A program made the translations under genes and the position numbers. DNA of 64,000 nucleotides from a virus: IMG/VR virus record IMGVR_UViG_3300045999_010887, positions 16,655 to 80,654 of that record; one strand, written 5' to 3'. The first letter of the stretch is position 1, and each line of letters begins with the position of its first letter. Below the pieces are notes generated by a model. That model searched no databases. It was not told where the DNA came from and was given only the letters and a program-made list of their open reading frames with translations. Shown piece by piece: positions 1 to 64,000 of the stretch.

Positions 1-1596
1 CAATTCACTCAACTCAATGCAGTTACCGGTCAATTCACTGTTGCATCGGGTGCCACTGTCACTGGAACAACTGGTGCATTTACGACGATTACAGGTCAAA
101 ACATTTATGCAGGCATTGCCGTTTCCGGAGAAACAATCAACGGAACCACAGGCGTTTTTGTAGATCTTGTTGCTAATAGTGGTACTTTTTCCGGCCGCGT
201 TTCTGGCGCAGTCATCACTGGTGTAACCGGTTTATTTACCGTTGTCAATGCCGGTGGTATTACTTCGACTGGCACTATTAGTGGGGCTACGGTAACAGGT
301 GCAAGCGGTCGATTCATCACACTGACTGCACAGACAGGTGTCTTTACTGATACCATCTCCATTCCTTCAATTACAACAACGGGCAATCTGTCTGCCAGTG
401 GTGATTTAATTGTTAATGGAAGTGGTTACATCAGTTCTGGCCTGGTCGTTTCCGGAACAATTTCAGGTAACACGGTTACAGGTCAAACGTTTATTTTTAA
501 CACCGCAACCGGATCTTCATTAAACGCTACCGGTCTAATCTCGGGTGTTTTAATTACAGGCAATACGATCCAGGTAACGTCACTAACTGGTGTTACCGGT
601 GTATTTAATACAGTCAGTAGCGCTGTCATTACTGGGGGTACAGTCTCCGCCGTAACTGGTTCCTTTACGACTGGTTTATTTTCGTTTGTTTCAGGTAACA
701 CAATTACAGGCGCAACAGGCACATTTGTAGCAGTTACAGCAGTCTCTGGCACCTTCACCAGTCGAGTTTCTGGTGCAACTGTTACAGGCAACACCGGTTT
801 ATTTGGAAACCTAAGTGGTGTTTCTGGTGTTTTTAACGTGCTGTCCGGTAGCTCAATTACCGGCAACACAATCAGTGGCACTATCGGAACTTTTAATACA
901 ATCAATGCAACTACAGTTAACTACACTTCAACGGCAACTGGCAACATCGTTGCAAGTGGCAGCGGTATCTTTAACTCGGGTCTTTTAACCAGCGGTAATC
1001 TTTTTGTTTCCGGAAGCGGAATCTTTGGCTCTGGTGTTCTTACGTCAGGTGCATTATCAACTAAGAGTGGTGTACGTTGGCTTGATGCAGATGAAAGTAA
1101 TTGGGTTGCCTTCCAGGCCCCTGGAGTAGTCCCAACCAACGTTACGTGGGTTCTTCCTTCGGGAGATGCTACAACTTCTGGCTATGCCTTGATCAGTGAT
1201 GCGTCAGGTAATTTGACGTGGGGGAACGTTTTATTAATTTCAGGAACAACTGTTACCGGTCAAATAACCTTTGCAAGCGGTTTTGTTTCTAGTGGACAGG
1301 CAACATTTGTTAGCGGATTTGTTTCGTCTGGTACGGTCATTTTTGCAAGCGGTTTTAGTTCTAATTTGCATGCCACTTTTGGCATGCAATCAGCTTTGCG
1401 TTTTGCAGATGCTGATTCTAGTAATTGGGTTGCATTCCAAGCTCCTGCTACAATAGGAAGTAATGTTACATGGACGTTACCTTCTGGTGATGGCACTGCT
1501 AATCAGAACTTGAAAACTGATGGGTCTGGCAACCTAAGCTGGGCAACAAATTCATCTATTACAAAAGGAATGTCTTATTTTTACGCAGGTTTTTAA
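1..1596 (+). CDS. Tail fibre-like structural protein, 5'-truncated
   Basis: Frame is open from base 1 to TAA at 1596 (track ORF 838-1596 is its end). G/T/S-rich VSGATVTG-type repeats and a duplicated DADxSNWVAFQAPxxxxxNVTWxLPSGD module. Confidence 0.75.
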   Translation, partial: QFTQLNAVTGQFTVASGATVTGTTGAFTTITGQNIYAGIAVSGETINGTTGVFVDLVANSGTFSGRVSGAVITGVTGLFTVVNAGGITSTGTISGATVTGASGRFITLTAQTGVFTDTISIPSITTTGNLSASGDLIVNGSGYISSGLVVSGTISGNTVTGQTFIFNTATGSSLNATGLISGVLITGNTIQVTSLTGVTGVFNTVSSAVITGGTVSAVTGSFTTGLFSFVSGNTITGATGTFVAVTAVSGTFTSRVSGATVTGNTGLFGNLSGVSGVFNVLSGSSITGNTISGTIGTFNTINATTVNYTSTATGNIVASGSGIFNSGLLTSGNLFVSGSGIFGSGVLTSGALSTKSGVRWLDADESNWVAFQAPGVVPTNVTWVLPSGDATTSGYALISDASGNLTWGNVLLISGTTVTGQITFASGFVSSGQATFVSGFVSSGTVIFASGFSSNLHATFGMQSALRFADADSSNWVAFQAPATIGSNVTWTLPSGDGTANQNLKTDGSGNLSWATNSSITKGMSYFYAGF

Positions 1597-1609
1597 TTGG
1601 GAGGTATAA

Positions 1610-1921
1610 ATGGCATCCGGAACATTAGGTCAAGCAGCACCAGCTGCTTTTACAAATACAACGGTTTATACTGTTCCTAGTGGTAAAACTGCTACGGTAA
1701 ACATTAATGTTGTGAACCGTGGCACGGATGCCGCACTTGTTCGAGTAGCTGTTGCAGCCTCTGCCACTCCCACGAACAGTGAATACCTTGAATACGATGC
1801 AGCTATACTACCAAATGACGTTTTAGAGCGTACGGCAATTGTGATTAGTGCGCAAAAAAATTTGGTGGTATATGTAGATACCGCCGATACAAGTGTAAAT
1901 GTTTACGGGTTTGAGGAGTAA
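1610..1921 (+). CDS. Small tail-associated structural protein
   Basis: GGAGG RBS; beta-rich TTVYTVP protein between tail genes. Confidence 0.6.
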   Translation: MASGTLGQAAPAAFTNTTVYTVPSGKTATVNINVVNRGTDAALVRVAVAASATPTNSEYLEYDAAILPNDVLERTAIVISAQKNLVVYVDTADTSVNVYGFEE

Positions 1922-1923
1922 AA

Positions 1924-4338
1924 ATGGGACGCTACGCTACTAGATTTCAGGCAGGCGGTTCAAATACTGTTGGTGCTACGTATACCGCAGCAGCGGGTGG
2001 TAGCAACTCTAAGCTTTTTGTTGCTGCAAACGGACAAACGTTATCACGTGCTCAATATCCTGCATTAGCTGCTTATTACAGCGGACAAACTCAATTCGAT
2101 TCTTTAACTATCAATGGAACAGTTACCGGTGATAGCGCCGGTGATTTTATTGCAGGCGTAAGAAGCAGTAGCCCACGTTCTAATTTATTTGGAGGAGGAG
2201 AACAGGCTGCTACTTTTAGTGGTTTTACTCTTTACCTACAGAATACACGCACGTATTCAGATACGAGCTCCTCCGGTAACGTAGATACTTATAGAATTTG
2301 GTATACGCAAAACGGAATTGATTGGAAATTAATTGAGCCCTTCTTAACTCCTTTTACAGACGCATCATTTATTACAACTTCAAGCGCTGTTTACATTTGT
2401 CATTCGTCAGGTCTTTACAAAACAACTGACGGTTTAAATTACACGAGCGTGTATTCAGCGGCGGCCGGCGTTCGTGGTTTAGCAGAGTTAAATGGTGTAG
2501 TTATTTTCTGCACTGGTGGAACAGGCGTTTTAACAACGACCGATTTTAGCTCCATTACCGGGTACGATATCACTGGTTTTACGCCACAAAGCATTGTTAA
2601 TTACAGTGGCGTTTTATATGCTTTTCAGTCCAGCGTAACTGGAGTACAGTTCTCAACAAACACTGGACAAACATGGAGCGCAGCTACCAGTGGTTTGGCA
2701 GTTGCAGCGGGCGCAGGAAACTGGGCTCGAGTTATTAACAATATTGTACTTGTCTCAACTCCTGGAACAGGAGCACTGTATCAATACTCGACAAATCCAA
2801 CAGGTACAACCAATACATGGACGGCGCTCTCTACTAATAAACCAACGCAAGCATTATACGGAACGCACTTTGTTTATGACAGTACGGCTAATGTATTAAT
2901 GTGCGCTTGGCAGCATTTAATTGGTGCCAATACAACATCAGGTGCTATTTTTGGTTACCGCGTTACAGGGGTTACAGGTTCTTCAGTTGCGTATACTGGC
3001 CTTGTTTTTAACGTAGGTTATCAAAACAGCACGTTTAGCGGGCAAAGGGCATACCCATTTATTGTTAACACAGGAAATATTAAAGCTTTCTACAACGATA
3101 ATATTTTTGCTTATCAACCTACGGGTGCGGATTGGCAAGGTGAATACAACGTTAATTTGTCAGGCGCTGTAAATTTAAGCGGTTTGCTTTCTACTCCATT
3201 TTTTCCTTTTGGAGATAGTTATGCAAATGGCTGGGGAAGAGTAGGGACAACAAATTCAGGCCGACGTTATATTATTAAAGGAACCAATGCAAATGTAAAC
3301 AATAATCATGGTTATATTTCTTATCTCTCAGTACATGTAGAAGAAAGTGGATTCTTTAAACCACTTTATGGTGTATCTGGGACGGTAACTGGTGCCACGG
3401 CGAATATTAATCGCACCACTGGAATTTACTCTTCAAGTAATAATACTTGGAATCAAAGCATGACTGTAGCGGAGGCATCCGGGCAATATATTGTTGCCTG
3501 GCAATCTGCTGAAAGATCAGGTATTTATTACAACAGGTATAACCAATCAACAAGAACTTCAAGCGGCGATTTCTTGTTTGCCTCTGGTCTGGGAACAACT
3601 TCCACGGTTGTGACTGCTGGAGCAACAAAAAATGATGGGATTTATATTATTCCTACCGGACTTAATACAACGCAAACGGGCGCTTTGATCCAAGCAAGTG
3701 GCGCGCCTCTCACTTTTACTTACAATGTAACAGGAATTGTATCAGGAGGTTTGTTCCCTGGGATTATTCAATTTTCAGACGTTACTAATGAAGTTATAAT
3801 CTCAACACATACAACAGGAAGCGTAACCGGTGTATCTCTTATTATTTCCGGGGGGAAAGTAGTTTCTCGGAGTACCTATACACTTTATAATTCCACTGGT
3901 GGTGTTGTCAGCACATTAAGCGGCACTTATGTTCTTAAATCTCAAAATGCTTACTATGCCATTGACGTTAGTGGGAACATATACAAAGGAAGCAATCCAA
4001 GTGCGTTGACTTTTTATAGCAGAAGTGGACCATATCCAACTGGTTTGACAGGCACTTTCCAGCGTTTCCGCGAATTTGGGGAAACAAAAATTGTAGGACC
4101 TTTATTCTTTGATAATGAATATGGAATGATAATTACACAGCCGTTGCGTAATACATTACATGTCGGCGGAATAGCAGTTTTTCCAGAAATTTTCTCTCAA
4201 ACACCTACTGACTATTTATTAGCAGTTAATGGCACTACTAATTCTTTAAGATTTGCAGGTGCCGGAACCGGTTCATTTATTGTCCCCAACATTCCAGTTT
4301 CTTCTACTGGAGAAGCTAAATACATTATTGCAAGGTAA
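1924..4338 (+). CDS. Tail fibre/receptor-binding protein with split tail-collar motif and beta-rich insert
   Basis: N-terminal ANGQTLSRAQYPAL and C-terminal GTGSFIVPNIP...YIIA collar-like halves; BNR-like repeats (YTQNGIDW, FSTNTGQTW). Confidence 0.65.
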   Translation: MGRYATRFQAGGSNTVGATYTAAAGGSNSKLFVAANGQTLSRAQYPALAAYYSGQTQFDSLTINGTVTGDSAGDFIAGVRSSSPRSNLFGGGEQAATFSGFTLYLQNTRTYSDTSSSGNVDTYRIWYTQNGIDWKLIEPFLTPFTDASFITTSSAVYICHSSGLYKTTDGLNYTSVYSAAAGVRGLAELNGVVIFCTGGTGVLTTTDFSSITGYDITGFTPQSIVNYSGVLYAFQSSVTGVQFSTNTGQTWSAATSGLAVAAGAGNWARVINNIVLVSTPGTGALYQYSTNPTGTTNTWTALSTNKPTQALYGTHFVYDSTANVLMCAWQHLIGANTTSGAIFGYRVTGVTGSSVAYTGLVFNVGYQNSTFSGQRAYPFIVNTGNIKAFYNDNIFAYQPTGADWQGEYNVNLSGAVNLSGLLSTPFFPFGDSYANGWGRVGTTNSGRRYIIKGTNANVNNNHGYISYLSVHVEESGFFKPLYGVSGTVTGATANINRTTGIYSSSNNTWNQSMTVAEASGQYIVAWQSAERSGIYYNRYNQSTRTSSGDFLFASGLGTTSTVVTAGATKNDGIYIIPTGLNTTQTGALIQASGAPLTFTYNVTGIVSGGLFPGIIQFSDVTNEVIISTHTTGSVTGVSLIISGGKVVSRSTYTLYNSTGGVVSTLSGTYVLKSQNAYYAIDVSGNIYKGSNPSALTFYSRSGPYPTGLTGTFQRFREFGETKIVGPLFFDNEYGMIITQPLRNTLHVGGIAVFPEIFSQTPTDYLLAVNGTTNSLRFAGAGTGSFIVPNIPVSSTGEAKYIIAR

Positions 4339-4343
4339 TTGAA

Positions 4344-4649
4344 ATGCGTATTCAGACAGTTAATGACAGCGTCACGGCAATTGATTTTAAATTGCTTTTT
4401 ACTTCAACGGAACGTGTGCAAGCTAGAGAATTAGCTAAAACGGATTCCATTGTTGCAGACATGTTTGGATTACTTGACGACCCACGGACGCAATCAGTCA
4501 GTTTAGTCATGCCACAAATTATTTCAATGTTAGATTATTTAGTGGCGCAAGGAATTTTAACCGCAGAACGTAAGCAACAAATTTTATTAGCTGACGCTCC
4601 GGACAGTGAGACTTCTTTTATTCCACCCCCTAACACACCTCCAGCATAA
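4344..4649 (+). CDS. Hypothetical tail-fibre-associated protein
   Basis: 101-aa ORF directly after the fibre gene. Confidence 0.5.
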   Translation: MRIQTVNDSVTAIDFKLLFTSTERVQARELAKTDSIVADMFGLLDDPRTQSVSLVMPQIISMLDYLVAQGILTAERKQQILLADAPDSETSFIPPPNTPPA

Positions 4650-4661
4650 AGGAGAAAAGAG

Positions 4662-5690
4662 ATGGCAATTAAATTAACTGATGTTGCCATTCACTTCAAA
4701 AACTTAGACCATCAAGTTGAAGCGTTAAATTATTTACAAGCAAACGTTCCAGCGGATGTGTTAAGCGCTTTTGAGGAGAAGTGGCGCACACCTACTGCGC
4801 CAACCTCACCGCCCGTCAACAAACAGGACAACACCTGGGACGGTGTATACCAGATGGCCCAAAAAGCTGGCGCCAAATTCCCAGAGGTTGTATGTGCTCA
4901 ATGGGCTCTTGAATCTGGTTGGGGCAAACACGTCTCAGGTAAAAATAATTACTTTGGCTTGAAGGGGTCAGGCTCGAGTGTTAATACACAAGAGTTTATT
5001 AACGGACAATGGATAGATATCAAAGCAGGTTTTATTGATTTCCCCGATATTGCAACGTGCATTGCATATCTTGTTGATCGTTGGTACAAAGATTTTGGCC
5101 GGTTTAAAGGTGTTAACCGTGCCAAGACACGTAATGAATGTGCTCAACTTTTGGTTGTTGAACAATACGCTACTGATCCTGATTACAGTACAAAATTAAT
5201 TCAAATTATGGACCGGGAGATTGGTACTCCTGGTAACGTTGAAAAGAAGCCAGAAACAACAAAAGAAGAACGTTTTAATCCCTGGAGCCCATTCACCTAT
5301 AAAGTTACACCTAATATTACGTACGGAGAACTCACTCTTAACCAAGAAGTACGTCGTTTTACTAAGCAATATCAATGTGATACAGCTTTAGAACTGTGTA
5401 AATTTCTTGAAAAAGTTAGAGCGGCTTTTGGAAATAAACCGTTAATTATTACAAGTGCTTCTCGCCCTGAACCCATTAATACTCAAGTTGGTGGTGCCAA
5501 AAACAGTGAACACACTTACGATGCTCCTTCAAAAGGAGCTATTGACTTTTATATAGAAGGTGCCAATATTTATGTTGTACAAGATTGGTGTAACAAAAAT
5601 TGGCCGTACTCCTTGGGTTATGGTGCGTTAAAAGGTTTTGTGCACCTTGGCATCAGAGAAAGCAAGCAGCGTATTCGCTGGGATTACTGA
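4662..5690 (+). CDS. Endolysin: GH73 glucosaminidase plus peptidase M15
   Basis: AQWALESGWG, NNYFGLKG, YATDPDY (GH73); ITSASR..N..VGGAKNSEH..AIDF..FVHLG (M15). Confidence 0.9.
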   Translation: MAIKLTDVAIHFKNLDHQVEALNYLQANVPADVLSAFEEKWRTPTAPTSPPVNKQDNTWDGVYQMAQKAGAKFPEVVCAQWALESGWGKHVSGKNNYFGLKGSGSSVNTQEFINGQWIDIKAGFIDFPDIATCIAYLVDRWYKDFGRFKGVNRAKTRNECAQLLVVEQYATDPDYSTKLIQIMDREIGTPGNVEKKPETTKEERFNPWSPFTYKVTPNITYGELTLNQEVRRFTKQYQCDTALELCKFLEKVRAAFGNKPLIITSASRPEPINTQVGGAKNSEHTYDAPSKGAIDFYIEGANIYVVQDWCNKNWPYSLGYGALKGFVHLGIRESKQRIRWDY

Positions 5691-5691
5691 G

Positions 5692-5853
5692 ATGAAAAAA
5701 TATAAAGAGCCTTACATTAGGGTTAATATCTGCTGGGAAATTGGAAAAGAAAAAAAGTGCGCAACCCTGTCAAAAGAACAGGCTTACGCAACAAGAGATT
5801 GGGTAGAAAAAGAAGGCGGAGTTTGTTTTTGGTTTCAAGCCCTGCCAAATTAA
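5692..5853 (+). CDS. Hypothetical protein
   Basis: MKKYKEPYIRVN... starts just after the endolysin stop. Confidence 0.5.
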   Translation: MKKYKEPYIRVNICWEIGKEKKCATLSKEQAYATRDWVEKEGGVCFWFQALPN

Positions 5854-6014
5854 CGCTGCTTGGCGCGACCAACCACTAAACCACAGATTTCAATCAAACG
5901 ATACAATTTCCGAACTGCAAGATCATCTTTGGGTGTTGGGGTGAGTGCGCAGATGGCAGAACATGCTGCATGGATGGCCAGTGCAACTTCTAAATAACGG
6001 TTAAAATCATGCAT
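5850..6014 (-). CDS. Small holin-like membrane protein (not in ORF track)
   Basis: MHDFNRYLEVALAIHAACSAICALTPTPKDDLAVRKLYRLIEICGLVVGRAKQR; hydrophobic helix plus TPTPKDD; GGAG RBS; next to the endolysin. Confidence 0.55.
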   Translation of the reverse strand: MHDFNRYLEVALAIHAACSAICALTPTPKDDLAVRKLYRLIEICGLVVGRAKQR

Positions 6015-6065
6015 GATCATCTCCAGATCTTTTTACATTCTAATTGTTGATCCAAAGTATTTTAT

Positions 6066-6206
6066 TTAATCTTCATAAACACGGCAGCTGCGCTCCCAGG
6101 GATTTTGTTCACAGTAGTTTTTGAAGCGTTGCGCTGTTGGTAGCGGCTTACCCAGATGAAAACGCCTTGATAACTTACAGATAAACCAGTTGTAAAACTT
6201 AATCAC
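6066..6206 (-). CDS. cp12: CP12-like protein, C-terminal Cys-pair region only (not in ORF track)
   Basis: 46 aa ending YCEQNPWERSCRVYED, matching the CP12 terminus YCxxNPxxxECRVYED; GTG start overlaps the upstream TGA. Confidence 0.65.
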   Translation of the reverse strand: MIKFYNWFICKLSRRFHLGKPLPTAQRFKNYCEQNPWERSCRVYED

Positions 6207-6943
6207 GGCACTGTAGTCAAGGGAACAAGAAAAGAAGGAAAACGGTCATCCGCCTGGTGCTCACGATCCCATGCTGTTTGCCATTCACTTAAAGAATGAT
6301 CGTGAGAATCTTGTCCTTCATAGAATTCGGAATGATCATTAAGAATTGAGTCACCGTTCTCTAATAAGATTAATCCATAATCTTCAAGAAGCAAATCAAA
6401 GTCAGCACTTGGAAACTCAATAACAACGCCAACTTCATAATCAATAGGTTCATTGCGTGTAGCAGATACACATAAGAGATAAGTTCCAACGGATAGAGGA
6501 TAGTAGCGTTCATCCCCTTTATCCAATCGATTGGGATCAAAGGTGTTGTATAGGTCAGATTGAGCATTCATCGTATGCCCAACATAAGGGTTATAAACTT
6601 TGTTATCAATTGTTATTGTGATGCTGTCATCTTGAAAGATACCTCGTCCTTCAATGGGATTTAGGTTGAGGTCATACATTGAGACGTTGATATATTTTGG
6701 ACGTGGCCCACCTTTTGCAACAATGATCCAAGCTTTTTGTGTAATCGTAAAACTAAACCAATGATTATATGCGCCACCGCCATAACCACCATTGGAGAGT
6801 TGATTTGTATCACGACGGCCAACGACTTGATTTTTAGGGCCAAGACTTCCTTTTAAATTACGCAAAGAAAGCTGGCTAAATTGACCCATATTCAATGGGT
6901 TATCTTGCGTGCGTTGCCTTTGAATATCTTGATTACGAGCCAT
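6203..6943 (-). CDS. Hypothetical protein
   Basis: 246-aa ORF with a TAGAAT -10-like box upstream. Confidence 0.6.
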   Translation of the reverse strand: MARNQDIQRQRTQDNPLNMGQFSQLSLRNLKGSLGPKNQVVGRRDTNQLSNGGYGGGAYNHWFSFTITQKAWIIVAKGGPRPKYINVSMYDLNLNPIEGRGIFQDDSITITIDNKVYNPYVGHTMNAQSDLYNTFDPNRLDKGDERYYPLSVGTYLLCVSATRNEPIDYEVGVVIEFPSADFDLLLEDYGLILLENGDSILNDHSEFYEGQDSHDHSLSEWQTAWDREHQADDRFPSFLVPLTTVP

Positions 6944-6971
6944 TTATTATATTTGGACCAATCAATCTATT

Positions 6972-7634
6972 CTACTGGTCTGGTATTTCTGGATTTTCTG
7001 GAAATGTAATTGTATTAAGGAAGGAACGATTAAAAGTTAAGGGTTGTTCTTTATGTTTTCCATAGACCATGAGCTTCTCGGCTTGGAATTCAAGTTCAAA
7101 TGGATGAATTGTTTCAGGTGCAAACAATTTATTCCAACTTGAAACCATGTGCAAAGGATTGCCACAGCGAGGGTTTCCGCATAGACGTGTTGTTACCATT
7201 CCCCCCACGTCCCCCCAGGCACAGTTGTATATTGCTTTATGAAAGCTTAAGTTTTCAGACTTCTGGTGACTGTAAGCAGAGCGATAAGAAGGCATGCAAA
7301 CACGCTTGGGGCTGTAAGCGCCAGGAGAATCGATGGGCCAGCACTCCTCCATGGGACCTATGGTTATTTTTTTCCAGAGTTTTTCATACTTAGCTTTGTA
7401 TTCAACATGAAGATAATTGATATCAAATCCACAGATATTAGATTGGATTTTGTGAACGCAGTGATAACACCAGTTATCTGTTTGATCCCTGATTACATGA
7501 CCATGAGGGCAAACAAAACCTCTGTAATAACCAGCGGTGTTTAATTGATCATCATCAAGATTATCAATAGAAGGAATGAAGCGAAATTTAACAGCTTCAA
7601 TTAACTTTTTCTCTGATCTATGAAGGTTAGCCAT
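6972..7634 (-). CDS. His-Me finger/HNH-like protein
   Basis: ECWP...FHKAIY...RLCGNPRCGNPLHM plus N-terminal CPHGH/CYHC. Confidence 0.65.
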   Translation of the reverse strand: MANLHRSEKKLIEAVKFRFIPSIDNLDDDQLNTAGYYRGFVCPHGHVIRDQTDNWCYHCVHKIQSNICGFDINYLHVEYKAKYEKLWKKITIGPMEECWPIDSPGAYSPKRVCMPSYRSAYSHQKSENLSFHKAIYNCAWGDVGGMVTTRLCGNPRCGNPLHMVSSWNKLFAPETIHPFELEFQAEKLMVYGKHKEQPLTFNRSFLNTITFPENPEIPDQ

Positions 7635-7999
7635 TAGGAAGCAAGGGAAGAATAAGATTCAGACTCCGCTTGAGCGGATAATTTTTTGAAGTATTTTTTG
7701 CTAGCAATCAGCTTTTTGCGATTATCTTTATCTTTATTTAAGGTTTCGTGAAGGATATCGGTTTTTACCGGATCAACACCAGTACGTAAGTAGTACACGA
7801 CTCGGTGAGCGAGGTAGACCACGTTGTCGATACAGACCATGTAGTAACCAGTGGTCTTGTTAAGGCGTCCCGCCTGGCTTCCAGCAGGGTTACAGGCCTT
7901 TTTTACGCGCCACTCGAGCCCACTGGGGTACTGGTCGGACAACAGGAGCAGCTCTTCCACCCTCCAGAGGGGCGGCATTTCCTTGTGGTTGTGGGACAT
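7634..7999 (-). CDS. HNH-endonuclease-like protein, possibly degenerate
   Basis: AGSQAG..GYYMV..YLAHRVVYYLRTG..ILH..KDNR. Confidence 0.6.
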   Translation of the reverse strand: MSHNHKEMPPLWRVEELLLLSDQYPSGLEWRVKKACNPAGSQAGRLNKTTGYYMVCIDNVVYLAHRVVYYLRTGVDPVKTDILHETLNKDKDNRKKLIASKKYFKKLSAQAESESYSSLAS

Positions 8000-8022
8000 C
8001 GGACCCTCTGGGACTGAAAAAC

Positions 8023-8051
8023 ATAGTAATAGGGGTCCCAGGGGACGTCAA
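8023..8051 (-). promoter_or_regulatory. Sigma70-type promoter TTGACG-N17-TACTAT inside an inverted repeat
   Basis: Read on the minus strand upstream of ORF 7634-7999. Confidence 0.6.
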
Positions 8052-8275
8052 GGGTGCGTAAAAAACTAAGAATAAGTCTTTTTATTCTTTATATCTAGTT
8101 AAATGACGCCGCTTGACCAAAGTGTACGTACTTTATTTCTCTTTGCTTTCTCAGCGAACTTTTCAACATTACACCCTTTATCCAAACTGTCATTTGCTCT
8201 AAGGGGGGATTAGGCGGGACCCTATTCTCTGTTCTTACGCACCGCAGTCAAGTCTTATGTTGAGACTGCGCACAC

Positions 8276-8305
8276 AAAAAAAGGGAGCTGCGTCCAACAG
8301 CTCCC
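8276..8305 (-). terminator. Intrinsic terminator
   Basis: GGGAGCTG-loop-CAGCTCCC followed by T7. Confidence 0.75.
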
Positions 8306-8337
8306 CACCAGGTCCATCTCCTTGGAGACTCTACGCC

Positions 8338-8679
8338 TTACTTGCGACCGTAGTCGTCACTAAGGCGGGTGATGTCCTCTTCGTACAGCTGGGAGCCCCT
8401 CTGGACCTCGATCAGAGTGAGTTCAGCGTCCCCAGCCTCGAGGCGATGGATCTGACCTTTGAGGATGTGAGCGTTAGTGCCGGGGGATGCGGGGAACGTT
8501 ACGTCCCCCACCGTGATGGTTCCAGTTCCGTTCACAACAACCCAGTGCTCTTCCCGATGCTCATGCTTTTGCAAGCTGAGTCTCGAATGAGGCTTAACTG
8601 AGATTATTTTGACCTTGTAATTGGGTCCCGCACAGATCGTTTCAAAGGAACCCCAAGGTCTTTCCTCCTTGTAGGTCAT
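8338..8679 (-). CDS. Mannose-6-phosphate isomerase type II cupin domain
   Basis: ERPWGSF, LSLQKHEHREEHWVVV, HRLE, IEVQRG..EEDITR..DDYGR. Confidence 0.9.
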   Translation of the reverse strand: MTYKEERPWGSFETICAGPNYKVKIISVKPHSRLSLQKHEHREEHWVVVNGTGTITVGDVTFPASPGTNAHILKGQIHRLEAGDAELTLIEVQRGSQLYEEDITRLSDDYGRK

Positions 8680-9941
8680 GCCAAAACCTCGGCCAGCTCC
8701 TTGTTCTCAGCCTTTTTTCCTTTCCGTTTACTGACTTTGATCTGCGGTTCTTTTTTCTTAGTCAGCACCTCCTGGAAGACATCATTAAAGTCTGCTGCAA
8801 CGGTGTCCCAGTCAAAGCAGGGATCAGTGACACGTTCGTAGCAGGCTTGGGCAACGGCATCCAGCTGCTCACGATCCTCATACAGTTCGGTCAAGATGTC
8901 AGCCAGGTGGTTGTCATCGGGACACGGCATGATGCGACCAAAGTTAGTGTCTACATCTGCGTGAAGGTTACGAATCAAACGGCCGTAACCGTCAAAAATT
9001 TCTTTACATGAGGTGTGATCGGGTACAACTTGAGCAACACGGCAGGCAGCGTGTTCAAAGTTGACCAGACCCCAACCTTCACCTTTGCAAGTATTTACAC
9101 CAACATCAGCACAGTTATAGATGATGTTCAAGAGTTCAACATCTACCGAAGGACCATGCGGTGTGGGTGCCGTCATGATGATGCGGTTATTTGGATCAAG
9201 TCCTTGGCGAAGCATCTCTCGATTAAAGAGAGGCATGATGTCCCAGCCCTGGTCCTTTTGCCCCATATGCAGGTATAGCTTGGCGTTTGGTTTGTCGACC
9301 GCAAACTTTGCAAACGCAGAAATCGTAATGTCAATTCGTTTTCGGAATTGATTTCTATTTCCGTTAAAAACAATGAAGTCGTCAGGATTCAGATTTAATT
9401 TTTTCCGGCACTCAACCTTATCCAATGGATAAAACTGACCAGAGGTTACACCATGGGGCACAACCCAGATTGGTTTTTCGACACCCGCAAGGACTGTTTC
9501 CTCTGCCCCGAATTTGGTATAACAAACTGCTGCGTCCCATTCATTCATGGTATCAGCTAAACAGCCATACCATCCATAGGAATCCATGGGGTAGTAACCA
9601 ACGAATTTAAACCCGAGCTGCTCGCGAAGATCACGGACTTGAGTCCATTGATTATTAATGATCCAGCAATCGTTAATTGTGAAGATAACGTCAGGTTGAA
9701 TTCGTTCAGTAATTTCACGAATACGCGCTTCCCCAAAGGGAGCGTTCTGATACATGTTGGAGGCTGGATAGAGGAAGTACTCCTTTTGAAGGGGGGTGTA
9801 ATCACCGTGCCAGTTGCAACCAAGCACATGGATTTCATATTTATGTTTAAGGCGACTCAGCACATTTTCGGTAACACGTGCAAAGCCCGTGGTAGCAACG
9901 ATGTCACCTACCCACAACAGCTTGGGTTTATTTTCAGTCAT
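8676..9941 (-). CDS. Glycosyltransferase, GT-B fold (family 4-like)
   Basis: TGFARV, NRNQFRKR, GEGWGLVNFEHAA (EX7E). Confidence 0.85.
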   Translation of the reverse strand: MTENKPKLLWVGDIVATTGFARVTENVLSRLKHKYEIHVLGCNWHGDYTPLQKEYFLYPASNMYQNAPFGEARIREITERIQPDVIFTINDCWIINNQWTQVRDLREQLGFKFVGYYPMDSYGWYGCLADTMNEWDAAVCYTKFGAEETVLAGVEKPIWVVPHGVTSGQFYPLDKVECRKKLNLNPDDFIVFNGNRNQFRKRIDITISAFAKFAVDKPNAKLYLHMGQKDQGWDIMPLFNREMLRQGLDPNNRIIMTAPTPHGPSVDVELLNIIYNCADVGVNTCKGEGWGLVNFEHAACRVAQVVPDHTSCKEIFDGYGRLIRNLHADVDTNFGRIMPCPDDNHLADILTELYEDREQLDAVAQACYERVTDPCFDWDTVAADFNDVFQEVLTKKKEPQIKVSKRKGKKAENKELAEVLA

Positions 9942-9974
9942 TTAATTGTTTATTGACTGAAAATAGTATACAAA

Positions 9975-10325
9975 TTATTTTGGAGTTATAGAACGAACTA
10001 GCTCTTTTTCGATAGATTGTTTCGATTTAAGTTTTGCTTTTAGGAATTCAGCCGCCTTATGCGTGTTTGTTGTATCCCCACAGGTGTAGAGATCAATAGC
10101 GGCATAGCCCAATTCAGGCCATGTATGGATAGAGGCGTGGGATTCTGCCAGCAATGCTAGTAGCGTCACACCTTGCGGCTGAAATTTTTCACCAAACATG
10201 CGCAGGATTTTTGCGCCTGCCATATTAAGAGACACCTGGAGCAACCGTTCAAGCTCCTCGTAATTATCAAGAAGAGCTTGATCACAGTCATAGAGATCAA
10301 GGATGAGGTGACGCCCGTTGCTCAC
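9975..10325 (-). CDS. speD: S-adenosylmethionine decarboxylase proenzyme
   Basis: GRHLILDLYDC, FQPQGVT, ESHASIHTWPE, DLYTCG. Confidence 0.93.
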   Translation of the reverse strand: MSNGRHLILDLYDCDQALLDNYEELERLLQVSLNMAGAKILRMFGEKFQPQGVTLLALLAESHASIHTWPELGYAAIDLYTCGDTTNTHKAAEFLKAKLKSKQSIEKELVRSITPK

Positions 10326-12952
10326 AGTTCTTGTGCTACCTCTTCCATTGTCGCATCAGATGCTTTGTCAATAATGTCCCCATAGAACGTACGCCATTCT
10401 TCTTTGTTTAGGCCCACTTCCACCAGAGATGGATACTGCTCGTACTTGGGACCGGATGCCCGAAGCGCGATGTTGACGACCCGCATGCCGCGACTGTTCT
10501 TGAATTGATAGACATTCAGCTTGAGCTGATGCACGCATACGTCCATCAAGAGGGATTCAAACCGGCTGCGACCAAGGATGTTGCTGTTTGAACCACGTGA
10601 GAATTCGCAGTAGCTGGCATACAACCACTTGTCCCAGTTGATGTACAGGTTAGAGACGCCACCGGGCGCATGTTTTGCAAGGCCCACAGGAGTGGCAATA
10701 CCTGGATCAAAAACAACACAATGTTGCATCCAATCAAGGATCTGATTGGATTTAAGGATTTGTTCACGGTGATGCTTGGCAAAGAAGTCAACTTTCTCGT
10801 TGGTCTCCATTAGGTATTCACGCATCTCCGACTCGGGCATATCGAGGACCCAGTTCACAAGTCCTGGAAGCAGAGATGCAAATTCTCCGAAGGGACGACC
10901 GTGATCATCCATATCGATCAAGGTTTTTTGTTCGGCTGAACTACCTGTGAATGGTTGATCGAATGGAATGGTGAGACGACGACGAGCTAAACCAGAGGTG
11001 GGGTCGGTGGTCTGGATGGGTTCGTTGGCCGTGATCATGACCAAGCCATTGAATTTAAATGGCTTTTGGCTACCGGCTTGGAACTTGCGTTCATTACGAA
11101 TCAGGTCACGACCTGTAATTGCTTTCAAGACGGAGACCGATCCACCGTAACGCTCCACATCATTGAAGAGCAGCAGCTTTTTCTTATAGAGGTTGGCGGT
11201 TTCAAATCTGTTTTTCTCCAGATGCTCCAGCGAGGAAATCATGGCGTTGTCATCACCAACTAATGCGTGAGCAAGGTTGGAGTACGTGGATTTACCGGAC
11301 TTACCGGGACCAACAATTTCCACAAACTTCTGAATATCTGAGTGACTCAGCAGTACGGCACGCAACCAAGCCCGCAGCACCTGGACTCGCCCCCAACTAT
11401 CACGTTGTGTGGATTTCAACCATTTAATGATGGGTTCACAACTTGCGTAGGGATCGTATTCATACGGCAGTTGTTGGGTGATGTACATCTCCCGGTCAAA
11501 GGGAAGCAGCTCCCTAGTCTCAACCTTCAAGATGCCATTGGTAAAAAGCAGATAATCATTACCTTCATACCAATCATCAAAAATTGTTGAAATCCTCAAT
11601 TGCTCCATTAAGTCGGAGATGAGGTTCATTGAGTAACCACTGTGCAGCAACCCATCTTTAATGGAATCAAGTTGGCCTTTGATATCGCCTTTCACCTCAT
11701 ATTCCGACAGTTGTGACCACAGACCCTTTCTGTGGTATTGATACATGAAGAATGCGCCATGTGATTGGCTGTACCGAAGATTTCCTTGGTAGTTCTGCAG
11801 CAAGATTGCTGCAATGACATCGGAAGATGGATTGCGAGTCTTTTGTTTGGCACCTTCTCCACCGCCATAGTTAGGACTGCTTCGACGACGGTAGACTTTG
11901 GTGTCGCCTTCGACCGTTTCTTTCTTAGGAGCTGGAGCCAATCCCAAGTCTTTTTCCAATTCAGTTAATAGTTCTGCAACATGATCAAGCATGGCGTCAT
12001 CTACATTCATTGCCTTGTGATTTTCTGACGGCTTCCAACCGTTTTCTTTGGCGACGTGAATCAGAGAACCAACGCCACGTCCACCACCTTTCGAGAAGGA
12101 ACGCCACCGCCGATGGCATTCACCCTCCTGATATTTATCCGACTGCCGGGACCATTCATCCCAGTGGTCAAGCAGCGATTCATCTAATGAGTGAAGCGAC
12201 TGACCAACTGTGATCCAGATGTCGTAGTCATCCGTTGCTTCTGGCGGCATACCCCACATGGCTTCCAGCGCCAGTTGCATGTCGCGCTCTAGGTCAATCT
12301 CTGCATTAATGGCAAAAGAAGGACCAACGATGCGTGTAGTTTCTTTGGCGGGAACACCTTGCTTGATGTTCTTTTGAACAATGGCATTCAGCAGCCATTC
12401 TGGAAATTCTGGCAACTCCTGGATCCACTCAAACCCTTGATCTGAAGCCGTGAAGTAGCCTTCAGTCTCAGGATGCAGACCCATGAGAACGCCTTGGTGA
12501 CGTTTCCAAAGGATCTCAAGTTTTTCTTTTGTTCCTTCTGCGTGCCAGGTGTATTTATTTCGTACGAATTGTTTGTGTTGATCTCGCGACAAACGATATA
12601 ACTTCCGTTCGCGGCCTTCTTTGCCACTGAGGATGGTCAGAGTTTGAGGTAGAGCCTCTGCAAAAGGAAGTTCCGAGAGATCTTCAATGAGTTTATAAAC
12701 GGTGGGACCGTCCACATCAACCCAAACCAAACCATAGGGATGGTTGTAGACAGGACCGCCAAGCAAGCCAACTGCTTTACAACGGCCAGCCAGCACCTCA
12801 TTCTCGATTTCCTGAGGACTGTAGGGTTTGTTTTGCCAGCCAGCAATATAGGGGTCCTTATTTGGACCTAGTGGCGTAAGAGGCCAGTCAATGGGGATAT
12901 AGTCGAGCCTGATTTCACCGGGCTTGAGAGCTTGCTGATTTTTATTAGTCAT
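10322..12952 (-). CDS. Primase-helicase (Prim-Pol + PriCT-2 + D5/P4-type SF3 helicase)
   Basis: VWVDVDG; DYDIWITVG...WDEWS..SDKY; Walker A GPGKSGKST; LKAITGRD; RRRLTIPF. Confidence 0.9.
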   Translation of the reverse strand: MTNKNQQALKPGEIRLDYIPIDWPLTPLGPNKDPYIAGWQNKPYSPQEIENEVLAGRCKAVGLLGGPVYNHPYGLVWVDVDGPTVYKLIEDLSELPFAEALPQTLTILSGKEGRERKLYRLSRDQHKQFVRNKYTWHAEGTKEKLEILWKRHQGVLMGLHPETEGYFTASDQGFEWIQELPEFPEWLLNAIVQKNIKQGVPAKETTRIVGPSFAINAEIDLERDMQLALEAMWGMPPEATDDYDIWITVGQSLHSLDESLLDHWDEWSRQSDKYQEGECHRRWRSFSKGGGRGVGSLIHVAKENGWKPSENHKAMNVDDAMLDHVAELLTELEKDLGLAPAPKKETVEGDTKVYRRRSSPNYGGGEGAKQKTRNPSSDVIAAILLQNYQGNLRYSQSHGAFFMYQYHRKGLWSQLSEYEVKGDIKGQLDSIKDGLLHSGYSMNLISDLMEQLRISTIFDDWYEGNDYLLFTNGILKVETRELLPFDREMYITQQLPYEYDPYASCEPIIKWLKSTQRDSWGRVQVLRAWLRAVLLSHSDIQKFVEIVGPGKSGKSTYSNLAHALVGDDNAMISSLEHLEKNRFETANLYKKKLLLFNDVERYGGSVSVLKAITGRDLIRNERKFQAGSQKPFKFNGLVMITANEPIQTTDPTSGLARRRLTIPFDQPFTGSSAEQKTLIDMDDHGRPFGEFASLLPGLVNWVLDMPESEMREYLMETNEKVDFFAKHHREQILKSNQILDWMQHCVVFDPGIATPVGLAKHAPGGVSNLYINWDKWLYASYCEFSRGSNSNILGRSRFESLLMDVCVHQLKLNVYQFKNSRGMRVVNIALRASGPKYEQYPSLVEVGLNKEEWRTFYGDIIDKASDATMEEVAQEL

Positions 12953-13133
12953 TCCCGGTGTGCTGTCGAACTTCTACTTTAAAGTTTTTATCTGCAAAAG
13001 ATGCTTCCTTCAATAAGCAGAAAGCATGAAGATGCATGTCAGTGGGCAGATAAAAACAGTCCCCATCCGCCGCATCTAACATGCGACTCATGAGACTATT
13101 TATCCACTCACCCGTACAGACGTTGATGTCCAT
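12945..13133 (-). CDS. Hypothetical protein
   Basis: 62-aa ORF overlapping the primase start. Confidence 0.5.
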   Translation of the reverse strand: MDINVCTGEWINSLMSRMLDAADGDCFYLPTDMHLHAFCLLKEASFADKNFKVEVRQHTGND

Positions 13134-13207
13134 GGTGAGGGCTTGACTTGAGTGTTTTCTTATCCTACGGCGACCAATCCGGCCACGCCATTACGAGTTT
13201 CTGAAAA

Positions 13208-13375
13208 TCAGTAAGTCTTATGGGACTCATTAATTGGATCGATTATTTCAAATTGTTTCATTAAACGTTCGTAGACCTGCAACACGTCTTCTTTTGTAAC
13301 CACAACCGTTTGGCAGGCTATATCCCAAGCGTGTGTCTTACGGCTTTTCAGTTTACTGTTCAAATCACCGTCCAT
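13208..13375 (-). CDS. Hypothetical protein (55 aa, not in ORF track)
   Basis: MDGDLNSKLKSRKTHAWDIACQTVV... Confidence 0.4.
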   Translation of the reverse strand: MDGDLNSKLKSRKTHAWDIACQTVVVTKEDVLQVYERLMKQFEIIDPINESHKTY

Positions 13376-13438
13376 GACTATTTAAAAATAAAACATAAGT
13401 TACTTTCGATATAATTATCTTATAGAAAATATGTTGTC

Positions 13439-13945
13439 ATGCCAAAGCCTACAGGGCCTGCACCTAAAACCGGAAGCACACCAACACCTACAGCTGGACG
13501 GCCAACAGGAGTGAATCGCCCCACCACTTCACCGCAGCCTGCCCAGCCAAAACAACAAGCAAAACGACCAACAGGCGTAAATCGCCCAACTGCCTCACCT
13601 CAGCCTACTAAACCAACACCAACACCTGGACGGCCAACAGGAGTGAATCGCCCAACTACTTCACCACAACCTGTCAAACCAAAACAACAAAAAGACCCTG
13701 GTGAAGCAAGGAAACGAGCAGAAGAAGTCCAAGGAAAAGTTAAAGCAATTGATGCAAAACGTCAAGAAGCTTATGCAAAGCAACCTTTTAAAAAGGCTGG
13801 TGCTAGCAATGCAAGACCAACTCCCACACCTCCCCAAAGACCTGGGACAAACCCTCCTCCTAGACGGGCTGCCCCCATAGGAACCTCAGTTGCCCCCCGT
13901 GGAATCAGCAATAAAAATACATCTAAAGGAAGAGGAACTAAATAA
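13439..13945 (+). CDS. Basic Pro/Thr-rich low-complexity protein
   Basis: Three RPTGVNRPTxSPQP repeats; TATAAT box upstream. Confidence 0.6.
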   Translation: MPKPTGPAPKTGSTPTPTAGRPTGVNRPTTSPQPAQPKQQAKRPTGVNRPTASPQPTKPTPTPGRPTGVNRPTTSPQPVKPKQQKDPGEARKRAEEVQGKVKAIDAKRQEAYAKQPFKKAGASNARPTPTPPQRPGTNPPPRRAAPIGTSVAPRGISNKNTSKGRGTK

Positions 13946-14792
13946 GATCTGGATCGTAGCTGTTACAGTTTTCTATTTGAGAATAGTATTCGGCTACGAT
14001 TTTAAGCCAGTCTTCTCGTAAAGAATCCAGGAAACGCCTGGAGATTTTAAAAACTTGAGTACGAACAGGCGTCGACACTAGGATTGCCGCCTGTTGTACT
14101 TTCATGCCAAGAGTTTGTTCAATTGCAATATCATACGCAGCAAGTTGTTTGCATGTCTTTTTAAATTTCATATGACCTCCAAGTAGATCACGCCATTCAG
14201 GCGAACCTTTTTCCAGATCTTTAGGCCACTTGCGACTGTAAGGTTTAACGCTGGTTTTTAGATCAGCAAGCGTCAGTTTGTTATTGGCAACAGCAATAAT
14301 ATCAGGAGCACCAGCCCAAGCGCGGCCTTCGTCGTCACAACCCCAGACGCGAGCAACATCGTCAGCGCCGATAGTAAAATCAAATTTATCAAGGACGGGT
14401 GACTCGGCCCAAAGAACCTCCTGGAACTGATCCAGAATTCCTGGCATACCAGCCCAAAAGTCTGCGTATTCTTCTTTGATTTCAGGTGTTTTATTCCCCT
14501 TGAGATATTGTTCCATCCCATAGTGGATTGCTGTACCACGTTCAGCCGCAGCTTCTTTAACACCTGGATTTGCTTTTGACCACATTTCGAGCTTCCGTTT
14601 GTTTGCTTCGGAAGCTGTTTCGCTAATGATTGTAGTTACGGACGGCGCAGGTCCAGTGGGTAACGGAGTTGTGTAGTGACGTTTTCCGTTAAGCGTAATT
14701 CTGGCTGCGGTCCTGTTGATTGACCGCATCATTTCTGGTTGCTCTTCCTTGGCTTTGATCCAAGGATCTGATGTATTCAGTTTAGCAACCAT
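13938..14792 (-). CDS. PD-(D/E)XK exonuclease
   Basis: PSVTTII, RGTAIH, WAGAPD, ADLKTS, QLAAY. Confidence 0.85.
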   Translation of the reverse strand: MVAKLNTSDPWIKAKEEQPEMMRSINRTAARITLNGKRHYTTPLPTGPAPSVTTIISETASEANKRKLEMWSKANPGVKEAAAERGTAIHYGMEQYLKGNKTPEIKEEYADFWAGMPGILDQFQEVLWAESPVLDKFDFTIGADDVARVWGCDDEGRAWAGAPDIIAVANNKLTLADLKTSVKPYSRKWPKDLEKGSPEWRDLLGGHMKFKKTCKQLAAYDIAIEQTLGMKVQQAAILVSTPVRTQVFKISRRFLDSLREDWLKIVAEYYSQIENCNSYDPDLI

Positions 14793-15029
14793 TACAGGTT
14801 TTGTATATTGGCTACAATGTAGCAGATACAAAACTAAGAATGCAGGAATTCAAACTCATTGTCTTGACGATTTTATTGGCTATGCTTGCCACCGCCGTCA
14901 TTGAGCTTGTTCCCCATTGGATCCACTGACAAAAATTAAACTGTCCATACAAGGATGGTGGGGTTGCCTGGGGGCACTCCTTCAAATTATTTGGATTGGT
15001 ATCAAACTAAACTGGGAACTCTTGACAGT

Positions 15030-15212
15030 ATGTCTTGCAACATTACTCGTTTTTATTACTGTGATCCAAGCATTGACATCAAATCTTTTTTAAAACTTGA
15101 ACACTATCGTCGTAATGGCGTTGCCTTTGACGATATTGAAACAGGAGAAGCCAACGCCTTCGAGGAGAAATTGCTCCAAGAAGGCGAGCTTTATTTAAGA
15201 ATAGATCTTTAA
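15030..15212 (+). CDS. Hypothetical protein
   Basis: MSCNITRFYYC... within track ORF 14955-15212. Confidence 0.4.
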   Translation: MSCNITRFYYCDPSIDIKSFLKLEHYRRNGVAFDDIETGEANAFEEKLLQEGELYLRIDL

Positions 15213-16231
15213 ACAGTAGCAAGATCGTATGTAATCATTTCTTTAACCATATCTTCAAAAGAAATACGAGGCTCCCAACCAAGCTCCCAGTGCGCTTTGG
15301 AGCAATCACCTAGGAGAGTATCAACTTCAGCTGGACGGTAAAACTGTGGGCTAATAACAATAACAGTTTTATCCAGTTTGGTGCTGTATCCAATTTCATC
15401 AACGCCTTCTCCACGCCATTCCAAACCAAGATCCAAGTAATCAGCTGCAATTTCACAGAACTGCCGAACACTGTGCTGGATGCCACTTGCAATCACATAA
15501 TCTTTAGCTGCTACTTGTTGCAAGATTCGACGCATGGCATCTACGTAATCCTTGGCATGACCCCAATCACGCCTGGCCTCAAGGTTTCCCAACTCAAGGA
15601 CGGGAAGCTTACCTTTAATAACAGAAACTAGTCCTTTGGTAATTTTCTTAGTAACAAAGTTATCGCCACGGATTGGACTCTCGTGATTAAAAAGGATACC
15701 GTTAGCGCCAAACATGTCGTAACTCTCACGGTAATTAACCGTCAGCCAGTAGCCAAAAAGCTTGGCAACACCATACGGACTTCTGGGATAGAAACAAGTT
15801 TTTTCATTTTGAGGAGACGATTCTGTTTTCCCAAACATCTCAGAGGTTGATGCCTGGTAGAACCGCGGACTTGAGGATCCGGCCCGACATGCCTCAAGAA
15901 CATTCATCACACCAATTGCGTTTGCCGCAGCAGTGCTTACAGGAGATTTAAAGCTGACACCTACATGGCTTTGAGCGGCCAGATTATAAACTTCATCAGG
16001 CGCAAAGTCCTGAATTACCCTGGTTAGAGAAGGGGCATCAGTCAGATCAGAGTATTCAATTTGCACATCACTTGGAATGTCACCACTAAAAACCCATTTC
16101 AGTTTGTCAAGATGGTTGGGTTGCGTGTGGTTTCTGACAACACCACAAACCTTGTAGCCATGGTCGATTAGGTTGCGTGCCAGATACGAACCATCTTGGC
16201 CAGTAATTCCGGTGATCAGTGCGCGTTTCAT
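15209..16231 (-). CDS. gmd: GDP-mannose 4,6-dehydratase
   Basis: MKRALITGITGQDGSYLA, YNLAAQSHV, QASTSE, SPYGVAK, LFNHESP, RDWGHA. Confidence 0.95.
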   Translation of the reverse strand: MKRALITGITGQDGSYLARNLIDHGYKVCGVVRNHTQPNHLDKLKWVFSGDIPSDVQIEYSDLTDAPSLTRVIQDFAPDEVYNLAAQSHVGVSFKSPVSTAAANAIGVMNVLEACRAGSSSPRFYQASTSEMFGKTESSPQNEKTCFYPRSPYGVAKLFGYWLTVNYRESYDMFGANGILFNHESPIRGDNFVTKKITKGLVSVIKGKLPVLELGNLEARRDWGHAKDYVDAMRRILQQVAAKDYVIASGIQHSVRQFCEIAADYLDLGLEWRGEGVDEIGYSTKLDKTVIVISPQFYRPAEVDTLLGDCSKAHWELGWEPRISFEDMVKEMITYDLATV

Positions 16232-16280
16232 TTGCCATATCTGCGTGGTTAAAGTATAACCATTAAAACGACGTTTAGTT

Positions 16281-17456
16281 ATGACGGTGTTTGATTGGCC
16301 GCTCCAAAAAAATACGATTGGCTGGAAGGAGCGCCTGGCGCTAGCAAAGTTTATTTTGACTTCTGACCGTTTTACCAATGGTCCAGAGTGCCGTCAATTT
16401 GAAGATGAATGGAGTGAATGGCAGGGTGCACCGTATTCTTTGTATGTTGCCAACGGTTCCGTCGCCAACTTTTTACTGCTTGACGCAGTACATGAATACT
16501 ATTTCCCCACCAAAAAACAGCTGACCATCTTTGCTCCAGCCATTAATTGGGCCACCAATATCTCAACCTTTTGCCAACAACATCACAATGTTTACTTTTA
16601 TGACATTGATTACGAAACCTACAGCCCCACTCCCGAGTCGGCCCAGCAGCTTTTCTTCAAAGGTTTCCAGCCAGACGTTGTTTACCTGACGCATGTTCTT
16701 GGAATCTCCAATGACATGGAGAGGATCAAAGAGTTGTGGCCCCATGCCGCAATTATCGAGGACTGTTGTGAATCCCATGGTGCCCGCGACGCCAAGACTG
16801 GTGTGAAGGTCGGCAATACGGGCATTGGCTCAACCTTTTCTTTCTACTTCGGACATCACATGACCACCGTGGAGGGTGGCATGATCTGCGTCCAGAATGA
16901 AAAACTGTATAACCTCTTGCGTGCCAAGCGTTCTCACGGCTTATCGCGTGAGATGCTCCCTGCCTACCGAGCAGACATTCAAGAAAAGTATCCGGACGTT
17001 GACCCGACCTTCTTATTCCCCACCAAGGGATACAACTTCCGGAACGTGGAAACCGGAGCAGTCTTGGGTCGAGTCCAACTGAAGAAACTTGACAGCTGGA
17101 ATGAACAGCGCAGCAAAAACTATGCGTTGTTCCGGGAAGAAATGATCGACCGCCCCTGGTTCGACACTCTCCCTAAGGCCGATGGAAACAGTGCCATGAC
17201 ACTGCCATTCCATTGCAAAGATCCAGAGATTGCAGCTGAACTGAAGAAGTTCCTCCAGTTGATTGGCATTGAAACCCGTCCGTTCCTGGTCGGTAACCTC
17301 CTGCGTCAGCCCTTCATGGAGGACTACACCTCTTTAATTGATCTACCGAATAGCGAGCGGATGCACACGCATTCGTTTTATATCGGCAATAACCACTTCA
17401 TCAAAGAAGGTGACATCAAAGAACTCTCGAAGGTACTAGACAAATGCGGGTATTGA
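16281..17456 (+). CDS. PLP-dependent DegT/DnrJ-family enzyme, ColD-like GDP-4-keto-6-deoxymannose 3-dehydratase
   Basis: NGSVAN, EDCCESHGA, SFYFGHHMTTVEGG (His in place of the Schiff-base Lys), GYNFR. Confidence 0.8.
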   Translation: MTVFDWPLQKNTIGWKERLALAKFILTSDRFTNGPECRQFEDEWSEWQGAPYSLYVANGSVANFLLLDAVHEYYFPTKKQLTIFAPAINWATNISTFCQQHHNVYFYDIDYETYSPTPESAQQLFFKGFQPDVVYLTHVLGISNDMERIKELWPHAAIIEDCCESHGARDAKTGVKVGNTGIGSTFSFYFGHHMTTVEGGMICVQNEKLYNLLRAKRSHGLSREMLPAYRADIQEKYPDVDPTFLFPTKGYNFRNVETGAVLGRVQLKKLDSWNEQRSKNYALFREEMIDRPWFDTLPKADGNSAMTLPFHCKDPEIAAELKKFLQLIGIETRPFLVGNLLRQPFMEDYTSLIDLPNSERMHTHSFYIGNNHFIKEGDIKELSKVLDKCGY

Positions 17457-18181
17457 TTTGCAGCATCATTCGCAACAGGGAGCCTTTCTTGTTTGGCTGG
17501 AAGGATCAAATCCTTTGTCTCAAGGACGAGAACCCAAAGATTACGTTTGACCTTTCTGTCTTTGAGAATGATTCAGATGACGGCACTGTCGACTATCTAC
17601 GGATGATTGAACCAGAGCTTAAGTCTGAGCTCAATCAAGTATGGATCCAGTGCGTCAAAAAGGACTGGCCTTATTTTGGTTCGGTGCGCGCAGAAGATCG
17701 AGTCAAGTATTTGGCTGAAGCACGCAACGAATGTCTGGACAAAACAGAGAAAGAAGTTGGTCTCAAGGAGTACGACAAGGTTGTATTTATTGAGCCCGAC
17801 ATTGATTTTGATCCAGAAGAAATCAGTCAACTTTTTTATACAGACGATGATATTGCGTCGCCATACAGCGTGCATCCCCTGGATGTCCAAAGTCATCGCT
17901 GGATTTATGACAGCTGGGCAACTCGTCTTTCCGTAGAGGATGACATCTTCAAAGGCCCTAGGATTTTTGAGATGCCACCCCGCCTTGATGTGGTCTCTAC
18001 GTTTAATTGCTTCTGTGTTTATCGCGGTCAACCCTTTGCAGAAGGCGCACGTTTCTCTGGTATTAACCCATGGACTGATTCATGGGACTGCGATACTACT
18101 AACATCTGTTATGAGTTCAGCATGCGTGGTTACGACCGCATTGGGCTGTACAATATTCTCTTAACACACCTTGGCAATTAA
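17444..18181 (+). CDS. Glycosyltransferase, GT-A-like
   Basis: SIIRN, ENDSDDGT, LAEARN, FIEPD, YDSWA, STFNCFCVY. Confidence 0.7.
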   Translation: MRVLICSIIRNREPFLFGWKDQILCLKDENPKITFDLSVFENDSDDGTVDYLRMIEPELKSELNQVWIQCVKKDWPYFGSVRAEDRVKYLAEARNECLDKTEKEVGLKEYDKVVFIEPDIDFDPEEISQLFYTDDDIASPYSVHPLDVQSHRWIYDSWATRLSVEDDIFKGPRIFEMPPRLDVVSTFNCFCVYRGQPFAEGARFSGINPWTDSWDCDTTNICYEFSMRGYDRIGLYNILLTHLGN

Positions 18182-18224
18182 GGTAAGCCGTACTGTTCAT
18201 TCAAGTTCTCCGTATTGGATTTAA

Positions 18225-18431
18225 ATGGAAAAACTGCCAGACTATATTCAAGCGATAGAAGAGGGTAAATCCCTGGTCGCTAACCACAACAATCTTTTGA
18301 AAAGTTTATTGCTATCAAAGCAGGCCAATGACAACAACCTTTATACTGGCGAAACAACCAACGGAAGCACAGATGTCTCTCTCAGCGCAAGTGAAGGAAT
18401 CAGTGGATCAAGCGATTCACCATCTGCGTGA
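18225..18431 (+). CDS. Hypothetical protein
   Basis: ORF track. Confidence 0.35.
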   Translation: MEKLPDYIQAIEEGKSLVANHNNLLKSLLLSKQANDNNLYTGETTNGSTDVSLSASEGISGSSDSPSA

Positions 18432-18600
18432 TGCCCTTGCGTTTGCCTCAAGGTCAGAACATTCAATGACCATTGGCACACTGTCAGATATTTTGATTCG
18501 TTGCGAAAGTATTGAATCAATGGATGAGATTATGCATCGCTTTGGTTCCAAATCAAAGCAAGGTAACTTAAATACACCACAAGATTTTGACAAAGCCTGA
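18373..18600 (+). CDS. Hypothetical protein
   Basis: MSLSAQVKESVDQA...LRDALAFASRSEH. Confidence 0.55.
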   Translation: MSLSAQVKESVDQAIHHLRDALAFASRSEHSMTIGTLSDILIRCESIESMDEIMHRFGSKSKQGNLNTPQDFDKA

Positions 18601-18746
18601 ACGTCATCGATTAACGGAGGCTGATCGCCTCCAAAAATATTTTTGGGATTTAGAAAAATTAATCCCCAATCCGCCTGCAAACTGGGCGGTGAATGCTAAG
18701 CCGTGTAAGTGGGCTAAAATATTAGAAGAACGTAAAAAGAATCCTG

Positions 18747-19028
18747 ATGTCTCAGGAGAATAAATATACAAAACCAGGATTACGCGAACGGATTAAAGAT
18801 CGCGTGATGGCTGGTTCTCGTGGCGGCCGACCAGGTCAATGGAGTGCTAGGAAGGCGCAGCTTGTTGCACAAGAATACAAGAAAGCAGGCGGTGAATATA
18901 AAGGCGGCAAAGGAGAGAAGCAAAAGTCTTTGGAGAAGTGGGGCAAGGAAAAGTGGATGACAAAAGACGAATACGAGAAGCGCGGCAAAGCTAAAGCTAC
19001 TGCCAAGAAGTACAAGGAGAGTAAGTGA
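18747..19028 (+). CDS. DUF5872-like basic protein, N-terminal half
   Basis: YTKPGLRERIK..GGRPGQWSARKAQL..YKKAGG. Confidence 0.65.
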   Translation: MSQENKYTKPGLRERIKDRVMAGSRGGRPGQWSARKAQLVAQEYKKAGGEYKGGKGEKQKSLEKWGKEKWMTKDEYEKRGKAKATAKKYKESK

Positions 19029-19195
19029 TGCAAATTGCCGGACGTTATATGGATACATCTGGGCCAGGCAATGACCCAAGAGATTTTTTATTAGAAGAAA
19101 ATTTTTGGGCTAGTCAAGCTTTGCCCCAAGGTGTTTCCATAGATCAAGCTATTAAAGATGGTTTATGGCAACAGCTTATTAAGTTTAAAAAATAA
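19028..19195 (+). CDS. Hypothetical protein (55 aa, not in ORF track)
   Basis: MQIAGRYMDT...; TGATG coupling with the upstream ORF. Confidence 0.45.
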   Translation: MQIAGRYMDTSGPGNDPRDFLLEENFWASQALPQGVSIDQAIKDGLWQQLIKFKK

Positions 19196-19197
19196 AC

Positions 19198-19401
19198 ATG
19201 ACAGACAAGGCGATTCAAAAGGGTTACACCAAACGCTACCTTCCACAAAAAGCCTGGGCCTCATTGTCACCAGAAGAACGTGCAGAAACAGACCAAAAGA
19301 AACGCGCTGCCAGTCGTGAAGGTAAACAATTTGTTCCGAACACTAGGAAAGCAAAGTTAGCTGGACGTGCTGCACGGCGTTATCGCAACAGTAAATCATG
19401 A
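19198..19401 (+). CDS. DUF5872-like basic protein, C-terminal half
   Basis: RYLPQKAWASLSPEE..TDQKKR..GKQFVPN. Confidence 0.6.
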   Translation: MTDKAIQKGYTKRYLPQKAWASLSPEERAETDQKKRAASREGKQFVPNTRKAKLAGRAARRYRNSKS

Positions 19402-19410
19402 TATCCTGAC

Positions 19411-19532
19411 AGCGGAGCAATACCGCTCTAGGGGTAATAGTCGAAAACCCCTTCCACGTTACGAACGTGGTGCTTAGCAGCGACTTGAGTGGGAAGGAAG
19501 TTATGATCCCGGTATAACAACCGGGATTTTTT
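19411..19532 (+). ncRNA. Candidate structured small RNA or leader with pseudoknot and terminator
   Basis: Several hairpins; loop AGTCG complementary to downstream CGACT; ends in ATCCCGGT/ACCGGGAT plus T-run. Confidence 0.45.
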
Positions 19533-19536
19533 GTAC

Positions 19537-20166
19537 GTGGCGTATTTGAATCACAATCTTCCCGACTGGTCTTGCTATATCCGCAACGAGTTTCTTTACA
19601 ACCACAAGCAAGGTCATGGCGAGGTGACCAAGTGTGATGTGCACTGTGTTGCCAGCCTTGAGAAACGTGTGCCCCTTTTTGAAGCATTCCTTGAGAATGG
19701 TGTGAATTGGACTAGGCGTCCACTCCATGCGTTCTGTTGGAAGCCTGATGCACCCATCGAACCGTTGGAAGATGTGATGTATTGGGATTGTTTCTCCCCT
19801 TATATTGATGTGCAGAAACGTGCACGGCTTGCTGGTTTGCAAGCGGAGCTCATCAAACCTAATGGTGACAAGGCTCTTGGTACCTACATGTTTACCCTTG
19901 ATTGGTCATGGGAGAACAAGGGTACTACTGACTTTAATTTCTCAGAGACACCCGAGCATAAGTGTGCGCACCTCTTCAAGATGGAGAGCGGCAACTACTA
20001 TGCGTATCCCAACAACCGAATCATCTGGTACGACAACGCCTGGACGTTTAACCGTATCAAACAAAACCCAGGGTACGAGATTGATATGACGGTTTATTCC
20101 GTAGAGAACAAACGGAAGCTGGAAACCTCAGACCATTACATGTACGAGGTAAAGACTGTAGAATAA
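19537..20166 (+). CDS. Conserved phage hypothetical protein
   Basis: AYLNHNLP...YIRNEFLYNH..GHGE...PNNRIIW. Confidence 0.7.
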   Translation: MAYLNHNLPDWSCYIRNEFLYNHKQGHGEVTKCDVHCVASLEKRVPLFEAFLENGVNWTRRPLHAFCWKPDAPIEPLEDVMYWDCFSPYIDVQKRARLAGLQAELIKPNGDKALGTYMFTLDWSWENKGTTDFNFSETPEHKCAHLFKMESGNYYAYPNNRIIWYDNAWTFNRIKQNPGYEIDMTVYSVENKRKLETSDHYMYEVKTVE

Positions 20167-20285
20167 TTTCGTTCCCCCTCTCTTTTCGATGGGGCAGCAA
20201 GGGTGCAACAAGGAACGTTGCATTAAATAAAGGATCCCCTCAGCCGCATCGTAGATTATCGTAGGCGGACATCCTTGCCCTTTAC

Positions 20286-20359
20286 CGAGAATTAGCGCAG
20301 TTTGGTAGCGCACCTGTTTTGGGAGCAGGGGGCCGCAGGTTCAAATCCTGCATTCTCGA
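20286..20359 (+). tRNA. tRNA-Pro(UGG)
   Basis: Acceptor CGAGAAT/ATTCTCG, anticodon loop TTTGGGA, T arm GCAGG-TTCAAAT-CCTGC; CCA not encoded. Confidence 0.93.
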
Positions 20360-20434
20360 TTATTCAGATTCTCGATAAATTGCGTTTATCAGGATTCCTG
20401 ATAAATTATATTTACGCGTGCACAAAAACTATAC

Positions 20435-20689
20435 GTGGCTTGGGTTAATGCTAAAAAACGTATCGATAAGAATCGACAAAAGCTTCTGGAGTACAAGAAG
20501 ACTTTGCAGTGCGAGAAGTGTGGGCTGGATGATCACCGTGTCCTTGAGTTCCACCATGTAGGTGACAAGGATAACAATATCTCAAGCATGGTAAACCATG
20601 GCTACGCCTGGAGCAGGGTAGAGCAAGAGATTGGGAAGTGTATCCCCCTCTGCTGCAACTGCCACCGACTGGAGCACTGGCAATGTTAA
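20435..20689 (+). CDS. HNH endonuclease-like protein
   Basis: CEKCG..LEFHH...CIPLCCNCHRLEH. Confidence 0.8.
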   Translation: MAWVNAKKRIDKNRQKLLEYKKTLQCEKCGLDDHRVLEFHHVGDKDNNISSMVNHGYAWSRVEQEIGKCIPLCCNCHRLEHWQC

Positions 20690-20713
20690 TATATTCGTAA
20701 TTAAAATTTCGTA

Positions 20714-21175
20714 ATGTCAGAAAAGGTTTGCAGCGCTTGCAATGAGCTAAAACCTCTTGAAGATTTTTACAAAGAATCTCGCGTAAAAGATGGCCGCATG
20801 CGTCGATGCAAGCTTTGCCATTGTGCGGCAACGGCTAAATACAGAACACAAAATCCACAGATTTATAGAAAAGCTAGTTTAAAACATTGGCACAACTTAA
20901 ATGACAGCAAAAAACATAGTAAATGGCTCAAGCGTTATGGATTAACAAAAGAAGAATATAAAACCCTTTTTAATAAACAGAAAGGACTTTGTTTTATCTG
21001 CAAAAAGAAATGTTGCTCTGGTCAAAACTTATCAGTTGATCATTGTCATAAAACACAAAAAGTTAGAGGGCTACTTTGCAAAAAATGCAACACAGCCCTT
21101 GGGATGCTAGACGATAATGTTGAATATTTTGAGACAGCTATTCTTTATCTTAAGAATTACGAAGAGTCGCCTTGA
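20714..21175 (+). CDS. Endonuclease VII-domain protein
   Basis: QKGLCFIC..LSVDHCHKTQKVRGLLCKKCNTALG. Confidence 0.88.
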   Translation: MSEKVCSACNELKPLEDFYKESRVKDGRMRRCKLCHCAATAKYRTQNPQIYRKASLKHWHNLNDSKKHSKWLKRYGLTKEEYKTLFNKQKGLCFICKKKCCSGQNLSVDHCHKTQKVRGLLCKKCNTALGMLDDNVEYFETAILYLKNYEESP

Positions 21176-21713
21176 TCATCCATGCAGCTTTAAATGCTTG
21201 CCCACATAAATCACTTAAATAATTTTGAATATCAATGGCACCGACTTTGGCTGCAACAGGCTCTAGCTTTTTGGTTTTCATTCCCAGCTCTTCAAGATTT
21301 TTATAGTACACAGTGAGCATATCCGTGTTCTTGTAGCTGGTAACATGCTGGATACCTGGGCCAGCATCAGCCAAACCTCTGGCACACATGGGCATCAGGT
21401 AATCCATCGACCGAATAAATTCGGACAACGTATCAAACTGTTCCAAATGAGCTTCGTACTGACCTTTAAGGAACCCGTGGAGACCGAGAAAGTTTGCACC
21501 TTCAATATTCAGGTGAATCAAATGGGATTGTGTCTGAAGTTCCTTGAGGTAGGAACAGAGGGAGATGCACTGCTGGATAAAGGCCCCGACATCACCATTC
21601 TTTGAGCGAGCAGGGCCTTTTGGTTTGGCCTGGGGCTCAGGAATCACTCCATTTTGGGGTGGTTCTACCCCCATCTGGGGTGGTTGTTGAGCTTGAGGAC
21701 CAGGGGTATACAT
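21150..21713 (-). CDS. dps: Dps/ferritin-like protein
   Basis: HLIHLNIEGANFLGLH..QYE..DTLSEFIR...KAAWM. Confidence 0.8.
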   Translation of the reverse strand: MYTPGPQAQQPPQMGVEPPQNGVIPEPQAKPKGPARSKNGDVGAFIQQCISLCSYLKELQTQSHLIHLNIEGANFLGLHGFLKGQYEAHLEQFDTLSEFIRSMDYLMPMCARGLADAGPGIQHVTSYKNTDMLTVYYKNLEELGMKTKKLEPVAAKVGAIDIQNYLSDLCGQAFKAAWMIKATLRNS

Positions 21714-21750
21714 GATTTTTTTGCAGTAATTCTATTTTAACGCAAACTAA

Positions 21751-23049
21751 TTACACAATTTCAAACCAAGACAGGTCTGTATAGACCTTTGCACCACTAA
21801 TAGTTGGAGCAGCAACAACAGTAAACACATCACTGACGCCAGCTTGAGTACGACCCAGCTGGAAGTTAAAGTCCCGTACATCACTCAATGAGAGTGTGCC
21901 ATCAGAAACAATGTAACCACCAATAATGTCAGTGCCACCACTTACAGTTGTTGCACTGGTGTCGTATTGAACGTTACCGTTGTAGTGGGTTTGCCAGTTT
22001 GCTCCACTAAGTGTTGGGTTAAGAACTACGCGATATTGGATAATATCTGGCTTGTTGTTTTGTGTTTGCTCAAGCGCAATGCTTAAATTGGCCGGAATAA
22101 CAACACTATCCGTGCGTCCTGATGCCATGCGGATTGAAACCAGCGGATATGTTGCGCCAGAAGAAGTAAGAGTTTTTGGTGTTGTACTGGTAGCAATGTT
22201 ATAACGCCTGGTAAAACCTTCGTAGCCACCTTCCGATGCAACCGTTGCACAGATTTGTTTTGCTGTAGAACTAGATGCAGTCGTACCAAGATTTTCAATT
22301 TCTTGGCGCAGCGGCAACACCGCTGTTGTCATATAGCTTGTTGTGTTTTGATTATCGTTGTGGAAGATATGAGCAATTTCCATATGACCATCAACAATAA
22401 AACCAACGCGTACATCACCAACGCCTAGCCATTCAATATCCATCCAAAAGATATTGGCTTTAGATGGATCCAAGGTACGGGCCGACGGGCCAGCGCCGTT
22501 AAATTTATCGTAGTTCCAATCGCTTTGAGCAACGCGAGTTTCATTAATGGAACCGCTTACATAACTACGTAGGACAAGGTTGTTTGTAGTTCCGCTTTGC
22601 TCAAAGAAGACACCGTTTTGTGTACCAAATAAACCAACACGCTGTCTTAGGTTTGTCTTGCCAGAAGCAAAAACAAACGAGGACATATTCAAGAATGATT
22701 TCCCTGGTTGATAAGGAAATACACGTGTGGTTTCTCGATAGATGTAATCACCAGAAACAGTAGTTACATTTAAATCAACAACGCTTTGGTTGACTTGATA
22801 GGTTGTCGAAGCACTACCACCAGTAACAGTAGTCCACTTATCGTTTTCTTGATAACGGTGTTGACTATCAAAGATGGTATATAGCTGTGAAATTCGTTGC
22901 CGTCCAAATGCATCACCTGCTGTTGTTCCTGGTTGCGTGTAAACAACAGCACCTGAGGTGGTTGAAACCTCTAAGGGACGGCCACTACAGGTTTGAACTT
23001 TATGAACATGATAAAGATTATTATCTGTGGGGTCCCGATAATTAGGCAT
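21751..23049 (-). CDS. Putative virion structural protein
   Basis: 432-aa beta-rich ORF with DAFGRQRIS, YQPGK and EWLGVG motifs seen in cyanophage proteins. Confidence 0.55.
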   Translation of the reverse strand: MPNYRDPTDNNLYHVHKVQTCSGRPLEVSTTSGAVVYTQPGTTAGDAFGRQRISQLYTIFDSQHRYQENDKWTTVTGGSASTTYQVNQSVVDLNVTTVSGDYIYRETTRVFPYQPGKSFLNMSSFVFASGKTNLRQRVGLFGTQNGVFFEQSGTTNNLVLRSYVSGSINETRVAQSDWNYDKFNGAGPSARTLDPSKANIFWMDIEWLGVGDVRVGFIVDGHMEIAHIFHNDNQNTTSYMTTAVLPLRQEIENLGTTASSSTAKQICATVASEGGYEGFTRRYNIATSTTPKTLTSSGATYPLVSIRMASGRTDSVVIPANLSIALEQTQNNKPDIIQYRVVLNPTLSGANWQTHYNGNVQYDTSATTVSGGTDIIGGYIVSDGTLSLSDVRDFNFQLGRTQAGVSDVFTVVAAPTISGAKVYTDLSWFEIV

Positions 23050-23096
23050 TTGCTTTTAGCTACGTAATATTATTTTAGGTTCAATATATTTGACAT

Positions 23097-23124
23097 AAAA
23101 AAGCAGTGACCTAACGGCCACTGC
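23097..23124 (-). terminator. Intrinsic terminator
   Basis: GCAGTGGC-loop-GTCACTGC plus T6. Confidence 0.7.
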
Positions 23125-23142
23125 AAATACATATCAATGTAA

Positions 23143-23541
23143 TTAATCGTTATTTACTGTTTGTAGTAGTTTGAGTAACACTTTATTTTCATCCGCATTT
23201 TTTTGGTAATACTGCCAGTTGTCATAGACTACCTCTAGTAACACTTCAAAGAATTCATTACCATTCAAAACGTTAGTGTCAACAAATTCACTGACGGTAT
23301 CAGCTAGGTATTCCCGCAGGCGTTCTTTTGCTTTTGCTTTGGACTCTTGGAAAAAGTCCGACCATTTATCTGTGGGTGCTTTTAGAACATTAGCTTCTGG
23401 TTTGAAGTTTGCTTTGATGTAATCAGAAGTTGCTTTGTCAGATTCACGCCGCATTTTGGTAGTACCAAATTCCTCAAAGGCTTCTTTGTAAAGGACATCA
23501 AGATTGTCTAGTTGGTTGCTCTGTGCCAAGGTAGGAAGCAA
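23143..23541 (-). CDS. Hypothetical protein
   Basis: ORF track; start uncertain. Confidence 0.5.
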   Translation of the reverse strand: MLPTLAQSNQLDNLDVLYKEAFEEFGTTKMRRESDKATSDYIKANFKPEANVLKAPTDKWSDFFQESKAKAKERLREYLADTVSEFVDTNVLNGNEFFEVLLEVVYDNWQYYQKNADENKVLLKLLQTVNND

Positions 23542-23683
23542 GATCTGTAACAGCTTGATGATAGCCTTGCAACCACTCGTCGGAAACCTGTTGTTTACAT
23601 TTGGGATTATTTCTATCTGTTACGTAACAGATGTAAGTAACATCAAGGTGCCTAAGCGCAGCTACAGCATGTTGCTCATTCAT
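23498..23683 (-). CDS. Hypothetical protein
   Basis: ORF track. Confidence 0.45.
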   Translation of the reverse strand: MNEQHAVAALRHLDVTYICYVTDRNNPKCKQQVSDEWLQGYHQAVTDLASYLGTEQPTRQS

Positions 23684-23746
23684 AAAAAAAGGGATACTTA
23701 ATCTTTAAGCATCCCTTTATTCTAAGTTGTAATAAAAGTTACATTC

Positions 23747-24037
23747 TTAAGAAAGAATAACTTCTTGTCCTTCAAACTTGCCCGCTTCCAGGTCTTTAAC
23801 AAATTCAACACGCCGGAAGTATTCATCCCGGCAATAAGGACCTGCTTCTGTCAGGCAAAAGTTTTGCCACAGCCCAGTGTATAGACCATTGGTACGAGCA
23901 GAGCACTGGTACATATGTTCCATAAAGTCTGCTTTCTTTTGCTCAGCAGTAACGTTCCAGTTCCGAAGCTGCTCTTTTAGCCAGGGCGTATCAAAAGCAC
24001 CTGCAGTGCGGAGTTTTTTGGCAAGGTCGTCAGTCAT
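23747..24037 (-). CDS. Hypothetical protein
   Basis: MTDDLAKK...GLYTGLWQ. Confidence 0.55.
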   Translation of the reverse strand: MTDDLAKKLRTAGAFDTPWLKEQLRNWNVTAEQKKADFMEHMYQCSARTNGLYTGLWQNFCLTEAGPYCRDEYFRRVEFVKDLEAGKFEGQEVILS

Positions 24038-24227
24038 TGAAGTTAACGGCTGTTGTAGAAGTATAGACACCTTTGACGCTGGGGCTGAGCTCAAATAACA
24101 AATCATCAAGATCGTCTTGAAGAGCCTCTGCAATTTCTTCGGCAGTCTTGCCGCCAAAGGAATTGTATTCAACGTCAATGTCAACCGCAAAAGATACGGT
24201 TAACCTTGGCACAACAACAGGTTCCAT
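24030..24227 (-). CDS. Hypothetical protein
   Basis: Acidic 65-aa ORF. Confidence 0.5.
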   Translation of the reverse strand: MEPVVVPRLTVSFAVDIDVEYNSFGGKTAEEIAEALQDDLDDLLFELSPSVKGVYTSTTAVNFND

Positions 24228-24273
24228 TTAATCCAAAGAAGACCTCAATACTGTAGCAGTAATTTTATTGAGT

Positions 24274-24531
24274 TCAGAGGAGTCGCTCTAATGATTGGAA
24301 CTTGACACTTTCGTAATAACCAAGGCGTTCTTGAATTAGGTTGTAATAATTAATAGCAGCATCAACCATTTCTTCTGCATCCATAGAAGATGCAAGGTTT
24401 TCATTTGCAAGCATGGATGCTGTCAAGATAATGACACCATGTTCCATTTTGGAACCAGTGATTGCAGCTAACGGCGTTCCATCATTGGTAAACCCAGCAA
24501 TCAATTTATTTAAGACTGGATCACCGCCCAT
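24274..24531 (-). CDS. Hypothetical protein
   Basis: ORF track. Confidence 0.5.
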   Translation of the reverse strand: MGGDPVLNKLIAGFTNDGTPLAAITGSKMEHGVIILTASMLANENLASSMDAEEMVDAAINYYNLIQERLGYYESVKFQSLERLL

Positions 24532-24587
24532 AAAACTTTATTGTTTTACTTAGTTTAACCTATCATAAACTTATAAATAAAAGAAAA

Positions 24588-25481
24588 ATGTTTGATAAAG
24601 CAAAGGCTTTACTTGCTACTTTAGCTGCTAAACGACACAAAGAAGTTGTAGGCCAAGGCGCTTTTGGTGTTGTATATGCAGACGCTCCTGGAACAGTCGT
24701 TAAAAAAATTGCAGGTGAAACACCAGAAAAAATTTTAAACGAAATTAATTTACAAGCAAAAGCAGCAGAGCTTAACATTGCACCAACTTTAAAAACAGCT
24801 CAAATAAATCCGTCTGGACCTGATGTTGGTGGATCAATTACGATGCAAGATTTAAGAAAAAACTATGTTCGTTTAGGTGAGCCTGTTGCTGATATGCCTT
24901 ATCCCCGTGAAGGTGTTGTAGAAATTGCTGGTGAAGGATACAATTCTTATGACCCAAGTTTGAATAGCGCGCAAATAACTCAAGCAAAAGTAAATACACA
25001 TAAACAATTGGCTCAGCTTGCTTTAAATAATGTAATGCTTGAAGACAGGCATGTTGGAAATATTTTTGTAAACAAAATGAGCAATAGACCAATGCAGATT
25101 GATTTTGGTTTAGCAACTGAGATTAAAACACCTAGTCAAAAAGCTGGTGCTTTGGCGTACCATGTTGGGAATGGTTTGAATGCAGCAGGTTTAAACGAAG
25201 AAGCCAGACTGTTTAGTCAACTTGTTAATGAGGTAGGTCAGTTTAATATTATGACAAATGCATACGACAATCCAGAAGCAGCACTGGATATGGCTAAACA
25301 AGGTTTGTCACGCCTTCAAAAAATCAAAACACCTCAAATAGAACAAATTTCTGCTGTAAGACAAAAAGAATTAGAGAGCATGAGAAAAACATCTTTACTT
25401 TTGGAACAAACTCCTGCGCAACAAAGGCTTAATACTTTTGGAGAGCCAATAGAAAAGGGGTACTATGGTACCCCTGTCTAG
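24588..25481 (+). CDS. Protein kinase-like protein
   Basis: GQGAFGVVY, VVKK, helix-C E, EDRHVGN, IDFG. Confidence 0.85.
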   Translation: MFDKAKALLATLAAKRHKEVVGQGAFGVVYADAPGTVVKKIAGETPEKILNEINLQAKAAELNIAPTLKTAQINPSGPDVGGSITMQDLRKNYVRLGEPVADMPYPREGVVEIAGEGYNSYDPSLNSAQITQAKVNTHKQLAQLALNNVMLEDRHVGNIFVNKMSNRPMQIDFGLATEIKTPSQKAGALAYHVGNGLNAAGLNEEARLFSQLVNEVGQFNIMTNAYDNPEAALDMAKQGLSRLQKIKTPQIEQISAVRQKELESMRKTSLLLEQTPAQQRLNTFGEPIEKGYYGTPV

Positions 25482-25484
25482 GTT

Positions 25485-25835
25485 TTACTTAGCTGTTTTT
25501 TCCCGTTGTAACCAATACCAATAGGCGTGACGTGCGTTCTGATGAAAGCGTTTACCTGAAAGAAGTTTTAGTTTGCGTTCTTCCATTTCATCAAGCTTTG
25601 ATTCTTGATAAGCAAGGATTTCGCGCCCTTCTTCGCTAAGCATGTTGATTTCAATGTCAAGCATGTCAATCTGCATTTGGAAGTCATCAACAGATTGTTG
25701 ATGACAACACATCAAAATATGTGCGTCTTCCAGGTCAGTTGGTGACGTCAGGTTCTTGTAGAAGCTCTCCGAAATATTCGGGTGCTTGTGCTTCCATCCG
25801 TTTGGTAGAGAAGAGCCGGTTTTTTCGGACTGCAT
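25485..25835 (-). CDS. Hypothetical coiled-coil protein
   Basis: 3' part of track ORF 25485-26105. Confidence 0.5.
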   Translation of the reverse strand: MQSEKTGSSLPNGWKHKHPNISESFYKNLTSPTDLEDAHILMCCHQQSVDDFQMQIDMLDIEINMLSEEGREILAYQESKLDEMEERKLKLLSGKRFHQNARHAYWYWLQREKTAK

Positions 25836-26448
25836 ATTGTTGTTCAACTTTGACTCCGGTCGGTAGGTGTTCACCGTTTTGGTAAGCGTTGCGGATTGCA
25901 TCAAGGTTTGGGAGGGTTTCAATTTTTGTTTTAGGTTCTGTTCTATCGGATAGAACTTCTCCTGACATTGAACGTACCACAGTTCTTTTGGTTGTGGTGA
26001 CTTCTTGCTCGATACAGTACTTGCTTCTCTCTTCAGTGTGCCAAAACTCCGGATCCGATGTGATTTCGACCGTAAGTTCCTTCTTCTTAGAGAGGACAAA
26101 CTCATAGTTTTTGCCTTGGATTCGATTGGAGTCCAGCGGCAAGGACCGCCTCAGCCAACCTAGCAAGTTCTTAAGTTGGTTGAGTTGTGCCTCATGGTGG
26201 CGTTTGGCCTGAGCAATTAGATCTCCTTCCTTTTTAATGCGCTCCAGGGCATCTTCATGGGCAGCCAACGCGTAATAAATACGATCAATTTTTTCAGACC
26301 GTAGGTTGGCGCAACTTTCCAGCTCGGCTTTTGCCAGCTCTTGGGACTCAGGAGTAAGGAGAGGAAGAGAGCGTTCCAGGGCACCATAGTGCTCGTATAA
26401 CTTGATGATGTTTAGATCTTCAAGTTTAGTTTGAGTGATGTGAGTCAT
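25735..26448 (-). CDS. Siphovirus Gp157-like protein
   Basis: EKIDRIYYAL..ERIKKE..AKRHHEAQL..LK; C-terminal NLDAIR..G..LPTGV. Confidence 0.7.
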   Translation of the reverse strand: MTHITQTKLEDLNIIKLYEHYGALERSLPLLTPESQELAKAELESCANLRSEKIDRIYYALAAHEDALERIKKEGDLIAQAKRHHEAQLNQLKNLLGWLRRSLPLDSNRIQGKNYEFVLSKKKELTVEITSDPEFWHTEERSKYCIEQEVTTTKRTVVRSMSGEVLSDRTEPKTKIETLPNLDAIRNAYQNGEHLPTGVKVEQQYAVRKNRLFSTKRMEAQAPEYFGELLQEPDVTN

Positions 26449-26450
26449 GA

Positions 26451-26570
26451 TCAGATGGTGTTGAATTGAGATTGAATTTTGTTGATTGCATAGGTCAGCA
26501 GCATGCCTGCTGCTGCCCAAAGAAGATCTTTAACAACCGGAAGTACGGCAGCAAACAACGATTCAAACAT
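26451..26570 (-). CDS. Small membrane protein (39 aa, not in ORF track)
   Basis: MFESLFAAVLPVVKDLLWAAAGMLLTYAINKIQSQFNTI. Confidence 0.5.
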   Translation of the reverse strand: MFESLFAAVLPVVKDLLWAAAGMLLTYAINKIQSQFNTI

Positions 26571-26589
26571 GAGTTGAGATGAGATGGGA

Positions 26590-26617
26590 TGGTCAGTTTA
26601 CCGTCATGACCAGGACG
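26590..26617 (-). ncRNA. Family A H-type pseudoknot, copy 1
   Basis: CGTC-C-TGGTCA-T-GACG-GTAAAC-TGACCA. Confidence 0.7.
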
Positions 26618-26636
26618 CCCACACCCCCGTGGGACG

Positions 26637-27038
26637 TCAGTCTACCAGGTCTGTCAAGCTTTTAGTAGCAATGGTAACAAACTGATTGATGTAATCAGTC
26701 AAGGCTTCAACCTTAGCATTGACCACTTTGATCTCCTCCATCAACTCTTCCCTGGAAGGGCTCAAACCAAAGATGTCATTGTCTTTGAGTGCCTCTGGGT
26801 TGTTAGCTTTTTGATACATGCGGCAATCATTGTTGGTTGCATAGACAGTTTCTTGATATATTTCAGAAACTGTTTTGAAATCAACATTGCCAACTCCCTC
26901 GGCTGAAAGGAGGTTGCAGGTATCAAGGTAAAGCCTGGCAGCAAACCTGACATTGTCTTTGAAAAACTTCACATACTGTTCAGAAGGAAGTCCGTAGGTG
27001 TCAATCGACATAACAATCCAAAGCTTCTCGGAGTGCAT
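26637..27038 (-). CDS. Hypothetical protein
   Basis: ORF track. Confidence 0.55.
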   Translation of the reverse strand: MHSEKLWIVMSIDTYGLPSEQYVKFFKDNVRFAARLYLDTCNLLSAEGVGNVDFKTVSEIYQETVYATNNDCRMYQKANNPEALKDNDIFGLSPSREELMEEIKVVNAKVEALTDYINQFVTIATKSLTDLVD

Positions 27039-27303
27039 TAATCATAAAGGTTTCTTGGCCTTCTGGACCAAGGTCAGTCCACCATTGAAGATCAGGATCG
27101 TTTTCGTCCCATTCAATATGAATGGTCATGGAACCATCCTCCTCATCAATGCAATTAATTTGCAACTTGTTAATTGAACTGGGATTCAAGCCGATCGAGG
27201 CCAGATTCAACATGTCCAATAAGGATGTGTTCTGCATAGGTTTCGCAATCAGTTTTGATCTCTGCACCAAGCTTAACGAGACCCCAGTAGGTGTCTTCGT
27301 CAA
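27001..27303 (-). CDS. Hypothetical protein
   Basis: ORF track; start uncertain. Confidence 0.45.
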   Translation of the reverse strand: MTKTPTGVSLSLVQRSKLIAKPMQNTSLLDMLNLASIGLNPSSINKLQINCIDEEDGSMTIHIEWDENDPDLQWWTDLGPEGQETFMINALREALDCYVD

Positions 27304-27406
27304 GCTCTAGATCTAATTTGAATTTACCGTTTGAAAGCATCATTGTTTTTAAAGGTGGTTTTGCAATAAGCGATAACGCATACTCACGTAACTCGTCAGG
27401 CATCAT
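27170..27406 (-). CDS. Hypothetical protein
   Basis: ORF track. Confidence 0.45.
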   Translation of the reverse strand: MMPDELREYALSLIAKPPLKTMMLSNGKFKLDLELDEDTYWGLVKLGAEIKTDCETYAEHILIGHVESGLDRLESQFN

Positions 27407-28344
27407 TGCTTTTTAAGTGCAGCCTTGAGTTGTGGCAGTGCAGTACCAGGAAATGGAACGTAGCCCGCCTCCATCATATTGAAGAACAAATCCCATGCAT
27501 CATGCTGCGTAAAGATTTCCTTAGGTTTGTAGGTACGCCAATGCGTCAGCGGAGCTTGTGCCCCTGAGTTGGTATATAACAATACAAAACGACCGTCACT
27601 AATGTGATCAACGGGTGGTGCATACCACCAGGCCACACACTTCTCAGGCGTACCACTGGGGCTGGCATTCCGTACATCAGTGCGCTTGCACAGCAGTTCC
27701 CTGTACTTGTTGAACCAAGTCAGGTGGATACACCAGGGCTTGAAGCCTTGGATCTCGGACGCAAAGTCAGATAGGTTGCTGAGCTGACGCTGATACGACC
27801 CACACGAACACCAAGGTTCACCCATGACAGGCTCGGACTGGTCAGCTTCCATGTCGCTGTCAAGGTCAATGGGCCGATTTGGAAGCCGCAATCCGTCTGG
27901 TGCAACCAGATGTCCAAGATCCGTTTGGTCGGACTGAAGGAGATGGAGGACTTTGTTGGTGTCTGATACATGTATAAATTTGTCAGCCCAATGCGCCTGG
28001 AGCTTTGCATTTGAGGTCAGGTGTCCGAGTGCATGCGTGTAGTTCCAGCCCTTAAAAAGAATGTAAGCATTGTTATGCCATACACTAGGGCCACGGTAAT
28101 TGGGACCAAGGTAAGAAAAGAAGTCTTCGAGACGATTGGTGTAGGTTTGGAAATGAGCTTTGATTAATGTCCGTTCGTAGATTTGCTCAGTGCCATCATG
28201 ACACACCACAACACAATGATCGCCTCGCAGATAAATGCCAGCGATTGCGGTGTCATCAAAGTCCGGGTAAGCACGCCGGATACTGGAACGAGAGTAGATA
28301 AGAGCCTGCGCCGAGTTGAGCTCGGTCTGCGCCTGGATCGACAT
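27403..28344 (-). CDS. SWIM zinc-finger-like protein
   Basis: WCSCGSY...WCIH (CxC..CxH). Confidence 0.6.
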   Translation of the reverse strand: MSIQAQTELNSAQALIYSRSSIRRAYPDFDDTAIAGIYLRGDHCVVVCHDGTEQIYERTLIKAHFQTYTNRLEDFFSYLGPNYRGPSVWHNNAYILFKGWNYTHALGHLTSNAKLQAHWADKFIHVSDTNKVLHLLQSDQTDLGHLVAPDGLRLPNRPIDLDSDMEADQSEPVMGEPWCSCGSYQRQLSNLSDFASEIQGFKPWCIHLTWFNKYRELLCKRTDVRNASPSGTPEKCVAWWYAPPVDHISDGRFVLLYTNSGAQAPLTHWRTYKPKEIFTQHDAWDLFFNMMEAGYVPFPGTALPQLKAALKKQ

Positions 28345-28374
28345 GAAGTTGAGTTGGGTTGAGTGGGATTGGAA

Positions 28375-28605
28375 TCAGACGTGCCAGAAGGACGTGTCCT
28401 CTTCTTTTTGATCCGACTTGATCTTAGCATTGGCCTTGGCGTGTTTGTACGCAGCCTTGCCCATGCGATAGGTGCCGTAAAGAACAGCAGCCCAGCACAC
28501 GGGGTTCCCAATGATAGAGGCAACAACAGCACTAGCAGCAAATGTTGCTCCTGCTGTTTTGATTGCCGACTTTTCTTCAGGGTTCATGTCAGAGATTCTT
28601 AACAC
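28375..28605 (-). CDS. Small membrane protein
   Basis: Hydrophobic central segment. Confidence 0.5.
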   Translation of the reverse strand: MLRISDMNPEEKSAIKTAGATFAASAVVASIIGNPVCWAAVLYGTYRMGKAAYKHAKANAKIKSDQKEEDTSFWHV

Positions 28606-28669
28606 AAATGGAAAGTTGTGCGTAATAAATGTTTAAGTAAGTAGACTTGTTGTAACAAATAAATACAAA

Positions 28670-28930
28670 ATGGACGAAATTAAATACGTACCTTTAACCA
28701 AATTTCAAATTGAACCAACGCTTGACGATAAATTCTGGGAAGAAAAAGTCAAACGTTCAATTCAAGATTGTAATTCAGTCAGTACATTAAAGGAAATAGC
28801 GATCCTCTTAGCGAGGATCGCTACCCAACGTCAAGGTGTGATTCGTGGGTTAGTTCAAGACATGTTCATCTTCAACAATGTTGCAGTTGAACCAGATGGC
28901 TTGACTAACCCTGACGTCACCTCACAGTGA
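28670..28930 (+). CDS. Possible NblA-like helix-loop-helix protein
   Basis: PTLDDKF..VKRSI..STLKEIAILL..QRQGVIRGL resembles the NblA pattern. Confidence 0.35.
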   Translation: MDEIKYVPLTKFQIEPTLDDKFWEEKVKRSIQDCNSVSTLKEIAILLARIATQRQGVIRGLVQDMFIFNNVAVEPDGLTNPDVTSQ

Positions 28931-29938
28931 ATCGTCTTCACCAGTTAGGGGATCACGAGAAGGCAGGGCCTTTACGTCAACCGCATCTGTGGTACGAGAC
29001 ACAGGCAGGATCTCGACGCCTTGCTTGATGCCATAGGCACCACCAAGCTTTTCAGCATCCTGACGTGCATGTTGATTGATGTAATCGCTGAACATTTCCT
29101 GGAACTTCCAGGTTGATTCACGATCTTCATCAGGAATCGACATGCGGCTCAGCGATTCGATGGCGGCATCTTGGTCGCTGTAATCAGGGATGTCAAAAGA
29201 TTCAATTGCGCAGATCTCAACGTTGTTGGCTCCACGCATTTCGTTGGCAAGTACCGGAGCAAATACGGTAGTGGCGTAGAACTTTTCATTGAATGCAAGA
29301 GGCACTTCAGAATCCAGTGCCTTGCTCAGGCACTTAGACATTTCCTTCTCATACAGCTTGACCTTATCGGACACATCGGTGCCATTCAGACCTTTGAGGG
29401 TAAGGACCATCGGGATCTTGTGAGCACGCTTGTTGTCCTCAGTCACGATGTAGATGAGGTACTTGGTGCGTACGCTGTACTTACGCTTGTACATTTCGCC
29501 CTTGCTGTTAGCAAGGTCGGCAGCAATCTTGTCGGCATCAAACAATTCCTTGACCTCTGGATGCTCAAAGGTACCAATCGTTTGACGCATCCCTGTGGTT
29601 TCTTCAACCATCAAGGGAGAACGCAGCAGGATTTGAATGCGTGGCTCAGTGAAGTTCAGGCCTTCTTCAACAGAAGTGTTGGGTGCCATACCAAAGGTTT
29701 GCTTGTAATCCCAGATGACGGAACCTTTAGCAAACTGATCTTCGGTTGCAGTCCAACCACAGGTATCAAGATCTGATTTACGGATGAACCATCCGCGTAC
29801 TTTTGACTTGTTGAGAGGTTGAATTGTGACGAGGTTCTGGTAGCCAGATACAAATTCTTTAGACTGGAACATCCGGAAGGAGTCAAGTCCGCGAGCAGCA
29901 AGCGCAGCAGTTTTCTTGGTGGTCATGGAAGAGGTCAT
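28922..29938 (-). CDS. DUF5895-like protein
   Basis: PRIQILLRSPL, RTKYLIYIV..NKRAHKIPMVLTLKG; near SSB. Confidence 0.5.
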   Translation of the reverse strand: MTSSMTTKKTAALAARGLDSFRMFQSKEFVSGYQNLVTIQPLNKSKVRGWFIRKSDLDTCGWTATEDQFAKGSVIWDYKQTFGMAPNTSVEEGLNFTEPRIQILLRSPLMVEETTGMRQTIGTFEHPEVKELFDADKIAADLANSKGEMYKRKYSVRTKYLIYIVTEDNKRAHKIPMVLTLKGLNGTDVSDKVKLYEKEMSKCLSKALDSEVPLAFNEKFYATTVFAPVLANEMRGANNVEICAIESFDIPDYSDQDAAIESLSRMSIPDEDRESTWKFQEMFSDYINQHARQDAEKLGGAYGIKQGVEILPVSRTTDAVDVKALPSRDPLTGEDDSL

Positions 29939-29958
29939 GGTGTGTTCGTAGTCAGGAG

Positions 29959-29986
29959 TGAGCAGTTTAACGTCATGCTTAGGACG
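29959..29986 (-). ncRNA. Family A pseudoknot, copy 2
   Basis: CGTC-C-TAAGCA-T-GACG-TTAAAC-TGCTCA. Confidence 0.7.
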
Positions 29987-29991
29987 TGAGG

Positions 29992-30234
29992 CTATTCTGC
30001 TTTAGGTTTGTCCCATTCCATCACGTACTGCTGGGTACGTAATAAATCGAAATATGCCGCAGAAGATTCTTTCATGCATTCATAAATAGTACTTTCCATG
30101 TAGCCACAACCCTTGAGGAAATCCACAACGTGGGTGACTACATCGTCAGCAACTAATGCTTTGAATTCATAAAGAAGTTTGGTGTTCTCATCCTCGTAAA
30201 GCAGGGTGAATTGATCGTGAGTTGGTGTTGACAT
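29992..30234 (-). CDS. Hypothetical protein
   Basis: DFLKGCGY motif common in small phage proteins. Confidence 0.55.
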   Translation of the reverse strand: MSTPTHDQFTLLYEDENTKLLYEFKALVADDVVTHVVDFLKGCGYMESTIYECMKESSAAYFDLLRTQQYVMEWDKPKAE

Positions 30235-31049
30235 CAGAAGGGTACTTCGTCGAGTTCAGGTGCATTGCCGTAGTGACCAGGCAGATCAGGCAGTCCACCA
30301 CCAGAGGCAGCGTTCCAAGGATCCGCTGGCTCCTCAGCAGTGCGGCCACCCCAAAGCGGTGCGACCTTATCGGAGTTAGCCACTACAGTCTGAGGGCGAA
30401 TCGATTGATTGGCTGTGTCGCCTGTCACCTTTGGCGCCAAGGTCATGGACACCAGTTGAATCTTGGTGACTTGACGGCGCTGATTACTTTCTTTATCTTG
30501 CCAGGCATCGGTGACTAGACGACCATTGATCGTTAAGCCTGTCCCTTTACGCGTGAAATCAAGTAAGAGCTGAGCATTGTTCAGCTTGTCTTGATGGGAA
30601 TTAATAGCGTAAAAATTAAAGAGATCTGCTTGATTGCGTCCGGTATTAACGGAAAGCGTTTGATTGCAGATCATCAGACCATCTGCCGTTGTCTTAAAGG
30701 CGCGTGTGTCATCCTGCTGGATGTCTTTAACGCAACGACCACTAAGAATGATTGTGTTTAGGATCGGAAACGATTCCGTGACCGTGGTAATGACGCCACC
30801 ATGGAGCGAGTGGGTGCGTGTCTCCAGGTCATAGCGCAGCTTGGCGCCATGAATGTAGATCAACGAGTTCTTTGCAGTGCGTGCAAAACGCTCAGAGTTT
30901 TTGCCATAGACGTTGAGTTCAATTGGAGTTGCTGCCTTGTTACCAACAGGTGGCAGCAAGACATTGCAACGCAGGGCGTAAGACGTTGCAGAGATGGATA
31001 CCTCACGGGGTTCCTCTGTGGTTTGGGCACAGACAAAAGCTTGGTTCAT
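30234..31049 (-). CDS. ssb: Single-stranded DNA-binding protein with two OB folds
   Basis: Two SSB-like repeats (MNQAFVCA.., LNTIILSGR..KGTGLTINGRL..W) and acidic tail LDEVPF. Confidence 0.85.
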   Translation of the reverse strand: MNQAFVCAQTTEEPREVSISATSYALRCNVLLPPVGNKAATPIELNVYGKNSERFARTAKNSLIYIHGAKLRYDLETRTHSLHGGVITTVTESFPILNTIILSGRCVKDIQQDDTRAFKTTADGLMICNQTLSVNTGRNQADLFNFYAINSHQDKLNNAQLLLDFTRKGTGLTINGRLVTDAWQDKESNQRRQVTKIQLVSMTLAPKVTGDTANQSIRPQTVVANSDKVAPLWGGRTAEEPADPWNAASGGGLPDLPGHYGNAPELDEVPF

Positions 31050-31071
31050 GTGATGCCAAAAGGTTGTGTGA

Positions 31072-31101
31072 GAGGCAGTTTAACGTCTTACCTCAAGGAC
31101 G
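31072..31101 (-). ncRNA. Family A pseudoknot, copy 3 (ssb leader)
   Basis: CGTC-CTT-GAGGTA-A-GACG-TTAAAC-TGCCTC; contains the upstream TAA. Confidence 0.7.
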
Positions 31102-31351
31102 AGAGATCAACTGGTTTATGTTTAACTTCAATCATTTCACCTTTTCGATTCCAACACTGACCACAATCAGGACACTGATAATGGTTAATACGGTCAGTGC
31201 CCAAATACTCCACACCAATAACACGACTAAAGAATTTAGATTCGGGTGAATAATAACCCTTGTCTATGGATTCTTGAGGGATGTAGGAGTGAATCCAGCT
31301 GACTTCGCAAACCGGGCACTGTTCTACTTTGGTGATGTCGAGGTAGTCCAT
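31088..31351 (-). CDS. Small zinc-ribbon protein
   Basis: CPVC...CPDC. Confidence 0.6.
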   Translation of the reverse strand: MDYLDITKVEQCPVCEVSWIHSYIPQESIDKGYYSPESKFFSRVIGVEYLGTDRINHYQCPDCGQCWNRKGEMIEVKHKPVDLSSLR

Positions 31352-33216
31352 CAGTGGGTCTGAGACCAGTCCGATCCTACCCTGGAATCACCTTCGATAC
31401 TGCAGCGGAACCCAAAGAATTCCTGTGCCTGTGGGAAAGCAAGCATGGCCTGCTCTCTGATGGCGTCTGTGTATTGAGGCTTGCACGCTAGTTGCACTTC
31501 ATCATGAACCATCAATAGTTGTTGCCAGTCATGATCGTATTGCAAACCAAGGTTTTGTTTGATGTTGTTGTGAATATTAATCACAACTTGTTTCATAAGG
31601 ATTGCACCAGCTGATTGCAACAACACATTCAATCCTTTGAATGCGGAACGACAATACAACTGACGACGATCCAAACCAATCAGATAACCACGCAAACCAA
31701 TAGTCTTATCAATCTCCAGCTTAAGAGCTTTCAATGCTGGGACACCACGCATAAAACCATCGATGGCATTACGCCCAAGCATGCGCAGTTCATCTTCATC
31801 TTTGAGATTTGGATCAATGATTGAACCAGCCTTTACAGATCCACAGCCATAGAGCATGCCGTAAAGCAACCTCTTGCTGATGTCCCTGGTTTCTACGCCA
31901 AATTGCTTTTGGTTGTAGGTGTGGATGTCAACGGATTCATCGGTTACCAGCCTTGCGTATTCACCGTTATCCCAGACGGCAAGGTATCCAGCAAGGCAAC
32001 GTAATTCAAGTGCCTTAGCGTCAATGCCAATGAGATCCCACCCGTCAGGAGGAACGAACAAACTTCGACACTCTTTTCCGTAAGGTGAGTAACTGGCTGG
32101 GACCTGACCCATATTTGGATTGCGGTGTGCACAGCGCCCAGTAATGCAACCGTTAGTAATAAGATCGCCGTGGATACAACCAGTGTCATTGTTGTAGAGC
32201 TTGATCCAAGCATTGTTGCCATCAGCAATTTGACCAAGGCGCTTTTTGATCAGCATATACTCAGCCAAAGGTTTAGCCTCTGGGTATGGGAGTCGTTCTA
32301 ATACTTCGTCATCAAGAACTGGATTTCCTTTCTCAGTTGTTTTCTCTGGAGTCCATCCGTACTTTTGGCGGAGTCGATCAGCAATCTGCTGACGAGATCC
32401 AGGATTGAACTCTTCATAGCTGACTTTAGTGAAAGGTTGTCCTTTGACATAACCACGATTCTTGTTGTTTACTTTTGGAACAAATGTTGATTCATGTTTG
32501 ATAGGTGGAAAGATTTGTTTTAGATGGGATTCAAGTTCTGTTTCCTTTGCTCTGAGATTATCCACCAAATCAAGAGCAGCATCCAAATCGAAAGGAACAC
32601 CTGATCTAATTTGTTTGTTAATCGCCAAAGCAAAGTTGTGCTCCAAGAGAATGGAGGACTCTGGATAATTTTGCGCAGCGATAAGCTGCCAAAGATTGAA
32701 GGTGACTGCAACGTCTTGGATGCAGTAGTCCAACATCTCCTGCGAGTATTCCGTGAAGTCTTTGAAGTCAATCTTATGGTTGGCCAATCGCCATCCCCAT
32801 GCCTTAAGCGATGGGGATCCACGTTGTGCCTTTGGAACTTCCGGATATTGTTCAATGTCAAGCTCATAGAGAACCTCCTTGGGCCAGATCAAACGTGAAC
32901 AGATGAGGGTGTCAATGATGCGAGCGTTGGTCTTAAAGTCTGGAAACAGTTTCTTTAAGACAGGGATGTCATAAAAGCAGATGTTGTGGCCAATAAGAAC
33001 ATCAGCGTTACGCAAATACTCAAGAGCAGTGTCAATGTTGTCAGGACCAAAAGACAAAGTGCTTTGACTGTTGATGTCATAGATGACAACACAGTGAACT
33101 TTGGCGACTTTGTCATACAGTCCGTCTGACTCCAAATCAAAGACATACCATTTGTCATTTGCGGAACTGGGCTTCATCGCGAACTTCGAGTTCTTCACTG
33201 GCAAGGCTGCTGTCAT
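31351..33216 (-). CDS. polA: DNA polymerase family A, T7-like, with 3'-5' exonuclease
   Basis: FDLESDG, GHNICFYD, motif A DAKALELR, motif B KRLLYGMLYG (Tyr at the 762-equivalent position), motif C VHDE. Confidence 0.95.
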   Translation of the reverse strand: MTAALPVKNSKFAMKPSSANDKWYVFDLESDGLYDKVAKVHCVVIYDINSQSTLSFGPDNIDTALEYLRNADVLIGHNICFYDIPVLKKLFPDFKTNARIIDTLICSRLIWPKEVLYELDIEQYPEVPKAQRGSPSLKAWGWRLANHKIDFKDFTEYSQEMLDYCIQDVAVTFNLWQLIAAQNYPESSILLEHNFALAINKQIRSGVPFDLDAALDLVDNLRAKETELESHLKQIFPPIKHESTFVPKVNNKNRGYVKGQPFTKVSYEEFNPGSRQQIADRLRQKYGWTPEKTTEKGNPVLDDEVLERLPYPEAKPLAEYMLIKKRLGQIADGNNAWIKLYNNDTGCIHGDLITNGCITGRCAHRNPNMGQVPASYSPYGKECRSLFVPPDGWDLIGIDAKALELRCLAGYLAVWDNGEYARLVTDESVDIHTYNQKQFGVETRDISKRLLYGMLYGCGSVKAGSIIDPNLKDEDELRMLGRNAIDGFMRGVPALKALKLEIDKTIGLRGYLIGLDRRQLYCRSAFKGLNVLLQSAGAILMKQVVINIHNNIKQNLGLQYDHDWQQLLMVHDEVQLACKPQYTDAIREQAMLAFPQAQEFFGFRCSIEGDSRVGSDWSQTH

Positions 33217-33388
33217 TTTTGTTAATCCACGTCAAGATCTGCTGAGCTCCAGCCCTGTATGGGTGGGAGAAGATCTTGTTCAGAGCTACCTCTGAATCTA
33301 ACGGAATTAATTGGAATTGATTAGAAGTTTGACAGGCAGTAATGGCAAATGGCTTACCGTTTTTCCAGGTAGCAATGACGTAAGACAT
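33155..33388 (-). CDS. Hypothetical protein
   Basis: 77-aa ORF downstream of a sigma70 promoter. Confidence 0.55.
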   Translation of the reverse strand: MSYVIATWKNGKPFAITACQTSNQFQLIPLDSEVALNKIFSHPYRAGAQQILTWINKNDSSLASEELEVRDEAQFRK

Positions 33389-33391
33389 AAA

Positions 33392-33437
33392 GGAATGAAA
33401 GACGGACAGATACTATCCGATCTTTCATTCCCGTCAA
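33392..33437 (-). promoter_or_regulatory. Sigma70 promoter TTGACG-N16-TAGTAT in an 11-bp inverted repeat
   Basis: Arms GGAATGAAAGA/TCTTTCATTCC flank the -10. Confidence 0.6.
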
Positions 33438-33443
33438 GGTTCT

Positions 33444-33917
33444 TCAGTTTGTCTTCTGTTTTGATTTGCGGAAACCAAGACGTTCGTGATGCGCCACTGT
33501 TGCCTTATCACAACCAAAGCGCTTCGCAATCTGATCGCGGCTCATGCCGGAGACTCTGAGTTGTTTCATTTTGTCAAGATCCTCTTGGCTAAACCGTGTT
33601 TGCTTTGGTCGAAAACGTCCTCTTTGCATCTTGTCATTTACGTTGTCTTGGTTTGTTCCAAGTAGAAGATGAAGTGGATTGCAACAAGATGGATTGTCGC
33701 ATGTGTGCCGTACTTGTAAAGCGTTGTAGATAACAACACCATGATGATGCTGATAACTCCAACGATGAGCAAGCATTGTTTTGTTATCTATAGATGATTG
33801 GCCATAGCCTTTTGGATTCCTAAATCCAAGCCAAGGCCAACAAGCTTCATGACCCCCGGAGGGGTCAATCTGCTTTAAGAACGTTAATGAGTTATTTGGT
33901 GTTCTGCCTCTAGGCAT
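33444..33917 (-). CDS. Free-standing HNH (His-Me) endonuclease with C-terminal HTH
   Basis: CWPW..GYG..LAHRWSY..VRHTCDNPSCCNPLHL..GTNQDN. Confidence 0.88.
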   Translation of the reverse strand: MPRGRTPNNSLTFLKQIDPSGGHEACWPWLGFRNPKGYGQSSIDNKTMLAHRWSYQHHHGVVIYNALQVRHTCDNPSCCNPLHLLLGTNQDNVNDKMQRGRFRPKQTRFSQEDLDKMKQLRVSGMSRDQIAKRFGCDKATVAHHERLGFRKSKQKTN

Positions 33918-34683
33918 GAGATTGATTTTTACGTTTGGAACTATAGCCCACAAATCCCCCTTCCTTCTTGCGTTGAGAAAGCGCCTTGCTTGCGTCGGAT
34001 CCAGCCCGCTGGGAGCCATGAACCAACAGTGCGAAGGGCTTGTCACCTAAGCAATGGCTGTCGTCGTGATCGATCTCCAGACCACGCTCTGCTGCCTCAG
34101 CTTCTGTGTAGACCACATAAGCGATGCGCTGAAACACATGCGGATATTTCGGGATGAGGTAGTCAAGTGTCCCACCGAACGATGCGGTGAGGTAGAAGTT
34201 GGGTGGGATCTGATCCCGTAGGTTAATCCACATACCAAGAGACTTGGTGTAGCTGTAGAACTTTTGCCTGGGCCTCTCGCGAGCAACCATCATCCAAGCC
34301 TTCATGTAGTTCTCAGTCCAGTAGTCACCACTCTCATGGACACGAACAAGTTCCTTGGGTGGCTGCATCAAAAGGGACATGTCAATCAGATCACGGAGGA
34401 GTGTGACCTGATTGCCGTTCATGTGGATGGTTTCACGCAACAGATCCCAGTTGTGCCAACGCGCTTCACGCACGGTGGGCCTGGTCTCCGCCATGGCAGC
34501 AAAACAACGGTACTCATCTGCTTCTGTGCCTGTGAACTGAGGCAGGTCACGGATCTGACCAGTGACACGATCAGCCATGGTTTTGCAAACACCAGCATGT
34601 GGACATGAATAGCCCGCTGGGATATTGAAGATGAGTCGGTTCTTAAGCTTGCCGTTACCGGTAGAAAATTTCAGGAGCTTCAT
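33910..34683 (-). CDS. Gene product 88 (GP88)-like protein
   Basis: GNGKL..FNIPAGYSCPHAGVC..CFA..RVHESGD..FYSYTKS. Confidence 0.75.
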   Translation of the reverse strand: MKLLKFSTGNGKLKNRLIFNIPAGYSCPHAGVCKTMADRVTGQIRDLPQFTGTEADEYRCFAAMAETRPTVREARWHNWDLLRETIHMNGNQVTLLRDLIDMSLLMQPPKELVRVHESGDYWTENYMKAWMMVARERPRQKFYSYTKSLGMWINLRDQIPPNFYLTASFGGTLDYLIPKYPHVFQRIAYVVYTEAEAAERGLEIDHDDSHCLGDKPFALLVHGSQRAGSDASKALSQRKKEGGFVGYSSKRKNQSHA

Positions 34684-34716
34684 GGTTGTGTTGAATTGAT
34701 TGATAAGAAAAACTAA

Positions 34717-34744
34717 TGAGTAGTTTAAGGACGTGCTCAGGTCC
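34717..34744 (-). ncRNA. Family A pseudoknot, copy 4
   Basis: GGAC-C-TGAGCA-C-GTCC-TTAAAC-TACTCA; stem 1 covaries. Confidence 0.7.
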
Positions 34745-34763
34745 ATCTTCCCGTTCGGGATTA

Positions 34764-35057
34764 TTACAGTTGATTACAGCCTTTGAATGGTTCTCTGGAC
34801 AAACGAATCATAATCTGATCACCTGAGTCTGGAACTTCTGATGGACCCTGGTGCACCAGGATCTCCCATACGCTTCGATTGATCTTCATGATGGAGTGAC
34901 AGTACTTCGTCATCAAAGCTTCTTTGTCTTGCCCTGGTTTGTAGGACAAAACTTTCTTGTGGATACCAACGGGTTCATCTTCATTGTCTTTGGTGTAACA
35001 AGCAACCCAGTAAGCAGATGAATGGGTCTTTTGTTTGGTCGTACTAAAACCTTTCAT
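34764..35057 (-). CDS. Hypothetical protein
   Basis: MKGF... ORF. Confidence 0.55.
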   Translation of the reverse strand: MKGFSTTKQKTHSSAYWVACYTKDNEDEPVGIHKKVLSYKPGQDKEALMTKYCHSIMKINRSVWEILVHQGPSEVPDSGDQIMIRLSREPFKGCNQL

Positions 35058-35072
35058 TAGTTGATCGGACTA

Positions 35073-35306
35073 CTAGGCTTCAAGCTCGGTGGCAATGGCG
35101 AAGAGATTACCCACTGTCACTGCATGGACCGGACAGCCTTCCAAATAAAAGGTTTCTCCTTGCTCTGCGGCAGCACGCAGGGCGGCGGCAGCAACCATGC
35201 CTGCGTGTTTCTTGGCGGGAACTACATAAAGGTGTTCCTCTTCGTCGTAGACGCGGAAAGCGGCAAACTGCACCGCCTGAGCAATAGGTGAAAGTTCTTG
35301 AGTCAT
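35073..35306 (-). CDS. Hypothetical protein
   Basis: LSPIAQAV...AAALRAAA motif of small cyanophage proteins. Confidence 0.55.
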   Translation of the reverse strand: MTQELSPIAQAVQFAAFRVYDEEEHLYVVPAKKHAGMVAAAALRAAAEQGETFYLEGCPVHAVTVGNLFAIATELEA

Positions 35307-35412
35307 TGTTGAACTTCGTAGTGTGTAGAACTAAGTTGTAGTTATGTTACTGGATGAACAACATCATATACATGAAACGTCATATACTTTCCGTATCAAC
35401 CGCTACAGAATA

Positions 35413-35565
35413 ATGACGCTCACGTATCGGGGTGTCAAGTACGACAAGGACGAGCAGTCCAAGACGGACATTGGCTGGTGGAACTTAGCCCACCGTCCAT
35501 GGCTCTGCCTGACGTACCGTAACATCTGCTACTTTCCTTTTGTCACCGGAGGTCAAATCAAATGA
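35413..35565 (+). CDS. DUF4278-like peptide
   Basis: MTLTYRGVKY and a second LTYRNICY. Confidence 0.7.
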   Translation: MTLTYRGVKYDKDEQSKTDIGWWNLAHRPWLCLTYRNICYFPFVTGGQIK

Positions 35566-35706
35566 ACAAAGCACTGATTGTCTACTTGGTAGATAGGAAA
35601 AAGAAAGTGACACGCAAGGATGTGGAGTCCAAGCATGCCATCAAAGAATTAAAAAAACAAACAACCGCGACCTTCTGATCGCCATTGTTCTATCTCCTCC
35701 CCTGGC

Positions 35707-36357
35707 TTAGTAGCCGGGGGATTCTTCTTGGAAGGCAGCTTCTCCAATGATGGGGAACTGTTGGCAGAAGATTCGTTTAATTTCTCTGGCAATTTGTTGG
35801 TGTTCAAGTTGCGTTCCATTGGAACAACGAAGATCAAGGTAGTGTATCCACGACCTCAGTGTGCCGTTCATGAACAGACGAGTCTGTGTGGATAGTGGCA
35901 AAACGGAACGAGCACATTCCTTGGCAATGCCATTGCTTACCATCTCACGATAAAGATGCTCAGCATTTTCATACAGTTCGCTGATGCGTCTGTAATAATT
36001 ACCAAGCATCTCAACAGGGATGTCATCAATGCTGTTCTGTCTGTTCTTTAAATCTTGACGACGTAGGTGCGGGATAACAGCAGAGCCAAGCTCGCTGGTA
36101 TCTGCATAGCGTTGACTAAATTCCTGAAATGAAAATGAACGATGACGCAAGATTTGTGGTGAGATTGCACGGGTCGTTTCAATCTCCACGGTCATGTTGG
36201 CCATCTCAAATGGACTCCAATGTTTGTTCCGAATGAGATACTTCAACAAACGTGGAGCTGTGTTCATGTTGTCTTGGTTCTTTGGTGCAGAAACTCTTGC
36301 CATCTTGACAATCATTTCTTCTGCATCGGGCGTTGCCCAGATAAGATTAACATTCAT
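35707..36357 (-). CDS. thyX: Flavin-dependent thymidylate synthase
   Basis: HWSPFE, QILRHRSFSFQEFSQRY, ARSVLP, LRSW, TQLEH. Confidence 0.95.
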   Translation of the reverse strand: MNVNLIWATPDAEEMIVKMARVSAPKNQDNMNTAPRLLKYLIRNKHWSPFEMANMTVEIETTRAISPQILRHRSFSFQEFSQRYADTSELGSAVIPHLRRQDLKNRQNSIDDIPVEMLGNYYRRISELYENAEHLYREMVSNGIAKECARSVLPLSTQTRLFMNGTLRSWIHYLDLRCSNGTQLEHQQIAREIKRIFCQQFPIIGEAAFQEESPGY

Positions 36358-36575
36358 GTGCTGCACCTGAGGAAGTAATGCCAATTGTTAGTGGGATCAG
36401 TGTACCTGATTACGTTGCAGTTTTTGTAAGTGTCAATGACTTCAAAGTTTGATTTGCCTTCAGTTTTATCTGATGACAAAAAGATTGAAGCCAACAAACC
36501 AGTAGCTGCAAACGCAAGGATTGTTACACAACAACCACGGAGGAAATGAATCTGTTGTTCAGTCATGATTCCCAT
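36354..36575 (-). CDS. Small membrane-anchored protein
   Basis: Hydrophobic segment plus FEVIDTYKNCNVIRY. Confidence 0.55.
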   Translation of the reverse strand: MGIMTEQQIHFLRGCCVTILAFAATGLLASIFLSSDKTEGKSNFEVIDTYKNCNVIRYTDPTNNWHYFLRCST

Positions 36576-36925
36576 GGTAGAAAGTCAAGTGTTCTTCGCA
36601 AGGTCAAAGCATCTTCGTCAGTAACACAATTGCCCTCAACAAGACATTCAATAATTTCTCGTACTTGATTTTTCAAGTTTGACAGCTTGACACGGCGAGC
36701 ATTGCGTAACTCTCGTCCATAGCTAGGACAAGGAAGACTGAGCCATTCACAACATGCATCCAACTCTTGATCAGCCCCCCAAAGAGCCGCTTGCGTGCAC
36801 ATATATTTTTCACGATTCATGTGTTTTACTTTTGCTTTATACCATTCATCAGACCATTGGAAAACAAGGCCTTCAGAAGGTAGTGCAATTGGATGCTCTT
36901 GAGTCATGTTATTCACCAGGGACAA
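36563..36925 (-). CDS. Hypothetical protein
   Basis: WGADQELDACCEWL...LRNARR motif. Confidence 0.55.
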   Translation of the reverse strand: MSLVNNMTQEHPIALPSEGLVFQWSDEWYKAKVKHMNREKYMCTQAALWGADQELDACCEWLSLPCPSYGRELRNARRVKLSNLKNQVREIIECLVEGNCVTDEDALTLRRTLDFLPWES

Positions 36926-37208
36926 TGACTTCTTTCATCAGGCGTTGAAGCTCTGATGCTGGACAGATACGCATCGTAGCGTGTTCTCTTGGTGATGACA
37001 GATGATCCCACTGGATCACCAAGAACTTTTGCTTACGTCCTAGCCTGTTTGGTTTTTCAATGATGTCAAGTACATGACCGTACCGCTGACTGCGGTACTG
37101 TTGAATCCGTTCTTTAACTTCATTGCGTACAGCAAAAATCCCATGAACCTTGGGACGTTCTGCTACACGATCACCAATGGCATAAGTGAATTGACGTTTG
37201 GTTGTCAT
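36909..37208 (-). CDS. Hypothetical protein
   Basis: 99-aa coupled ORF. Confidence 0.55.
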   Translation of the reverse strand: MTTKRQFTYAIGDRVAERPKVHGIFAVRNEVKERIQQYRSQRYGHVLDIIEKPNRLGRKQKFLVIQWDHLSSPREHATMRICPASELQRLMKEVIVPGE

Positions 37209-37540
37209 TTGATGTTGGAATAAGTTTTGTAATTGACAATGCGTGAGATTGTGCTGCGGTTAGTGTCATAGCGTATAGCTATCTGACCGTTGCTTAATCC
37301 CTTCTGATGTAAATGACGAATCATTAATACATCTTTGTCTGTCAAAAAAGAATTACCATTTCTAGTACCTGTTGGCTTGTAGGGCACCAATGGAACTGGC
37401 TTTGCAATTTCGTAACGTTCTACTGTACGAAACTTAGCGCCGCAATCAAGACAGCGACAATAACGTTTGGTTACTTCAGATCCTATATGTTCAGTGCAGG
37501 TAACACGTGTGTTACTACTGTTACATGTTCTGCATTTCAT
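37205..37540 (-). CDS. NrdR-like zinc ribbon fused to HTH
   Basis: MKCRTC..TRV...KRYCRCLDCGAKFRTVE; C-terminal LSNGQIAIRYDTNRSTISRI. Confidence 0.65.
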   Translation of the reverse strand: MKCRTCNSSNTRVTCTEHIGSEVTKRYCRCLDCGAKFRTVERYEIAKPVPLVPYKPTGTRNGNSFLTDKDVLMIRHLHQKGLSNGQIAIRYDTNRSTISRIVNYKTYSNIK

Positions 37541-37871
37541 TGTGTGAAGTGAGGTTCAATGAATCAAGAATGAATACAGTTTCTTCTTTGCCAACAAGAT
37601 TAAATGAATCTTTGATTAACTTGTGGCCAGGAGCTTCTGTATAAAATTGTTGAAGCAGCTGTTCAGCTGTTTCAAATGCATCGGGTTTACCAGTCAGTTG
37701 AATCATGACATCTGATGTCATGTTATCTAGCATTTGTTGAATGACTTGATAACGAACATCAGGCCATGCTTCATCTGGTATGCAATCAGCAATAAGTTCT
37801 GTTACATCATGATAGATAATTGATTTGAAGACCATGAAGAAAAGACCCCTGCATGTGCAGGGGCCGAACAT
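37521..37871 (-). CDS. Hypothetical protein
   Basis: ORF track; real start probably near 37835. Confidence 0.5.
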   Translation of the reverse strand: MFGPCTCRGLFFMVFKSIIYHDVTELIADCIPDEAWPDVRYQVIQQMLDNMTSDVMIQLTGKPDAFETAEQLLQQFYTEAPGHKLIKDSFNLVGKEETVFILDSLNLTSHNEMQNM

Positions 37872-37883
37872 TCCGCTGTGATT

Positions 37884-38246
37884 TTAAGCAGTTTGGGCGT
37901 TGGTGTCTACCGCCTGGTCCATCAGGCCTGACTCTTTGAGTCGATCCAGCATGCCGCACATGATGGTGGCATGGGCATGGGTTTGTTCCATGAACATGCG
38001 CGCCCGCTCTGCCGACATGGTATGGACACGGCCGGAGGGTTCCACATAACGCCAGCTGCCATCAGGCTGGGGATCACCTTGGAGGGCAAGACGTTCTGAG
38101 TTATGAACGTACCTGAGCTCGAGGTTGTAATGGTCCTTAAGGCCGTCAGCCGCTGTCCAGGTTGCTCCAAGGTTGTAACGCTGTTCTTCATCAGAGTAAG
38201 CGTGGAACTCAGGGATAAGATTTTTGAAAGCAGCAAAGAGTTGCAT
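37884..38246 (-). CDS. Hypothetical protein
   Basis: MQLFAAFK... with C/A-rich leader after the tRNA. Confidence 0.6.
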   Translation of the reverse strand: MQLFAAFKNLIPEFHAYSDEEQRYNLGATWTAADGLKDHYNLELRYVHNSERLALQGDPQPDGSWRYVEPSGRVHTMSAERARMFMEQTHAHATIMCGMLDRLKESGLMDQAVDTNAQTA

Positions 38247-38267
38247 GATGTTGTGTTGAGTGTAGGT

Positions 38268-38354
38268 TGGTGCAGACGGCGGGAGTCGAACCCGCAAGGG
38301 CAAATGCCCGACGCATTTTAAGTGCGTTACGTATACCTATTCCGTCACGTCTGC
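38268..38354 (-). tRNA. tRNA-Leu(UAA), intronless, CCA encoded
   Basis: GCAGACG/CGTCTGC acceptor, ACGCA-CTTAAAA-TGCGT, long variable arm, GCGGG-TTCGACT-CCCGC, ACCA. Confidence 0.95.
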
Positions 38355-38564
38355 ATCACTTGGACTTACACTCACATCAATTGATGTGTGATGCCAAGTG
38401 TGATCATGAGGTAACGGCTCAGTGCCGTAGTCCCATGTATCATAGTCATCCTCGTTACGAGGATCCTTATCGATCAGGATGTACTGAGGTGAGTTATCTG
38501 TGATGTACTCACCAATGTTTGCCATTGCCATGGCAAGCAATTGATCATCAGTGTAATCGGGCAT
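38337..38564 (-). CDS. Hypothetical acidic protein
   Basis: ORF whose stop lies inside the tRNA-Leu 5' end. Confidence 0.5.
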   Translation of the reverse strand: MPDYTDDQLLAMAMANIGEYITDNSPQYILIDKDPRNEDDYDTWDYGTEPLPHDHTWHHTSIDVSVSPSDADVTE

Positions 38565-38613
38565 GAGTTAAAGGGCATCCATATAACGAGGATAGGATGC
38601 CCCTGCTGTGGCC

Positions 38614-40338
38614 TTAGCTTTCAGATCTTAGCTGTTTCTCACGAGATTGCAAGGCCTGCTTGAAGGCAAGTGCGTACTCTTCCCTTTGCTCCTCGTTCAG
38701 TCGCTGGTTGGCTACGCCAGCAATCTGCTTGACGTTCATGACACCCATGGATACATCCAGTTGAATGGTGAAGGTTGGCCTACCATCAATCATGCAAAGC
38801 ACAATGAAGTGCTTACGTTTCTTGATGTCTTCTGCATACTGGGACGCAGAGCCCACACAGTTGCGGACTGCTTGTCCCCACTGTGCAAGTTGATGCGTAT
38901 CAATGGGTTGCAGGAATGTCCAGCTATGGCCATTCATCTCTACATGCACAGGTGCAGGGAATAGATCCTGGTGCAGTGACTCCTTCTTGTTCTGAATCTT
39001 CCATGCCTCTGCTTGCACATAGTCATGGAAGTCAGGCATGCGCCAACGCTTTGGTGGCTCAAGTGTTTTACCTGCCTCAAGGATACGCATGATCATTGAG
39101 AAGGTATCGTTCATCTCATACCATGAATGAACAAAATAGTTGTAATCAGAATGGATTAAAGAACGAGCTGACGCAGACTTCTCTTCATTAGATTTTTCAG
39201 AATACTTACGCATCATATTGAGGAACGATGTAACACTCATGTGCTCACGTAGCCAAACAATGAGTTCATCACTGGTACGCAAGTGATTGAGATTGACTTG
39301 ACGTAACTCAGCAAAGTATGTACGGTAATGATCAAGCGGACAGTCGGGCCATACTCGATTGATAAAGTAGATTGAATTAGTCGTCTGCTCAAATTCTTTG
39401 TAACCATACTTAATTGCTTTACGCAATTCGTTATCAACATTGTTGTACTGTTCAACAGAGCGATCAAGCATTGTTTGCAAACGCTTCTTGATAAATGGAG
39501 TTGTAATGATGTGCTGAATATCGTTGATGGTTAGATAGGTTAAAGATGTGTAATTATTCTTAGCTGTCCATGCATTAGCAAGGTCAACTATATTGTCAAC
39601 CGTTAACTTGAATACTGAACGATCTTCGATGCAGTTTGTTAATGCAAATGGAAACTCAAGTGCATCAAGAAGGTTATTACATTTGATGCGATCAAACATG
39701 GAATGACTGTCGTTCCATGTTGGGATAGTTTCCATCAAAGTTGACTCAAAACTATTGATTGCATCATTCATATCACGTGACTTCTGGTAGTAACTAGCAA
39801 TACCCATGGCACGCCAATTACGTGCATCATTACCTGCAATGATGTCTTGCTTAGTTATGGTACGTGAGTACGTAAAGGTTTGCGCGCCACGTGTACTGGC
39901 GTGTTCGGTGCAACGATCTTTAGTATTCCAGATATGACGAGGTAGTACCTTAGCTGCAGCTGCAGTGTTCTTGAATGCATAGGCATAGCCATAGATGTAG
40001 TCCTCACCTTTGGCAGGTAGCCATGCGGCATACCAGCATTGCTCAAAGTGATAGAGGATTGCAATGGTAATTGTACGTGCTTGTGGTGTGGCAACATCAA
40101 CCACCTTGGTAAAGCGATGGTAACGTTCTGATACACCTGACGAATTGATACGATCAATTGCATCTTGTTGATAGCTACCACGCACCACATTCTCAGGGAT
40201 GAGATGTGGGATATTACCCAATGGATATTTAGCTTTCTTTGTAGTCTTCTTGGGTTCCTGTTCTTTGACCAAAGCCTTAAGCTTTGGATCATAAGCCAAG
40301 AGTTCTTGTTGCAGGCAAGAGGGAATTTGGAAGTGCAT
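38614..40338 (-). CDS. PcfJ-like domain protein
   Basis: FHD...PIDTHQLAQWGQAVRNCVGS..Y...TIQL..VKQIAGVAN. Confidence 0.75.
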   Translation of the reverse strand: MHFQIPSCLQQELLAYDPKLKALVKEQEPKKTTKKAKYPLGNIPHLIPENVVRGSYQQDAIDRINSSGVSERYHRFTKVVDVATPQARTITIAILYHFEQCWYAAWLPAKGEDYIYGYAYAFKNTAAAAKVLPRHIWNTKDRCTEHASTRGAQTFTYSRTITKQDIIAGNDARNWRAMGIASYYQKSRDMNDAINSFESTLMETIPTWNDSHSMFDRIKCNNLLDALEFPFALTNCIEDRSVFKLTVDNIVDLANAWTAKNNYTSLTYLTINDIQHIITTPFIKKRLQTMLDRSVEQYNNVDNELRKAIKYGYKEFEQTTNSIYFINRVWPDCPLDHYRTYFAELRQVNLNHLRTSDELIVWLREHMSVTSFLNMMRKYSEKSNEEKSASARSLIHSDYNYFVHSWYEMNDTFSMIMRILEAGKTLEPPKRWRMPDFHDYVQAEAWKIQNKKESLHQDLFPAPVHVEMNGHSWTFLQPIDTHQLAQWGQAVRNCVGSASQYAEDIKKRKHFIVLCMIDGRPTFTIQLDVSMGVMNVKQIAGVANQRLNEEQREEYALAFKQALQSREKQLRSES

Positions 40339-40368
40339 GAGTTGAATTGATTGAGTAGGTACTGAAAA

Positions 40369-40400
40369 GCCTGGGACTTACACCTTACGGATGCCCAGGC
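40369..40400 (-). ncRNA. Family B hairpin, copy 1
   Basis: GCCTGGG-CAT-CC-GTAA-GG-TGTAAGT-CCCAGGC. Confidence 0.7.
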
Positions 40401-40413
40401 ATGATGTCAAACG

Positions 40414-40656
40414 TTAGTCAAGTTCGACCAGTTGCCACTGAGGATCGAGCTGATCAAGATAGGCGCAGAAGCCATCTTCATCAAGAGGAAATGGTTCCTC
40501 TGGATCCAGCTCGACAGTTGTTGTACACAATGCAGGAGCCCACTCTTCAGGGTCGAGGCGAGTCGCCCGATAGAGCAGGCGCATTTCGTCAACAACTGCT
40601 GTAACTGTGACATGAGTATCAGTGAAATGAGTGTCTTCAATGGCTAAGACTGTCAT
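40414..40656 (-). CDS. Hypothetical protein
   Basis: RATRLDPEEWAPALC motif. Confidence 0.6.
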   Translation of the reverse strand: MTVLAIEDTHFTDTHVTVTAVVDEMRLLYRATRLDPEEWAPALCTTTVELDPEEPFPLDEDGFCAYLDQLDPQWQLVELD

Positions 40657-40841
40657 CAGTTGTCCTCGATGTAGGAACAGTTGGTGGTTTTGATGAGGCG
40701 GTACTTCATCCACAGACGTGCTGTGTCGTACTCGCCATTGAAGCGTGCTTCATCTAACACATTTGAATTCGCCCTGCGCTGTGCACAGGCAGCAAGATTA
40801 ATGCGATCAAACATGTTGATGTAGTCTGTGTATGTAGCCAT
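40656..40841 (-). CDS. Hypothetical protein
   Basis: ORF with C/A-rich leader. Confidence 0.55.
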   Translation of the reverse strand: MATYTDYINMFDRINLAACAQRRANSNVLDEARFNGEYDTARLWMKYRLIKTTNCSYIEDN

Positions 40842-40873
40842 GAATTGAAATGAGTTGAGGTAATGGACAAAAG

Positions 40874-40901
40874 CTGGGACTTACACCTTACGGATGCCCA
40901 G
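40874..40901 (-). ncRNA. Family B hairpin, copy 2
   Basis: CTGGG-CAT-CC-GTAA-GG-TGTAAGT-CCCAG. Confidence 0.7.
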
Positions 40902-40905
40902 ATCT

Positions 40906-41106
40906 TTAGATTATCTTAATGTTTGATTTGCTCAAACCTGTGCCTGGGATACTGATTGATCCACGCACACCAGACTCACGTGCATTGAGTGTGAGTTGGA
41001 ACGGTCCAAGCTGAAACGATTTGCTATAGGATTGAATACCATTTTCTGTGATATTGAATCCAGCAATGGTCTTATCAAAGCTGATTGGTGATTTGTCTTT
41101 AGTCAT
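40906..41106 (-). CDS. DUF4236-like small protein
   Basis: GFNITENGI..S...SISIPGTGLS. Confidence 0.55.
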   Translation of the reverse strand: MTKDKSPISFDKTIAGFNITENGIQSYSKSFQLGPFQLTLNARESGVRGSISIPGTGLSKSNIKII

Positions 41107-41315
41107 TTCAAGTTCTCGGGCATTAGTTGATTGATGTCATCTTCATCTTCAAAATTTGTCATTACAAACTTTTGTCCATCGGGGGCAACAAAGCCCCCGA
41201 TAAAACCAATACCGTATTTGTCTGCTGATTCTTTCATCTTGGCTACAAGCTGCATAGCTTGAAGTCTTTGAAGATCAATTGAATCAGGAATACGAGGAGT
41301 GTTGGAACTAGACAT
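41103..41315 (-). CDS. Hypothetical protein
   Basis: ORF with C/A-rich leader. Confidence 0.55.
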   Translation of the reverse strand: MSSSNTPRIPDSIDLQRLQAMQLVAKMKESADKYGIGFIGGFVAPDGQKFVMTNFEDEDDINQLMPENLK

Positions 41316-41453
41316 TGGTGTTGAGTTGATTGGTGGTCTAGAAGACTTGGGTAGTCTACCAGGGTTGTCAAGGGATGGTAAAGGGGGAATACATAATAGT
41401 TTCTTATAGAACTAAAGGTATCCCCCTGGTACTTCCCCAGGGGTTGTAGGGGA

Positions 41454-41900
41454 CTACGAATGCATAGCCTGGTGCTCCTGCCAAGCAGCTGCGTGCATTT
41501 CTGCTGCAGTGATTGGAGGTTCACCTGGTTCGTTCGGAGTTGGGTCGTAGTCGAGTTCTTCTTCCAGCATGGAGATCATTTCTTCGACTAGACCCTTGGC
41601 ATGTGGTGTAAGGTGTTCATCCATTTCATGGCGCTTGCTCTCGCGAGCTTGCACATTCTTTAAGATGGAGTGAACTTCTGCAAGGTAGTAATACTCGTTC
41701 TGTTGTGCGTAATACATCCGTAATAATGCTTGAATTTCAGATGCAACCTTGGGGCCAGCTTGATGAAGTGATTGAATGCGGTACAAACCAAAGTCCAAGA
41801 TCGCTTGAATAGTTTGTAGTTGTGCACGCATCAAAATGTTCCTCGCCCTGGTACCAAGGCAAGGACAATCAAGCACTGATGTTTCTGGTTTTAAATGCAT
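41454..41900 (-). CDS. Protein with RNA polymerase alpha-CTD-like N-terminal domain
   Basis: LGTRARNILMRAQLQTIQAIL..IQSLHQAGPKVASEIQALL. Confidence 0.65.
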   Translation of the reverse strand: MHLKPETSVLDCPCLGTRARNILMRAQLQTIQAILDFGLYRIQSLHQAGPKVASEIQALLRMYYAQQNEYYYLAEVHSILKNVQARESKRHEMDEHLTPHAKGLVEEMISMLEEELDYDPTPNEPGEPPITAAEMHAAAWQEHQAMHS

Positions 41901-41928
41901 GGTTGGTTTGGAGTTAAGGTTGGATTAA

Positions 41929-41970
41929 AGCCTGGGACTTACACCACATTGTTATGTGGACGCCCAGGCT
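41929..41970 (-). ncRNA. Family B hairpin, copy 3
   Basis: AGCCTGGG-CGT-CCACAT-AACA-ATGTGG-TGTAAGT-CCCAGGCT. Confidence 0.7.
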
Positions 41971-42033
41971 ATGACTGAAGTATTGGCATGTATTGGCACT
42001 TTGTACGTGCCACCCAATACTACGGTATAACGA

Positions 42034-42291
42034 TTACGTTGTCTTAGGTTCGAGCATGATCCAGCCTGTGTAGTTAGCACTGCTGCGATCAATGGTTACT
42101 AAGCCGTGTTCCTCCAGTCTTGTCAATGCTGTGAGGTATTGATCAAGCCTAGAGTTTTGGACGGGACACCTTGGTACGTAACACGGTGTGTTCTTGTACT
42201 TCTTCCTGTGGTTCAGGTAGTACAAGTAGATGTTCCGTTGATTGATGCTCAATCCGACTGGCGGTGTCAGCGTTGATGTTGCCGTTGTCAT
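42034..42291 (-). CDS. Small wHTH-like protein
   Basis: LSINQRNIY...ALTRLEEHGLV. Confidence 0.5.
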   Translation of the reverse strand: MTTATSTLTPPVGLSINQRNIYLYYLNHRKKYKNTPCYVPRCPVQNSRLDQYLTALTRLEEHGLVTIDRSSANYTGWIMLEPKTT

Positions 42292-42659
42292 CAGCAGTAA
42301 TGTGGAGTTGATTCGGGGTAGACAGTAGCGTATCCGTTGGAGAAGTTGACTTCGTAGTTGTGGTACGTCGTCGAGAGACCGAGGCTTGGCTGGTCTGCGA
42401 CTTCGTACTCGTCGAAGTATTGGATGAAGGCTTGGACCGCTTGCTTCTTGGAGAAGACACAGTGGGTGAGGACTGGGAGTCCTGCTTGGTACCACCATCC
42501 GCCTTCTTCTGGACCGCCGTAGTGGAGCGTCGTTTCGTGGACGGTGACAGTCGTTGGGTCTTCATGCTCCCACTGTTGGTGGGTTGTGTATCGCTGGATG
42601 GCAAAACGTGCTTTCCAGGAGTTGGGGTAGAACTTTTGGAGTTCAGAGATGTAAGACAT
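42291..42659 (-). CDS. Hypothetical protein
   Basis: YGGPEEGGWWY...YPESTPHYC motif common in phage proteins. Confidence 0.65.
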   Translation of the reverse strand: MSYISELQKFYPNSWKARFAIQRYTTHQQWEHEDPTTVTVHETTLHYGGPEEGGWWYQAGLPVLTHCVFSKKQAVQAFIQYFDEYEVADQPSLGLSTTYHNYEVNFSNGYATVYPESTPHYC

Positions 42660-42737
42660 TTGATTGCATCAATGAAAGTTGTGATGAGAATTGAAATGAT
42701 GACAATGATGTGAACAACAATGTCATCTTCGTGTTGC

Positions 42738-42941
42738 TTAGGCTTGGTCATCGTAAAGCTCCTGTTCTTGGTTAGGTGTATTAGTCACAGAGAAACCGAC
42801 GAATTGTCCGTCGATTTCAATGAGTGACCATTCGGATTGATCAGCTTCACGCATGGCTTCTTCTAGTTCGTATGCACGATCAGCCATTGCGTCAAGCAAG
42901 TCTGCATTGCGCTGCTCATCAATGAAGCTAAAATCTTTCAT
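42738..42941 (-). CDS. Hypothetical protein
   Basis: Acidic ORF with C/A-rich leader. Confidence 0.55.
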   Translation of the reverse strand: MKDFSFIDEQRNADLLDAMADRAYELEEAMREADQSEWSLIEIDGQFVGFSVTNTPNQEQELYDDQA

Positions 42942-42969
42942 GGTTTGAGTTGAATAAATGAACAGTTGT

Positions 42970-43021
42970 CCTGGGACTTACACCACTTATTGAGAAGAGT
43001 TCTCAAGAGTGGAGGCCCAGG
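42970..43021 (-). ncRNA. Family B hairpin, copy 4
   Basis: CCTGGG-CCT-CCACT[long stem]AGTGG-TGTAAGT-CCCAGG. Confidence 0.7.
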
Positions 43022-43031
43022 TGATGTGTGA

Positions 43032-43538
43032 TTAGGCTTTGATGTCGCTCCAAGCAATACCGCGAGCGATATTACTGATTGCGCAGCCTGTCACGTTGTA
43101 ACGGCGACCAATAGCTTGGTACGCCTGAGTTTTGCTTGTCCACCCACCCATGTACTTCTCATCGTTGATGAGCAGTTTGATTTCACGTACTTGGCTGGGT
43201 GTAAGCTTAGGTACAGGACCGCGATAACGTAGATGTGTAGTACCAGAAGCACCAACAGGTTTGAACTGTGTTGTGGTCTTGGTCTCTTTCCTATCACGTT
43301 CTGCAAGTTCCTTTAGATAAGCCAAGCCCTGTTCCTTGGACATGACAGGACCATTCATCCGTCCCCGTGACGGTTGCATGGGGGGTTGAGGGGGTGTCTC
43401 GATCCATGGACTGCGGATAGGAAAGCCAAGCGTTACTGACGTTCCATCCTTGAGGATGGAGATGGTGACCTTACCATCCCTTGTAATCACAGAGACGTGA
43501 TCGGGGGCGGTCACATCGAGTTGGCTGAGCGCGTCCAT
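43032..43538 (-). CDS. Protein with C-terminal HTH
   Basis: KLTPSQVREIK...IGRRYNVTGCAISNIARGIAW. Confidence 0.6.
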   Translation of the reverse strand: MDALSQLDVTAPDHVSVITRDGKVTISILKDGTSVTLGFPIRSPWIETPPQPPMQPSRGRMNGPVMSKEQGLAYLKELAERDRKETKTTTQFKPVGASGTTHLRYRGPVPKLTPSQVREIKLLINDEKYMGGWTSKTQAYQAIGRRYNVTGCAISNIARGIAWSDIKA

Positions 43539-43676
43539 GAGTGATGTACTGGAGTTTGAGTGGACTGTTGGGTGAGCTGCCCCTGCCTTGCAGGATGCAG
43601 GTAGAGAATAGCTGGTACGTACAGAGATGCAAGTACCAGCCGTAGCGCTTTGCGTTTGCGGGACACCAGATGTAGG

Positions 43677-43904
43677 TTAGTCGTGTGGGATAAAGTCCGA
43701 GTCGTTGAGTAGCTGATGAACTGACAAGCAGTCTTCAGCGATCTCATCTCTGGTGCAACCTTCCCATTCGATGGACTGGTCTTCAATGACTTCACAGCCA
43801 GCATCTTCGAGCTGGTCGTGGAATTGAGACCAAGTACGTGCGTTGCCCCAGACATGGGCATAACGACCGGAATGATCAGCGACTAGTGCGATGTGGAGTG
43901 CCAT
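43677..43904 (-). CDS. Hypothetical protein
   Basis: MALHIALV... Confidence 0.55.
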   Translation of the reverse strand: MALHIALVADHSGRYAHVWGNARTWSQFHDQLEDAGCEVIEDQSIEWEGCTRDEIAEDCLSVHQLLNDSDFIPHD

Positions 43905-44100
43905 TGTTCTGTTGAGTAGGGTTGGAGTTGATGTTAGTGATGTCAATGCCGATCAGTGCAGGCACTGTGAATGCGGCAATGATGAGGGCAAAGAGAGCAA
44001 TGCCGTACGACCAAAGTTGATTTGAGCGAGTCTCAGTAGACTCACCATAAGAATCAAGGATGATGTACTTGCCTTTGCCCATGGAATAGATGGTCTTCAT
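43876..44100 (-). CDS. Small membrane protein
   Basis: MKTIYSMG... with one hydrophobic segment. Confidence 0.5.
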   Translation of the reverse strand: MKTIYSMGKGKYIILDSYGESTETRSNQLWSYGIALFALIIAAFTVPALIGIDITNINSNPTQQNNGTPHRTSR

Positions 44101-44101
44101 C

Positions 44102-44365
44102 TTAGATCGTGGCAAGAATGTAACGGACGCAAACCAGATGATCTGGCTTGAAACCAGGCGGTAGTTCTTCTGCGTAGAACCACTCGCCCTTGACATCAAG
44201 CGAGACGCATTCGCTGTTTCGTGCAAAGCCAAGAGCTTTATCACCCTTGGTGCACCAAACAATGTAGACGCATGCGTCCATGCAAAGGATGTAATAATCA
44301 TCCTGCTTGATATCAAACGTTTCAAGTGCGTCTTGAATGTCTGAATGATCAAATGTAATTGGCAT
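44102..44365 (-). CDS. Hypothetical protein
   Basis: ORF track. Confidence 0.55.
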   Translation of the reverse strand: MPITFDHSDIQDALETFDIKQDDYYILCMDACVYIVWCTKGDKALGFARNSECVSLDVKGEWFYAEELPPGFKPDHLVCVRYILATI

Positions 44366-44383
44366 AGTGTTGTATGCAATGGA

Positions 44384-44448
44384 TGCAGGGAAAACCCTGC
44401 AGAAAACCCACTCATCACAAGGATGAGAAGGGTTAAGTGCAGAGGTCA
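44384..44448 (-). ncRNA. Family D two-state hairpin, copy 1
   Basis: TGA-cct-CTGCA-CTTA-ACCC..GGGT-TTTC-TGCAG-GGTTTTCCCTGCA. Confidence 0.55.
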
Positions 44449-44649
44449 GTTAACGTACTTACTGTTGATGCAGTAATACGTATCACCAAGGAATCCCTTG
44501 GTGTAGATCAGGTTGTGCCCTGGTTGGTTATGGCATGTGTTCTTGTAATGCTCATTGAGCATCTTCTGTCCACAGACGGACAGGATCATGCCAATACCAG
44601 TGCCAACAACGATGGCGATAACAGAGTCAGCCAGATGATTGTTAGTCAT
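44446..44649 (-). CDS. Small membrane-anchored protein
   Basis: N-terminal hydrophobic segment. Confidence 0.55.
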   Translation of the reverse strand: MTNNHLADSVIAIVVGTGIGMILSVCGQKMLNEHYKNTCHNQPGHNLIYTKGFLGDTYYCINSKYVN

Positions 44650-44652
44650 GAT

Positions 44653-44856
44653 TCAGATGTCTTTCTTGGGAGTGATAACAAATGCCATGTCATCAGGCAT
44701 CATGAGTGCAGCAGCACGACAACGAATGTCATGCAGCTTCTCTGATGCATTAACCGATTGACATGTCTTGGTAGCAACCTTTGCTGTAGTCTTGGTTGCA
44801 GTTACTACCCAAGGCAGGAATTCACGTACGTTCTTCCTGAAATTAAGTGCAGTCAT
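44653..44856 (-). CDS. Hypothetical protein
   Basis: ORF with C/A-rich leader. Confidence 0.55.
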   Translation of the reverse strand: MTALNFRKNVREFLPWVVTATKTTAKVATKTCQSVNASEKLHDIRCRAAALMMPDDMAFVITPKKDI

Positions 44857-44875
44857 GGCATTGAGTTGAGTGGAA

Positions 44876-44928
44876 GCAGGATATAGAATCCTGCAGTAAA
44901 GGGCCGAAGCCCCTTAGAGCAGGAATCA
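44876..44928 (-). ncRNA. Family D two-state hairpin, copy 2
   Basis: TGA-tt-CCTGC-TCTAAG-GGGC-TTCG-GCCC-TTTACT-GCAGG-ATTCTATATCCTGC. Confidence 0.55.
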
Positions 44929-45174
44929 GAAGATCGTTGCGTAAAGATTGTCGAGGTGCATCGTGGTAATGTACTGATAGTAATCAGACATTGCAGCTAA
45001 TAACTCCTTGGTACCAGCAGGAATACCGTTACCAAGAGTTTGTACCTCACGTTCAATCCAACAAGGATTGCCATAGCAGTCATCAACTTCTACTTCATAA
45101 CGAAGCATAGTTGATTCACCGCCATGCCAAGTGATACGCTCGGTTGCACCTTCGTAAGGGTAGTAGCACAGCAT
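44926..45174 (-). CDS. Hypothetical protein
   Basis: MLCYYPYEG... Confidence 0.55.
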   Translation of the reverse strand: MLCYYPYEGATERITWHGGESTMLRYEVEVDDCYGNPCWIEREVQTLGNGIPAGTKELLAAMSDYYQYITTMHLDNLYATIF

Positions 45175-45251
45175 AGTGTTGTGTTGAGTAGATGCCACGG
45201 GATTGTGGCAAGTGTTGTGTGGGGGATTTGATCCCCCGGCATCACGCCTGG

Positions 45252-45446
45252 TCAGAAGACCATCACAACGTCGTCGGCCTCCATCATCTCCTCGAAGGAC
45301 ATGATGCGCACGTCATGCGTGCCTTGTATGCCGTTGTTAAGTTCGGGTGCATTGAGCTCGAAGTCGCATTGAGCTGCTTCGATTAGCGCCTCTTCCCACT
45401 GGAAGGAAACGCCATGTTGCACGCCGTCAATCACAATGAAGTACAT
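45252..45446 (-). CDS. Hypothetical protein
   Basis: Between family C copies. Confidence 0.55.
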   Translation of the reverse strand: MYFIVIDGVQHGVSFQWEEALIEAAQCDFELNAPELNNGIQGTHDVRIMSFEEMMEADDVVMVF

Positions 45447-45527
45447 GGTGTTGAGTTAAGTAGATGCCACGAGATTGTGGCAAGTCTGAACCAGGGGATT
45501 GCACCCTGGAACGCCGCTTAAACGGAC

Positions 45528-45707
45528 TCAGATAGCGTAACCGTTGGTGATGCACCAGTTACGGTGAAGCGTGTCATGCTCCTTCGGCCAGTCATGTGTA
45601 ATGCACTGGTGAGCCGTTGCCTTGTCCACAAAATGGATGACGACTTGGCTACCAATGCCCATGATGGAAGCAGCAATGAGCACGCAGGATGCAATACGTT
45701 GAGTCAT
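45528..45707 (-). CDS. Small membrane/secreted protein
   Basis: Hydrophobic segment plus QCITHDWP..H..WCITNGY. Confidence 0.55.
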   Translation of the reverse strand: MTQRIASCVLIAASIMGIGSQVVIHFVDKATAHQCITHDWPKEHDTLHRNWCITNGYAI

Positions 45708-45781
45708 GATTGCGTTGAGTAGATGCCACGGGATTGTGGCAAGTCTGATGCCGGGAATTGAACCCGGCTGCGCACCAGCTA

Positions 45782-45964
45782 TCAGAAAGGATGATAGTCG
45801 ACTACCAGAAGATCTTGCTCCCAATCCTCAAAGGATTGGAAGTATTCAAGAGCTTCTTGCTCGTTGTCAAACACCTTCTCACATCCCTGGAAGTAGGCGT
45901 CTTCGAATGTGTAGTCAGCGTAAACAGCAAAAGGATTACGCTTAACTTGAACGGAGTAATACAT
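45782..45964 (-). CDS. Hypothetical protein
   Basis: MYYSVQVK... Confidence 0.55.
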   Translation of the reverse strand: MYYSVQVKRNPFAVYADYTFEDAYFQGCEKVFDNEQEALEYFQSFEDWEQDLLVVDYHPF

Positions 45965-46040
45965 GTTGAGTTGAGTAGATGCCACGGGATTGTGGCAATA
46001 ACTGGACCAGGGTTTGCACCTGGTCACCCGCTTTAACGGA

Positions 46041-46244
46041 TCAGCTAACTTCGTAAATTGCCCATGACATTGAGTCATAAACCTTCCTGGCGATTTCGCC
46101 ATTCGGATCGTTAACCTCAATGAAACGGTCAACTATTTCAGCCATGCAGATTTCATGGCTGACCATTCTCTGACAACAATCTTCAATTGCTGCCTCACGA
46201 AGTGAGATCAGCACTTCAAGAGTGTGCGCAAGAGCTTGGTCCAC
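46041..46244 (-). CDS. Hypothetical protein
   Basis: AGGAG RBS plus GTG start. Confidence 0.55.
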   Translation of the reverse strand: MDQALAHTLEVLISLREAAIEDCCQRMVSHEICMAEIVDRFIEVNDPNGEIARKVYDSMSWAIYEVS

Positions 46245-46328
46245 AGGATTCTCCTGTTGTGTGGTGCCCATCTCCACAGGGGGCAATAACTGTGGGAGGG
46301 TTTGCACCTCCCAACCCGCTTTAACGGA

Positions 46329-46559
46329 TCAGTTGTTCTCCAGCATCTCGTCCACGTAGGACTTGATAACCTGGAGGTGTTCGGCAGTAAGTACCTGGCT
46401 ACGGCCATACTCAAGCAGGTCAAGGACCTGGAGCATGACTTGATCGCCAGCTTCCTGCCGGGTCGGTACGCCACACATATCGAAGATCTCTTCGCATGAC
46501 ATCTCAGTGATGTCAACGCAGTCGATCTGACGAACGGTGGCGATGGTGGTGTTGGTCAC
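46329..46559 (-). CDS. Hypothetical protein
   Basis: GGAG RBS plus GTG start. Confidence 0.55.
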   Translation of the reverse strand: MTNTTIATVRQIDCVDITEMSCEEIFDMCGVPTRQEAGDQVMLQVLDLLEYGRSQVLTAEHLQVIKSYVDEMLENN

Positions 46560-46574
46560 GGTGTACTCCGGTAG

Positions 46575-46608
46575 CTTGGACTTACACCACTGAAGTGTGG
46601 ATGCCAAG
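46575..46608 (-). ncRNA. Family B hairpin, copy 5
   Basis: CTTGG-CAT-CCAC-ACTTCA-GTGG-TGTAAGT-CCAAG; outer stem covaries. Confidence 0.7.
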
Positions 46609-46639
46609 AACACCTGGTGACCTACCACCTGAGTTGTCT

Positions 46640-46664
46640 GCTACGTTTAACGTCCAGCTCGACG
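46640..46664 (-). ncRNA. Family A pseudoknot, divergent copy 5
   Basis: CGTC-GA-GCTG-GACG-TTAAACG-TAGC. Confidence 0.5.
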
Positions 46665-46867
46665 ATTACACTGCTTAAATCCCGACCTTTAACATCGGGA
46701 TTAACCAAGTCTTGTATTACTCACTGTCCTATTTGGCCCGTGGGGGAGCGTAGCGCCACATCCAACCGAAATGTCAGGAAATGTTGACAATTGAGAGGAT
46801 AATGAGTGGAAGACTCACTAAATGAGGGCTATATAAACCCCTGGTCGCCCAGGGGAAGAGATAACCG

Positions 46868-47188
46868 TCAATCGAAGCAGGTTGCTTCTATAACGAAGCT
46901 AAGATCTTTGGGTCTGCGTGTGATAAACACTCGCCATTGACGGATGTCAACGCTACCTTCGCTGCTGGTGTCATAGCTGTTAGCGTACAACTCTTGTTGA
47001 GCAAGCTCAAGCTCGTAGATGTACAGATAACTAAGCAACTTATCCATCAAACGCTTCGGACTAATGTCCGCAGCTTTGAAGAATCCTGGTGCTAATGTCA
47101 CCTTCTTGCCGTTAGCAAGTGCAGCAACTGCGCACTCGCAACGGTAGTCAACTTCGTAAGCGCTGATCGTAGCAATGAATGTTGCCAT
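46868..47188 (-). CDS. Hypothetical protein, first gene of the small-ORF array
   Basis: MATFIATIS... Confidence 0.55.
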   Translation of the reverse strand: MATFIATISAYEVDYRCECAVAALANGKKVTLAPGFFKAADISPKRLMDKLLSYLYIYELELAQQELYANSYDTSSEGSVDIRQWRVFITRRPKDLSFVIEATCFD

Positions 47189-47423
47189 TGTGCTGAATAC
47201 AGTGGAACTCTGCGTTAGTACGGATGCGCAGCCCCCGTTACTTATCAACCTCCTTCTTTTTTTCTATCCGGTATCTCTCTCGGTTGGGGTGTTGGAGAAG
47301 AGTCAGGTAATTTTGTACCCTTTTCAGGGATATATGCGCCCGTTTTTTGTATTTACGAATACAAATATTAATTTTTATCCCTAATTTGTATGTAAATTTC
47401 CCACTTACCCCAAAAATTTACAC

Positions 47424-47450
47424 AAAAAAGCCGGGTGTAACCCCGGCTTT
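47424..47450 (-). terminator. Intrinsic terminator
   Basis: AAAGCCGGG-loop-CCCGGCTTTTTT. Confidence 0.75.
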
Positions 47451-47474
47451 AGTCCCAAATATTACACTGTTGTT

Positions 47475-47687
47475 TTAACTGGCGCCTTTTTGTACGTACT
47501 GTGTCGCCAAATTGACAGCCTGTTGATATTTTTGCGTGTCTGGCACGGCCATGGCCAGCTCCTGGTTCGCGCTTGACCGTAGATTTTGGACTTCAAAGGG
47601 ATGCATGCCCCCCTCGCGCAGTTCATTGGCGCGTTGGTCAATTGTTTGACGTATGTTTTCTCGTCTTTCCCTAAGTGCTTCGTCCAT
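47475..47687 (-). CDS. Hypothetical protein
   Basis: 70-aa ORF followed by a terminator. Confidence 0.55.
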   Translation of the reverse strand: MDEALRERRENIRQTIDQRANELREGGMHPFEVQNLRSSANQELAMAVPDTQKYQQAVNLATQYVQKGAS

Positions 47688-47807
47688 TTTTTGCGTTCTT
47701 TACCGTCGTAACGGTTTATATTCCTTAGTTTACAGGATAATTACGTTTTTTAATATCCAAAGTTAGAATGTAACCATCAAAAGATTATAAATACCTCCAT
47801 AAAGGTT

Positions 47808-50800
47808 ATGGTGCTCTCTCCTGCTGACTTTTACGCCTACAGCCGCGCCACTGGAGCGCCAGTCCCAGAAGATGCTCAAGAACGGGCGGAGATGGCGCCT
47901 GAAGTTCTGGAGTTTCGTCGTAATCAACTCAAGGCCCCACAACAAGAGTCCAATCCATTTGCTGCTTTAGGTACTGCTGCCCTTGGCTTAGGTGCATTGG
48001 CAGGTTTGGGGTTTGGTGCCAGGGCATTGATGGGTCGTGGCCGTCAGCTTCCTAAAGGTCCAGCCAAATCTGCAACCGCTGGTGTACGCCAAGTCAATCT
48101 TGCGGACATGGAACAGTCTGTTCGTCGTGTTGCTGCAGAGCCTGCACCTTCTACTCCAGCGCCTACACCATCCAAAATCGCCAGCCGTAGCGTGATGCCT
48201 ACGGAGGAAGAGGCTTTTACACAGTATCGGCGTCAACTTGCAGAAAAACTGCCTGAACCTACGGCAGAAGAACTGAACTTCCCTGCTGCAGCACCTCGTG
48301 TGTACGGGGTTGGCTATCGTGAGCGTCAACCAGAACTTGGCTATCGCTCTGACGCGCTTGCCGCCTTTGAAAAGAAATATCCACCGTCTCCTGAATTGCA
48401 AGCCGCACGTCGCGCTGCTGCACAACAAGACCTACTTAATGCTGCTGCACGGCTTGAAGCAAATACTGCAACCCTAACCGACCTCCAAAAGATCCAAGCT
48501 CCAGCTGCTGCAGATCAGTTTATTAACGCAGTTGAATCCGGTGAAGACCAGATGACTGGACGCATAAAATCTCAACTCAGCCGTAATGAAGACCTGGATA
48601 TGAGCCAGGTTGAAATACTTGAAAATATTGTACAAAAAAATAATGCATTAATGCGTGAACAAGCGGATCCTTCTCAGATGATTGGTTATGTAGCAGATGA
48701 ACCAATTAATCAGGTTGCTTTTCAATTGCCAGATGGTTTACCTGTTAATCAAGCAGAAGGTGTAACTGTACGTGAATTGTTGAGGCAAGGTAAACCCGTA
48801 CTTGATTTACGGCAGAGACAAACTGTTCGTGTTTCGCCCAAAGCCCTGGGCCTGGAACAAGAACAAGATCCTTTAGTGCAAGAGGCTCGTCAGTATCTGC
48901 GGGCACAAGAGATTGATACTGATTTTGATTACTCTGCAGAAAACATAAGACAAGCTGCACAAGTTCGTGATCGCATTGAAACAGCACAAGCTCTCCAGAA
49001 CCAAGCCAATCAAATTATTGCAGAGCTCCAAGCAAAAAGACCGGTAGTTAACCAACAGTTATCTCCTCAAGAATTCGCTGCTGCTTTTAATAAAAAATAT
49101 CGGGAGGAATTAAATCCTGAGTTGCGGATGGTTGATAATGCTCGCCAACGACAAGAGCTTCGCAAAGAACAAGCCGGTGTTGAGGGAGAAGATGTTGTAT
49201 CGCTGTTGCTTGGCGATGTTCCCGAAGTTGAAACCACAATGCGTGGTAAAGCCCTTCGTGGCGGTAAGCTCAATCGGGCGGGAGATATTAGTTACATGGA
49301 TGAATCAGGTCAAGAATATGCCTCTGCTGATACGGGAGTAAAAGCCAGACAAGGTCAGGGTGTCCAGTATAAAGAGCATGCACTTTTGACCAATGAGGTT
49401 AAACCGATTATTGGCAGTGCATCGGATGAAGAGTTAACTTCGCTCTTGCTTGAAGGACAAGCATCTCCTTTAAGGCAAGCACTGAAAGAACGAGTAGCTC
49501 AAAAATTAACAAGGTATCAAGATCCTAGACAATTAAATTTACCGTTTAGCCCTGGAGGTGGTGAGCAACAAGCTATTAGTACTTCTCTTGACACTTATCT
49601 TACTAACCTTGCATCTCAAACTTTAGTTGCAAGAGCCTTAAAGAATCCGGAACCCACTGCACTACAAACAGCGGCTTTAAATCGTGCCAGGGCTTCTGTT
49701 GCTGCTTCGGAAGAAATTCGTCAACAGGCTCGTATTCAAAGCCAACAAAAACCAACTATTGCCCCTGGTCCAGCACAAGACGTTGCTCGCGCCATGGAAA
49801 CCTTGCGTCGAGGAATGATCGTTGATCCTTCTGAACCACTTCCTGTAATGCCTTCTGTGCAACAGTTACGCACTGGATATGCTTCTGATGAGGAGATCGG
49901 CTCCATTCTCGGCGCTTCTGATGTTTATACAGGTGCAGCAGCAGAGGCCGCTGGACCAGTTATCTTTACGGGTAAGAGCAAGGCAAATACCGTACTTGCA
50001 ACACCTCCACTCATTGGATCCATTGATACACCTGCAGGACGCTATCTGACACAAAATAATCCTGATGTTCTTGGTACTGTTTATAATGTTGCAGGTACTC
50101 GTGCTAATCGTGCAATCTCAAGGCAAGTTGAGGCAAACGCACAGGCTTTCTTGGCAGATGCAATTACTGGTGGGATGCAGGTTAAAACCGTAAGTGATCC
50201 TGAATCTTACGTAACACCTAGAGCTTCAGCGACAAGTCAATTAGAACTTTTCCCTGCCCAAGCGCCACAAGTCTCATCCATTTCTCCTATGCGTCTTGCA
50301 GGAGCATTAGGCGCCCCTGGAATTGACCCCAGCAAACGGACGTTGTACGCACAGTATCAACCTGGTCGTAGCGTGCCTGTTCCTCGTAGTCCCTTTATTG
50401 GGGAAATGATTGGTGGCACAGTAGTTGTTGTTCCACCCATAGGAGCAAGCACTGGAACACGCCGTGATATTGGTGCACCTTCCGCCAGTATCGACTTAAC
50501 TCGTCGTGGAGAAAAATCAAGATACTTCTCTCTTTATCCTGAAGAGCAATTTGTTACTGGGATAGAGCCTGCACCTATTGGACCTGTGACACAATCTGCT
50601 GGTTTATCTCGGATTGGCGGCATGACTCAGCAAACCATACAAGGCGCAGGTGGGTTTCCCATTACACAGCTCACTCCCCAAGGCCAAAAGATTGCTTATC
50701 CCCGAATGGATAAACCAGCTAAAGCTCTTGGTTTTCGTGGGGGGACGGTTACGAATATTCCTCGTTACGGGATTAATCCCGGAGCAGAAGATTGGCGTGA

Positions 50801-50930
50801 TGACCTGATGCGTTCTGCTTTCCGCCGTGGTGGACCCATTCGTACTTATCCTGCCGATCCTCGTCAACTTGGTATCGAGGGTCGAGGATTAGATCTTCTA
50901 TTAGAATACCTCAATAGGAGCAAGCCATGA
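47808..50930 (+). CDS. Large putative internal virion protein
   Basis: 1040 aa, Ala/Gln/Pro-rich, N-terminal Gly-rich hydrophobic segment; upstream of terminase. Confidence 0.55.
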   Translation: MVLSPADFYAYSRATGAPVPEDAQERAEMAPEVLEFRRNQLKAPQQESNPFAALGTAALGLGALAGLGFGARALMGRGRQLPKGPAKSATAGVRQVNLADMEQSVRRVAAEPAPSTPAPTPSKIASRSVMPTEEEAFTQYRRQLAEKLPEPTAEELNFPAAAPRVYGVGYRERQPELGYRSDALAAFEKKYPPSPELQAARRAAAQQDLLNAAARLEANTATLTDLQKIQAPAAADQFINAVESGEDQMTGRIKSQLSRNEDLDMSQVEILENIVQKNNALMREQADPSQMIGYVADEPINQVAFQLPDGLPVNQAEGVTVRELLRQGKPVLDLRQRQTVRVSPKALGLEQEQDPLVQEARQYLRAQEIDTDFDYSAENIRQAAQVRDRIETAQALQNQANQIIAELQAKRPVVNQQLSPQEFAAAFNKKYREELNPELRMVDNARQRQELRKEQAGVEGEDVVSLLLGDVPEVETTMRGKALRGGKLNRAGDISYMDESGQEYASADTGVKARQGQGVQYKEHALLTNEVKPIIGSASDEELTSLLLEGQASPLRQALKERVAQKLTRYQDPRQLNLPFSPGGGEQQAISTSLDTYLTNLASQTLVARALKNPEPTALQTAALNRARASVAASEEIRQQARIQSQQKPTIAPGPAQDVARAMETLRRGMIVDPSEPLPVMPSVQQLRTGYASDEEIGSILGASDVYTGAAAEAAGPVIFTGKSKANTVLATPPLIGSIDTPAGRYLTQNNPDVLGTVYNVAGTRANRAISRQVEANAQAFLADAITGGMQVKTVSDPESYVTPRASATSQLELFPAQAPQVSSISPMRLAGALGAPGIDPSKRTLYAQYQPGRSVPVPRSPFIGEMIGGTVVVVPPIGASTGTRRDIGAPSASIDLTRRGEKSRYFSLYPEEQFVTGIEPAPIGPVTQSAGLSRIGGMTQQTIQGAGGFPITQLTPQGQKIAYPRMDKPAKALGFRGGTVTNIPRYGINPGAEDWRDDLMRSAFRRGGPIRTYPADPRQLGIEGRGLDLLLEYLNRSKP

Positions 50931-51145
50931 CTAACAACAAAAAGAAAAAAGATAAAAAGTGGATTCAAGGCATGAACATGAAGGAAGGCGCCTTCACCGC
51001 TAAAGCCAAATCCCGTGGGGTCAGTACTGCTCAGCTTCAGGAGAATGTTTTATCCAACCCTGACAAGTACGACGAAAAGACAGTAAAACAAGCAAACTTG
51101 CGTAAAACTCTAGTAGGCTTACATAAGAAAAAGAAAAGTAAATGA
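50927..51145 (+). CDS. Small basic protein
   Basis: KKWIQ..MKEGAFTAKAK...KQANL. Confidence 0.6.
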   Translation: MTNNKKKKDKKWIQGMNMKEGAFTAKAKSRGVSTAQLQENVLSNPDKYDEKTVKQANLRKTLVGLHKKKKSK

Positions 51146-51672
51146 AAATAGATAAACCCAGGACCACACCAGAAAAATACATTGGTTTTGGCGGCAACCA
51201 AGATAAAAAACTTTCTTTTAAAGCACAATACGATCTTCCTGCCAAATCCCAAGAAACCCCCTGGATTTCATCACGTTTTGGTCGACAAGATTTAACTAAA
51301 CGTATTGCTAATAGACGTTTAAATTTCAACGATCTTAATTTTTTGCCAGAAGGACAAGAGGTGAAAGGGTATGAGATGTTCCCAGGTCAAGGTCGTTTTG
51401 ACGTAAATACGGATTATGACTTTCCAATTGGTAGGCCCGCAACTCCAAACTTTCCTGAACAACAACCAGACTTTGATCCTTTTTGGAATACTTCGTATAT
51501 TTCCAGTCCAGTAATTTCACCTGACGACAAAATAAAAAATCCATTTCCACGACAAGATAACGTGGATCCAAATGGTTACCTGGCACAAATGATGGAACAA
51601 GGTTTAAATACCAACATTCCAATGTTCCCTGATCTTATTAATGAGAACCCCCAGACTTCCACTTCGATCTAA
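51142..51672 (+). CDS. Hypothetical protein
   Basis: ORF coupled to the previous one. Confidence 0.55.
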   Translation: MKIDKPRTTPEKYIGFGGNQDKKLSFKAQYDLPAKSQETPWISSRFGRQDLTKRIANRRLNFNDLNFLPEGQEVKGYEMFPGQGRFDVNTDYDFPIGRPATPNFPEQQPDFDPFWNTSYISSPVISPDDKIKNPFPRQDNVDPNGYLAQMMEQGLNTNIPMFPDLINENPQTSTSI

Positions 51673-51710
51673 GCTAAGCAAATTAAAATAAAACAATACA
51701 GGTAAACAAT

Positions 51711-52289
51711 ATGAAACCCTTTGCACGCCTGCTTGCTTACGCATCCAAGAATAAAGATGTTATCGGAAACGTGGCTGCAGGCAGCGTGTTAGCGGGTGGG
51801 TTTGGCGCCATGTCTGGCGGACCAGGAGTAGGCCTTGCTTATGGTTTAGGTGATTTGGTAACTGCACTTCCGTTGACATTAGGAGCACGCCGTCTTCGTC
51901 CACCGAAACCAACGGGGCGTCGCATTGAGGTAGAACCAGGTAAATTTGAGCCAGAGATGGCTAATTCGCGTTTAGAAACCACAGCCAACATTGGGGGGTC
52001 TTTGATTTCTCCATTTGCAACAGAAGCATTGGTAGGTGGGTTGATGCCTCAACCACAGGCAACACCTACGCAAATCTCGCAAGAACAGCAGATCATGCAG
52101 CAGATGATGCAGCGTCAAGGCATCAATGAACTGCAAGTTCCACAAGCGGTTGCACCTGGTACGCAATTCCAAGCGCAGGGAATCGAGCAAACCTTTCTTG
52201 ATGATTATCGTGCGCAGGTAACCAAGATGTTACCCAATCTCCCCCCTGGCTACATTGAACAAATGGTGGCAATGGGAGGAGCCGTCTAA
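51711..52289 (+). CDS. Putative virion/ejection protein
   Basis: Gly-rich hydrophobic N-terminus, Gln-rich C-terminus. Confidence 0.5.
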   Translation: MKPFARLLAYASKNKDVIGNVAAGSVLAGGFGAMSGGPGVGLAYGLGDLVTALPLTLGARRLRPPKPTGRRIEVEPGKFEPEMANSRLETTANIGGSLISPFATEALVGGLMPQPQATPTQISQEQQIMQQMMQRQGINELQVPQAVAPGTQFQAQGIEQTFLDDYRAQVTKMLPNLPPGYIEQMVAMGGAV

Positions 52290-53221
52290 TGAATCCGATT
52301 AATTTTTTATCTTCTCTTGTTCCTAACAATTATAAAGAAGGACTTAAAAAGGGTGAACGCGTAACACAACGTTTACATAAAACAGATAAATACGATTTAT
52401 TTATTGGTTCTCCGCAGTTCAAAAAAACTCTTGCAGCAGAGGGGGTTACAGCACGTAAAACGCCTGTGCAGTTTCTCGGTGCCTATACAGCGCGTTTGGT
52501 CGCTGATGTAACAAACGATGGTACACGTGGTCTTTGGTGGCGTTACAATCATCCGTTGGCCATCGCTGATAAAGTTGTTGAAAAAGCAATTGGAGAAGAA
52601 GCAGCTAAAGAATTGGGTCCATTAAAACGTGGTCTTTTGGTTTCTTCTGTTGCTATACCAGGTACGGCAGTTGCTGGCGCTTATGACATTACCAATGTGG
52701 GAGAGCAGTTTCGTCAAGCGGGTTTTGCTCAGCAGTACGCAGAAGAAGGGTCAGAAGATCGCCGCAAATCTGACCAACCTGCCGTGGAATTATTTGAACG
52801 TTTTTTCCTTGGACGCACTGGTCGTCCTTTAGCTTATGAAGAGGCCAAAAAAGATATTCCTGATTTAACCCCAGAACGTTACGGTAATTTCTTACGTAAT
52901 TATTATCAAGACAAAGGTATTCTTGGTGTTCTTAAAGTAATGCCAGAAAATCTTGAAGGACATCCAGAGGCTCGGCTGCTAGGTTATCCAGTTAACATTC
53001 CAATGGTTACAACTTTTGCTGGTGGCTCTGCAGGTGTGGCAATAGGTGCTCGCATGGCCGGCACTCCGAAACAACGTCTTGTGCGAGGTGTTATTGGTGG
53101 ACTTACTGGATCTGTTGCTGGCATTACAACCGGCAATGCTGTTAATGAAATGATTGCTTCTGGCAATCGACCAAAATTACCAACAGTTGCAGAATACGAA
53201 ATCAGTACTGATAAAATTTAA
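52289..53221 (+). CDS. Putative virion/ejection protein
   Basis: C-terminal glycine-zipper segments. Confidence 0.5.
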   Translation: MNPINFLSSLVPNNYKEGLKKGERVTQRLHKTDKYDLFIGSPQFKKTLAAEGVTARKTPVQFLGAYTARLVADVTNDGTRGLWWRYNHPLAIADKVVEKAIGEEAAKELGPLKRGLLVSSVAIPGTAVAGAYDITNVGEQFRQAGFAQQYAEEGSEDRRKSDQPAVELFERFFLGRTGRPLAYEEAKKDIPDLTPERYGNFLRNYYQDKGILGVLKVMPENLEGHPEARLLGYPVNIPMVTTFAGGSAGVAIGARMAGTPKQRLVRGVIGGLTGSVAGITTGNAVNEMIASGNRPKLPTVAEYEISTDKI

Positions 53222-53243
53222 GATATAAGAAATAATCAAATAG

Positions 53244-54173
53244 ATGGCTCGCATTTTTACGGATCCATCCACTGGCCGCACTTATATGGGAGACCCTGTC
53301 TCCGGTGATGTTATTGAAGTGGGCGGTGGCGCTTCTGCGGAACCTCAAGGCCGGCGTGCACGTGCTCAACAGTTTGCACAGGATGCGCTCACTCAATTAC
53401 AAACGGGTGCCGGCACTGCCTTTGAAACTGTTCAAGAAAAAGCTAAAGGCGCTGGTGAATATATCCGCAACAAACCAATGCGTGCCGGTCTACGCGGTGG
53501 TTTAGCCGGTGGTGCGCTGATGGCTATTCCTTCCTTAATGGAAGGCCGTCCCGCTGAAGCAGTCGGCGGTTTAGCTGGTTCTGCTGCTGGTGGCGCTGCA
53601 GGTGCTGCACTTGGTACCGCACTTCTTCCAGGGGTTGGCACCGTAATCGGCGGTCTTGCTGGTTCTGCCCTTGGCGGCATGCTTGGTGGCGGCGCAGCGG
53701 AAGCAGCTGTTTCTGCTTACACAGGCAAACCCCCCACTGGTAAGACAGGAACCGAAGTTTCTCAGCCTCCTCGCTTCATTGAAACCCCCCTGGGCCGCAT
53801 CAATTTAAATGAGGCTGCTGCTCAACAAGATTCAATGGACCGCAATCAAAAGCGGCAAGTTGAGTATTACGGCACCATGATGGGAATGACGACGTCCAAT
53901 CTTAAGGACTTAACTCAATTCCAGAATGATCAAGAAATCAATATGCAGAAAGCAATGCTTCCAATTACTACGAGGCTTGCAAACGATCAACTGACCCGTG
54001 CACAAGCACTAATCAATACACAGAACAACGCATACATCCAACAGATGATGGTCGGTGCCCAAGCCAATCTTGCTCTTGGTGCTCAACGTGAACGTGGCGC
54101 AACGATGCGTCAAGCACTTGCAACCAACCCGTATGTGGTTGCCTTGGGCGCACCAAACATCTCTATTGGTTGA
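53244..54173 (+). CDS. Glycine-zipper putative ejection protein
   Basis: GGLAGSAAGGAAGAALGTALLPGVGTVIGGLAGSALGG plus Gln-rich helix. Confidence 0.55.
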   Translation: MARIFTDPSTGRTYMGDPVSGDVIEVGGGASAEPQGRRARAQQFAQDALTQLQTGAGTAFETVQEKAKGAGEYIRNKPMRAGLRGGLAGGALMAIPSLMEGRPAEAVGGLAGSAAGGAAGAALGTALLPGVGTVIGGLAGSALGGMLGGGAAEAAVSAYTGKPPTGKTGTEVSQPPRFIETPLGRINLNEAAAQQDSMDRNQKRQVEYYGTMMGMTTSNLKDLTQFQNDQEINMQKAMLPITTRLANDQLTRAQALINTQNNAYIQQMMVGAQANLALGAQRERGATMRQALATNPYVVALGAPNISIG

Positions 54174-54183
54174 GGTATAAATC

Positions 54184-54639
54184 ATGGCAGATTCATCCGC
54201 TTTCGGTAACTTCTTTTCTTCTGCTTCTGGCATGGGTAACCCTATGACGCCTCAAGCGGGTGCTTACGAGCCATGGGAGCAAGATGTGCTCAATAAAATG
54301 AATCCTGACATTGCAGGCGCTATCCTTCTAAATCGCAAAAGAGAAGACGTTTATAACGACCCCAATCGTTTTGGGGAGCTTCTCAAGGTCATGAAAGAGT
54401 TTCGTGCAGAAGAAGCCGCTGGTGCAGCCAAGATCCAGGCTGAACGTGATAAGCGTGCATTCCAGTACAACTTAATGGCGAGTATTCCACAAACCATTAC
54501 GCAAATTGGAAGTAACTTAGCTCAGATGTCATACAACGCTCCACGGCTTCAAATCCTTGCTGGGATTCCTGATCAAATCCGTGCCGCCTATGGTTCTATG
54601 CCAGCAATTGATGTTCCTCGTACCAGGGGATTTAGTTAA
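54184..54639 (+). CDS. Hypothetical virion protein
   Basis: ORF in the structural cluster. Confidence 0.5.
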   Translation: MADSSAFGNFFSSASGMGNPMTPQAGAYEPWEQDVLNKMNPDIAGAILLNRKREDVYNDPNRFGELLKVMKEFRAEEAAGAAKIQAERDKRAFQYNLMASIPQTITQIGSNLAQMSYNAPRLQILAGIPDQIRAAYGSMPAIDVPRTRGFS

Positions 54640-54659
54640 CTCAAGGATATAATTACATC

Positions 54660-55187
54660 ATGGCCGGATTCGGTACTCCTCTTAGCAGTATTCCAAATAC
54701 TAGCTATCTAAATGCATCCTCTCCTGTTTCTTCTGCAGGCTTTACAGGATCTCCTACATCTTCATTTAAACCTACAGGTATGGATCCTCTTTCGATTGGT
54801 TTAGGTATTGCGGGTATCGGAGCATCTATCTTTGGCGCCTCCGCTCAAGAAAAAGCTGCTCAAAAACAGGCGGCCGCCACAGAAGAAGCGGCGAGAATTG
54901 CTGCAGCATCAACTGAAAAAGCAGCAAAATATGGATTACAAGCACAACTTGCTGGCAAGCTTGGTGGCTTTGGTCTTGACTATTTAACTGCTCGCTACGA
55001 AAGCGGTCCCGGTGCAGCTGCTTCGCGGATGAATGCCGCAAGAGATTTTACGCAACGCGTTAATCTTGAGGCTAATAACCCATCGGCTATTGCTTTACGT
55101 TCTGCACAGCGATATGAAGATCGTCTACGCAATGCATTTGGGCAAGACCCTGTTGGTTACGTGAACCCTCTTAATACGTTTGTTTAA
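54660..55187 (+). CDS. DNA-pilot/ejection-like protein
   Basis: MDPLSIGLGIAGIGASIFGASAQEKAAQKQA pattern. Confidence 0.5.
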   Translation: MAGFGTPLSSIPNTSYLNASSPVSSAGFTGSPTSSFKPTGMDPLSIGLGIAGIGASIFGASAQEKAAQKQAAATEEAARIAAASTEKAAKYGLQAQLAGKLGGFGLDYLTARYESGPGAAASRMNAARDFTQRVNLEANNPSAIALRSAQRYEDRLRNAFGQDPVGYVNPLNTFV

Positions 55188-55218
55188 TTTAAAATAAACA
55201 CATACCGGGATTAATACA

Positions 55219-55953
55219 ATGGCAAACAATAAATATTTTGACTATCTTTCACCGCGTCAATCTTACAGTGATTCGGAAATATCAGATCGTCTTGGAGCAC
55301 TAGAAGAAAAATTTGGAATGCGTCCAACAAGTCCGTTGTCTACTTTTTTTGCCGGTAGAACTTCTCAAGAAGAACCCAAGAAAAAAGAAGGATTAACAGG
55401 GTTGGCAAAACGCTTACGTAAGCTTGGCAATGTCGCTGTTGAAGATATCAAAGAAACGGATAAAAACATTACACAGTCTGCACCGGATTATGCGCGTTTT
55501 CTGGCAGGTCAAATTTCTCGGGGTGAGCGTAGTCCCCTAGAAGCTTCTGACGAATTCGTTAACTTTGGCTTGGCTTATGACGTCCCGGATGCGTTTAATA
55601 TTGCTACCCAACTAGGCAGCATGGCCCCTGGGACCAAGCCAACTGCATCCGTAGAAAAATATCGCCCTTTCCAGCAGTTTGCTGCACGTCAACTTGGATT
55701 GAATCGTTCAGAGGAAGATATGAAATCTATCGAACAAGCTGCGCTGTCTCTTGGTAAGACGTCGCCGGAAGAATTTAGTCAATTCTTGGGCCAAGCAATG
55801 CTTTCTTCTCCTGAGTATATTCGTAAAACGCCACTTGCATTTGCCGCTAATTTACCTTACGGCGGGCGTTACGGCGTTGGATATCAAACTCCAGAGGGTA
55901 CTTTCACGGGTACCTATCGGTTTAAACCTACATCAAGCGTAGATTACAGCTGA
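55219..55953 (+). CDS. Hypothetical virion protein
   Basis: ORF in the structural cluster. Confidence 0.55.
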   Translation: MANNKYFDYLSPRQSYSDSEISDRLGALEEKFGMRPTSPLSTFFAGRTSQEEPKKKEGLTGLAKRLRKLGNVAVEDIKETDKNITQSAPDYARFLAGQISRGERSPLEASDEFVNFGLAYDVPDAFNIATQLGSMAPGTKPTASVEKYRPFQQFAARQLGLNRSEEDMKSIEQAALSLGKTSPEEFSQFLGQAMLSSPEYIRKTPLAFAANLPYGGRYGVGYQTPEGTFTGTYRFKPTSSVDYS

Positions 55954-55993
55954 TTCCTTCTTTTATACTTAGTAATAACAGTTAAGAGTAGCC

Positions 55994-57226
55994 ATGGCAA
56001 CAACACCTGATTACAGTGCACTTGAGAATTTTCTTTTAGAGTCTGCGCGACGTGGTGTACAGCTTTCAGGTGCCCCAAAACGTGAGCTAACTAAAGCTTT
56101 ATCAGGTAAGGATGGCAAGATTACCTTGGCCTCCCTGAGGGGAGGGAAGGATACATTTAAGAAAGCAGGTGGAACCGATTATTTAGCCACCATTGGACGT
56201 ACTTATGGCTCTGGTCAGTTAAGTAAAGAAGTAAAAGAGAAGTTAAAAGAAAAAGGATTTGCAGAAGATAGCGGATATTACGTTAAGCCTGGACAGATTA
56301 CAGGAGCAACTGTACAAAAAGCAGTCACCGCTGGTTTTGGCGAAGAAGATCTTCGTTCTCTTTTGGCGGATAAATATGCCCAGAGTCAATTAGATAGCGA
56401 GATTGCCAAGTTTATGGGCCAAGGAAATTACAATCTTGATCCTTCAACTGGTCGTTGGAAGCAGAAAGAAACAGTCGATATTTTTTCAGGTATTCCAGGG
56501 GATGTAGCCTCAGGTATTCCAGGGGATGTAGCCTCAGGTATTCCAGGTAACATAGTTTCTTCTGGTATTTATGCAGGCATTAATCCAGATACTGCTTCTG
56601 GAGTTACACCTACAGAGATTGACTACACAATGATCATGGATCCGCTGAAGCTTCAGGCACGTTCTGGTGAACGCCTGGGCCTTCTGCAGGCAAGCTTGAA
56701 TGAGCAACTGGGCCGCATGGAAACAGAATCAGCGAAGGCCTTGGAACGCATGCGTTCTTCAACTGCTCTTCAACAAGGACAACTGCAAGCCGGACTTGGT
56801 TCTTACTTGGGACGTTTAGAGGCAGGTTCCGCACAAAACCTTGGTCGCATGCGTGCAGCCTCTGAATTGCAGCAAGGACGCCTCCAGGCTGGCCTTGGTT
56901 CTTATCTTGGACGCCTGGAAGCAGGTTCTTCACAAGCACAAGCGCGGCGTCAAAGTGCATTGTCCGAACAGTTAGCACGAATGGAGACAGGCTCCGCACA
57001 AAATCTGGAACGGATGCGTACAGGCTCTGCCGAACGCCTGGGACGACTGCAATCACAAACTCAAAAGGATCTTGCTCGTTCGCAGCAGGCTACAGAGCTA
57101 TTAGGTCAGAAGATGGGTTATGGCACCGAGTATGATATTGCTAAAGTTAATCGTCTGGCAGGATTGCAACAAGCCAGAATTCAACAGGCCAGTAATCTTT
57201 ACAACCTCATCCCATCTGCCTTTTAA
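55994..57226 (+). CDS. Putative ejection protein with 11-residue repeats
   Basis: LGRLEAGSAQN-type repeats; SGIPGDVA tandem. Confidence 0.55.
   Translation: MATTPDYSALENFLLESARRGVQLSGAPKRELTKALSGKDGKITLASLRGGKDTFKKAGGTDYLATIGRTYGSGQLSKEVKEKLKEKGFAEDSGYYVKPGQITGATVQKAVTAGFGEEDLRSLLADKYAQSQLDSEIAKFMGQGNYNLDPSTGRWKQKETVDIFSGIPGDVASGIPGDVASGIPGNIVSSGIYAGINPDTASGVTPTEIDYTMIMDPLKLQARSGERLGLLQASLNEQLGRMETESAKALERMRSSTALQQGQLQAGLGSYLGRLEAGSAQNLGRMRAASELQQGRLQAGLGSYLGRLEAGSSQAQARRQSALSEQLARMETGSAQNLERMRTGSAERLGRLQSQTQKDLARSQQATELLGQKMGYGTEYDIAKVNRLAGLQQARIQQASNLYNLIPSAF
56486..56547 (+). repeat. 24-bp tandem repeat, about 2.6 copies
   Basis: TCAGGTATTCCAGGGGATGTAGCC. Confidence 0.9.
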
Positions 57227-57259
57227 CCGTTACTGATATAATTAATTTTAGTAAATAAC

Positions 57260-57409
57260 ATGGATTTTGATTCTTCCGTTGTAAAGTCTGAAACTCCTTC
57301 AGATTCTACTTTTGATGTTCAAGGTTTTAAAAATCTATTGGAAACTTTGAAAAAATCTAAAGAGCAACGCGAAAATAAAGCAAAACCTTTATACGAATCG
57401 GAGGCATAA
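57260..57409 (+). CDS. Hypothetical protein (49 aa, not in ORF track)
   Basis: MDFDSSVVK...FDVQGFKNLLETLKKSK; TATAAT box upstream. Confidence 0.55.
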   Translation: MDFDSSVVKSETPSDSTFDVQGFKNLLETLKKSKEQRENKAKPLYESEA

Positions 57410-57413
57410 GAAA

Positions 57414-59063
57414 ATGGCAAAAGGTGGTGGCGGCGGAAAAGGCGGCGGTGGCGGTGGTGCAGCAGGCGGCGGTGGAAAAGGCGGCGGTGGAGGTGCAGCA
57501 GCAGGTGGTGGCGGCGCAGCAGCTAGCGGCGGTGGAGGTTCTAAAGGTGGTGGCGGCGGTGCCAAAAGCGGCGGCCAGGGACAAGGTGGTGGTGGCGCTC
57601 AAGGAGGACAAGGACAAGGTGGCGGCGGTCGTCAAGGTGGGCAAGGAGGGCAAGCAGGAGGAGGTGGCAACCGCCAAAGTGGAGGCGGTGGTCAAGTAAC
57701 AGGTGGTGGCGGTCGTCAAGGTGGGCAAGTTGCAGCTACGACTCCTGTATCACCTACGCCATTTGCTGCCACTACTGCTTTCAATAAACCTACGCAACAA
57801 TCTGTTGATCGCGTAAAAGCTGTTAACGTTTCCAATAAATATCAAGAAACTAAAAAAGATAAAAATCCTGTTGCAACTGAAAAAGACAACAGACCTTCAA
57901 GGGCAACTGGTTCTATTACACGAGCCGGCTCTAGCGTATTTCCCACAAGACGTACTGAGCAACCACAAAAACCTTCTAATCAAGGTCGCGTTAAAGACTT
58001 GACGACTAAAGCAAAAGATTTAATTTCTAGTGCTGCAGGCGATAAGATTGCGGATGTTGATAAATTCAAAGGCATCCTTGGAAAGTTAAAAGGGCTGGGA
58101 GCAGAGGATAAAATTGCCGCTTTACGTGAACAGAAAAAAGGAGCTGCTCAAGGTAAAGCATCACCGTACTCTTCTTTTAAAATCGAAGAAGCCACTGTTG
58201 TTCCTGGACAACCGCCTTTTGCCCCTGCAAAACCAACAACTCCTACCGCTCAAATAACCTCTTCAGGTCTTGATGAAATCAACGCACGTCTTAATGAACT
58301 TACTTCCTCTTTGGGACAATTTAAGCCCGGGATTACGCAAGATGAATTAGAAAAGATTCTTTCTCAACGAGATGCTGCGAAACCCACTCCAACAACAACG
58401 CCAACAACCACGCCTACACAAACAACCACTAGTACGCCTAGCTGGGAAACCAAATACCAACAAACTCTTGAAAATTGGGGCAAGAGTTTTACAAACAGCA
58501 TGACAAATTGGCAAAATCAATATACTCAAGACCGTAACCGAGCCCAAGAAGACATTAATAAAAATATGTCGCAATGGCAGCAAGGCTTAACGCAAGATCT
58601 TGCTGAATGGCAAAAAGCATACGGCGAGGATCAAGGCAAGGCGCAACAGAGCATTCAAGAAGATCTAGCCAAATGGCAAGAGAGTTTTGGTGGTGATTTC
58701 AAAGATTGGCAGCAAAGTATCTCTGGGGATATCTCGCAGTGGCAACAAAACATTGCGGGTGACCTGGAGGACTGGCGCGCTCAATACGAAGGAGATCGCC
58801 AAAAATGGGAAGACTTATACACTCAAGATAAGGCAGCGACGGAACAAAAGTATCAAAATGATTTGAATACATGGCTTGCCGAATATCGTGCGGAGCAATC
58901 TAAACGAGATCAGGATTACCAGGCTATGATGACGGATGCTTCTTCTCAGGCTGGTGCATTTGAACCTGACCTTTTCCGTAATCTTCTGAGCGAACTAGAA
59001 ACATCTAAACTTCGTCAAAAACAGTGGGGTGAACGTGCCGCAAGACAAGCTTATTCCTTCTAA
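57414..59063 (+). CDS. Gly-rich protein with 11-periodic Trp helical region
   Basis: Poly-Gly N-terminus; Trp every 11 or 22 residues in the C-terminal third. Confidence 0.6.
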   Translation: MAKGGGGGKGGGGGGAAGGGGKGGGGGAAAGGGGAAASGGGGSKGGGGGAKSGGQGQGGGGAQGGQGQGGGGRQGGQGGQAGGGGNRQSGGGGQVTGGGGRQGGQVAATTPVSPTPFAATTAFNKPTQQSVDRVKAVNVSNKYQETKKDKNPVATEKDNRPSRATGSITRAGSSVFPTRRTEQPQKPSNQGRVKDLTTKAKDLISSAAGDKIADVDKFKGILGKLKGLGAEDKIAALREQKKGAAQGKASPYSSFKIEEATVVPGQPPFAPAKPTTPTAQITSSGLDEINARLNELTSSLGQFKPGITQDELEKILSQRDAAKPTPTTTPTTTPTQTTTSTPSWETKYQQTLENWGKSFTNSMTNWQNQYTQDRNRAQEDINKNMSQWQQGLTQDLAEWQKAYGEDQGKAQQSIQEDLAKWQESFGGDFKDWQQSISGDISQWQQNIAGDLEDWRAQYEGDRQKWEDLYTQDKAATEQKYQNDLNTWLAEYRAEQSKRDQDYQAMMTDASSQAGAFEPDLFRNLLSELETSKLRQKQWGERAARQAYSF

Positions 59064-59586
59064 GCAAACCACCAAACAAAGCTATAGCATTGATGTTAAT
59101 AGTTTTGAAGAATGGTTCCTTGAACAGCCTAACGCTGTTCAAGAATCTTTTCATGCATTTTCTTCTGAAAATTATTCCTTTATTGAATGTTTTCTATACG
59201 CGAGATTCCTTGGTTACGTAGGGAGTATTATTTCGTGTGAAGCATGGATCAAGCAGCAGTACCCAAAGCCTGATCATAGAAAAATGCTTCTTATGGAAAT
59301 TGAAGAAATGCGTGAAGACATCCGCAAACTTCGAGACGATATCGAAAATTGCGCTGTTAAACGCGATGCAGGTGTCGCCCGCATTGCGGCAATGGAAAAA
59401 GAATTGAGGGGTACGATCAATCAGGTTGAACAGTACACTTCCATGAAAGATCGCAAAGGCTTGCTGATGGCTGGTGCCGATAGAGCCATTCGTGAGTTAA
59501 TGTTTATTTTCAAGGACGATCCTGTTGAGACTCCCCTACATGAAGCAAGCATGAGCGTATGGGCTCGAATGCAGCTCGAAGAATAA
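59029..59586 (+). CDS. Hypothetical protein, possible small terminase
   Basis: Helical coiled-coil ORF shortly upstream of terL; positional inference only. Confidence 0.4.
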   Translation: MNVPQDKLIPSKQTTKQSYSIDVNSFEEWFLEQPNAVQESFHAFSSENYSFIECFLYARFLGYVGSIISCEAWIKQQYPKPDHRKMLLMEIEEMREDIRKLRDDIENCAVKRDAGVARIAAMEKELRGTINQVEQYTSMKDRKGLLMAGADRAIRELMFIFKDDPVETPLHEASMSVWARMQLEE

Positions 59587-59616
59587 CCAAACGTTAAAAT
59601 AAAGAAAACATTTGTT

Positions 59617-59769
59617 ATGGCCAAAGGTAAGATGCCCCCTCAGCTTCTTGAGCACTTCAAGAAGAAAGAAGCGAAAAAAGAAGATGGCACAGAGATGAGC
59701 GACAAGGAAAAACGGCGTGCCGCTTTAGATAAGGCTCGTCAATACCAAAACAAAAAACGTAAAGAATAA
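59617..59769 (+). CDS. Small basic protein (50 aa, not in ORF track)
   Basis: MAKGKMPPQLLEHFKKKE... Confidence 0.55.
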   Translation: MAKGKMPPQLLEHFKKKEAKKEDGTEMSDKEKRRAALDKARQYQNKKRKE

Positions 59770-59810
59770 GAGGATTGAGTTAGTATTCAGTAACTGACTG
59801 GATAGTATCC

Positions 59811-61337
59811 GTGCCTTCTTATCTTCATCTGGCTTATCGTAGAAATGCGCGTGCCGCCTCGAAAAACTATGCGATTAAGCCACATAAAGATATTGACTCC
59901 CTCAAAAGAGCGCGGGAAGATTTTGGATATTTTTGTGAGTATGTAGCGGACAAACCTCCTGCTCAGCACCACAAAGATTGGCATCGTCACTTTGTCACAG
60001 AAGAAAATAGCAGTTGCCTACTTCGTATTGCTGGTCCCAACGTTGACCTTCTTGCTCCACGGGGCTCAGCCAAAAGCACAGTCCTTGGCTTGTTAACCGC
60101 CTGGGCCATAGGTATTCACACGCAAGCCAAACGTCCCCTGCAGATTCTTTATCTGTCTTACACGGTTGATATTGCTCGCTCCAAGTCGGCAACCATTAAG
60201 CGAATTATTGAAAGCAAACGATATCAAGAAGTTTTTCCAGAGGTGCGCCTCTTAAAGAACGTGACTAGTAATGAGTACTGGTCCATTGATCACAAGTTTG
60301 CAGGCATTGATGTCACGGGTGATGAGCAATTTACACTCTGCGCTGCAGGTTTGAAAGGTTCTGTGACTTCCAAGCGTTCTCATCTTGTGATGATTGATGA
60401 CGCTATCAAGTCTGCCGCTGACATCTCCAACCCTGACATCAGGAAAATGATGCAGGATAACTGGAACGCAGTGATTGCTCCCACCATGTTTGAAGGTGGC
60501 CGTGCCATCTGCCTTGGTACGCGCTTTCGCCATGATGACATTCATGCCACAACATTCAACGAGCAAAACAACTGGACTCAGATTGTTCTTTCCGCAATTC
60601 AGAACGATGTTAAAACGGGAGATGAAATCTCGTACTGGCCCGAGATGTGGTCACTCGACTACCTAAAGGAAAAGAAACGGCAAGCACCTATTGCTTTTTC
60701 GTTCCAGTACATGAATCAAATTATCAGGCAGAACGAGTTATCACTTGCGCCTGAACTGATTGTTAAAGCAGAGATCTCAACAGAGTTTGACACCCTTGGT
60801 GTTGGAGTTGATCTTTCCGCTGGAACTAAAGAAAAAAATGATTACACGGTGATGGTACTGGGCGGCCGCATTGGTGATCGAATCCATATCATTGATTATC
60901 GGCGCCTGCGCGTAATGGGGAACCTTGAAAAACTAGACGCGCTTAAAGAGTTACTTAATGATTGGTCAATCCTTGGCAAGGATGCAAACAACAATTATTT
61001 CCCAACCTATTCAACATGTGACATTTGGAGCGAAGCAGTGCAGTACCAGGCATCTCTTGAAGCTGACTTTAAACGTGTTTGTTTAAATCAAGAGAGTCTT
61101 TACAATTTGATTTGGCATCCTGTAAAAGGATTCCGTGCTGATAAACTGGCACGTTTCCGTGGAATCATGGGTATGTTTGAAGATCGAAAGATTATCTTCA
61201 ATCGTTATCGTAATTTCACAAATATGTTTGAAGAGCTGACTAATTTTGGGGTAAGCAGTCATGACGATTGTGTCGATGCTCTCGTCTGGCTTGTGACTGG
61301 ATTAGCAAGAAAAGGACAGTTGCAAGTTGATTACTAA
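59811..61337 (+). CDS. terL: Terminase large subunit
   Basis: APRGSAKST, VMIDD, LGTRFRHDD, GVDLS..NDYT, HDDCVDAL. Confidence 0.93.
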   Translation: MPSYLHLAYRRNARAASKNYAIKPHKDIDSLKRAREDFGYFCEYVADKPPAQHHKDWHRHFVTEENSSCLLRIAGPNVDLLAPRGSAKSTVLGLLTAWAIGIHTQAKRPLQILYLSYTVDIARSKSATIKRIIESKRYQEVFPEVRLLKNVTSNEYWSIDHKFAGIDVTGDEQFTLCAAGLKGSVTSKRSHLVMIDDAIKSAADISNPDIRKMMQDNWNAVIAPTMFEGGRAICLGTRFRHDDIHATTFNEQNNWTQIVLSAIQNDVKTGDEISYWPEMWSLDYLKEKKRQAPIAFSFQYMNQIIRQNELSLAPELIVKAEISTEFDTLGVGVDLSAGTKEKNDYTVMVLGGRIGDRIHIIDYRRLRVMGNLEKLDALKELLNDWSILGKDANNNYFPTYSTCDIWSEAVQYQASLEADFKRVCLNQESLYNLIWHPVKGFRADKLARFRGIMGMFEDRKIIFNRYRNFTNMFEELTNFGVSSHDDCVDALVWLVTGLARKGQLQVDY

Positions 61338-61368
61338 ACTTAGAATTATAAAAAATACAATTTAGGCT

Positions 61369-61665
61369 GTGGGTCCGGAATATATTGCCATCGGCTTAAC
61401 TGCCGTTGTATCAGCTGTTACTGGTGGTAGCTGGGTCGCTGGTAAAATCCTTGGCCGCCAGAACGATCAGATTCAGCAAGCCTTTAATTACATTGGATCA
61501 CAAAAACGCAGGATTGATGTTTTGGAAGAAGATCTGAAGCGGATGCCTCTTGAGTACGTTCTTAAGGTTGATTTCTTGAGGGAGATCCAGCAAATGCATG
61601 ATAACTTTAATCAGATCAACGCTAAGCTTGATAAGCTAGTTGAGAAACTGCTTGAAGCCAAATGA
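61369..61665 (+). CDS. Membrane protein with coiled coil
   Basis: N-terminal hydrophobic segment, YVLKVDF..KLDKL. Confidence 0.6.
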   Translation: MGPEYIAIGLTAVVSAVTGGSWVAGKILGRQNDQIQQAFNYIGSQKRRIDVLEEDLKRMPLEYVLKVDFLREIQQMHDNFNQINAKLDKLVEKLLEAK

Positions 61666-61847
61666 GAAGCTACGTTCTTGAAGTAGAAGAAGACGAGAAC
61701 GGAGAACAGTTTATTACTTTCCCCGAAGAAATTATCGAAGAGCTTGGCTGGCAAGAAGGTGATATTCTCAATTGGGATGTACGTGGAGATGGCATTGTTC
61801 TTTCAAAAGTTCACGACGCATCCGGCTACGAAGTTATAGAGGAGTAG
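61662..61847 (+). CDS. AbrB/MazE-like DNA-binding protein
   Basis: ITFPEEIIEELGWQEGDIL. Confidence 0.65.
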   Translation: MRSYVLEVEEDENGEQFITFPEEIIEELGWQEGDILNWDVRGDGIVLSKVHDASGYEVIEE

Positions 61848-61872
61848 AATAAACAAATTGACGGTTAAATAA

Positions 61873-62376
61873 ATGCGTATCACAGGTGGCATACCCGTAG
61901 GTGGGAATTTGGGTTACGTTGCAGAAAGCAATCCACTCCTGGATCCTCGTTTTAAGATCCAAGGAGGAGAACCCTGGAACAAAACCCCTCTTTTACCTGG
62001 TAAAGATACAGAACGATATGAACAACAGCAATTTAATATTCCGTTACAACCGCAATTACCTGCTGCAGGAATCGGCAATGTTGGAGGCGTCCTTTTTGCA
62101 CAAGCCCAGCCCAAAAGAACCTTAAAAGAACTTATTGGTAATCGTGAAGGAGTTGTGAGCGATATTCCAGGAGATGTACGCATTCGCCAAGATACTCAAT
62201 TCTTGCCATACAATCCTGGTAATTATGCACAAAATAGTAAGCAAAATCCGTTGCGCGGAAACAGTTGGATTGGTCCCTTTGATCCAAGAGGGTATGTAGG
62301 TCCAGGAATTGCGCCTTACTTTGGAAACCTCCAAGGCCCAGGATTTTATGGTGAAATGGGTACAGGCGCAATTTAA
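61873..62376 (+). CDS. Hypothetical protein
   Basis: 167-aa ORF with TAGAAT box upstream. Confidence 0.5.
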   Translation: MRITGGIPVGGNLGYVAESNPLLDPRFKIQGGEPWNKTPLLPGKDTERYEQQQFNIPLQPQLPAAGIGNVGGVLFAQAQPKRTLKELIGNREGVVSDIPGDVRIRQDTQFLPYNPGNYAQNSKQNPLRGNSWIGPFDPRGYVGPGIAPYFGNLQGPGFYGEMGTGAI

Positions 62377-62419
62377 TCCTTTTAAAATGCTAGTATTTAA
62401 TTAACGCATAGGATAAATA

Positions 62420-64000
62420 ATGTCTGTCGACGCAAAAGCCAGGCTGCGTGAAATTGTTGAGTCGTACCTTGAAAAAGACTCAGGTACGGTTGTAGATACT
62501 GGTGTCGTTGCGTCCCACCTGGCACAGATGAAACTCTTTGGCATTCGCCAAGGCGTTGAATTTTTTCCGGGGCAAGATAATTTTGGCGCTCAACGTAAGG
62601 ACTTTATTGACCGCGTAATCAAATACAATCAGATTGACGTACGCCTGGATTCTATCTGGGACTATTTTCTGTGCGATGGTAAAGGGATTTTTTATATTCG
62701 TCCTACTAAGCAAAATTACAGAATTTATTATTTCCGCGAACACGAATACCGCAGTTATTACAACGTTGACGGTGAGCTGGAAGAGGTGGTGATCATCTAC
62801 AGCTACAAGGTTCGCAAGGGCGGCAACTCATATGACGGCATTAATATTGTTAATGCCACAGGTACATCAATTACTGGTGAACCGGGATCCAAGCGATACA
62901 TTCGTTTATCAATTAAAGCAAACGAAATTGAAGAAACTCATTCTGATGCTGAATTAAGTTTTGATATGCCGTCTGGCATGACGCCAGGTAAAAATAAAAC
63001 ATTCAAAAATTCGCTTGGTTTTATTCCTTGCGTTGAGATCTTCAACAACCCCAAAGGCTTCGCAAAAGAAGGTGTTGGTGAATTTGACGCACTGGCCAAT
63101 CACATCGTTACGCATGATGAGTTAGTGCGTACCATGCGTAAGAACGTACAGTTCTTTGGCAACCCAACCCTCCTTTCGTCTCGTCCTAAAACAGACCTGA
63201 TTGAGTCCGGCGGCGAGTCTGTGGTTCAGCGTCCATCGATTGCTGCAAACTCGGGTTTTGCCGGTGCCAGTCCCTTGAGCCGTTCGATGTTCAAGGCGGA
63301 TCCTGTTTCCCGTGGTGTCGATGGTCAGATCCGTGTTCCACGCGTGATCGCAAACTTGGAACCAAACGACCGCGTCGGTTACATCGTTCCAGATGCTATC
63401 ACCGGAGATCAAAATAATTTTGCTCGTCAATACCGCGAAGAAATTCGTACAGCACTTGGCGGTGTTGATGAACTTTCTATTTCCGCTGGCGTAACCGCAA
63501 CTGAATACAAATCACTTTTTGGTCGTGTTTCTGCCACGTCTAAAAAGAAAGCAAATGCCATCTATACCTATGGTGTCTGCCGTTGCCTTGAGTTAATTAT
63601 TTACCAGGAAGAGCAGTTGTTCCGCATGTCCCTTGCGGCTGCTCTTGGAATCGAACGCCCCATCGAACCGTCTGCCGGTGCATCTCAAGAAGAAAAAGAT
63701 GCATATAAAGAGGCTGCAACACAGTTTGAACAGCTTATTCAAGATTCAATTAATGCATGTATTCAAGCGCAAGATGTGCCACCTGGTGTGACAGGTCTCA
63801 TTCCAGATGGTGATGTCACTATGCTGTGGAGGTGGACGGGGCCTGTTTATGAGGACTCCACGCAAGACGTACTTAATAACTCCATTGTGGTACGCAACTT
63901 GCAAGAATTAGGTGTTGATAGCATTGAAGCACTGAAATACCTCTTTCCGTCTAAGACGGATGAGGAACGGGCCGAGATGTTATCTGGGTTCCCGTTCAGG
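62420..64000 (+). CDS. Putative portal protein, 3'-truncated (not in ORF track)
   Basis: Frame open from MSVDAKARLREIVE... to the window end (>525 aa), downstream of terL; LGFIPCVE..N motif. Confidence 0.7.
   Translation, partial: MSVDAKARLREIVESYLEKDSGTVVDTGVVASHLAQMKLFGIRQGVEFFPGQDNFGAQRKDFIDRVIKYNQIDVRLDSIWDYFLCDGKGIFYIRPTKQNYRIYYFREHEYRSYYNVDGELEEVVIIYSYKVRKGGNSYDGINIVNATGTSITGEPGSKRYIRLSIKANEIEETHSDAELSFDMPSGMTPGKNKTFKNSLGFIPCVEIFNNPKGFAKEGVGEFDALANHIVTHDELVRTMRKNVQFFGNPTLLSSRPKTDLIESGGESVVQRPSIAANSGFAGASPLSRSMFKADPVSRGVDGQIRVPRVIANLEPNDRVGYIVPDAITGDQNNFARQYREEIRTALGGVDELSISAGVTATEYKSLFGRVSATSKKKANAIYTYGVCRCLELIIYQEEQLFRMSLAAALGIERPIEPSAGASQEEKDAYKEAATQFEQLIQDSINACIQAQDVPPGVTGLIPDGDVTMLWRWTGPVYEDSTQDVLNNSIVVRNLQELGVDSIEALKYLFPSKTDEERAEMLSGFPFR

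Follow-up and report, generated by a model that had tools for sequence, protein, structure and literature searches.

Several families of small folded RNAs share one intergenic slot on the minus strand of an S-EIV1-like freshwater cyanophage

Introduction

tRNA-like processing signals are known from mitochondrial tRNA punctuation, from the t-elements of plant mitochondria and from mascRNA at the 3' end of MALAT1 (Rfam RF01684), and the early region of phage T7 carries irregular hairpins of roughly 20 bp that are cut by RNase III. In the PeSL cassettes of T4-type phages an early promoter is combined with a terminator hairpin, and their action is attributed to the DNA itself (PMC2839356, PMC4122927). 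Coremin (xrRNA-C) and xrRNA-WCC are Xrn1-resistant RNAs of eukaryotic RNA viruses such as the beny- and cucumoviruses of plants, in which the AAA-C(-U) of the coremin spacer is essential and the hp2 hairpin is required by both forms to stall Xrn1 (PMC6546385, PMC10520033, PMC10321173, PMC5869530). A Watson-Crick variant of coremin with pairing between loop and spacer withstands Xrn1 as well (PMC10321173), and coremin also stops scanning ribosomes and promotes frameshifting (PMC10520033; PMC10321173). As a flaviviral xrRNA stops also the bacterial RNase J1, such blocks are enzyme-independent (PMC5760640). Here we compare these systems with a set of small folded RNAs in a cyanophage.

Results and Discussion

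The window, a stretch of 64,000 nt, comes from an S-EIV1-like freshwater (lake) cyanophage of 80.6 kb. Its minus strand carries about 20 small folded RNA elements of several kinds between 26.5 and 46.9 kb, among early/replication genes: four pseudoknots of family A, six hairpins of family B, five tRNA-like elements of family C with a small capping hairpin or pseudoknot downstream of each, two elements of family D, one terminator-like hairpin and a tRNA-Leu (Table 1). Repeats are thus present where the original prediction had placed its element families, and its count of five stands for C but had to be changed from five to four for A, from five to six for B and from two or three to two for D. 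The fifth A is likely the different pseudoknot at 46259–46286. The hairpin at 46838–46855 was rejected as a third D, being an ordinary terminator-like hairpin outside the special families. Related phage contigs contain hundreds of element copies, in which the stems are kept by compensatory changes and the loops are kept as well. As expected from the original prediction, a named family could not be assigned: in a search of Rfam 15 no element reached the gathering score of any family, and the matches to mascRNA, tRNA and tmRNA were only weak. No phage-encoded RNA polymerase or RNase was detected.

Table 1: Folded RNA elements of the window, listed by descending position.
Element	Position	Strand	Features and context
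Terminator-like hairpin	46838..46855	(-)	GC-rich hairpin + UUUAU; after gene 46868-47188
A	46639..46664	(-)	S2 GCUG/YAGC subtype, shared by ~40 related contigs; long leader before GTG-start gene
B	46573..46610	(-)	outer stem CUUGG/CCAAG; then GGAG-containing hairpin and GTG start
C type i (C1)	46286..46336	(-)	closing stem AACUG/CAGUU including UGA stop; CCG-UUAAAG-CGG hairpin; 7-bp T-like arm, UGCAAAC loop
Second pseudoknot type	46259..46286	(-)	UUGCCC..AGAUGGGCA..; caps RNA after C1; then GGAG hairpin, GTG start; S2 covaries in relatives (GCGG/CCGC, UGUGG/CCACA, GCAG/CUGC)
C type i	45998..46048	(-)	three-way junction in MFE fold
UU + cap hairpin	45981..45998	(-)	GCCAC-AAUCCC-GUGGC; then leader AUCUACUCAACUCAAC, ATG
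C type iii	45744..45786	(-)	closing stem UCUGAU/AUCAGA; AGCUGGUGCGCA; T arm CCGGG-UUCAAUU-CCCGG
UU + cap hairpin	45725..45742	(-)	
C type i	45483..45535	(-)	closing stem UCUGAG/UUCAGA
UU + cap hairpin	45466..45483	(-)	AAUCUC loop
C type ii	45213..45273	(-)	closing stem GUUGUG/CACAAC in coding end (orthologous copy GGUUGAG/CUCAACC); two small arms, UGA in first; T arm GGGGG-AUCAAAU-CCCCC
UU + cap hairpin	45194..45211	(-)	
D	44857..44925	(-)	nested hairpins CCUGC..[AAGGGGC-UUCG-GCCCUUU]..GCAGG, then GCAGGAU/AUCCUGC; T-arm-like GCAGG-AUUCAAUU-CCUGC in relatives
D, second subtype	44384..44448	(-)	CUGCA..AACCC..hairpin..GGGUU..UGCAG; conserved in L109, L126
B	42969..43022	(-)	long apical stem
B	41930..41969	(-)	
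B, minimal form	40872..40903	(-)	2-bp inner stem + GUAA loop
B	40369..40400	(-)	before PcfJ-like gene 38614-40338
B	38357..38400	(-)	inside ORF 38337-38564; ends 2 nt before tRNA-Leu
tRNA-Leu(UAA)	38268..38354	(-)	encoded CCA; CA-rich leader directly after, ATG at 38246
A	31072..31101	(-)	TAA stop of gene 31088-31351 in loop; before ssb (30234-31049; Pfam SSB)
A	29959..29986	(-)	CGUCC-UAAGCA-UGACGUUAAAC-UGCU; before DUF5895 gene 28922-29938
A	26590..26617	(-)	S2 UGGUCA/UGACCA, GGUAAAC variant; CCCAC/GUGGG hairpin precedes

All families and the genuine tRNA-Leu occupy a single intergenic slot, which agrees with the original prediction, and also the predicted regular position between stop and start was found in more than 450 copies, with A starting at a median of 5 nt and B at a median of 4 nt after the stop of the ORF, and C elements overlapping the upstream stop. 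From the 3' end to the next start there are 20–28 nt for A and 25–32 nt for B. The leaders after the elements are unstructured, G-poor and C/A-rich (A 0.32, C 0.32, G 0.14) and an SD-like motif is present in 2 of 40, so that the SD-less C/A-rich leaders described before could be confirmed. A and B can also replace each other: in 23 of 25 relatives the slot of the B hairpin 40369–40400, in front of the orthologous PcfJ-like gene, contains a family A-type pseudoknot instead. B hairpins adjacent to tRNAs occur here and in relatives, and in phages of Nostoc, Arthrobacter and Mycobacterium it is A that adjoins tRNAs or a pseudo-tRNA. Such a tight distance to the next start and unstructured leaders without SD would fit a role in translation, where the elements insulate start regions from upstream structure, keep terminating or scanning ribosomes from slipping into the following cistron or act as standby platforms for SD-less initiation. 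The effects of coremin on scanning ribosomes and frameshifting (PMC10520033; PMC10321173) point in the same direction, as do the stop codons inside the C elements and one A copy, which mean that terminating ribosomes must unfold those elements. However, we regard this role as rather unlikely, since A is found 16 to 110 nt before the start and with ordinary SD sites in Firmicutes, A and B are also located directly 5' of tRNA genes where there is no translation start, and the tRNA-like shape of C would be left unexplained.

As had been proposed, stems covary between copies and loops are conserved. In an alignment of 55 A sequences including the pseudoknot stem 93.5% is paired vs 17–52% with the partners slid, and for C type i (24 sequences) 90% of the cells are paired vs 30–50% with the partners slid, with double changes in 12 of the 16 pairs. 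Similarly, the outer and inner stems of about 120 unique B copies covary around an invariant CNU / UGUAAGU loop. Compensatory changes and sense-strand G-U pairs occur in B, in C and in A, the pseudoknot stem of A included. The compensatory changes and the many G-U pairs, which on the opposite strand would turn into A-C, show that selection acts on the RNA level, in support of the earlier claim of a selected sense-strand RNA structure and not of DNA repeats. If the elements were instead recombination linkers for the shuffling of gene cassettes, like the T4-type PeSL (PMC2839356, PMC4122927), RNA structure would be secondary. Pairs in which a conserved flank stands opposite an unrelated one are indeed more frequent than pairs with both flanks conserved (218 vs 59 for A and 209 vs 46 for B), and related phages have contigs in which 29986 is joined to 40413, element to element. 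Nevertheless such a function seems quite improbable to us, as recombination needs sequence identity and not compensatory base changes, the G-U pairs and the strict strand bias indicate RNA, A is kept across phyla without plausible exchange with cyanophages, and a promoter consensus as in PeSLs is absent.

The AAAC of A is invariant in the 55-sequence alignment and in distant copies, and the following U is nearly invariant, the exception being the GCUG/YAGC subtype with a G at this position. Stem S1 varies as CGAC/GUCG, UGUC/GACA, GAC/GUC and GGUC/GACC in distant phages and plasmids. A is not peculiar to this phage, an observation missing from the original prediction: the motif is spread over phages of many phyla, among them Staphylococcus, Mycobacterium, Nostoc and many other phages, and in Firmicutes prophages and Staphylococcus phages it precedes highly expressed scaffold and capsid genes. 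RNase J was found in four of five A-carrying host genomes. A was also detected on an Acinetobacter plasmid, where RNase J is probably absent, and in a Bacteroidetes MAG, which has no family match above the cut-off and probably lacks the enzyme; therefore RNase J cannot be the sole partner of A.

The T4 gene 32 pseudoknot is a precedent (cited in PMC10690425) for elements acting as operators, with the invariant loops binding phage or host RNA-binding proteins, for example in autoregulation by the single-strand-binding protein. The loops and some stems are invariant and other stems covary, and A is located before ssb here and after ssb in Arthrobacter phage Molivia. We give little credence to this explanation, because the genes downstream of A (scaffold, primase, PcfJ-like, tRNAs) are unrelated and their phages have no obvious protein in common, no RNA-binding family was seen among the proteins of the window and four different operators would require four partners. 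A has about the size of preQ1-I, resembles the P1-UUAAAU segment of pistol and shows an aptamer-like conservation and a small pseudoknot topology, which might suggest a ligand-sensing riboswitch or a self-cleaving ribozyme. This is highly improbable, as not a single Rfam model of this kind matched even at E up to 10, an expression platform overlapping a terminator or start is absent, many copies per genome precede unrelated genes, and the P2 and P3 parts of pistol are missing.

For B, with its invariant 3x7 internal loop, we know of no relative at all. The T-loop that B and C were thought to share does not exist in B, as the heptamer is one strand of the internal loop and not a hairpin loop. 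The C elements, which imitate the top half of a tRNA, fall into three subtypes. Their closing stem and T arm add up to 11–13 bp in 22 of 24 copies, the UU after the 3' strand is invariant, and the module is also found in the unrelated cyanopodovirus S-CBP2.

The folds, their strand, conservation, fixed geometry and interchangeability are established, as is the sequence match of A to coremin. Our main reading, with a probability of about 0.5, is that modular boundary elements made of RNA lie at the gene junctions of the long minus-strand early/replication transcripts, with C and the tRNA directing cutting and A, and probably B, blocking 5'-to-3' decay, a model of which we infer every enzymatic step. 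C and tRNA-Leu would represent a tRNA-shaped handle, an 11–13-bp acceptor/T-arm stack with an elbow, to which host RNase P and/or RNase Z would bind in order to cut the polycistron. Following a cut after the unpaired base 3' of the C closing stem, the upstream cistron would retain the stop codon and have a folded 3' end, and the downstream RNA would start with UU and the cap hairpin or pseudoknot. With an RNase P cut at the 5' side of C the upstream stop codon would be lost, which speaks against a productive cleavage on this side. The coremin-like H-type pseudoknot A would act as a directional roadblock halting 5'-to-3' trackers, namely the exonuclease RNase J, 5'-end-scanning RNase E and perhaps ribosomes, and the 5' end protected in this way would lie about 22 nt ahead of the following start codon; the B hairpin would probably do the same job through its different fold. 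Ribosomes would then start translation, independently of any Shine-Dalgarno site, on the 20–32-nt unstructured, G-poor and C/A-rich leader after each element. It is just as possible that proteins bind to the invariant loops.

The original observation is therefore confirmed and its interpretation partly supported. Processing of tRNA mimics by RNase P/Z, one of the mechanisms suggested, fits the anatomy of C, but of C only, and the block of a 5'-3' exonuclease finds true support in the case of A, because A is nearly identical to the Xrn1-resistant coremin motif. No evidence was found for termination-reinitiation. A gene-by-gene control layer, as originally envisaged, may result from these elements.

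Comparison with known systems

Like the T7 RNase III sites, which delimit and stabilise single mRNAs, the elements are structured and intercistronic in a phage polycistron, but their stems have 4–8 bp and their folds are pseudoknots, tRNA mimics and short hairpins, making T7-like RNase III sites, one of the suggested options, unlikely. With the PeSLs they have in common that the modules are intergenic, occur repeatedly and lie on either side of small variable genes, and that the homology between related phages breaks at them. They differ in the missing promoter consensus, in strand-specific RNA folds with covariation and in the distribution of A over many phyla.

C shares with tRNA-like processing signals the closing stem stacked on the T arm (11–13 bp), C56 and A58 of the T loop, a small D-like hairpin and the position at the junction of two functional RNAs, and a genuine tRNA uses the same slot in the same operon. 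The type iii element aligns weakly with the mascRNA model over the full length (18.7 bits) and also with the T arm of tmRNA, and the type ii element weakly with tRNA (18 bits), no C element reaching the gathering threshold of any tRNA-clan model; the tRNA-mimic models tLRNA-2/3 (Rfam RF02926, RF03030) matched no C element at E up to 10 in a 1.5-kb stretch. In contrast to the known signals, C has no anticodon arm, no CCA and no canonical G1-C72 pair, its T loops deviate (UGCAAAC, AUCAAAU), its 5' strand is formed by the last sense codon(s) of the upstream gene and UGA, an invariant UU and a cap hairpin follow, and its cleavage is putative.

A differs from coremin in its setting, as it is located in dsDNA phage mRNA and intercistronically, 20–28 nt before a start, and not in the 3' UTR of a eukaryotic RNA virus. 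It also lacks two requirements of coremin, the YGAD loop and the hp2 hairpin: its loop of 6–10 nt departs from YGAD/YGNNAD, and its loop-3' pairing comprises 5–6 bp vs 0–3 in coremin. On the other hand, both have GUCC and GACGUUAAAC(U) in common (coremin being GUCCGAAGACGUUAAACUAC), the same hp1 stem with GUC/GAC preceded by C-G, and after hp1 an identical GUUAAAC(U) spacer with its AAA-C(-U). As in xrRNA-WCC, the hairpin loop of A is also Watson-Crick paired to the nucleotides that follow the spacer. The natural phage variants of A parallel the mutational map of coremin (PMC6546385), and judged from this sequence likeness A may possess a coremin-like nuclease resistance.

Results

The IMG/VR record (80,654 bp, rated complete), of which the window covers bases 16655–80654, encodes a family A DNA polymerase that is 68% identical to the homologue of the freshwater cyanophage Synechococcus phage S-EIV1, and the protein search placed no other cultured phage near it. 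A megablast of 12 kb against cultured phages gave no match, the kinship with S-EIV1 being detected by protein search only. The minus-strand genes between about 25.7 and 47.2 kb include PolA, SSB, ThyX, a GP88 homologue, a PcfJ-like protein and about thirty small ORFs. As neither an RNA polymerase nor a ribonuclease was found among the 83 window ORFs using Pfam and PHROGs scans, host enzymes must make and process the transcripts. In the 693-nt gap between the GP88 and DNA polymerase genes lies an ORF for a free-standing homing endonuclease of the HNH_3 type (Pfam E 6.6e-10) with an HTH tail. For comparison we compiled 25 related loci via the PcfJ-like protein, about 180 further viral contigs from two motif scans, and S-EIV1.

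Repeat finding recovered the intergenic repeat families of the original prediction, and they are seen in the ORF gaps on reading the minus strand. In related sequences the sense strand carries about 140 unique copies of A, about 120 of B and dozens of C. Over more than 450 non-identical contexts (ORFs of at least 40 codons) A starts at a median of 5 nt and B of 4 nt after the ORF stop, C overlaps the stop, and the distance to the start of the next long ORF is 20–28 nt for A and 25–32 nt for B (10th–90th percentile), which fits the proposed placement from the upstream stop to about 20–50 nt before the next start. The leaders were also described correctly as C/A-rich and devoid of SD sequences: the 25 nt ahead of 40 minus-strand starts contain 0.32 A, 0.32 C and 0.14 G, and an SD-like tetramer precedes 2 of these 40 starts compared to 11 of 42 other window genes. 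A second leader type, distinct from these and present in many relatives, is found at two GTG-start genes preceded by GGAG, with both signals folded in a small hairpin. Translation insulation or ribosome blocking would be another possible role for the elements, and we regard it as unlikely.

Coordinates of elements and neighbouring features in the window and in related or matching contigs
Sequence	Positions	Strand	Feature
Window	46286-46336	minus	C, type i (C1)
Window	45998-46048	minus	C, type i
Window	45483-45535	minus	C, type i
Window	45744-45786	minus	C, type iii (C3)
Window	45213-45273	minus	C, type ii (C5)
Window	40369-40400	minus	B ahead of PcfJ-like gene
Window	38614-40338	minus	PcfJ-like gene
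Window	38268-38354	minus	tRNA-Leu
Window	38337-38564	minus	75-codon ORF
Window	33447-33860	minus	HNH_3 ORF
Window	41316-41453	minus	Gap with promoter-like site
Window	46253-46290	minus	GGAG/GTG hairpin
Window	46549-46575	minus	GGAG/GTG hairpin
Window	46838-46855	minus	Terminator-like hairpin
L232 (Nostoc phage NMeng1)	701-806		A and pseudo-tRNA
L209 (Bradymonadales MAG)	1793-1816		A in CRISPR-like array
L240 (Acinetobacter plasmid pYH16056-6)	500-531		A
L231 (Firmicutes prophage)	2545-2565		Second hairpin past A
L239 (Synechococcus phage S-CBP2)	1275-1545		C, cap hairpin and following ORF

A promoter and terminator scan gave 19 promoter-like sites against 28.1 ± 5.7 expected, hence no enrichment, and none of them inside an element. 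One gap contains a CCCCUGG/CCAGGGG hairpin together with a promoter-like TTGACA-17-TAGACT site, and thus the 20-kb stretch probably gives more than one transcript. Only one of the listed elements qualifies as an intrinsic terminator (GC-rich hairpin plus U tract), A, B and C not being called. That the elements are operators bound by proteins appears very unlikely to us. Their assignment to no named Rfam family held up in a cmscan-type check of 21.5 kb and of 1.5 kb, at the gathering threshold and at E up to 10: only tRNAs reach gathering, and the only matches of the elements are weak ones to mascRNA, tRNA and tmRNA.

In family C the upstream gene contributes its last sense codon(s) and UGA stop as the 5' strand of a closing stem; the other parts are a small hairpin (type i, CCG-UUAAAG-CGG) and a 5–7-bp arm with the 7-nt loop UGCAAAC, AUCRAAU or UUCRAUU. 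In 24 copies of type i 90% of the cells are paired, against 30–50% with the partners slid by 1–3 columns; both partners have changed in 12 of 16 pairs, and in the arm, where six pairs covary, pairing reaches 97%. The closing stem tracks the coding sequence (UCUGAU/AUCAGA, UAGCUG/CAGUUA, GACUG/CAGUC) and changes between orthologous genes from GUUGUG/CACAAC to GGUUGAG/CUCAACC. Closing stem and arm, both covarying, together have 11–13 bp in 22 of the 24 copies and match a tRNA acceptor/T-arm stack (about 12 bp) in length. Canonical T loops are UUCAAUU and UUCGAUU; position 55 is G in UGCAAAC and position 54 is A in AUCAAAU, with C56 and A58 kept in all. In the Rfam search of the short stretch C3 matched mascRNA (18.7 bits) and C5 matched tRNA (18 bits), both below threshold and over the full length. 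A full cloverleaf is not present among the C copies, as their best score of 18 bits compares to a gathering score of 29 for tRNA (RF00005). ARAGORN found only tRNA-Pro and tRNA-Leu, and the tLRNA-2/3 models (RF02926, RF03030) gave no match to C at E up to 10.

One unpaired base and an invariant UU follow the closing stem on its 3' side. Then comes either a GCCAC-loop-GUGGC hairpin with a CA-rich leader and ATG, or a second covarying pseudoknot with a small GGAG hairpin and a GTG start. The C-UU-hairpin module is also found in the marine podovirus S-CBP2, 3' of its second gene; a downstream ORF of about 62 codons is unannotated in the published record. C is read most economically as a substrate that RNase Z would cut behind the unpaired base. 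Such a cut would keep the upstream stop codon and give the upstream RNA a folded 3' end, and the downstream RNA would start with UU and the cap hairpin. In cyanobacteria CCA is mostly not encoded in the tRNA genes and RNase Z is used, and the RNase Z of B. subtilis cuts before a U. Were RNase P to cut on the 5' side, the stop codon would be lost, and this speaks against such a cut being the productive one. The suggested analogy to the RNase III sites of T7 had to be given up because the stems are too short. We also rejected SECIS or read-through of the embedded UGA: the open frame of about 25 codons behind some copies is no longer than chance allows and in most cases does not match the frame of the next gene. 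Integron attC sites were dropped, since inverted R'/R'' core sites are absent.

The real tRNA-Leu indeed shares the slot of the elements, and its maturation by the host must cut the transcript about 20 nt ahead of the next ATG. B ends 2 nt ahead of tRNA-Leu in one window copy and in several copies of relatives. The 75-codon ORF runs through the sixth B hairpin and has its TAG stop in the D-loop region of tRNA-Leu, so that tRNA maturation would leave it stopless; this arrangement is kept in the related contigs L019 and L020. Family B has the outer stem NCUGGG/CCCAGN and an inner stem, between which lie CNU (5' strand) and UGUAAGU (3' strand); the inner stem can be as small as 2 bp with a tetraloop or exceed 60 nt. 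Outer-stem positions left free by our detector are paired in 71% of the copies compared to 43% when shuffled, and the forced positions show G-C, U-A and A-U alternatives. Within the searches made, B was detected in the S-EIV1-like phage lineage only: 0 of 185,579 species genomes contained its strict gapped pattern, the matches from blastn against cultured phages were all partial and at chance level, and the core string led to nothing but primers in the literature. Both D elements are conserved nested hairpins, and relatives of the first one have a T-arm-like GCAGG-AUUCAAUU-CCUGC.

Family A is composed of CGUCC, a 6–8-nt loop, GACGUUAAAC and 5–6 nt that pair with the loop. In 55 distinct copies 93.5% of the cells are paired, compared to 17–52% when slid. 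The pairs 10-30, 11-29 and 12-28 of S2, the pairing between the hairpin loop and the bases 3' of the spacer, show 14, 25 and 13 double changes, with 89% of the S2 cells paired. The first hairpin stem S1 is CGUC/GACG in 53 of 55 aligned copies and near-fixed in the S-EIV1-like lineage; compensatory variants are CGAC/GUCG in Staphylococcus phage B236, UGUC/GACA in seven relatives, GAC/GUC in a crAss-like phage and GGUC/GACC in a well-formed A near the rep gene of the 6.4-kb Acinetobacter plasmid. Stem covariation around conserved loops, as described in the original prediction, is present as paired columns and double changes in C and A and as stem alternatives in B. A riboswitch or ribozyme is extremely improbable, as preQ1-I and pistol gave no Rfam match at E up to 10 and neither P2/P3 nor an SD-sequestering stem was found.

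Using a strict 22-base pattern, A was found in 23 contigs of species genomes where less than one was expected, including Enterococcus, Ruminococcus, Finegoldia, Selenomonadaceae, Saccharibacteria, Anaerolineales and a CRISPR spacer. A 34-nt blastn query matched 134 cultured phage records, 83 of them Staphylococcus phages, and other cultured phages with A infect Nostoc, Microcystis, Mycobacterium, Arthrobacter, Bacillus, Lactobacillus, Moorella and Paracoccus. Scaffold-protein genes (PF06810, PF14265) of Firmicutes carry A in their 5' region, often right after a terminator, and in phage B236 it begins 9 nt past the head-morphogenesis gene and 60 nt ahead of the scaffold gene. About 15–20 nt past A, Staphylococcus and Enterococcus phages (Firmicutes prophages, L231 and L208) have a second conserved hairpin, CGUGG-N6-CCACG with UAAAA behind it, upstream of the scaffold-gene SD. 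In Arthrobacter and Mycobacterium phages A begins 7 nt after a stop codon upstream of tRNA genes. In Arthrobacter phage Molivia (L234) ssb lies on one side of it and two tRNA genes on the other, in Mycobacterium phage Labelle (L233) it is upstream of tRNA-Gln, and in Nostoc phage NMeng1 a canonical A is followed 6 nt on by an annotated pseudo-tRNA. The A sequence between direct repeats in the Bradymonadales MAG appears to be a spacer acquired from an A-bearing phage.

RNase J (TIGR00649) scored above the cut-off in four of five A-carrying host genomes, a Bacteroidetes MAG being the exception, and none of 5,426 E. coli genomes has a close A copy. A strict correlation between A and RNase J was rejected in view of the good copy on the Acinetobacter plasmid and of the single copy in a Vibrio phage, which is antisense to its genes. 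We know of no RNase J in the host lineage of this plasmid. In view of the plasmid and the Bacteroidetes MAG, the 5'-to-3' trackers considered have to include more than RNase J.

The families share one slot and one type of leader, and ahead of the orthologous PcfJ-like gene B in the window is replaced by A or an A variant in 23 of 25 relatives. Homology between related phages breaks at the elements: pairs in which a single flank is conserved, the other being unrelated, stand at about 4:1 to those with both conserved, and contigs of relatives join element to element. The shared slot, the real tRNA within it, the exchange of A and B and the homology breaks tie the families together. The breaks also make the elements evolutionary cassette boundaries, and recombination linkers could be proposed as their primary function, but compensatory changes and strand specificity are unexplained by such a role, which we consider quite improbable.

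Discussion

We propose, with a probability of about 0.5, that the elements are boundary elements combining cutting and shielding. C would provide the cut, and A and B would act as roadblocks, a reading favoured for A by its match to coremin and for B only by the fact that it replaces A. A more far-reaching and tentative scheme would be a phage toolkit spanning many phyla, in which interchangeable, protein-independent RNA devices carve and armour cistron-sized units from long transcripts. A might then be the bacterial-virus counterpart of the coremin of plant and fungal viruses, by descent or convergence, with RNase J (also where it serves type III CRISPR immunity) and scanning RNase E as its targets; C might be a mitochondria-like tRNA punctuation that evolved independently in cyanophages, and B a third, structurally new roadblock fold.

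If this is true, phage operons would be punctuated by dedicated RNA folds beyond promoters and terminators alone, a plant-virus RNA motif would be linked to dsDNA phages, and in the bacterial world A would be the first natural RNA that resists exoribonucleases. It might then also be possible to use these compact parts (28–50 nt) to stabilise or insulate genes of synthetic operons in cyanobacteria and Gram-positive bacteria. The system further offers a testable reason for the easy shuffling of small early genes between cyanophages. To our knowledge the coremin fold is still unsolved, and the phage A copies offer hundreds of natural covariations for it.

As cassette boundaries the elements resemble the PeSLs (promoter-stem-loop cassettes) of T4-type phages, with which they share the position at mosaic junctions between related phages but not the composition of a sigma-70 early promoter and a terminator stem-loop. 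The relation of A to coremin emerged from a full-text search with its invariant nonamer. We found no paper treating coremin or other xrRNAs together with phages, and unnamed candidates of a survey of 10,006 phage RNA candidates (PMC10690425) may include these motifs. In coremin, GUCCGAAGACGUUAAACUAC, a conserved 10-nt spacer separates a 3–4-bp hairpin from a second one; in beny-, cucumo- and other RNA viruses the motif brings the 5'-3' exonuclease Xrn1 to a halt (PMC6546385, PMC10520033). GUCC and GACGUUAAAC(U) are common to both in the same order, and A has the first hairpin with its GUC/GAC stem of 3–4 bp. The YGAD (or YGNNAD) loop is absent, as the loops of A (CUGAGCAU, CUAAGCAU, AAGCUG etc.) have U or A instead of G as second base. 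From the spacer GUUAAACUAC (essential A15–A17, C18, U19 and A20) A has GUUAAAC invariant and G in place of A20; the main subtype keeps the U19 equivalent in over 90% of cases, and the GCUG/YAGC subtype has G there. The second hairpin directly after the spacer is missing, those bases pairing instead with the loop of the first one (5–6 bp, covarying). With both the YGAD loop and a downstream hairpin absent, A is coremin-like and not a member of coremin. Coremin stalls Xrn1 in vitro one nucleotide before its first hairpin. A flaviviral xrRNA also stops the bacterial RNase J1 (PMC5760640), so such blocks need no specific enzyme contacts. In the coremin mutational map U13U14 can be changed to AA, and AAA, C and U are essential (PMC6546385); phage Labelle has AAAAAC, AAAC is fixed in A, and the U behind it is retained in the copies compared apart from the GCUG/YAGC subtype, so the natural variation fits this map. 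A selected 'Watson-Crick' coremin variant (xrRNA-WCC) with canonical loop-spacer pairing is Xrn1-resistant as well (PMC10321173), and A, which has such Watson-Crick loop pairing, looks like a natural, longer version of it.
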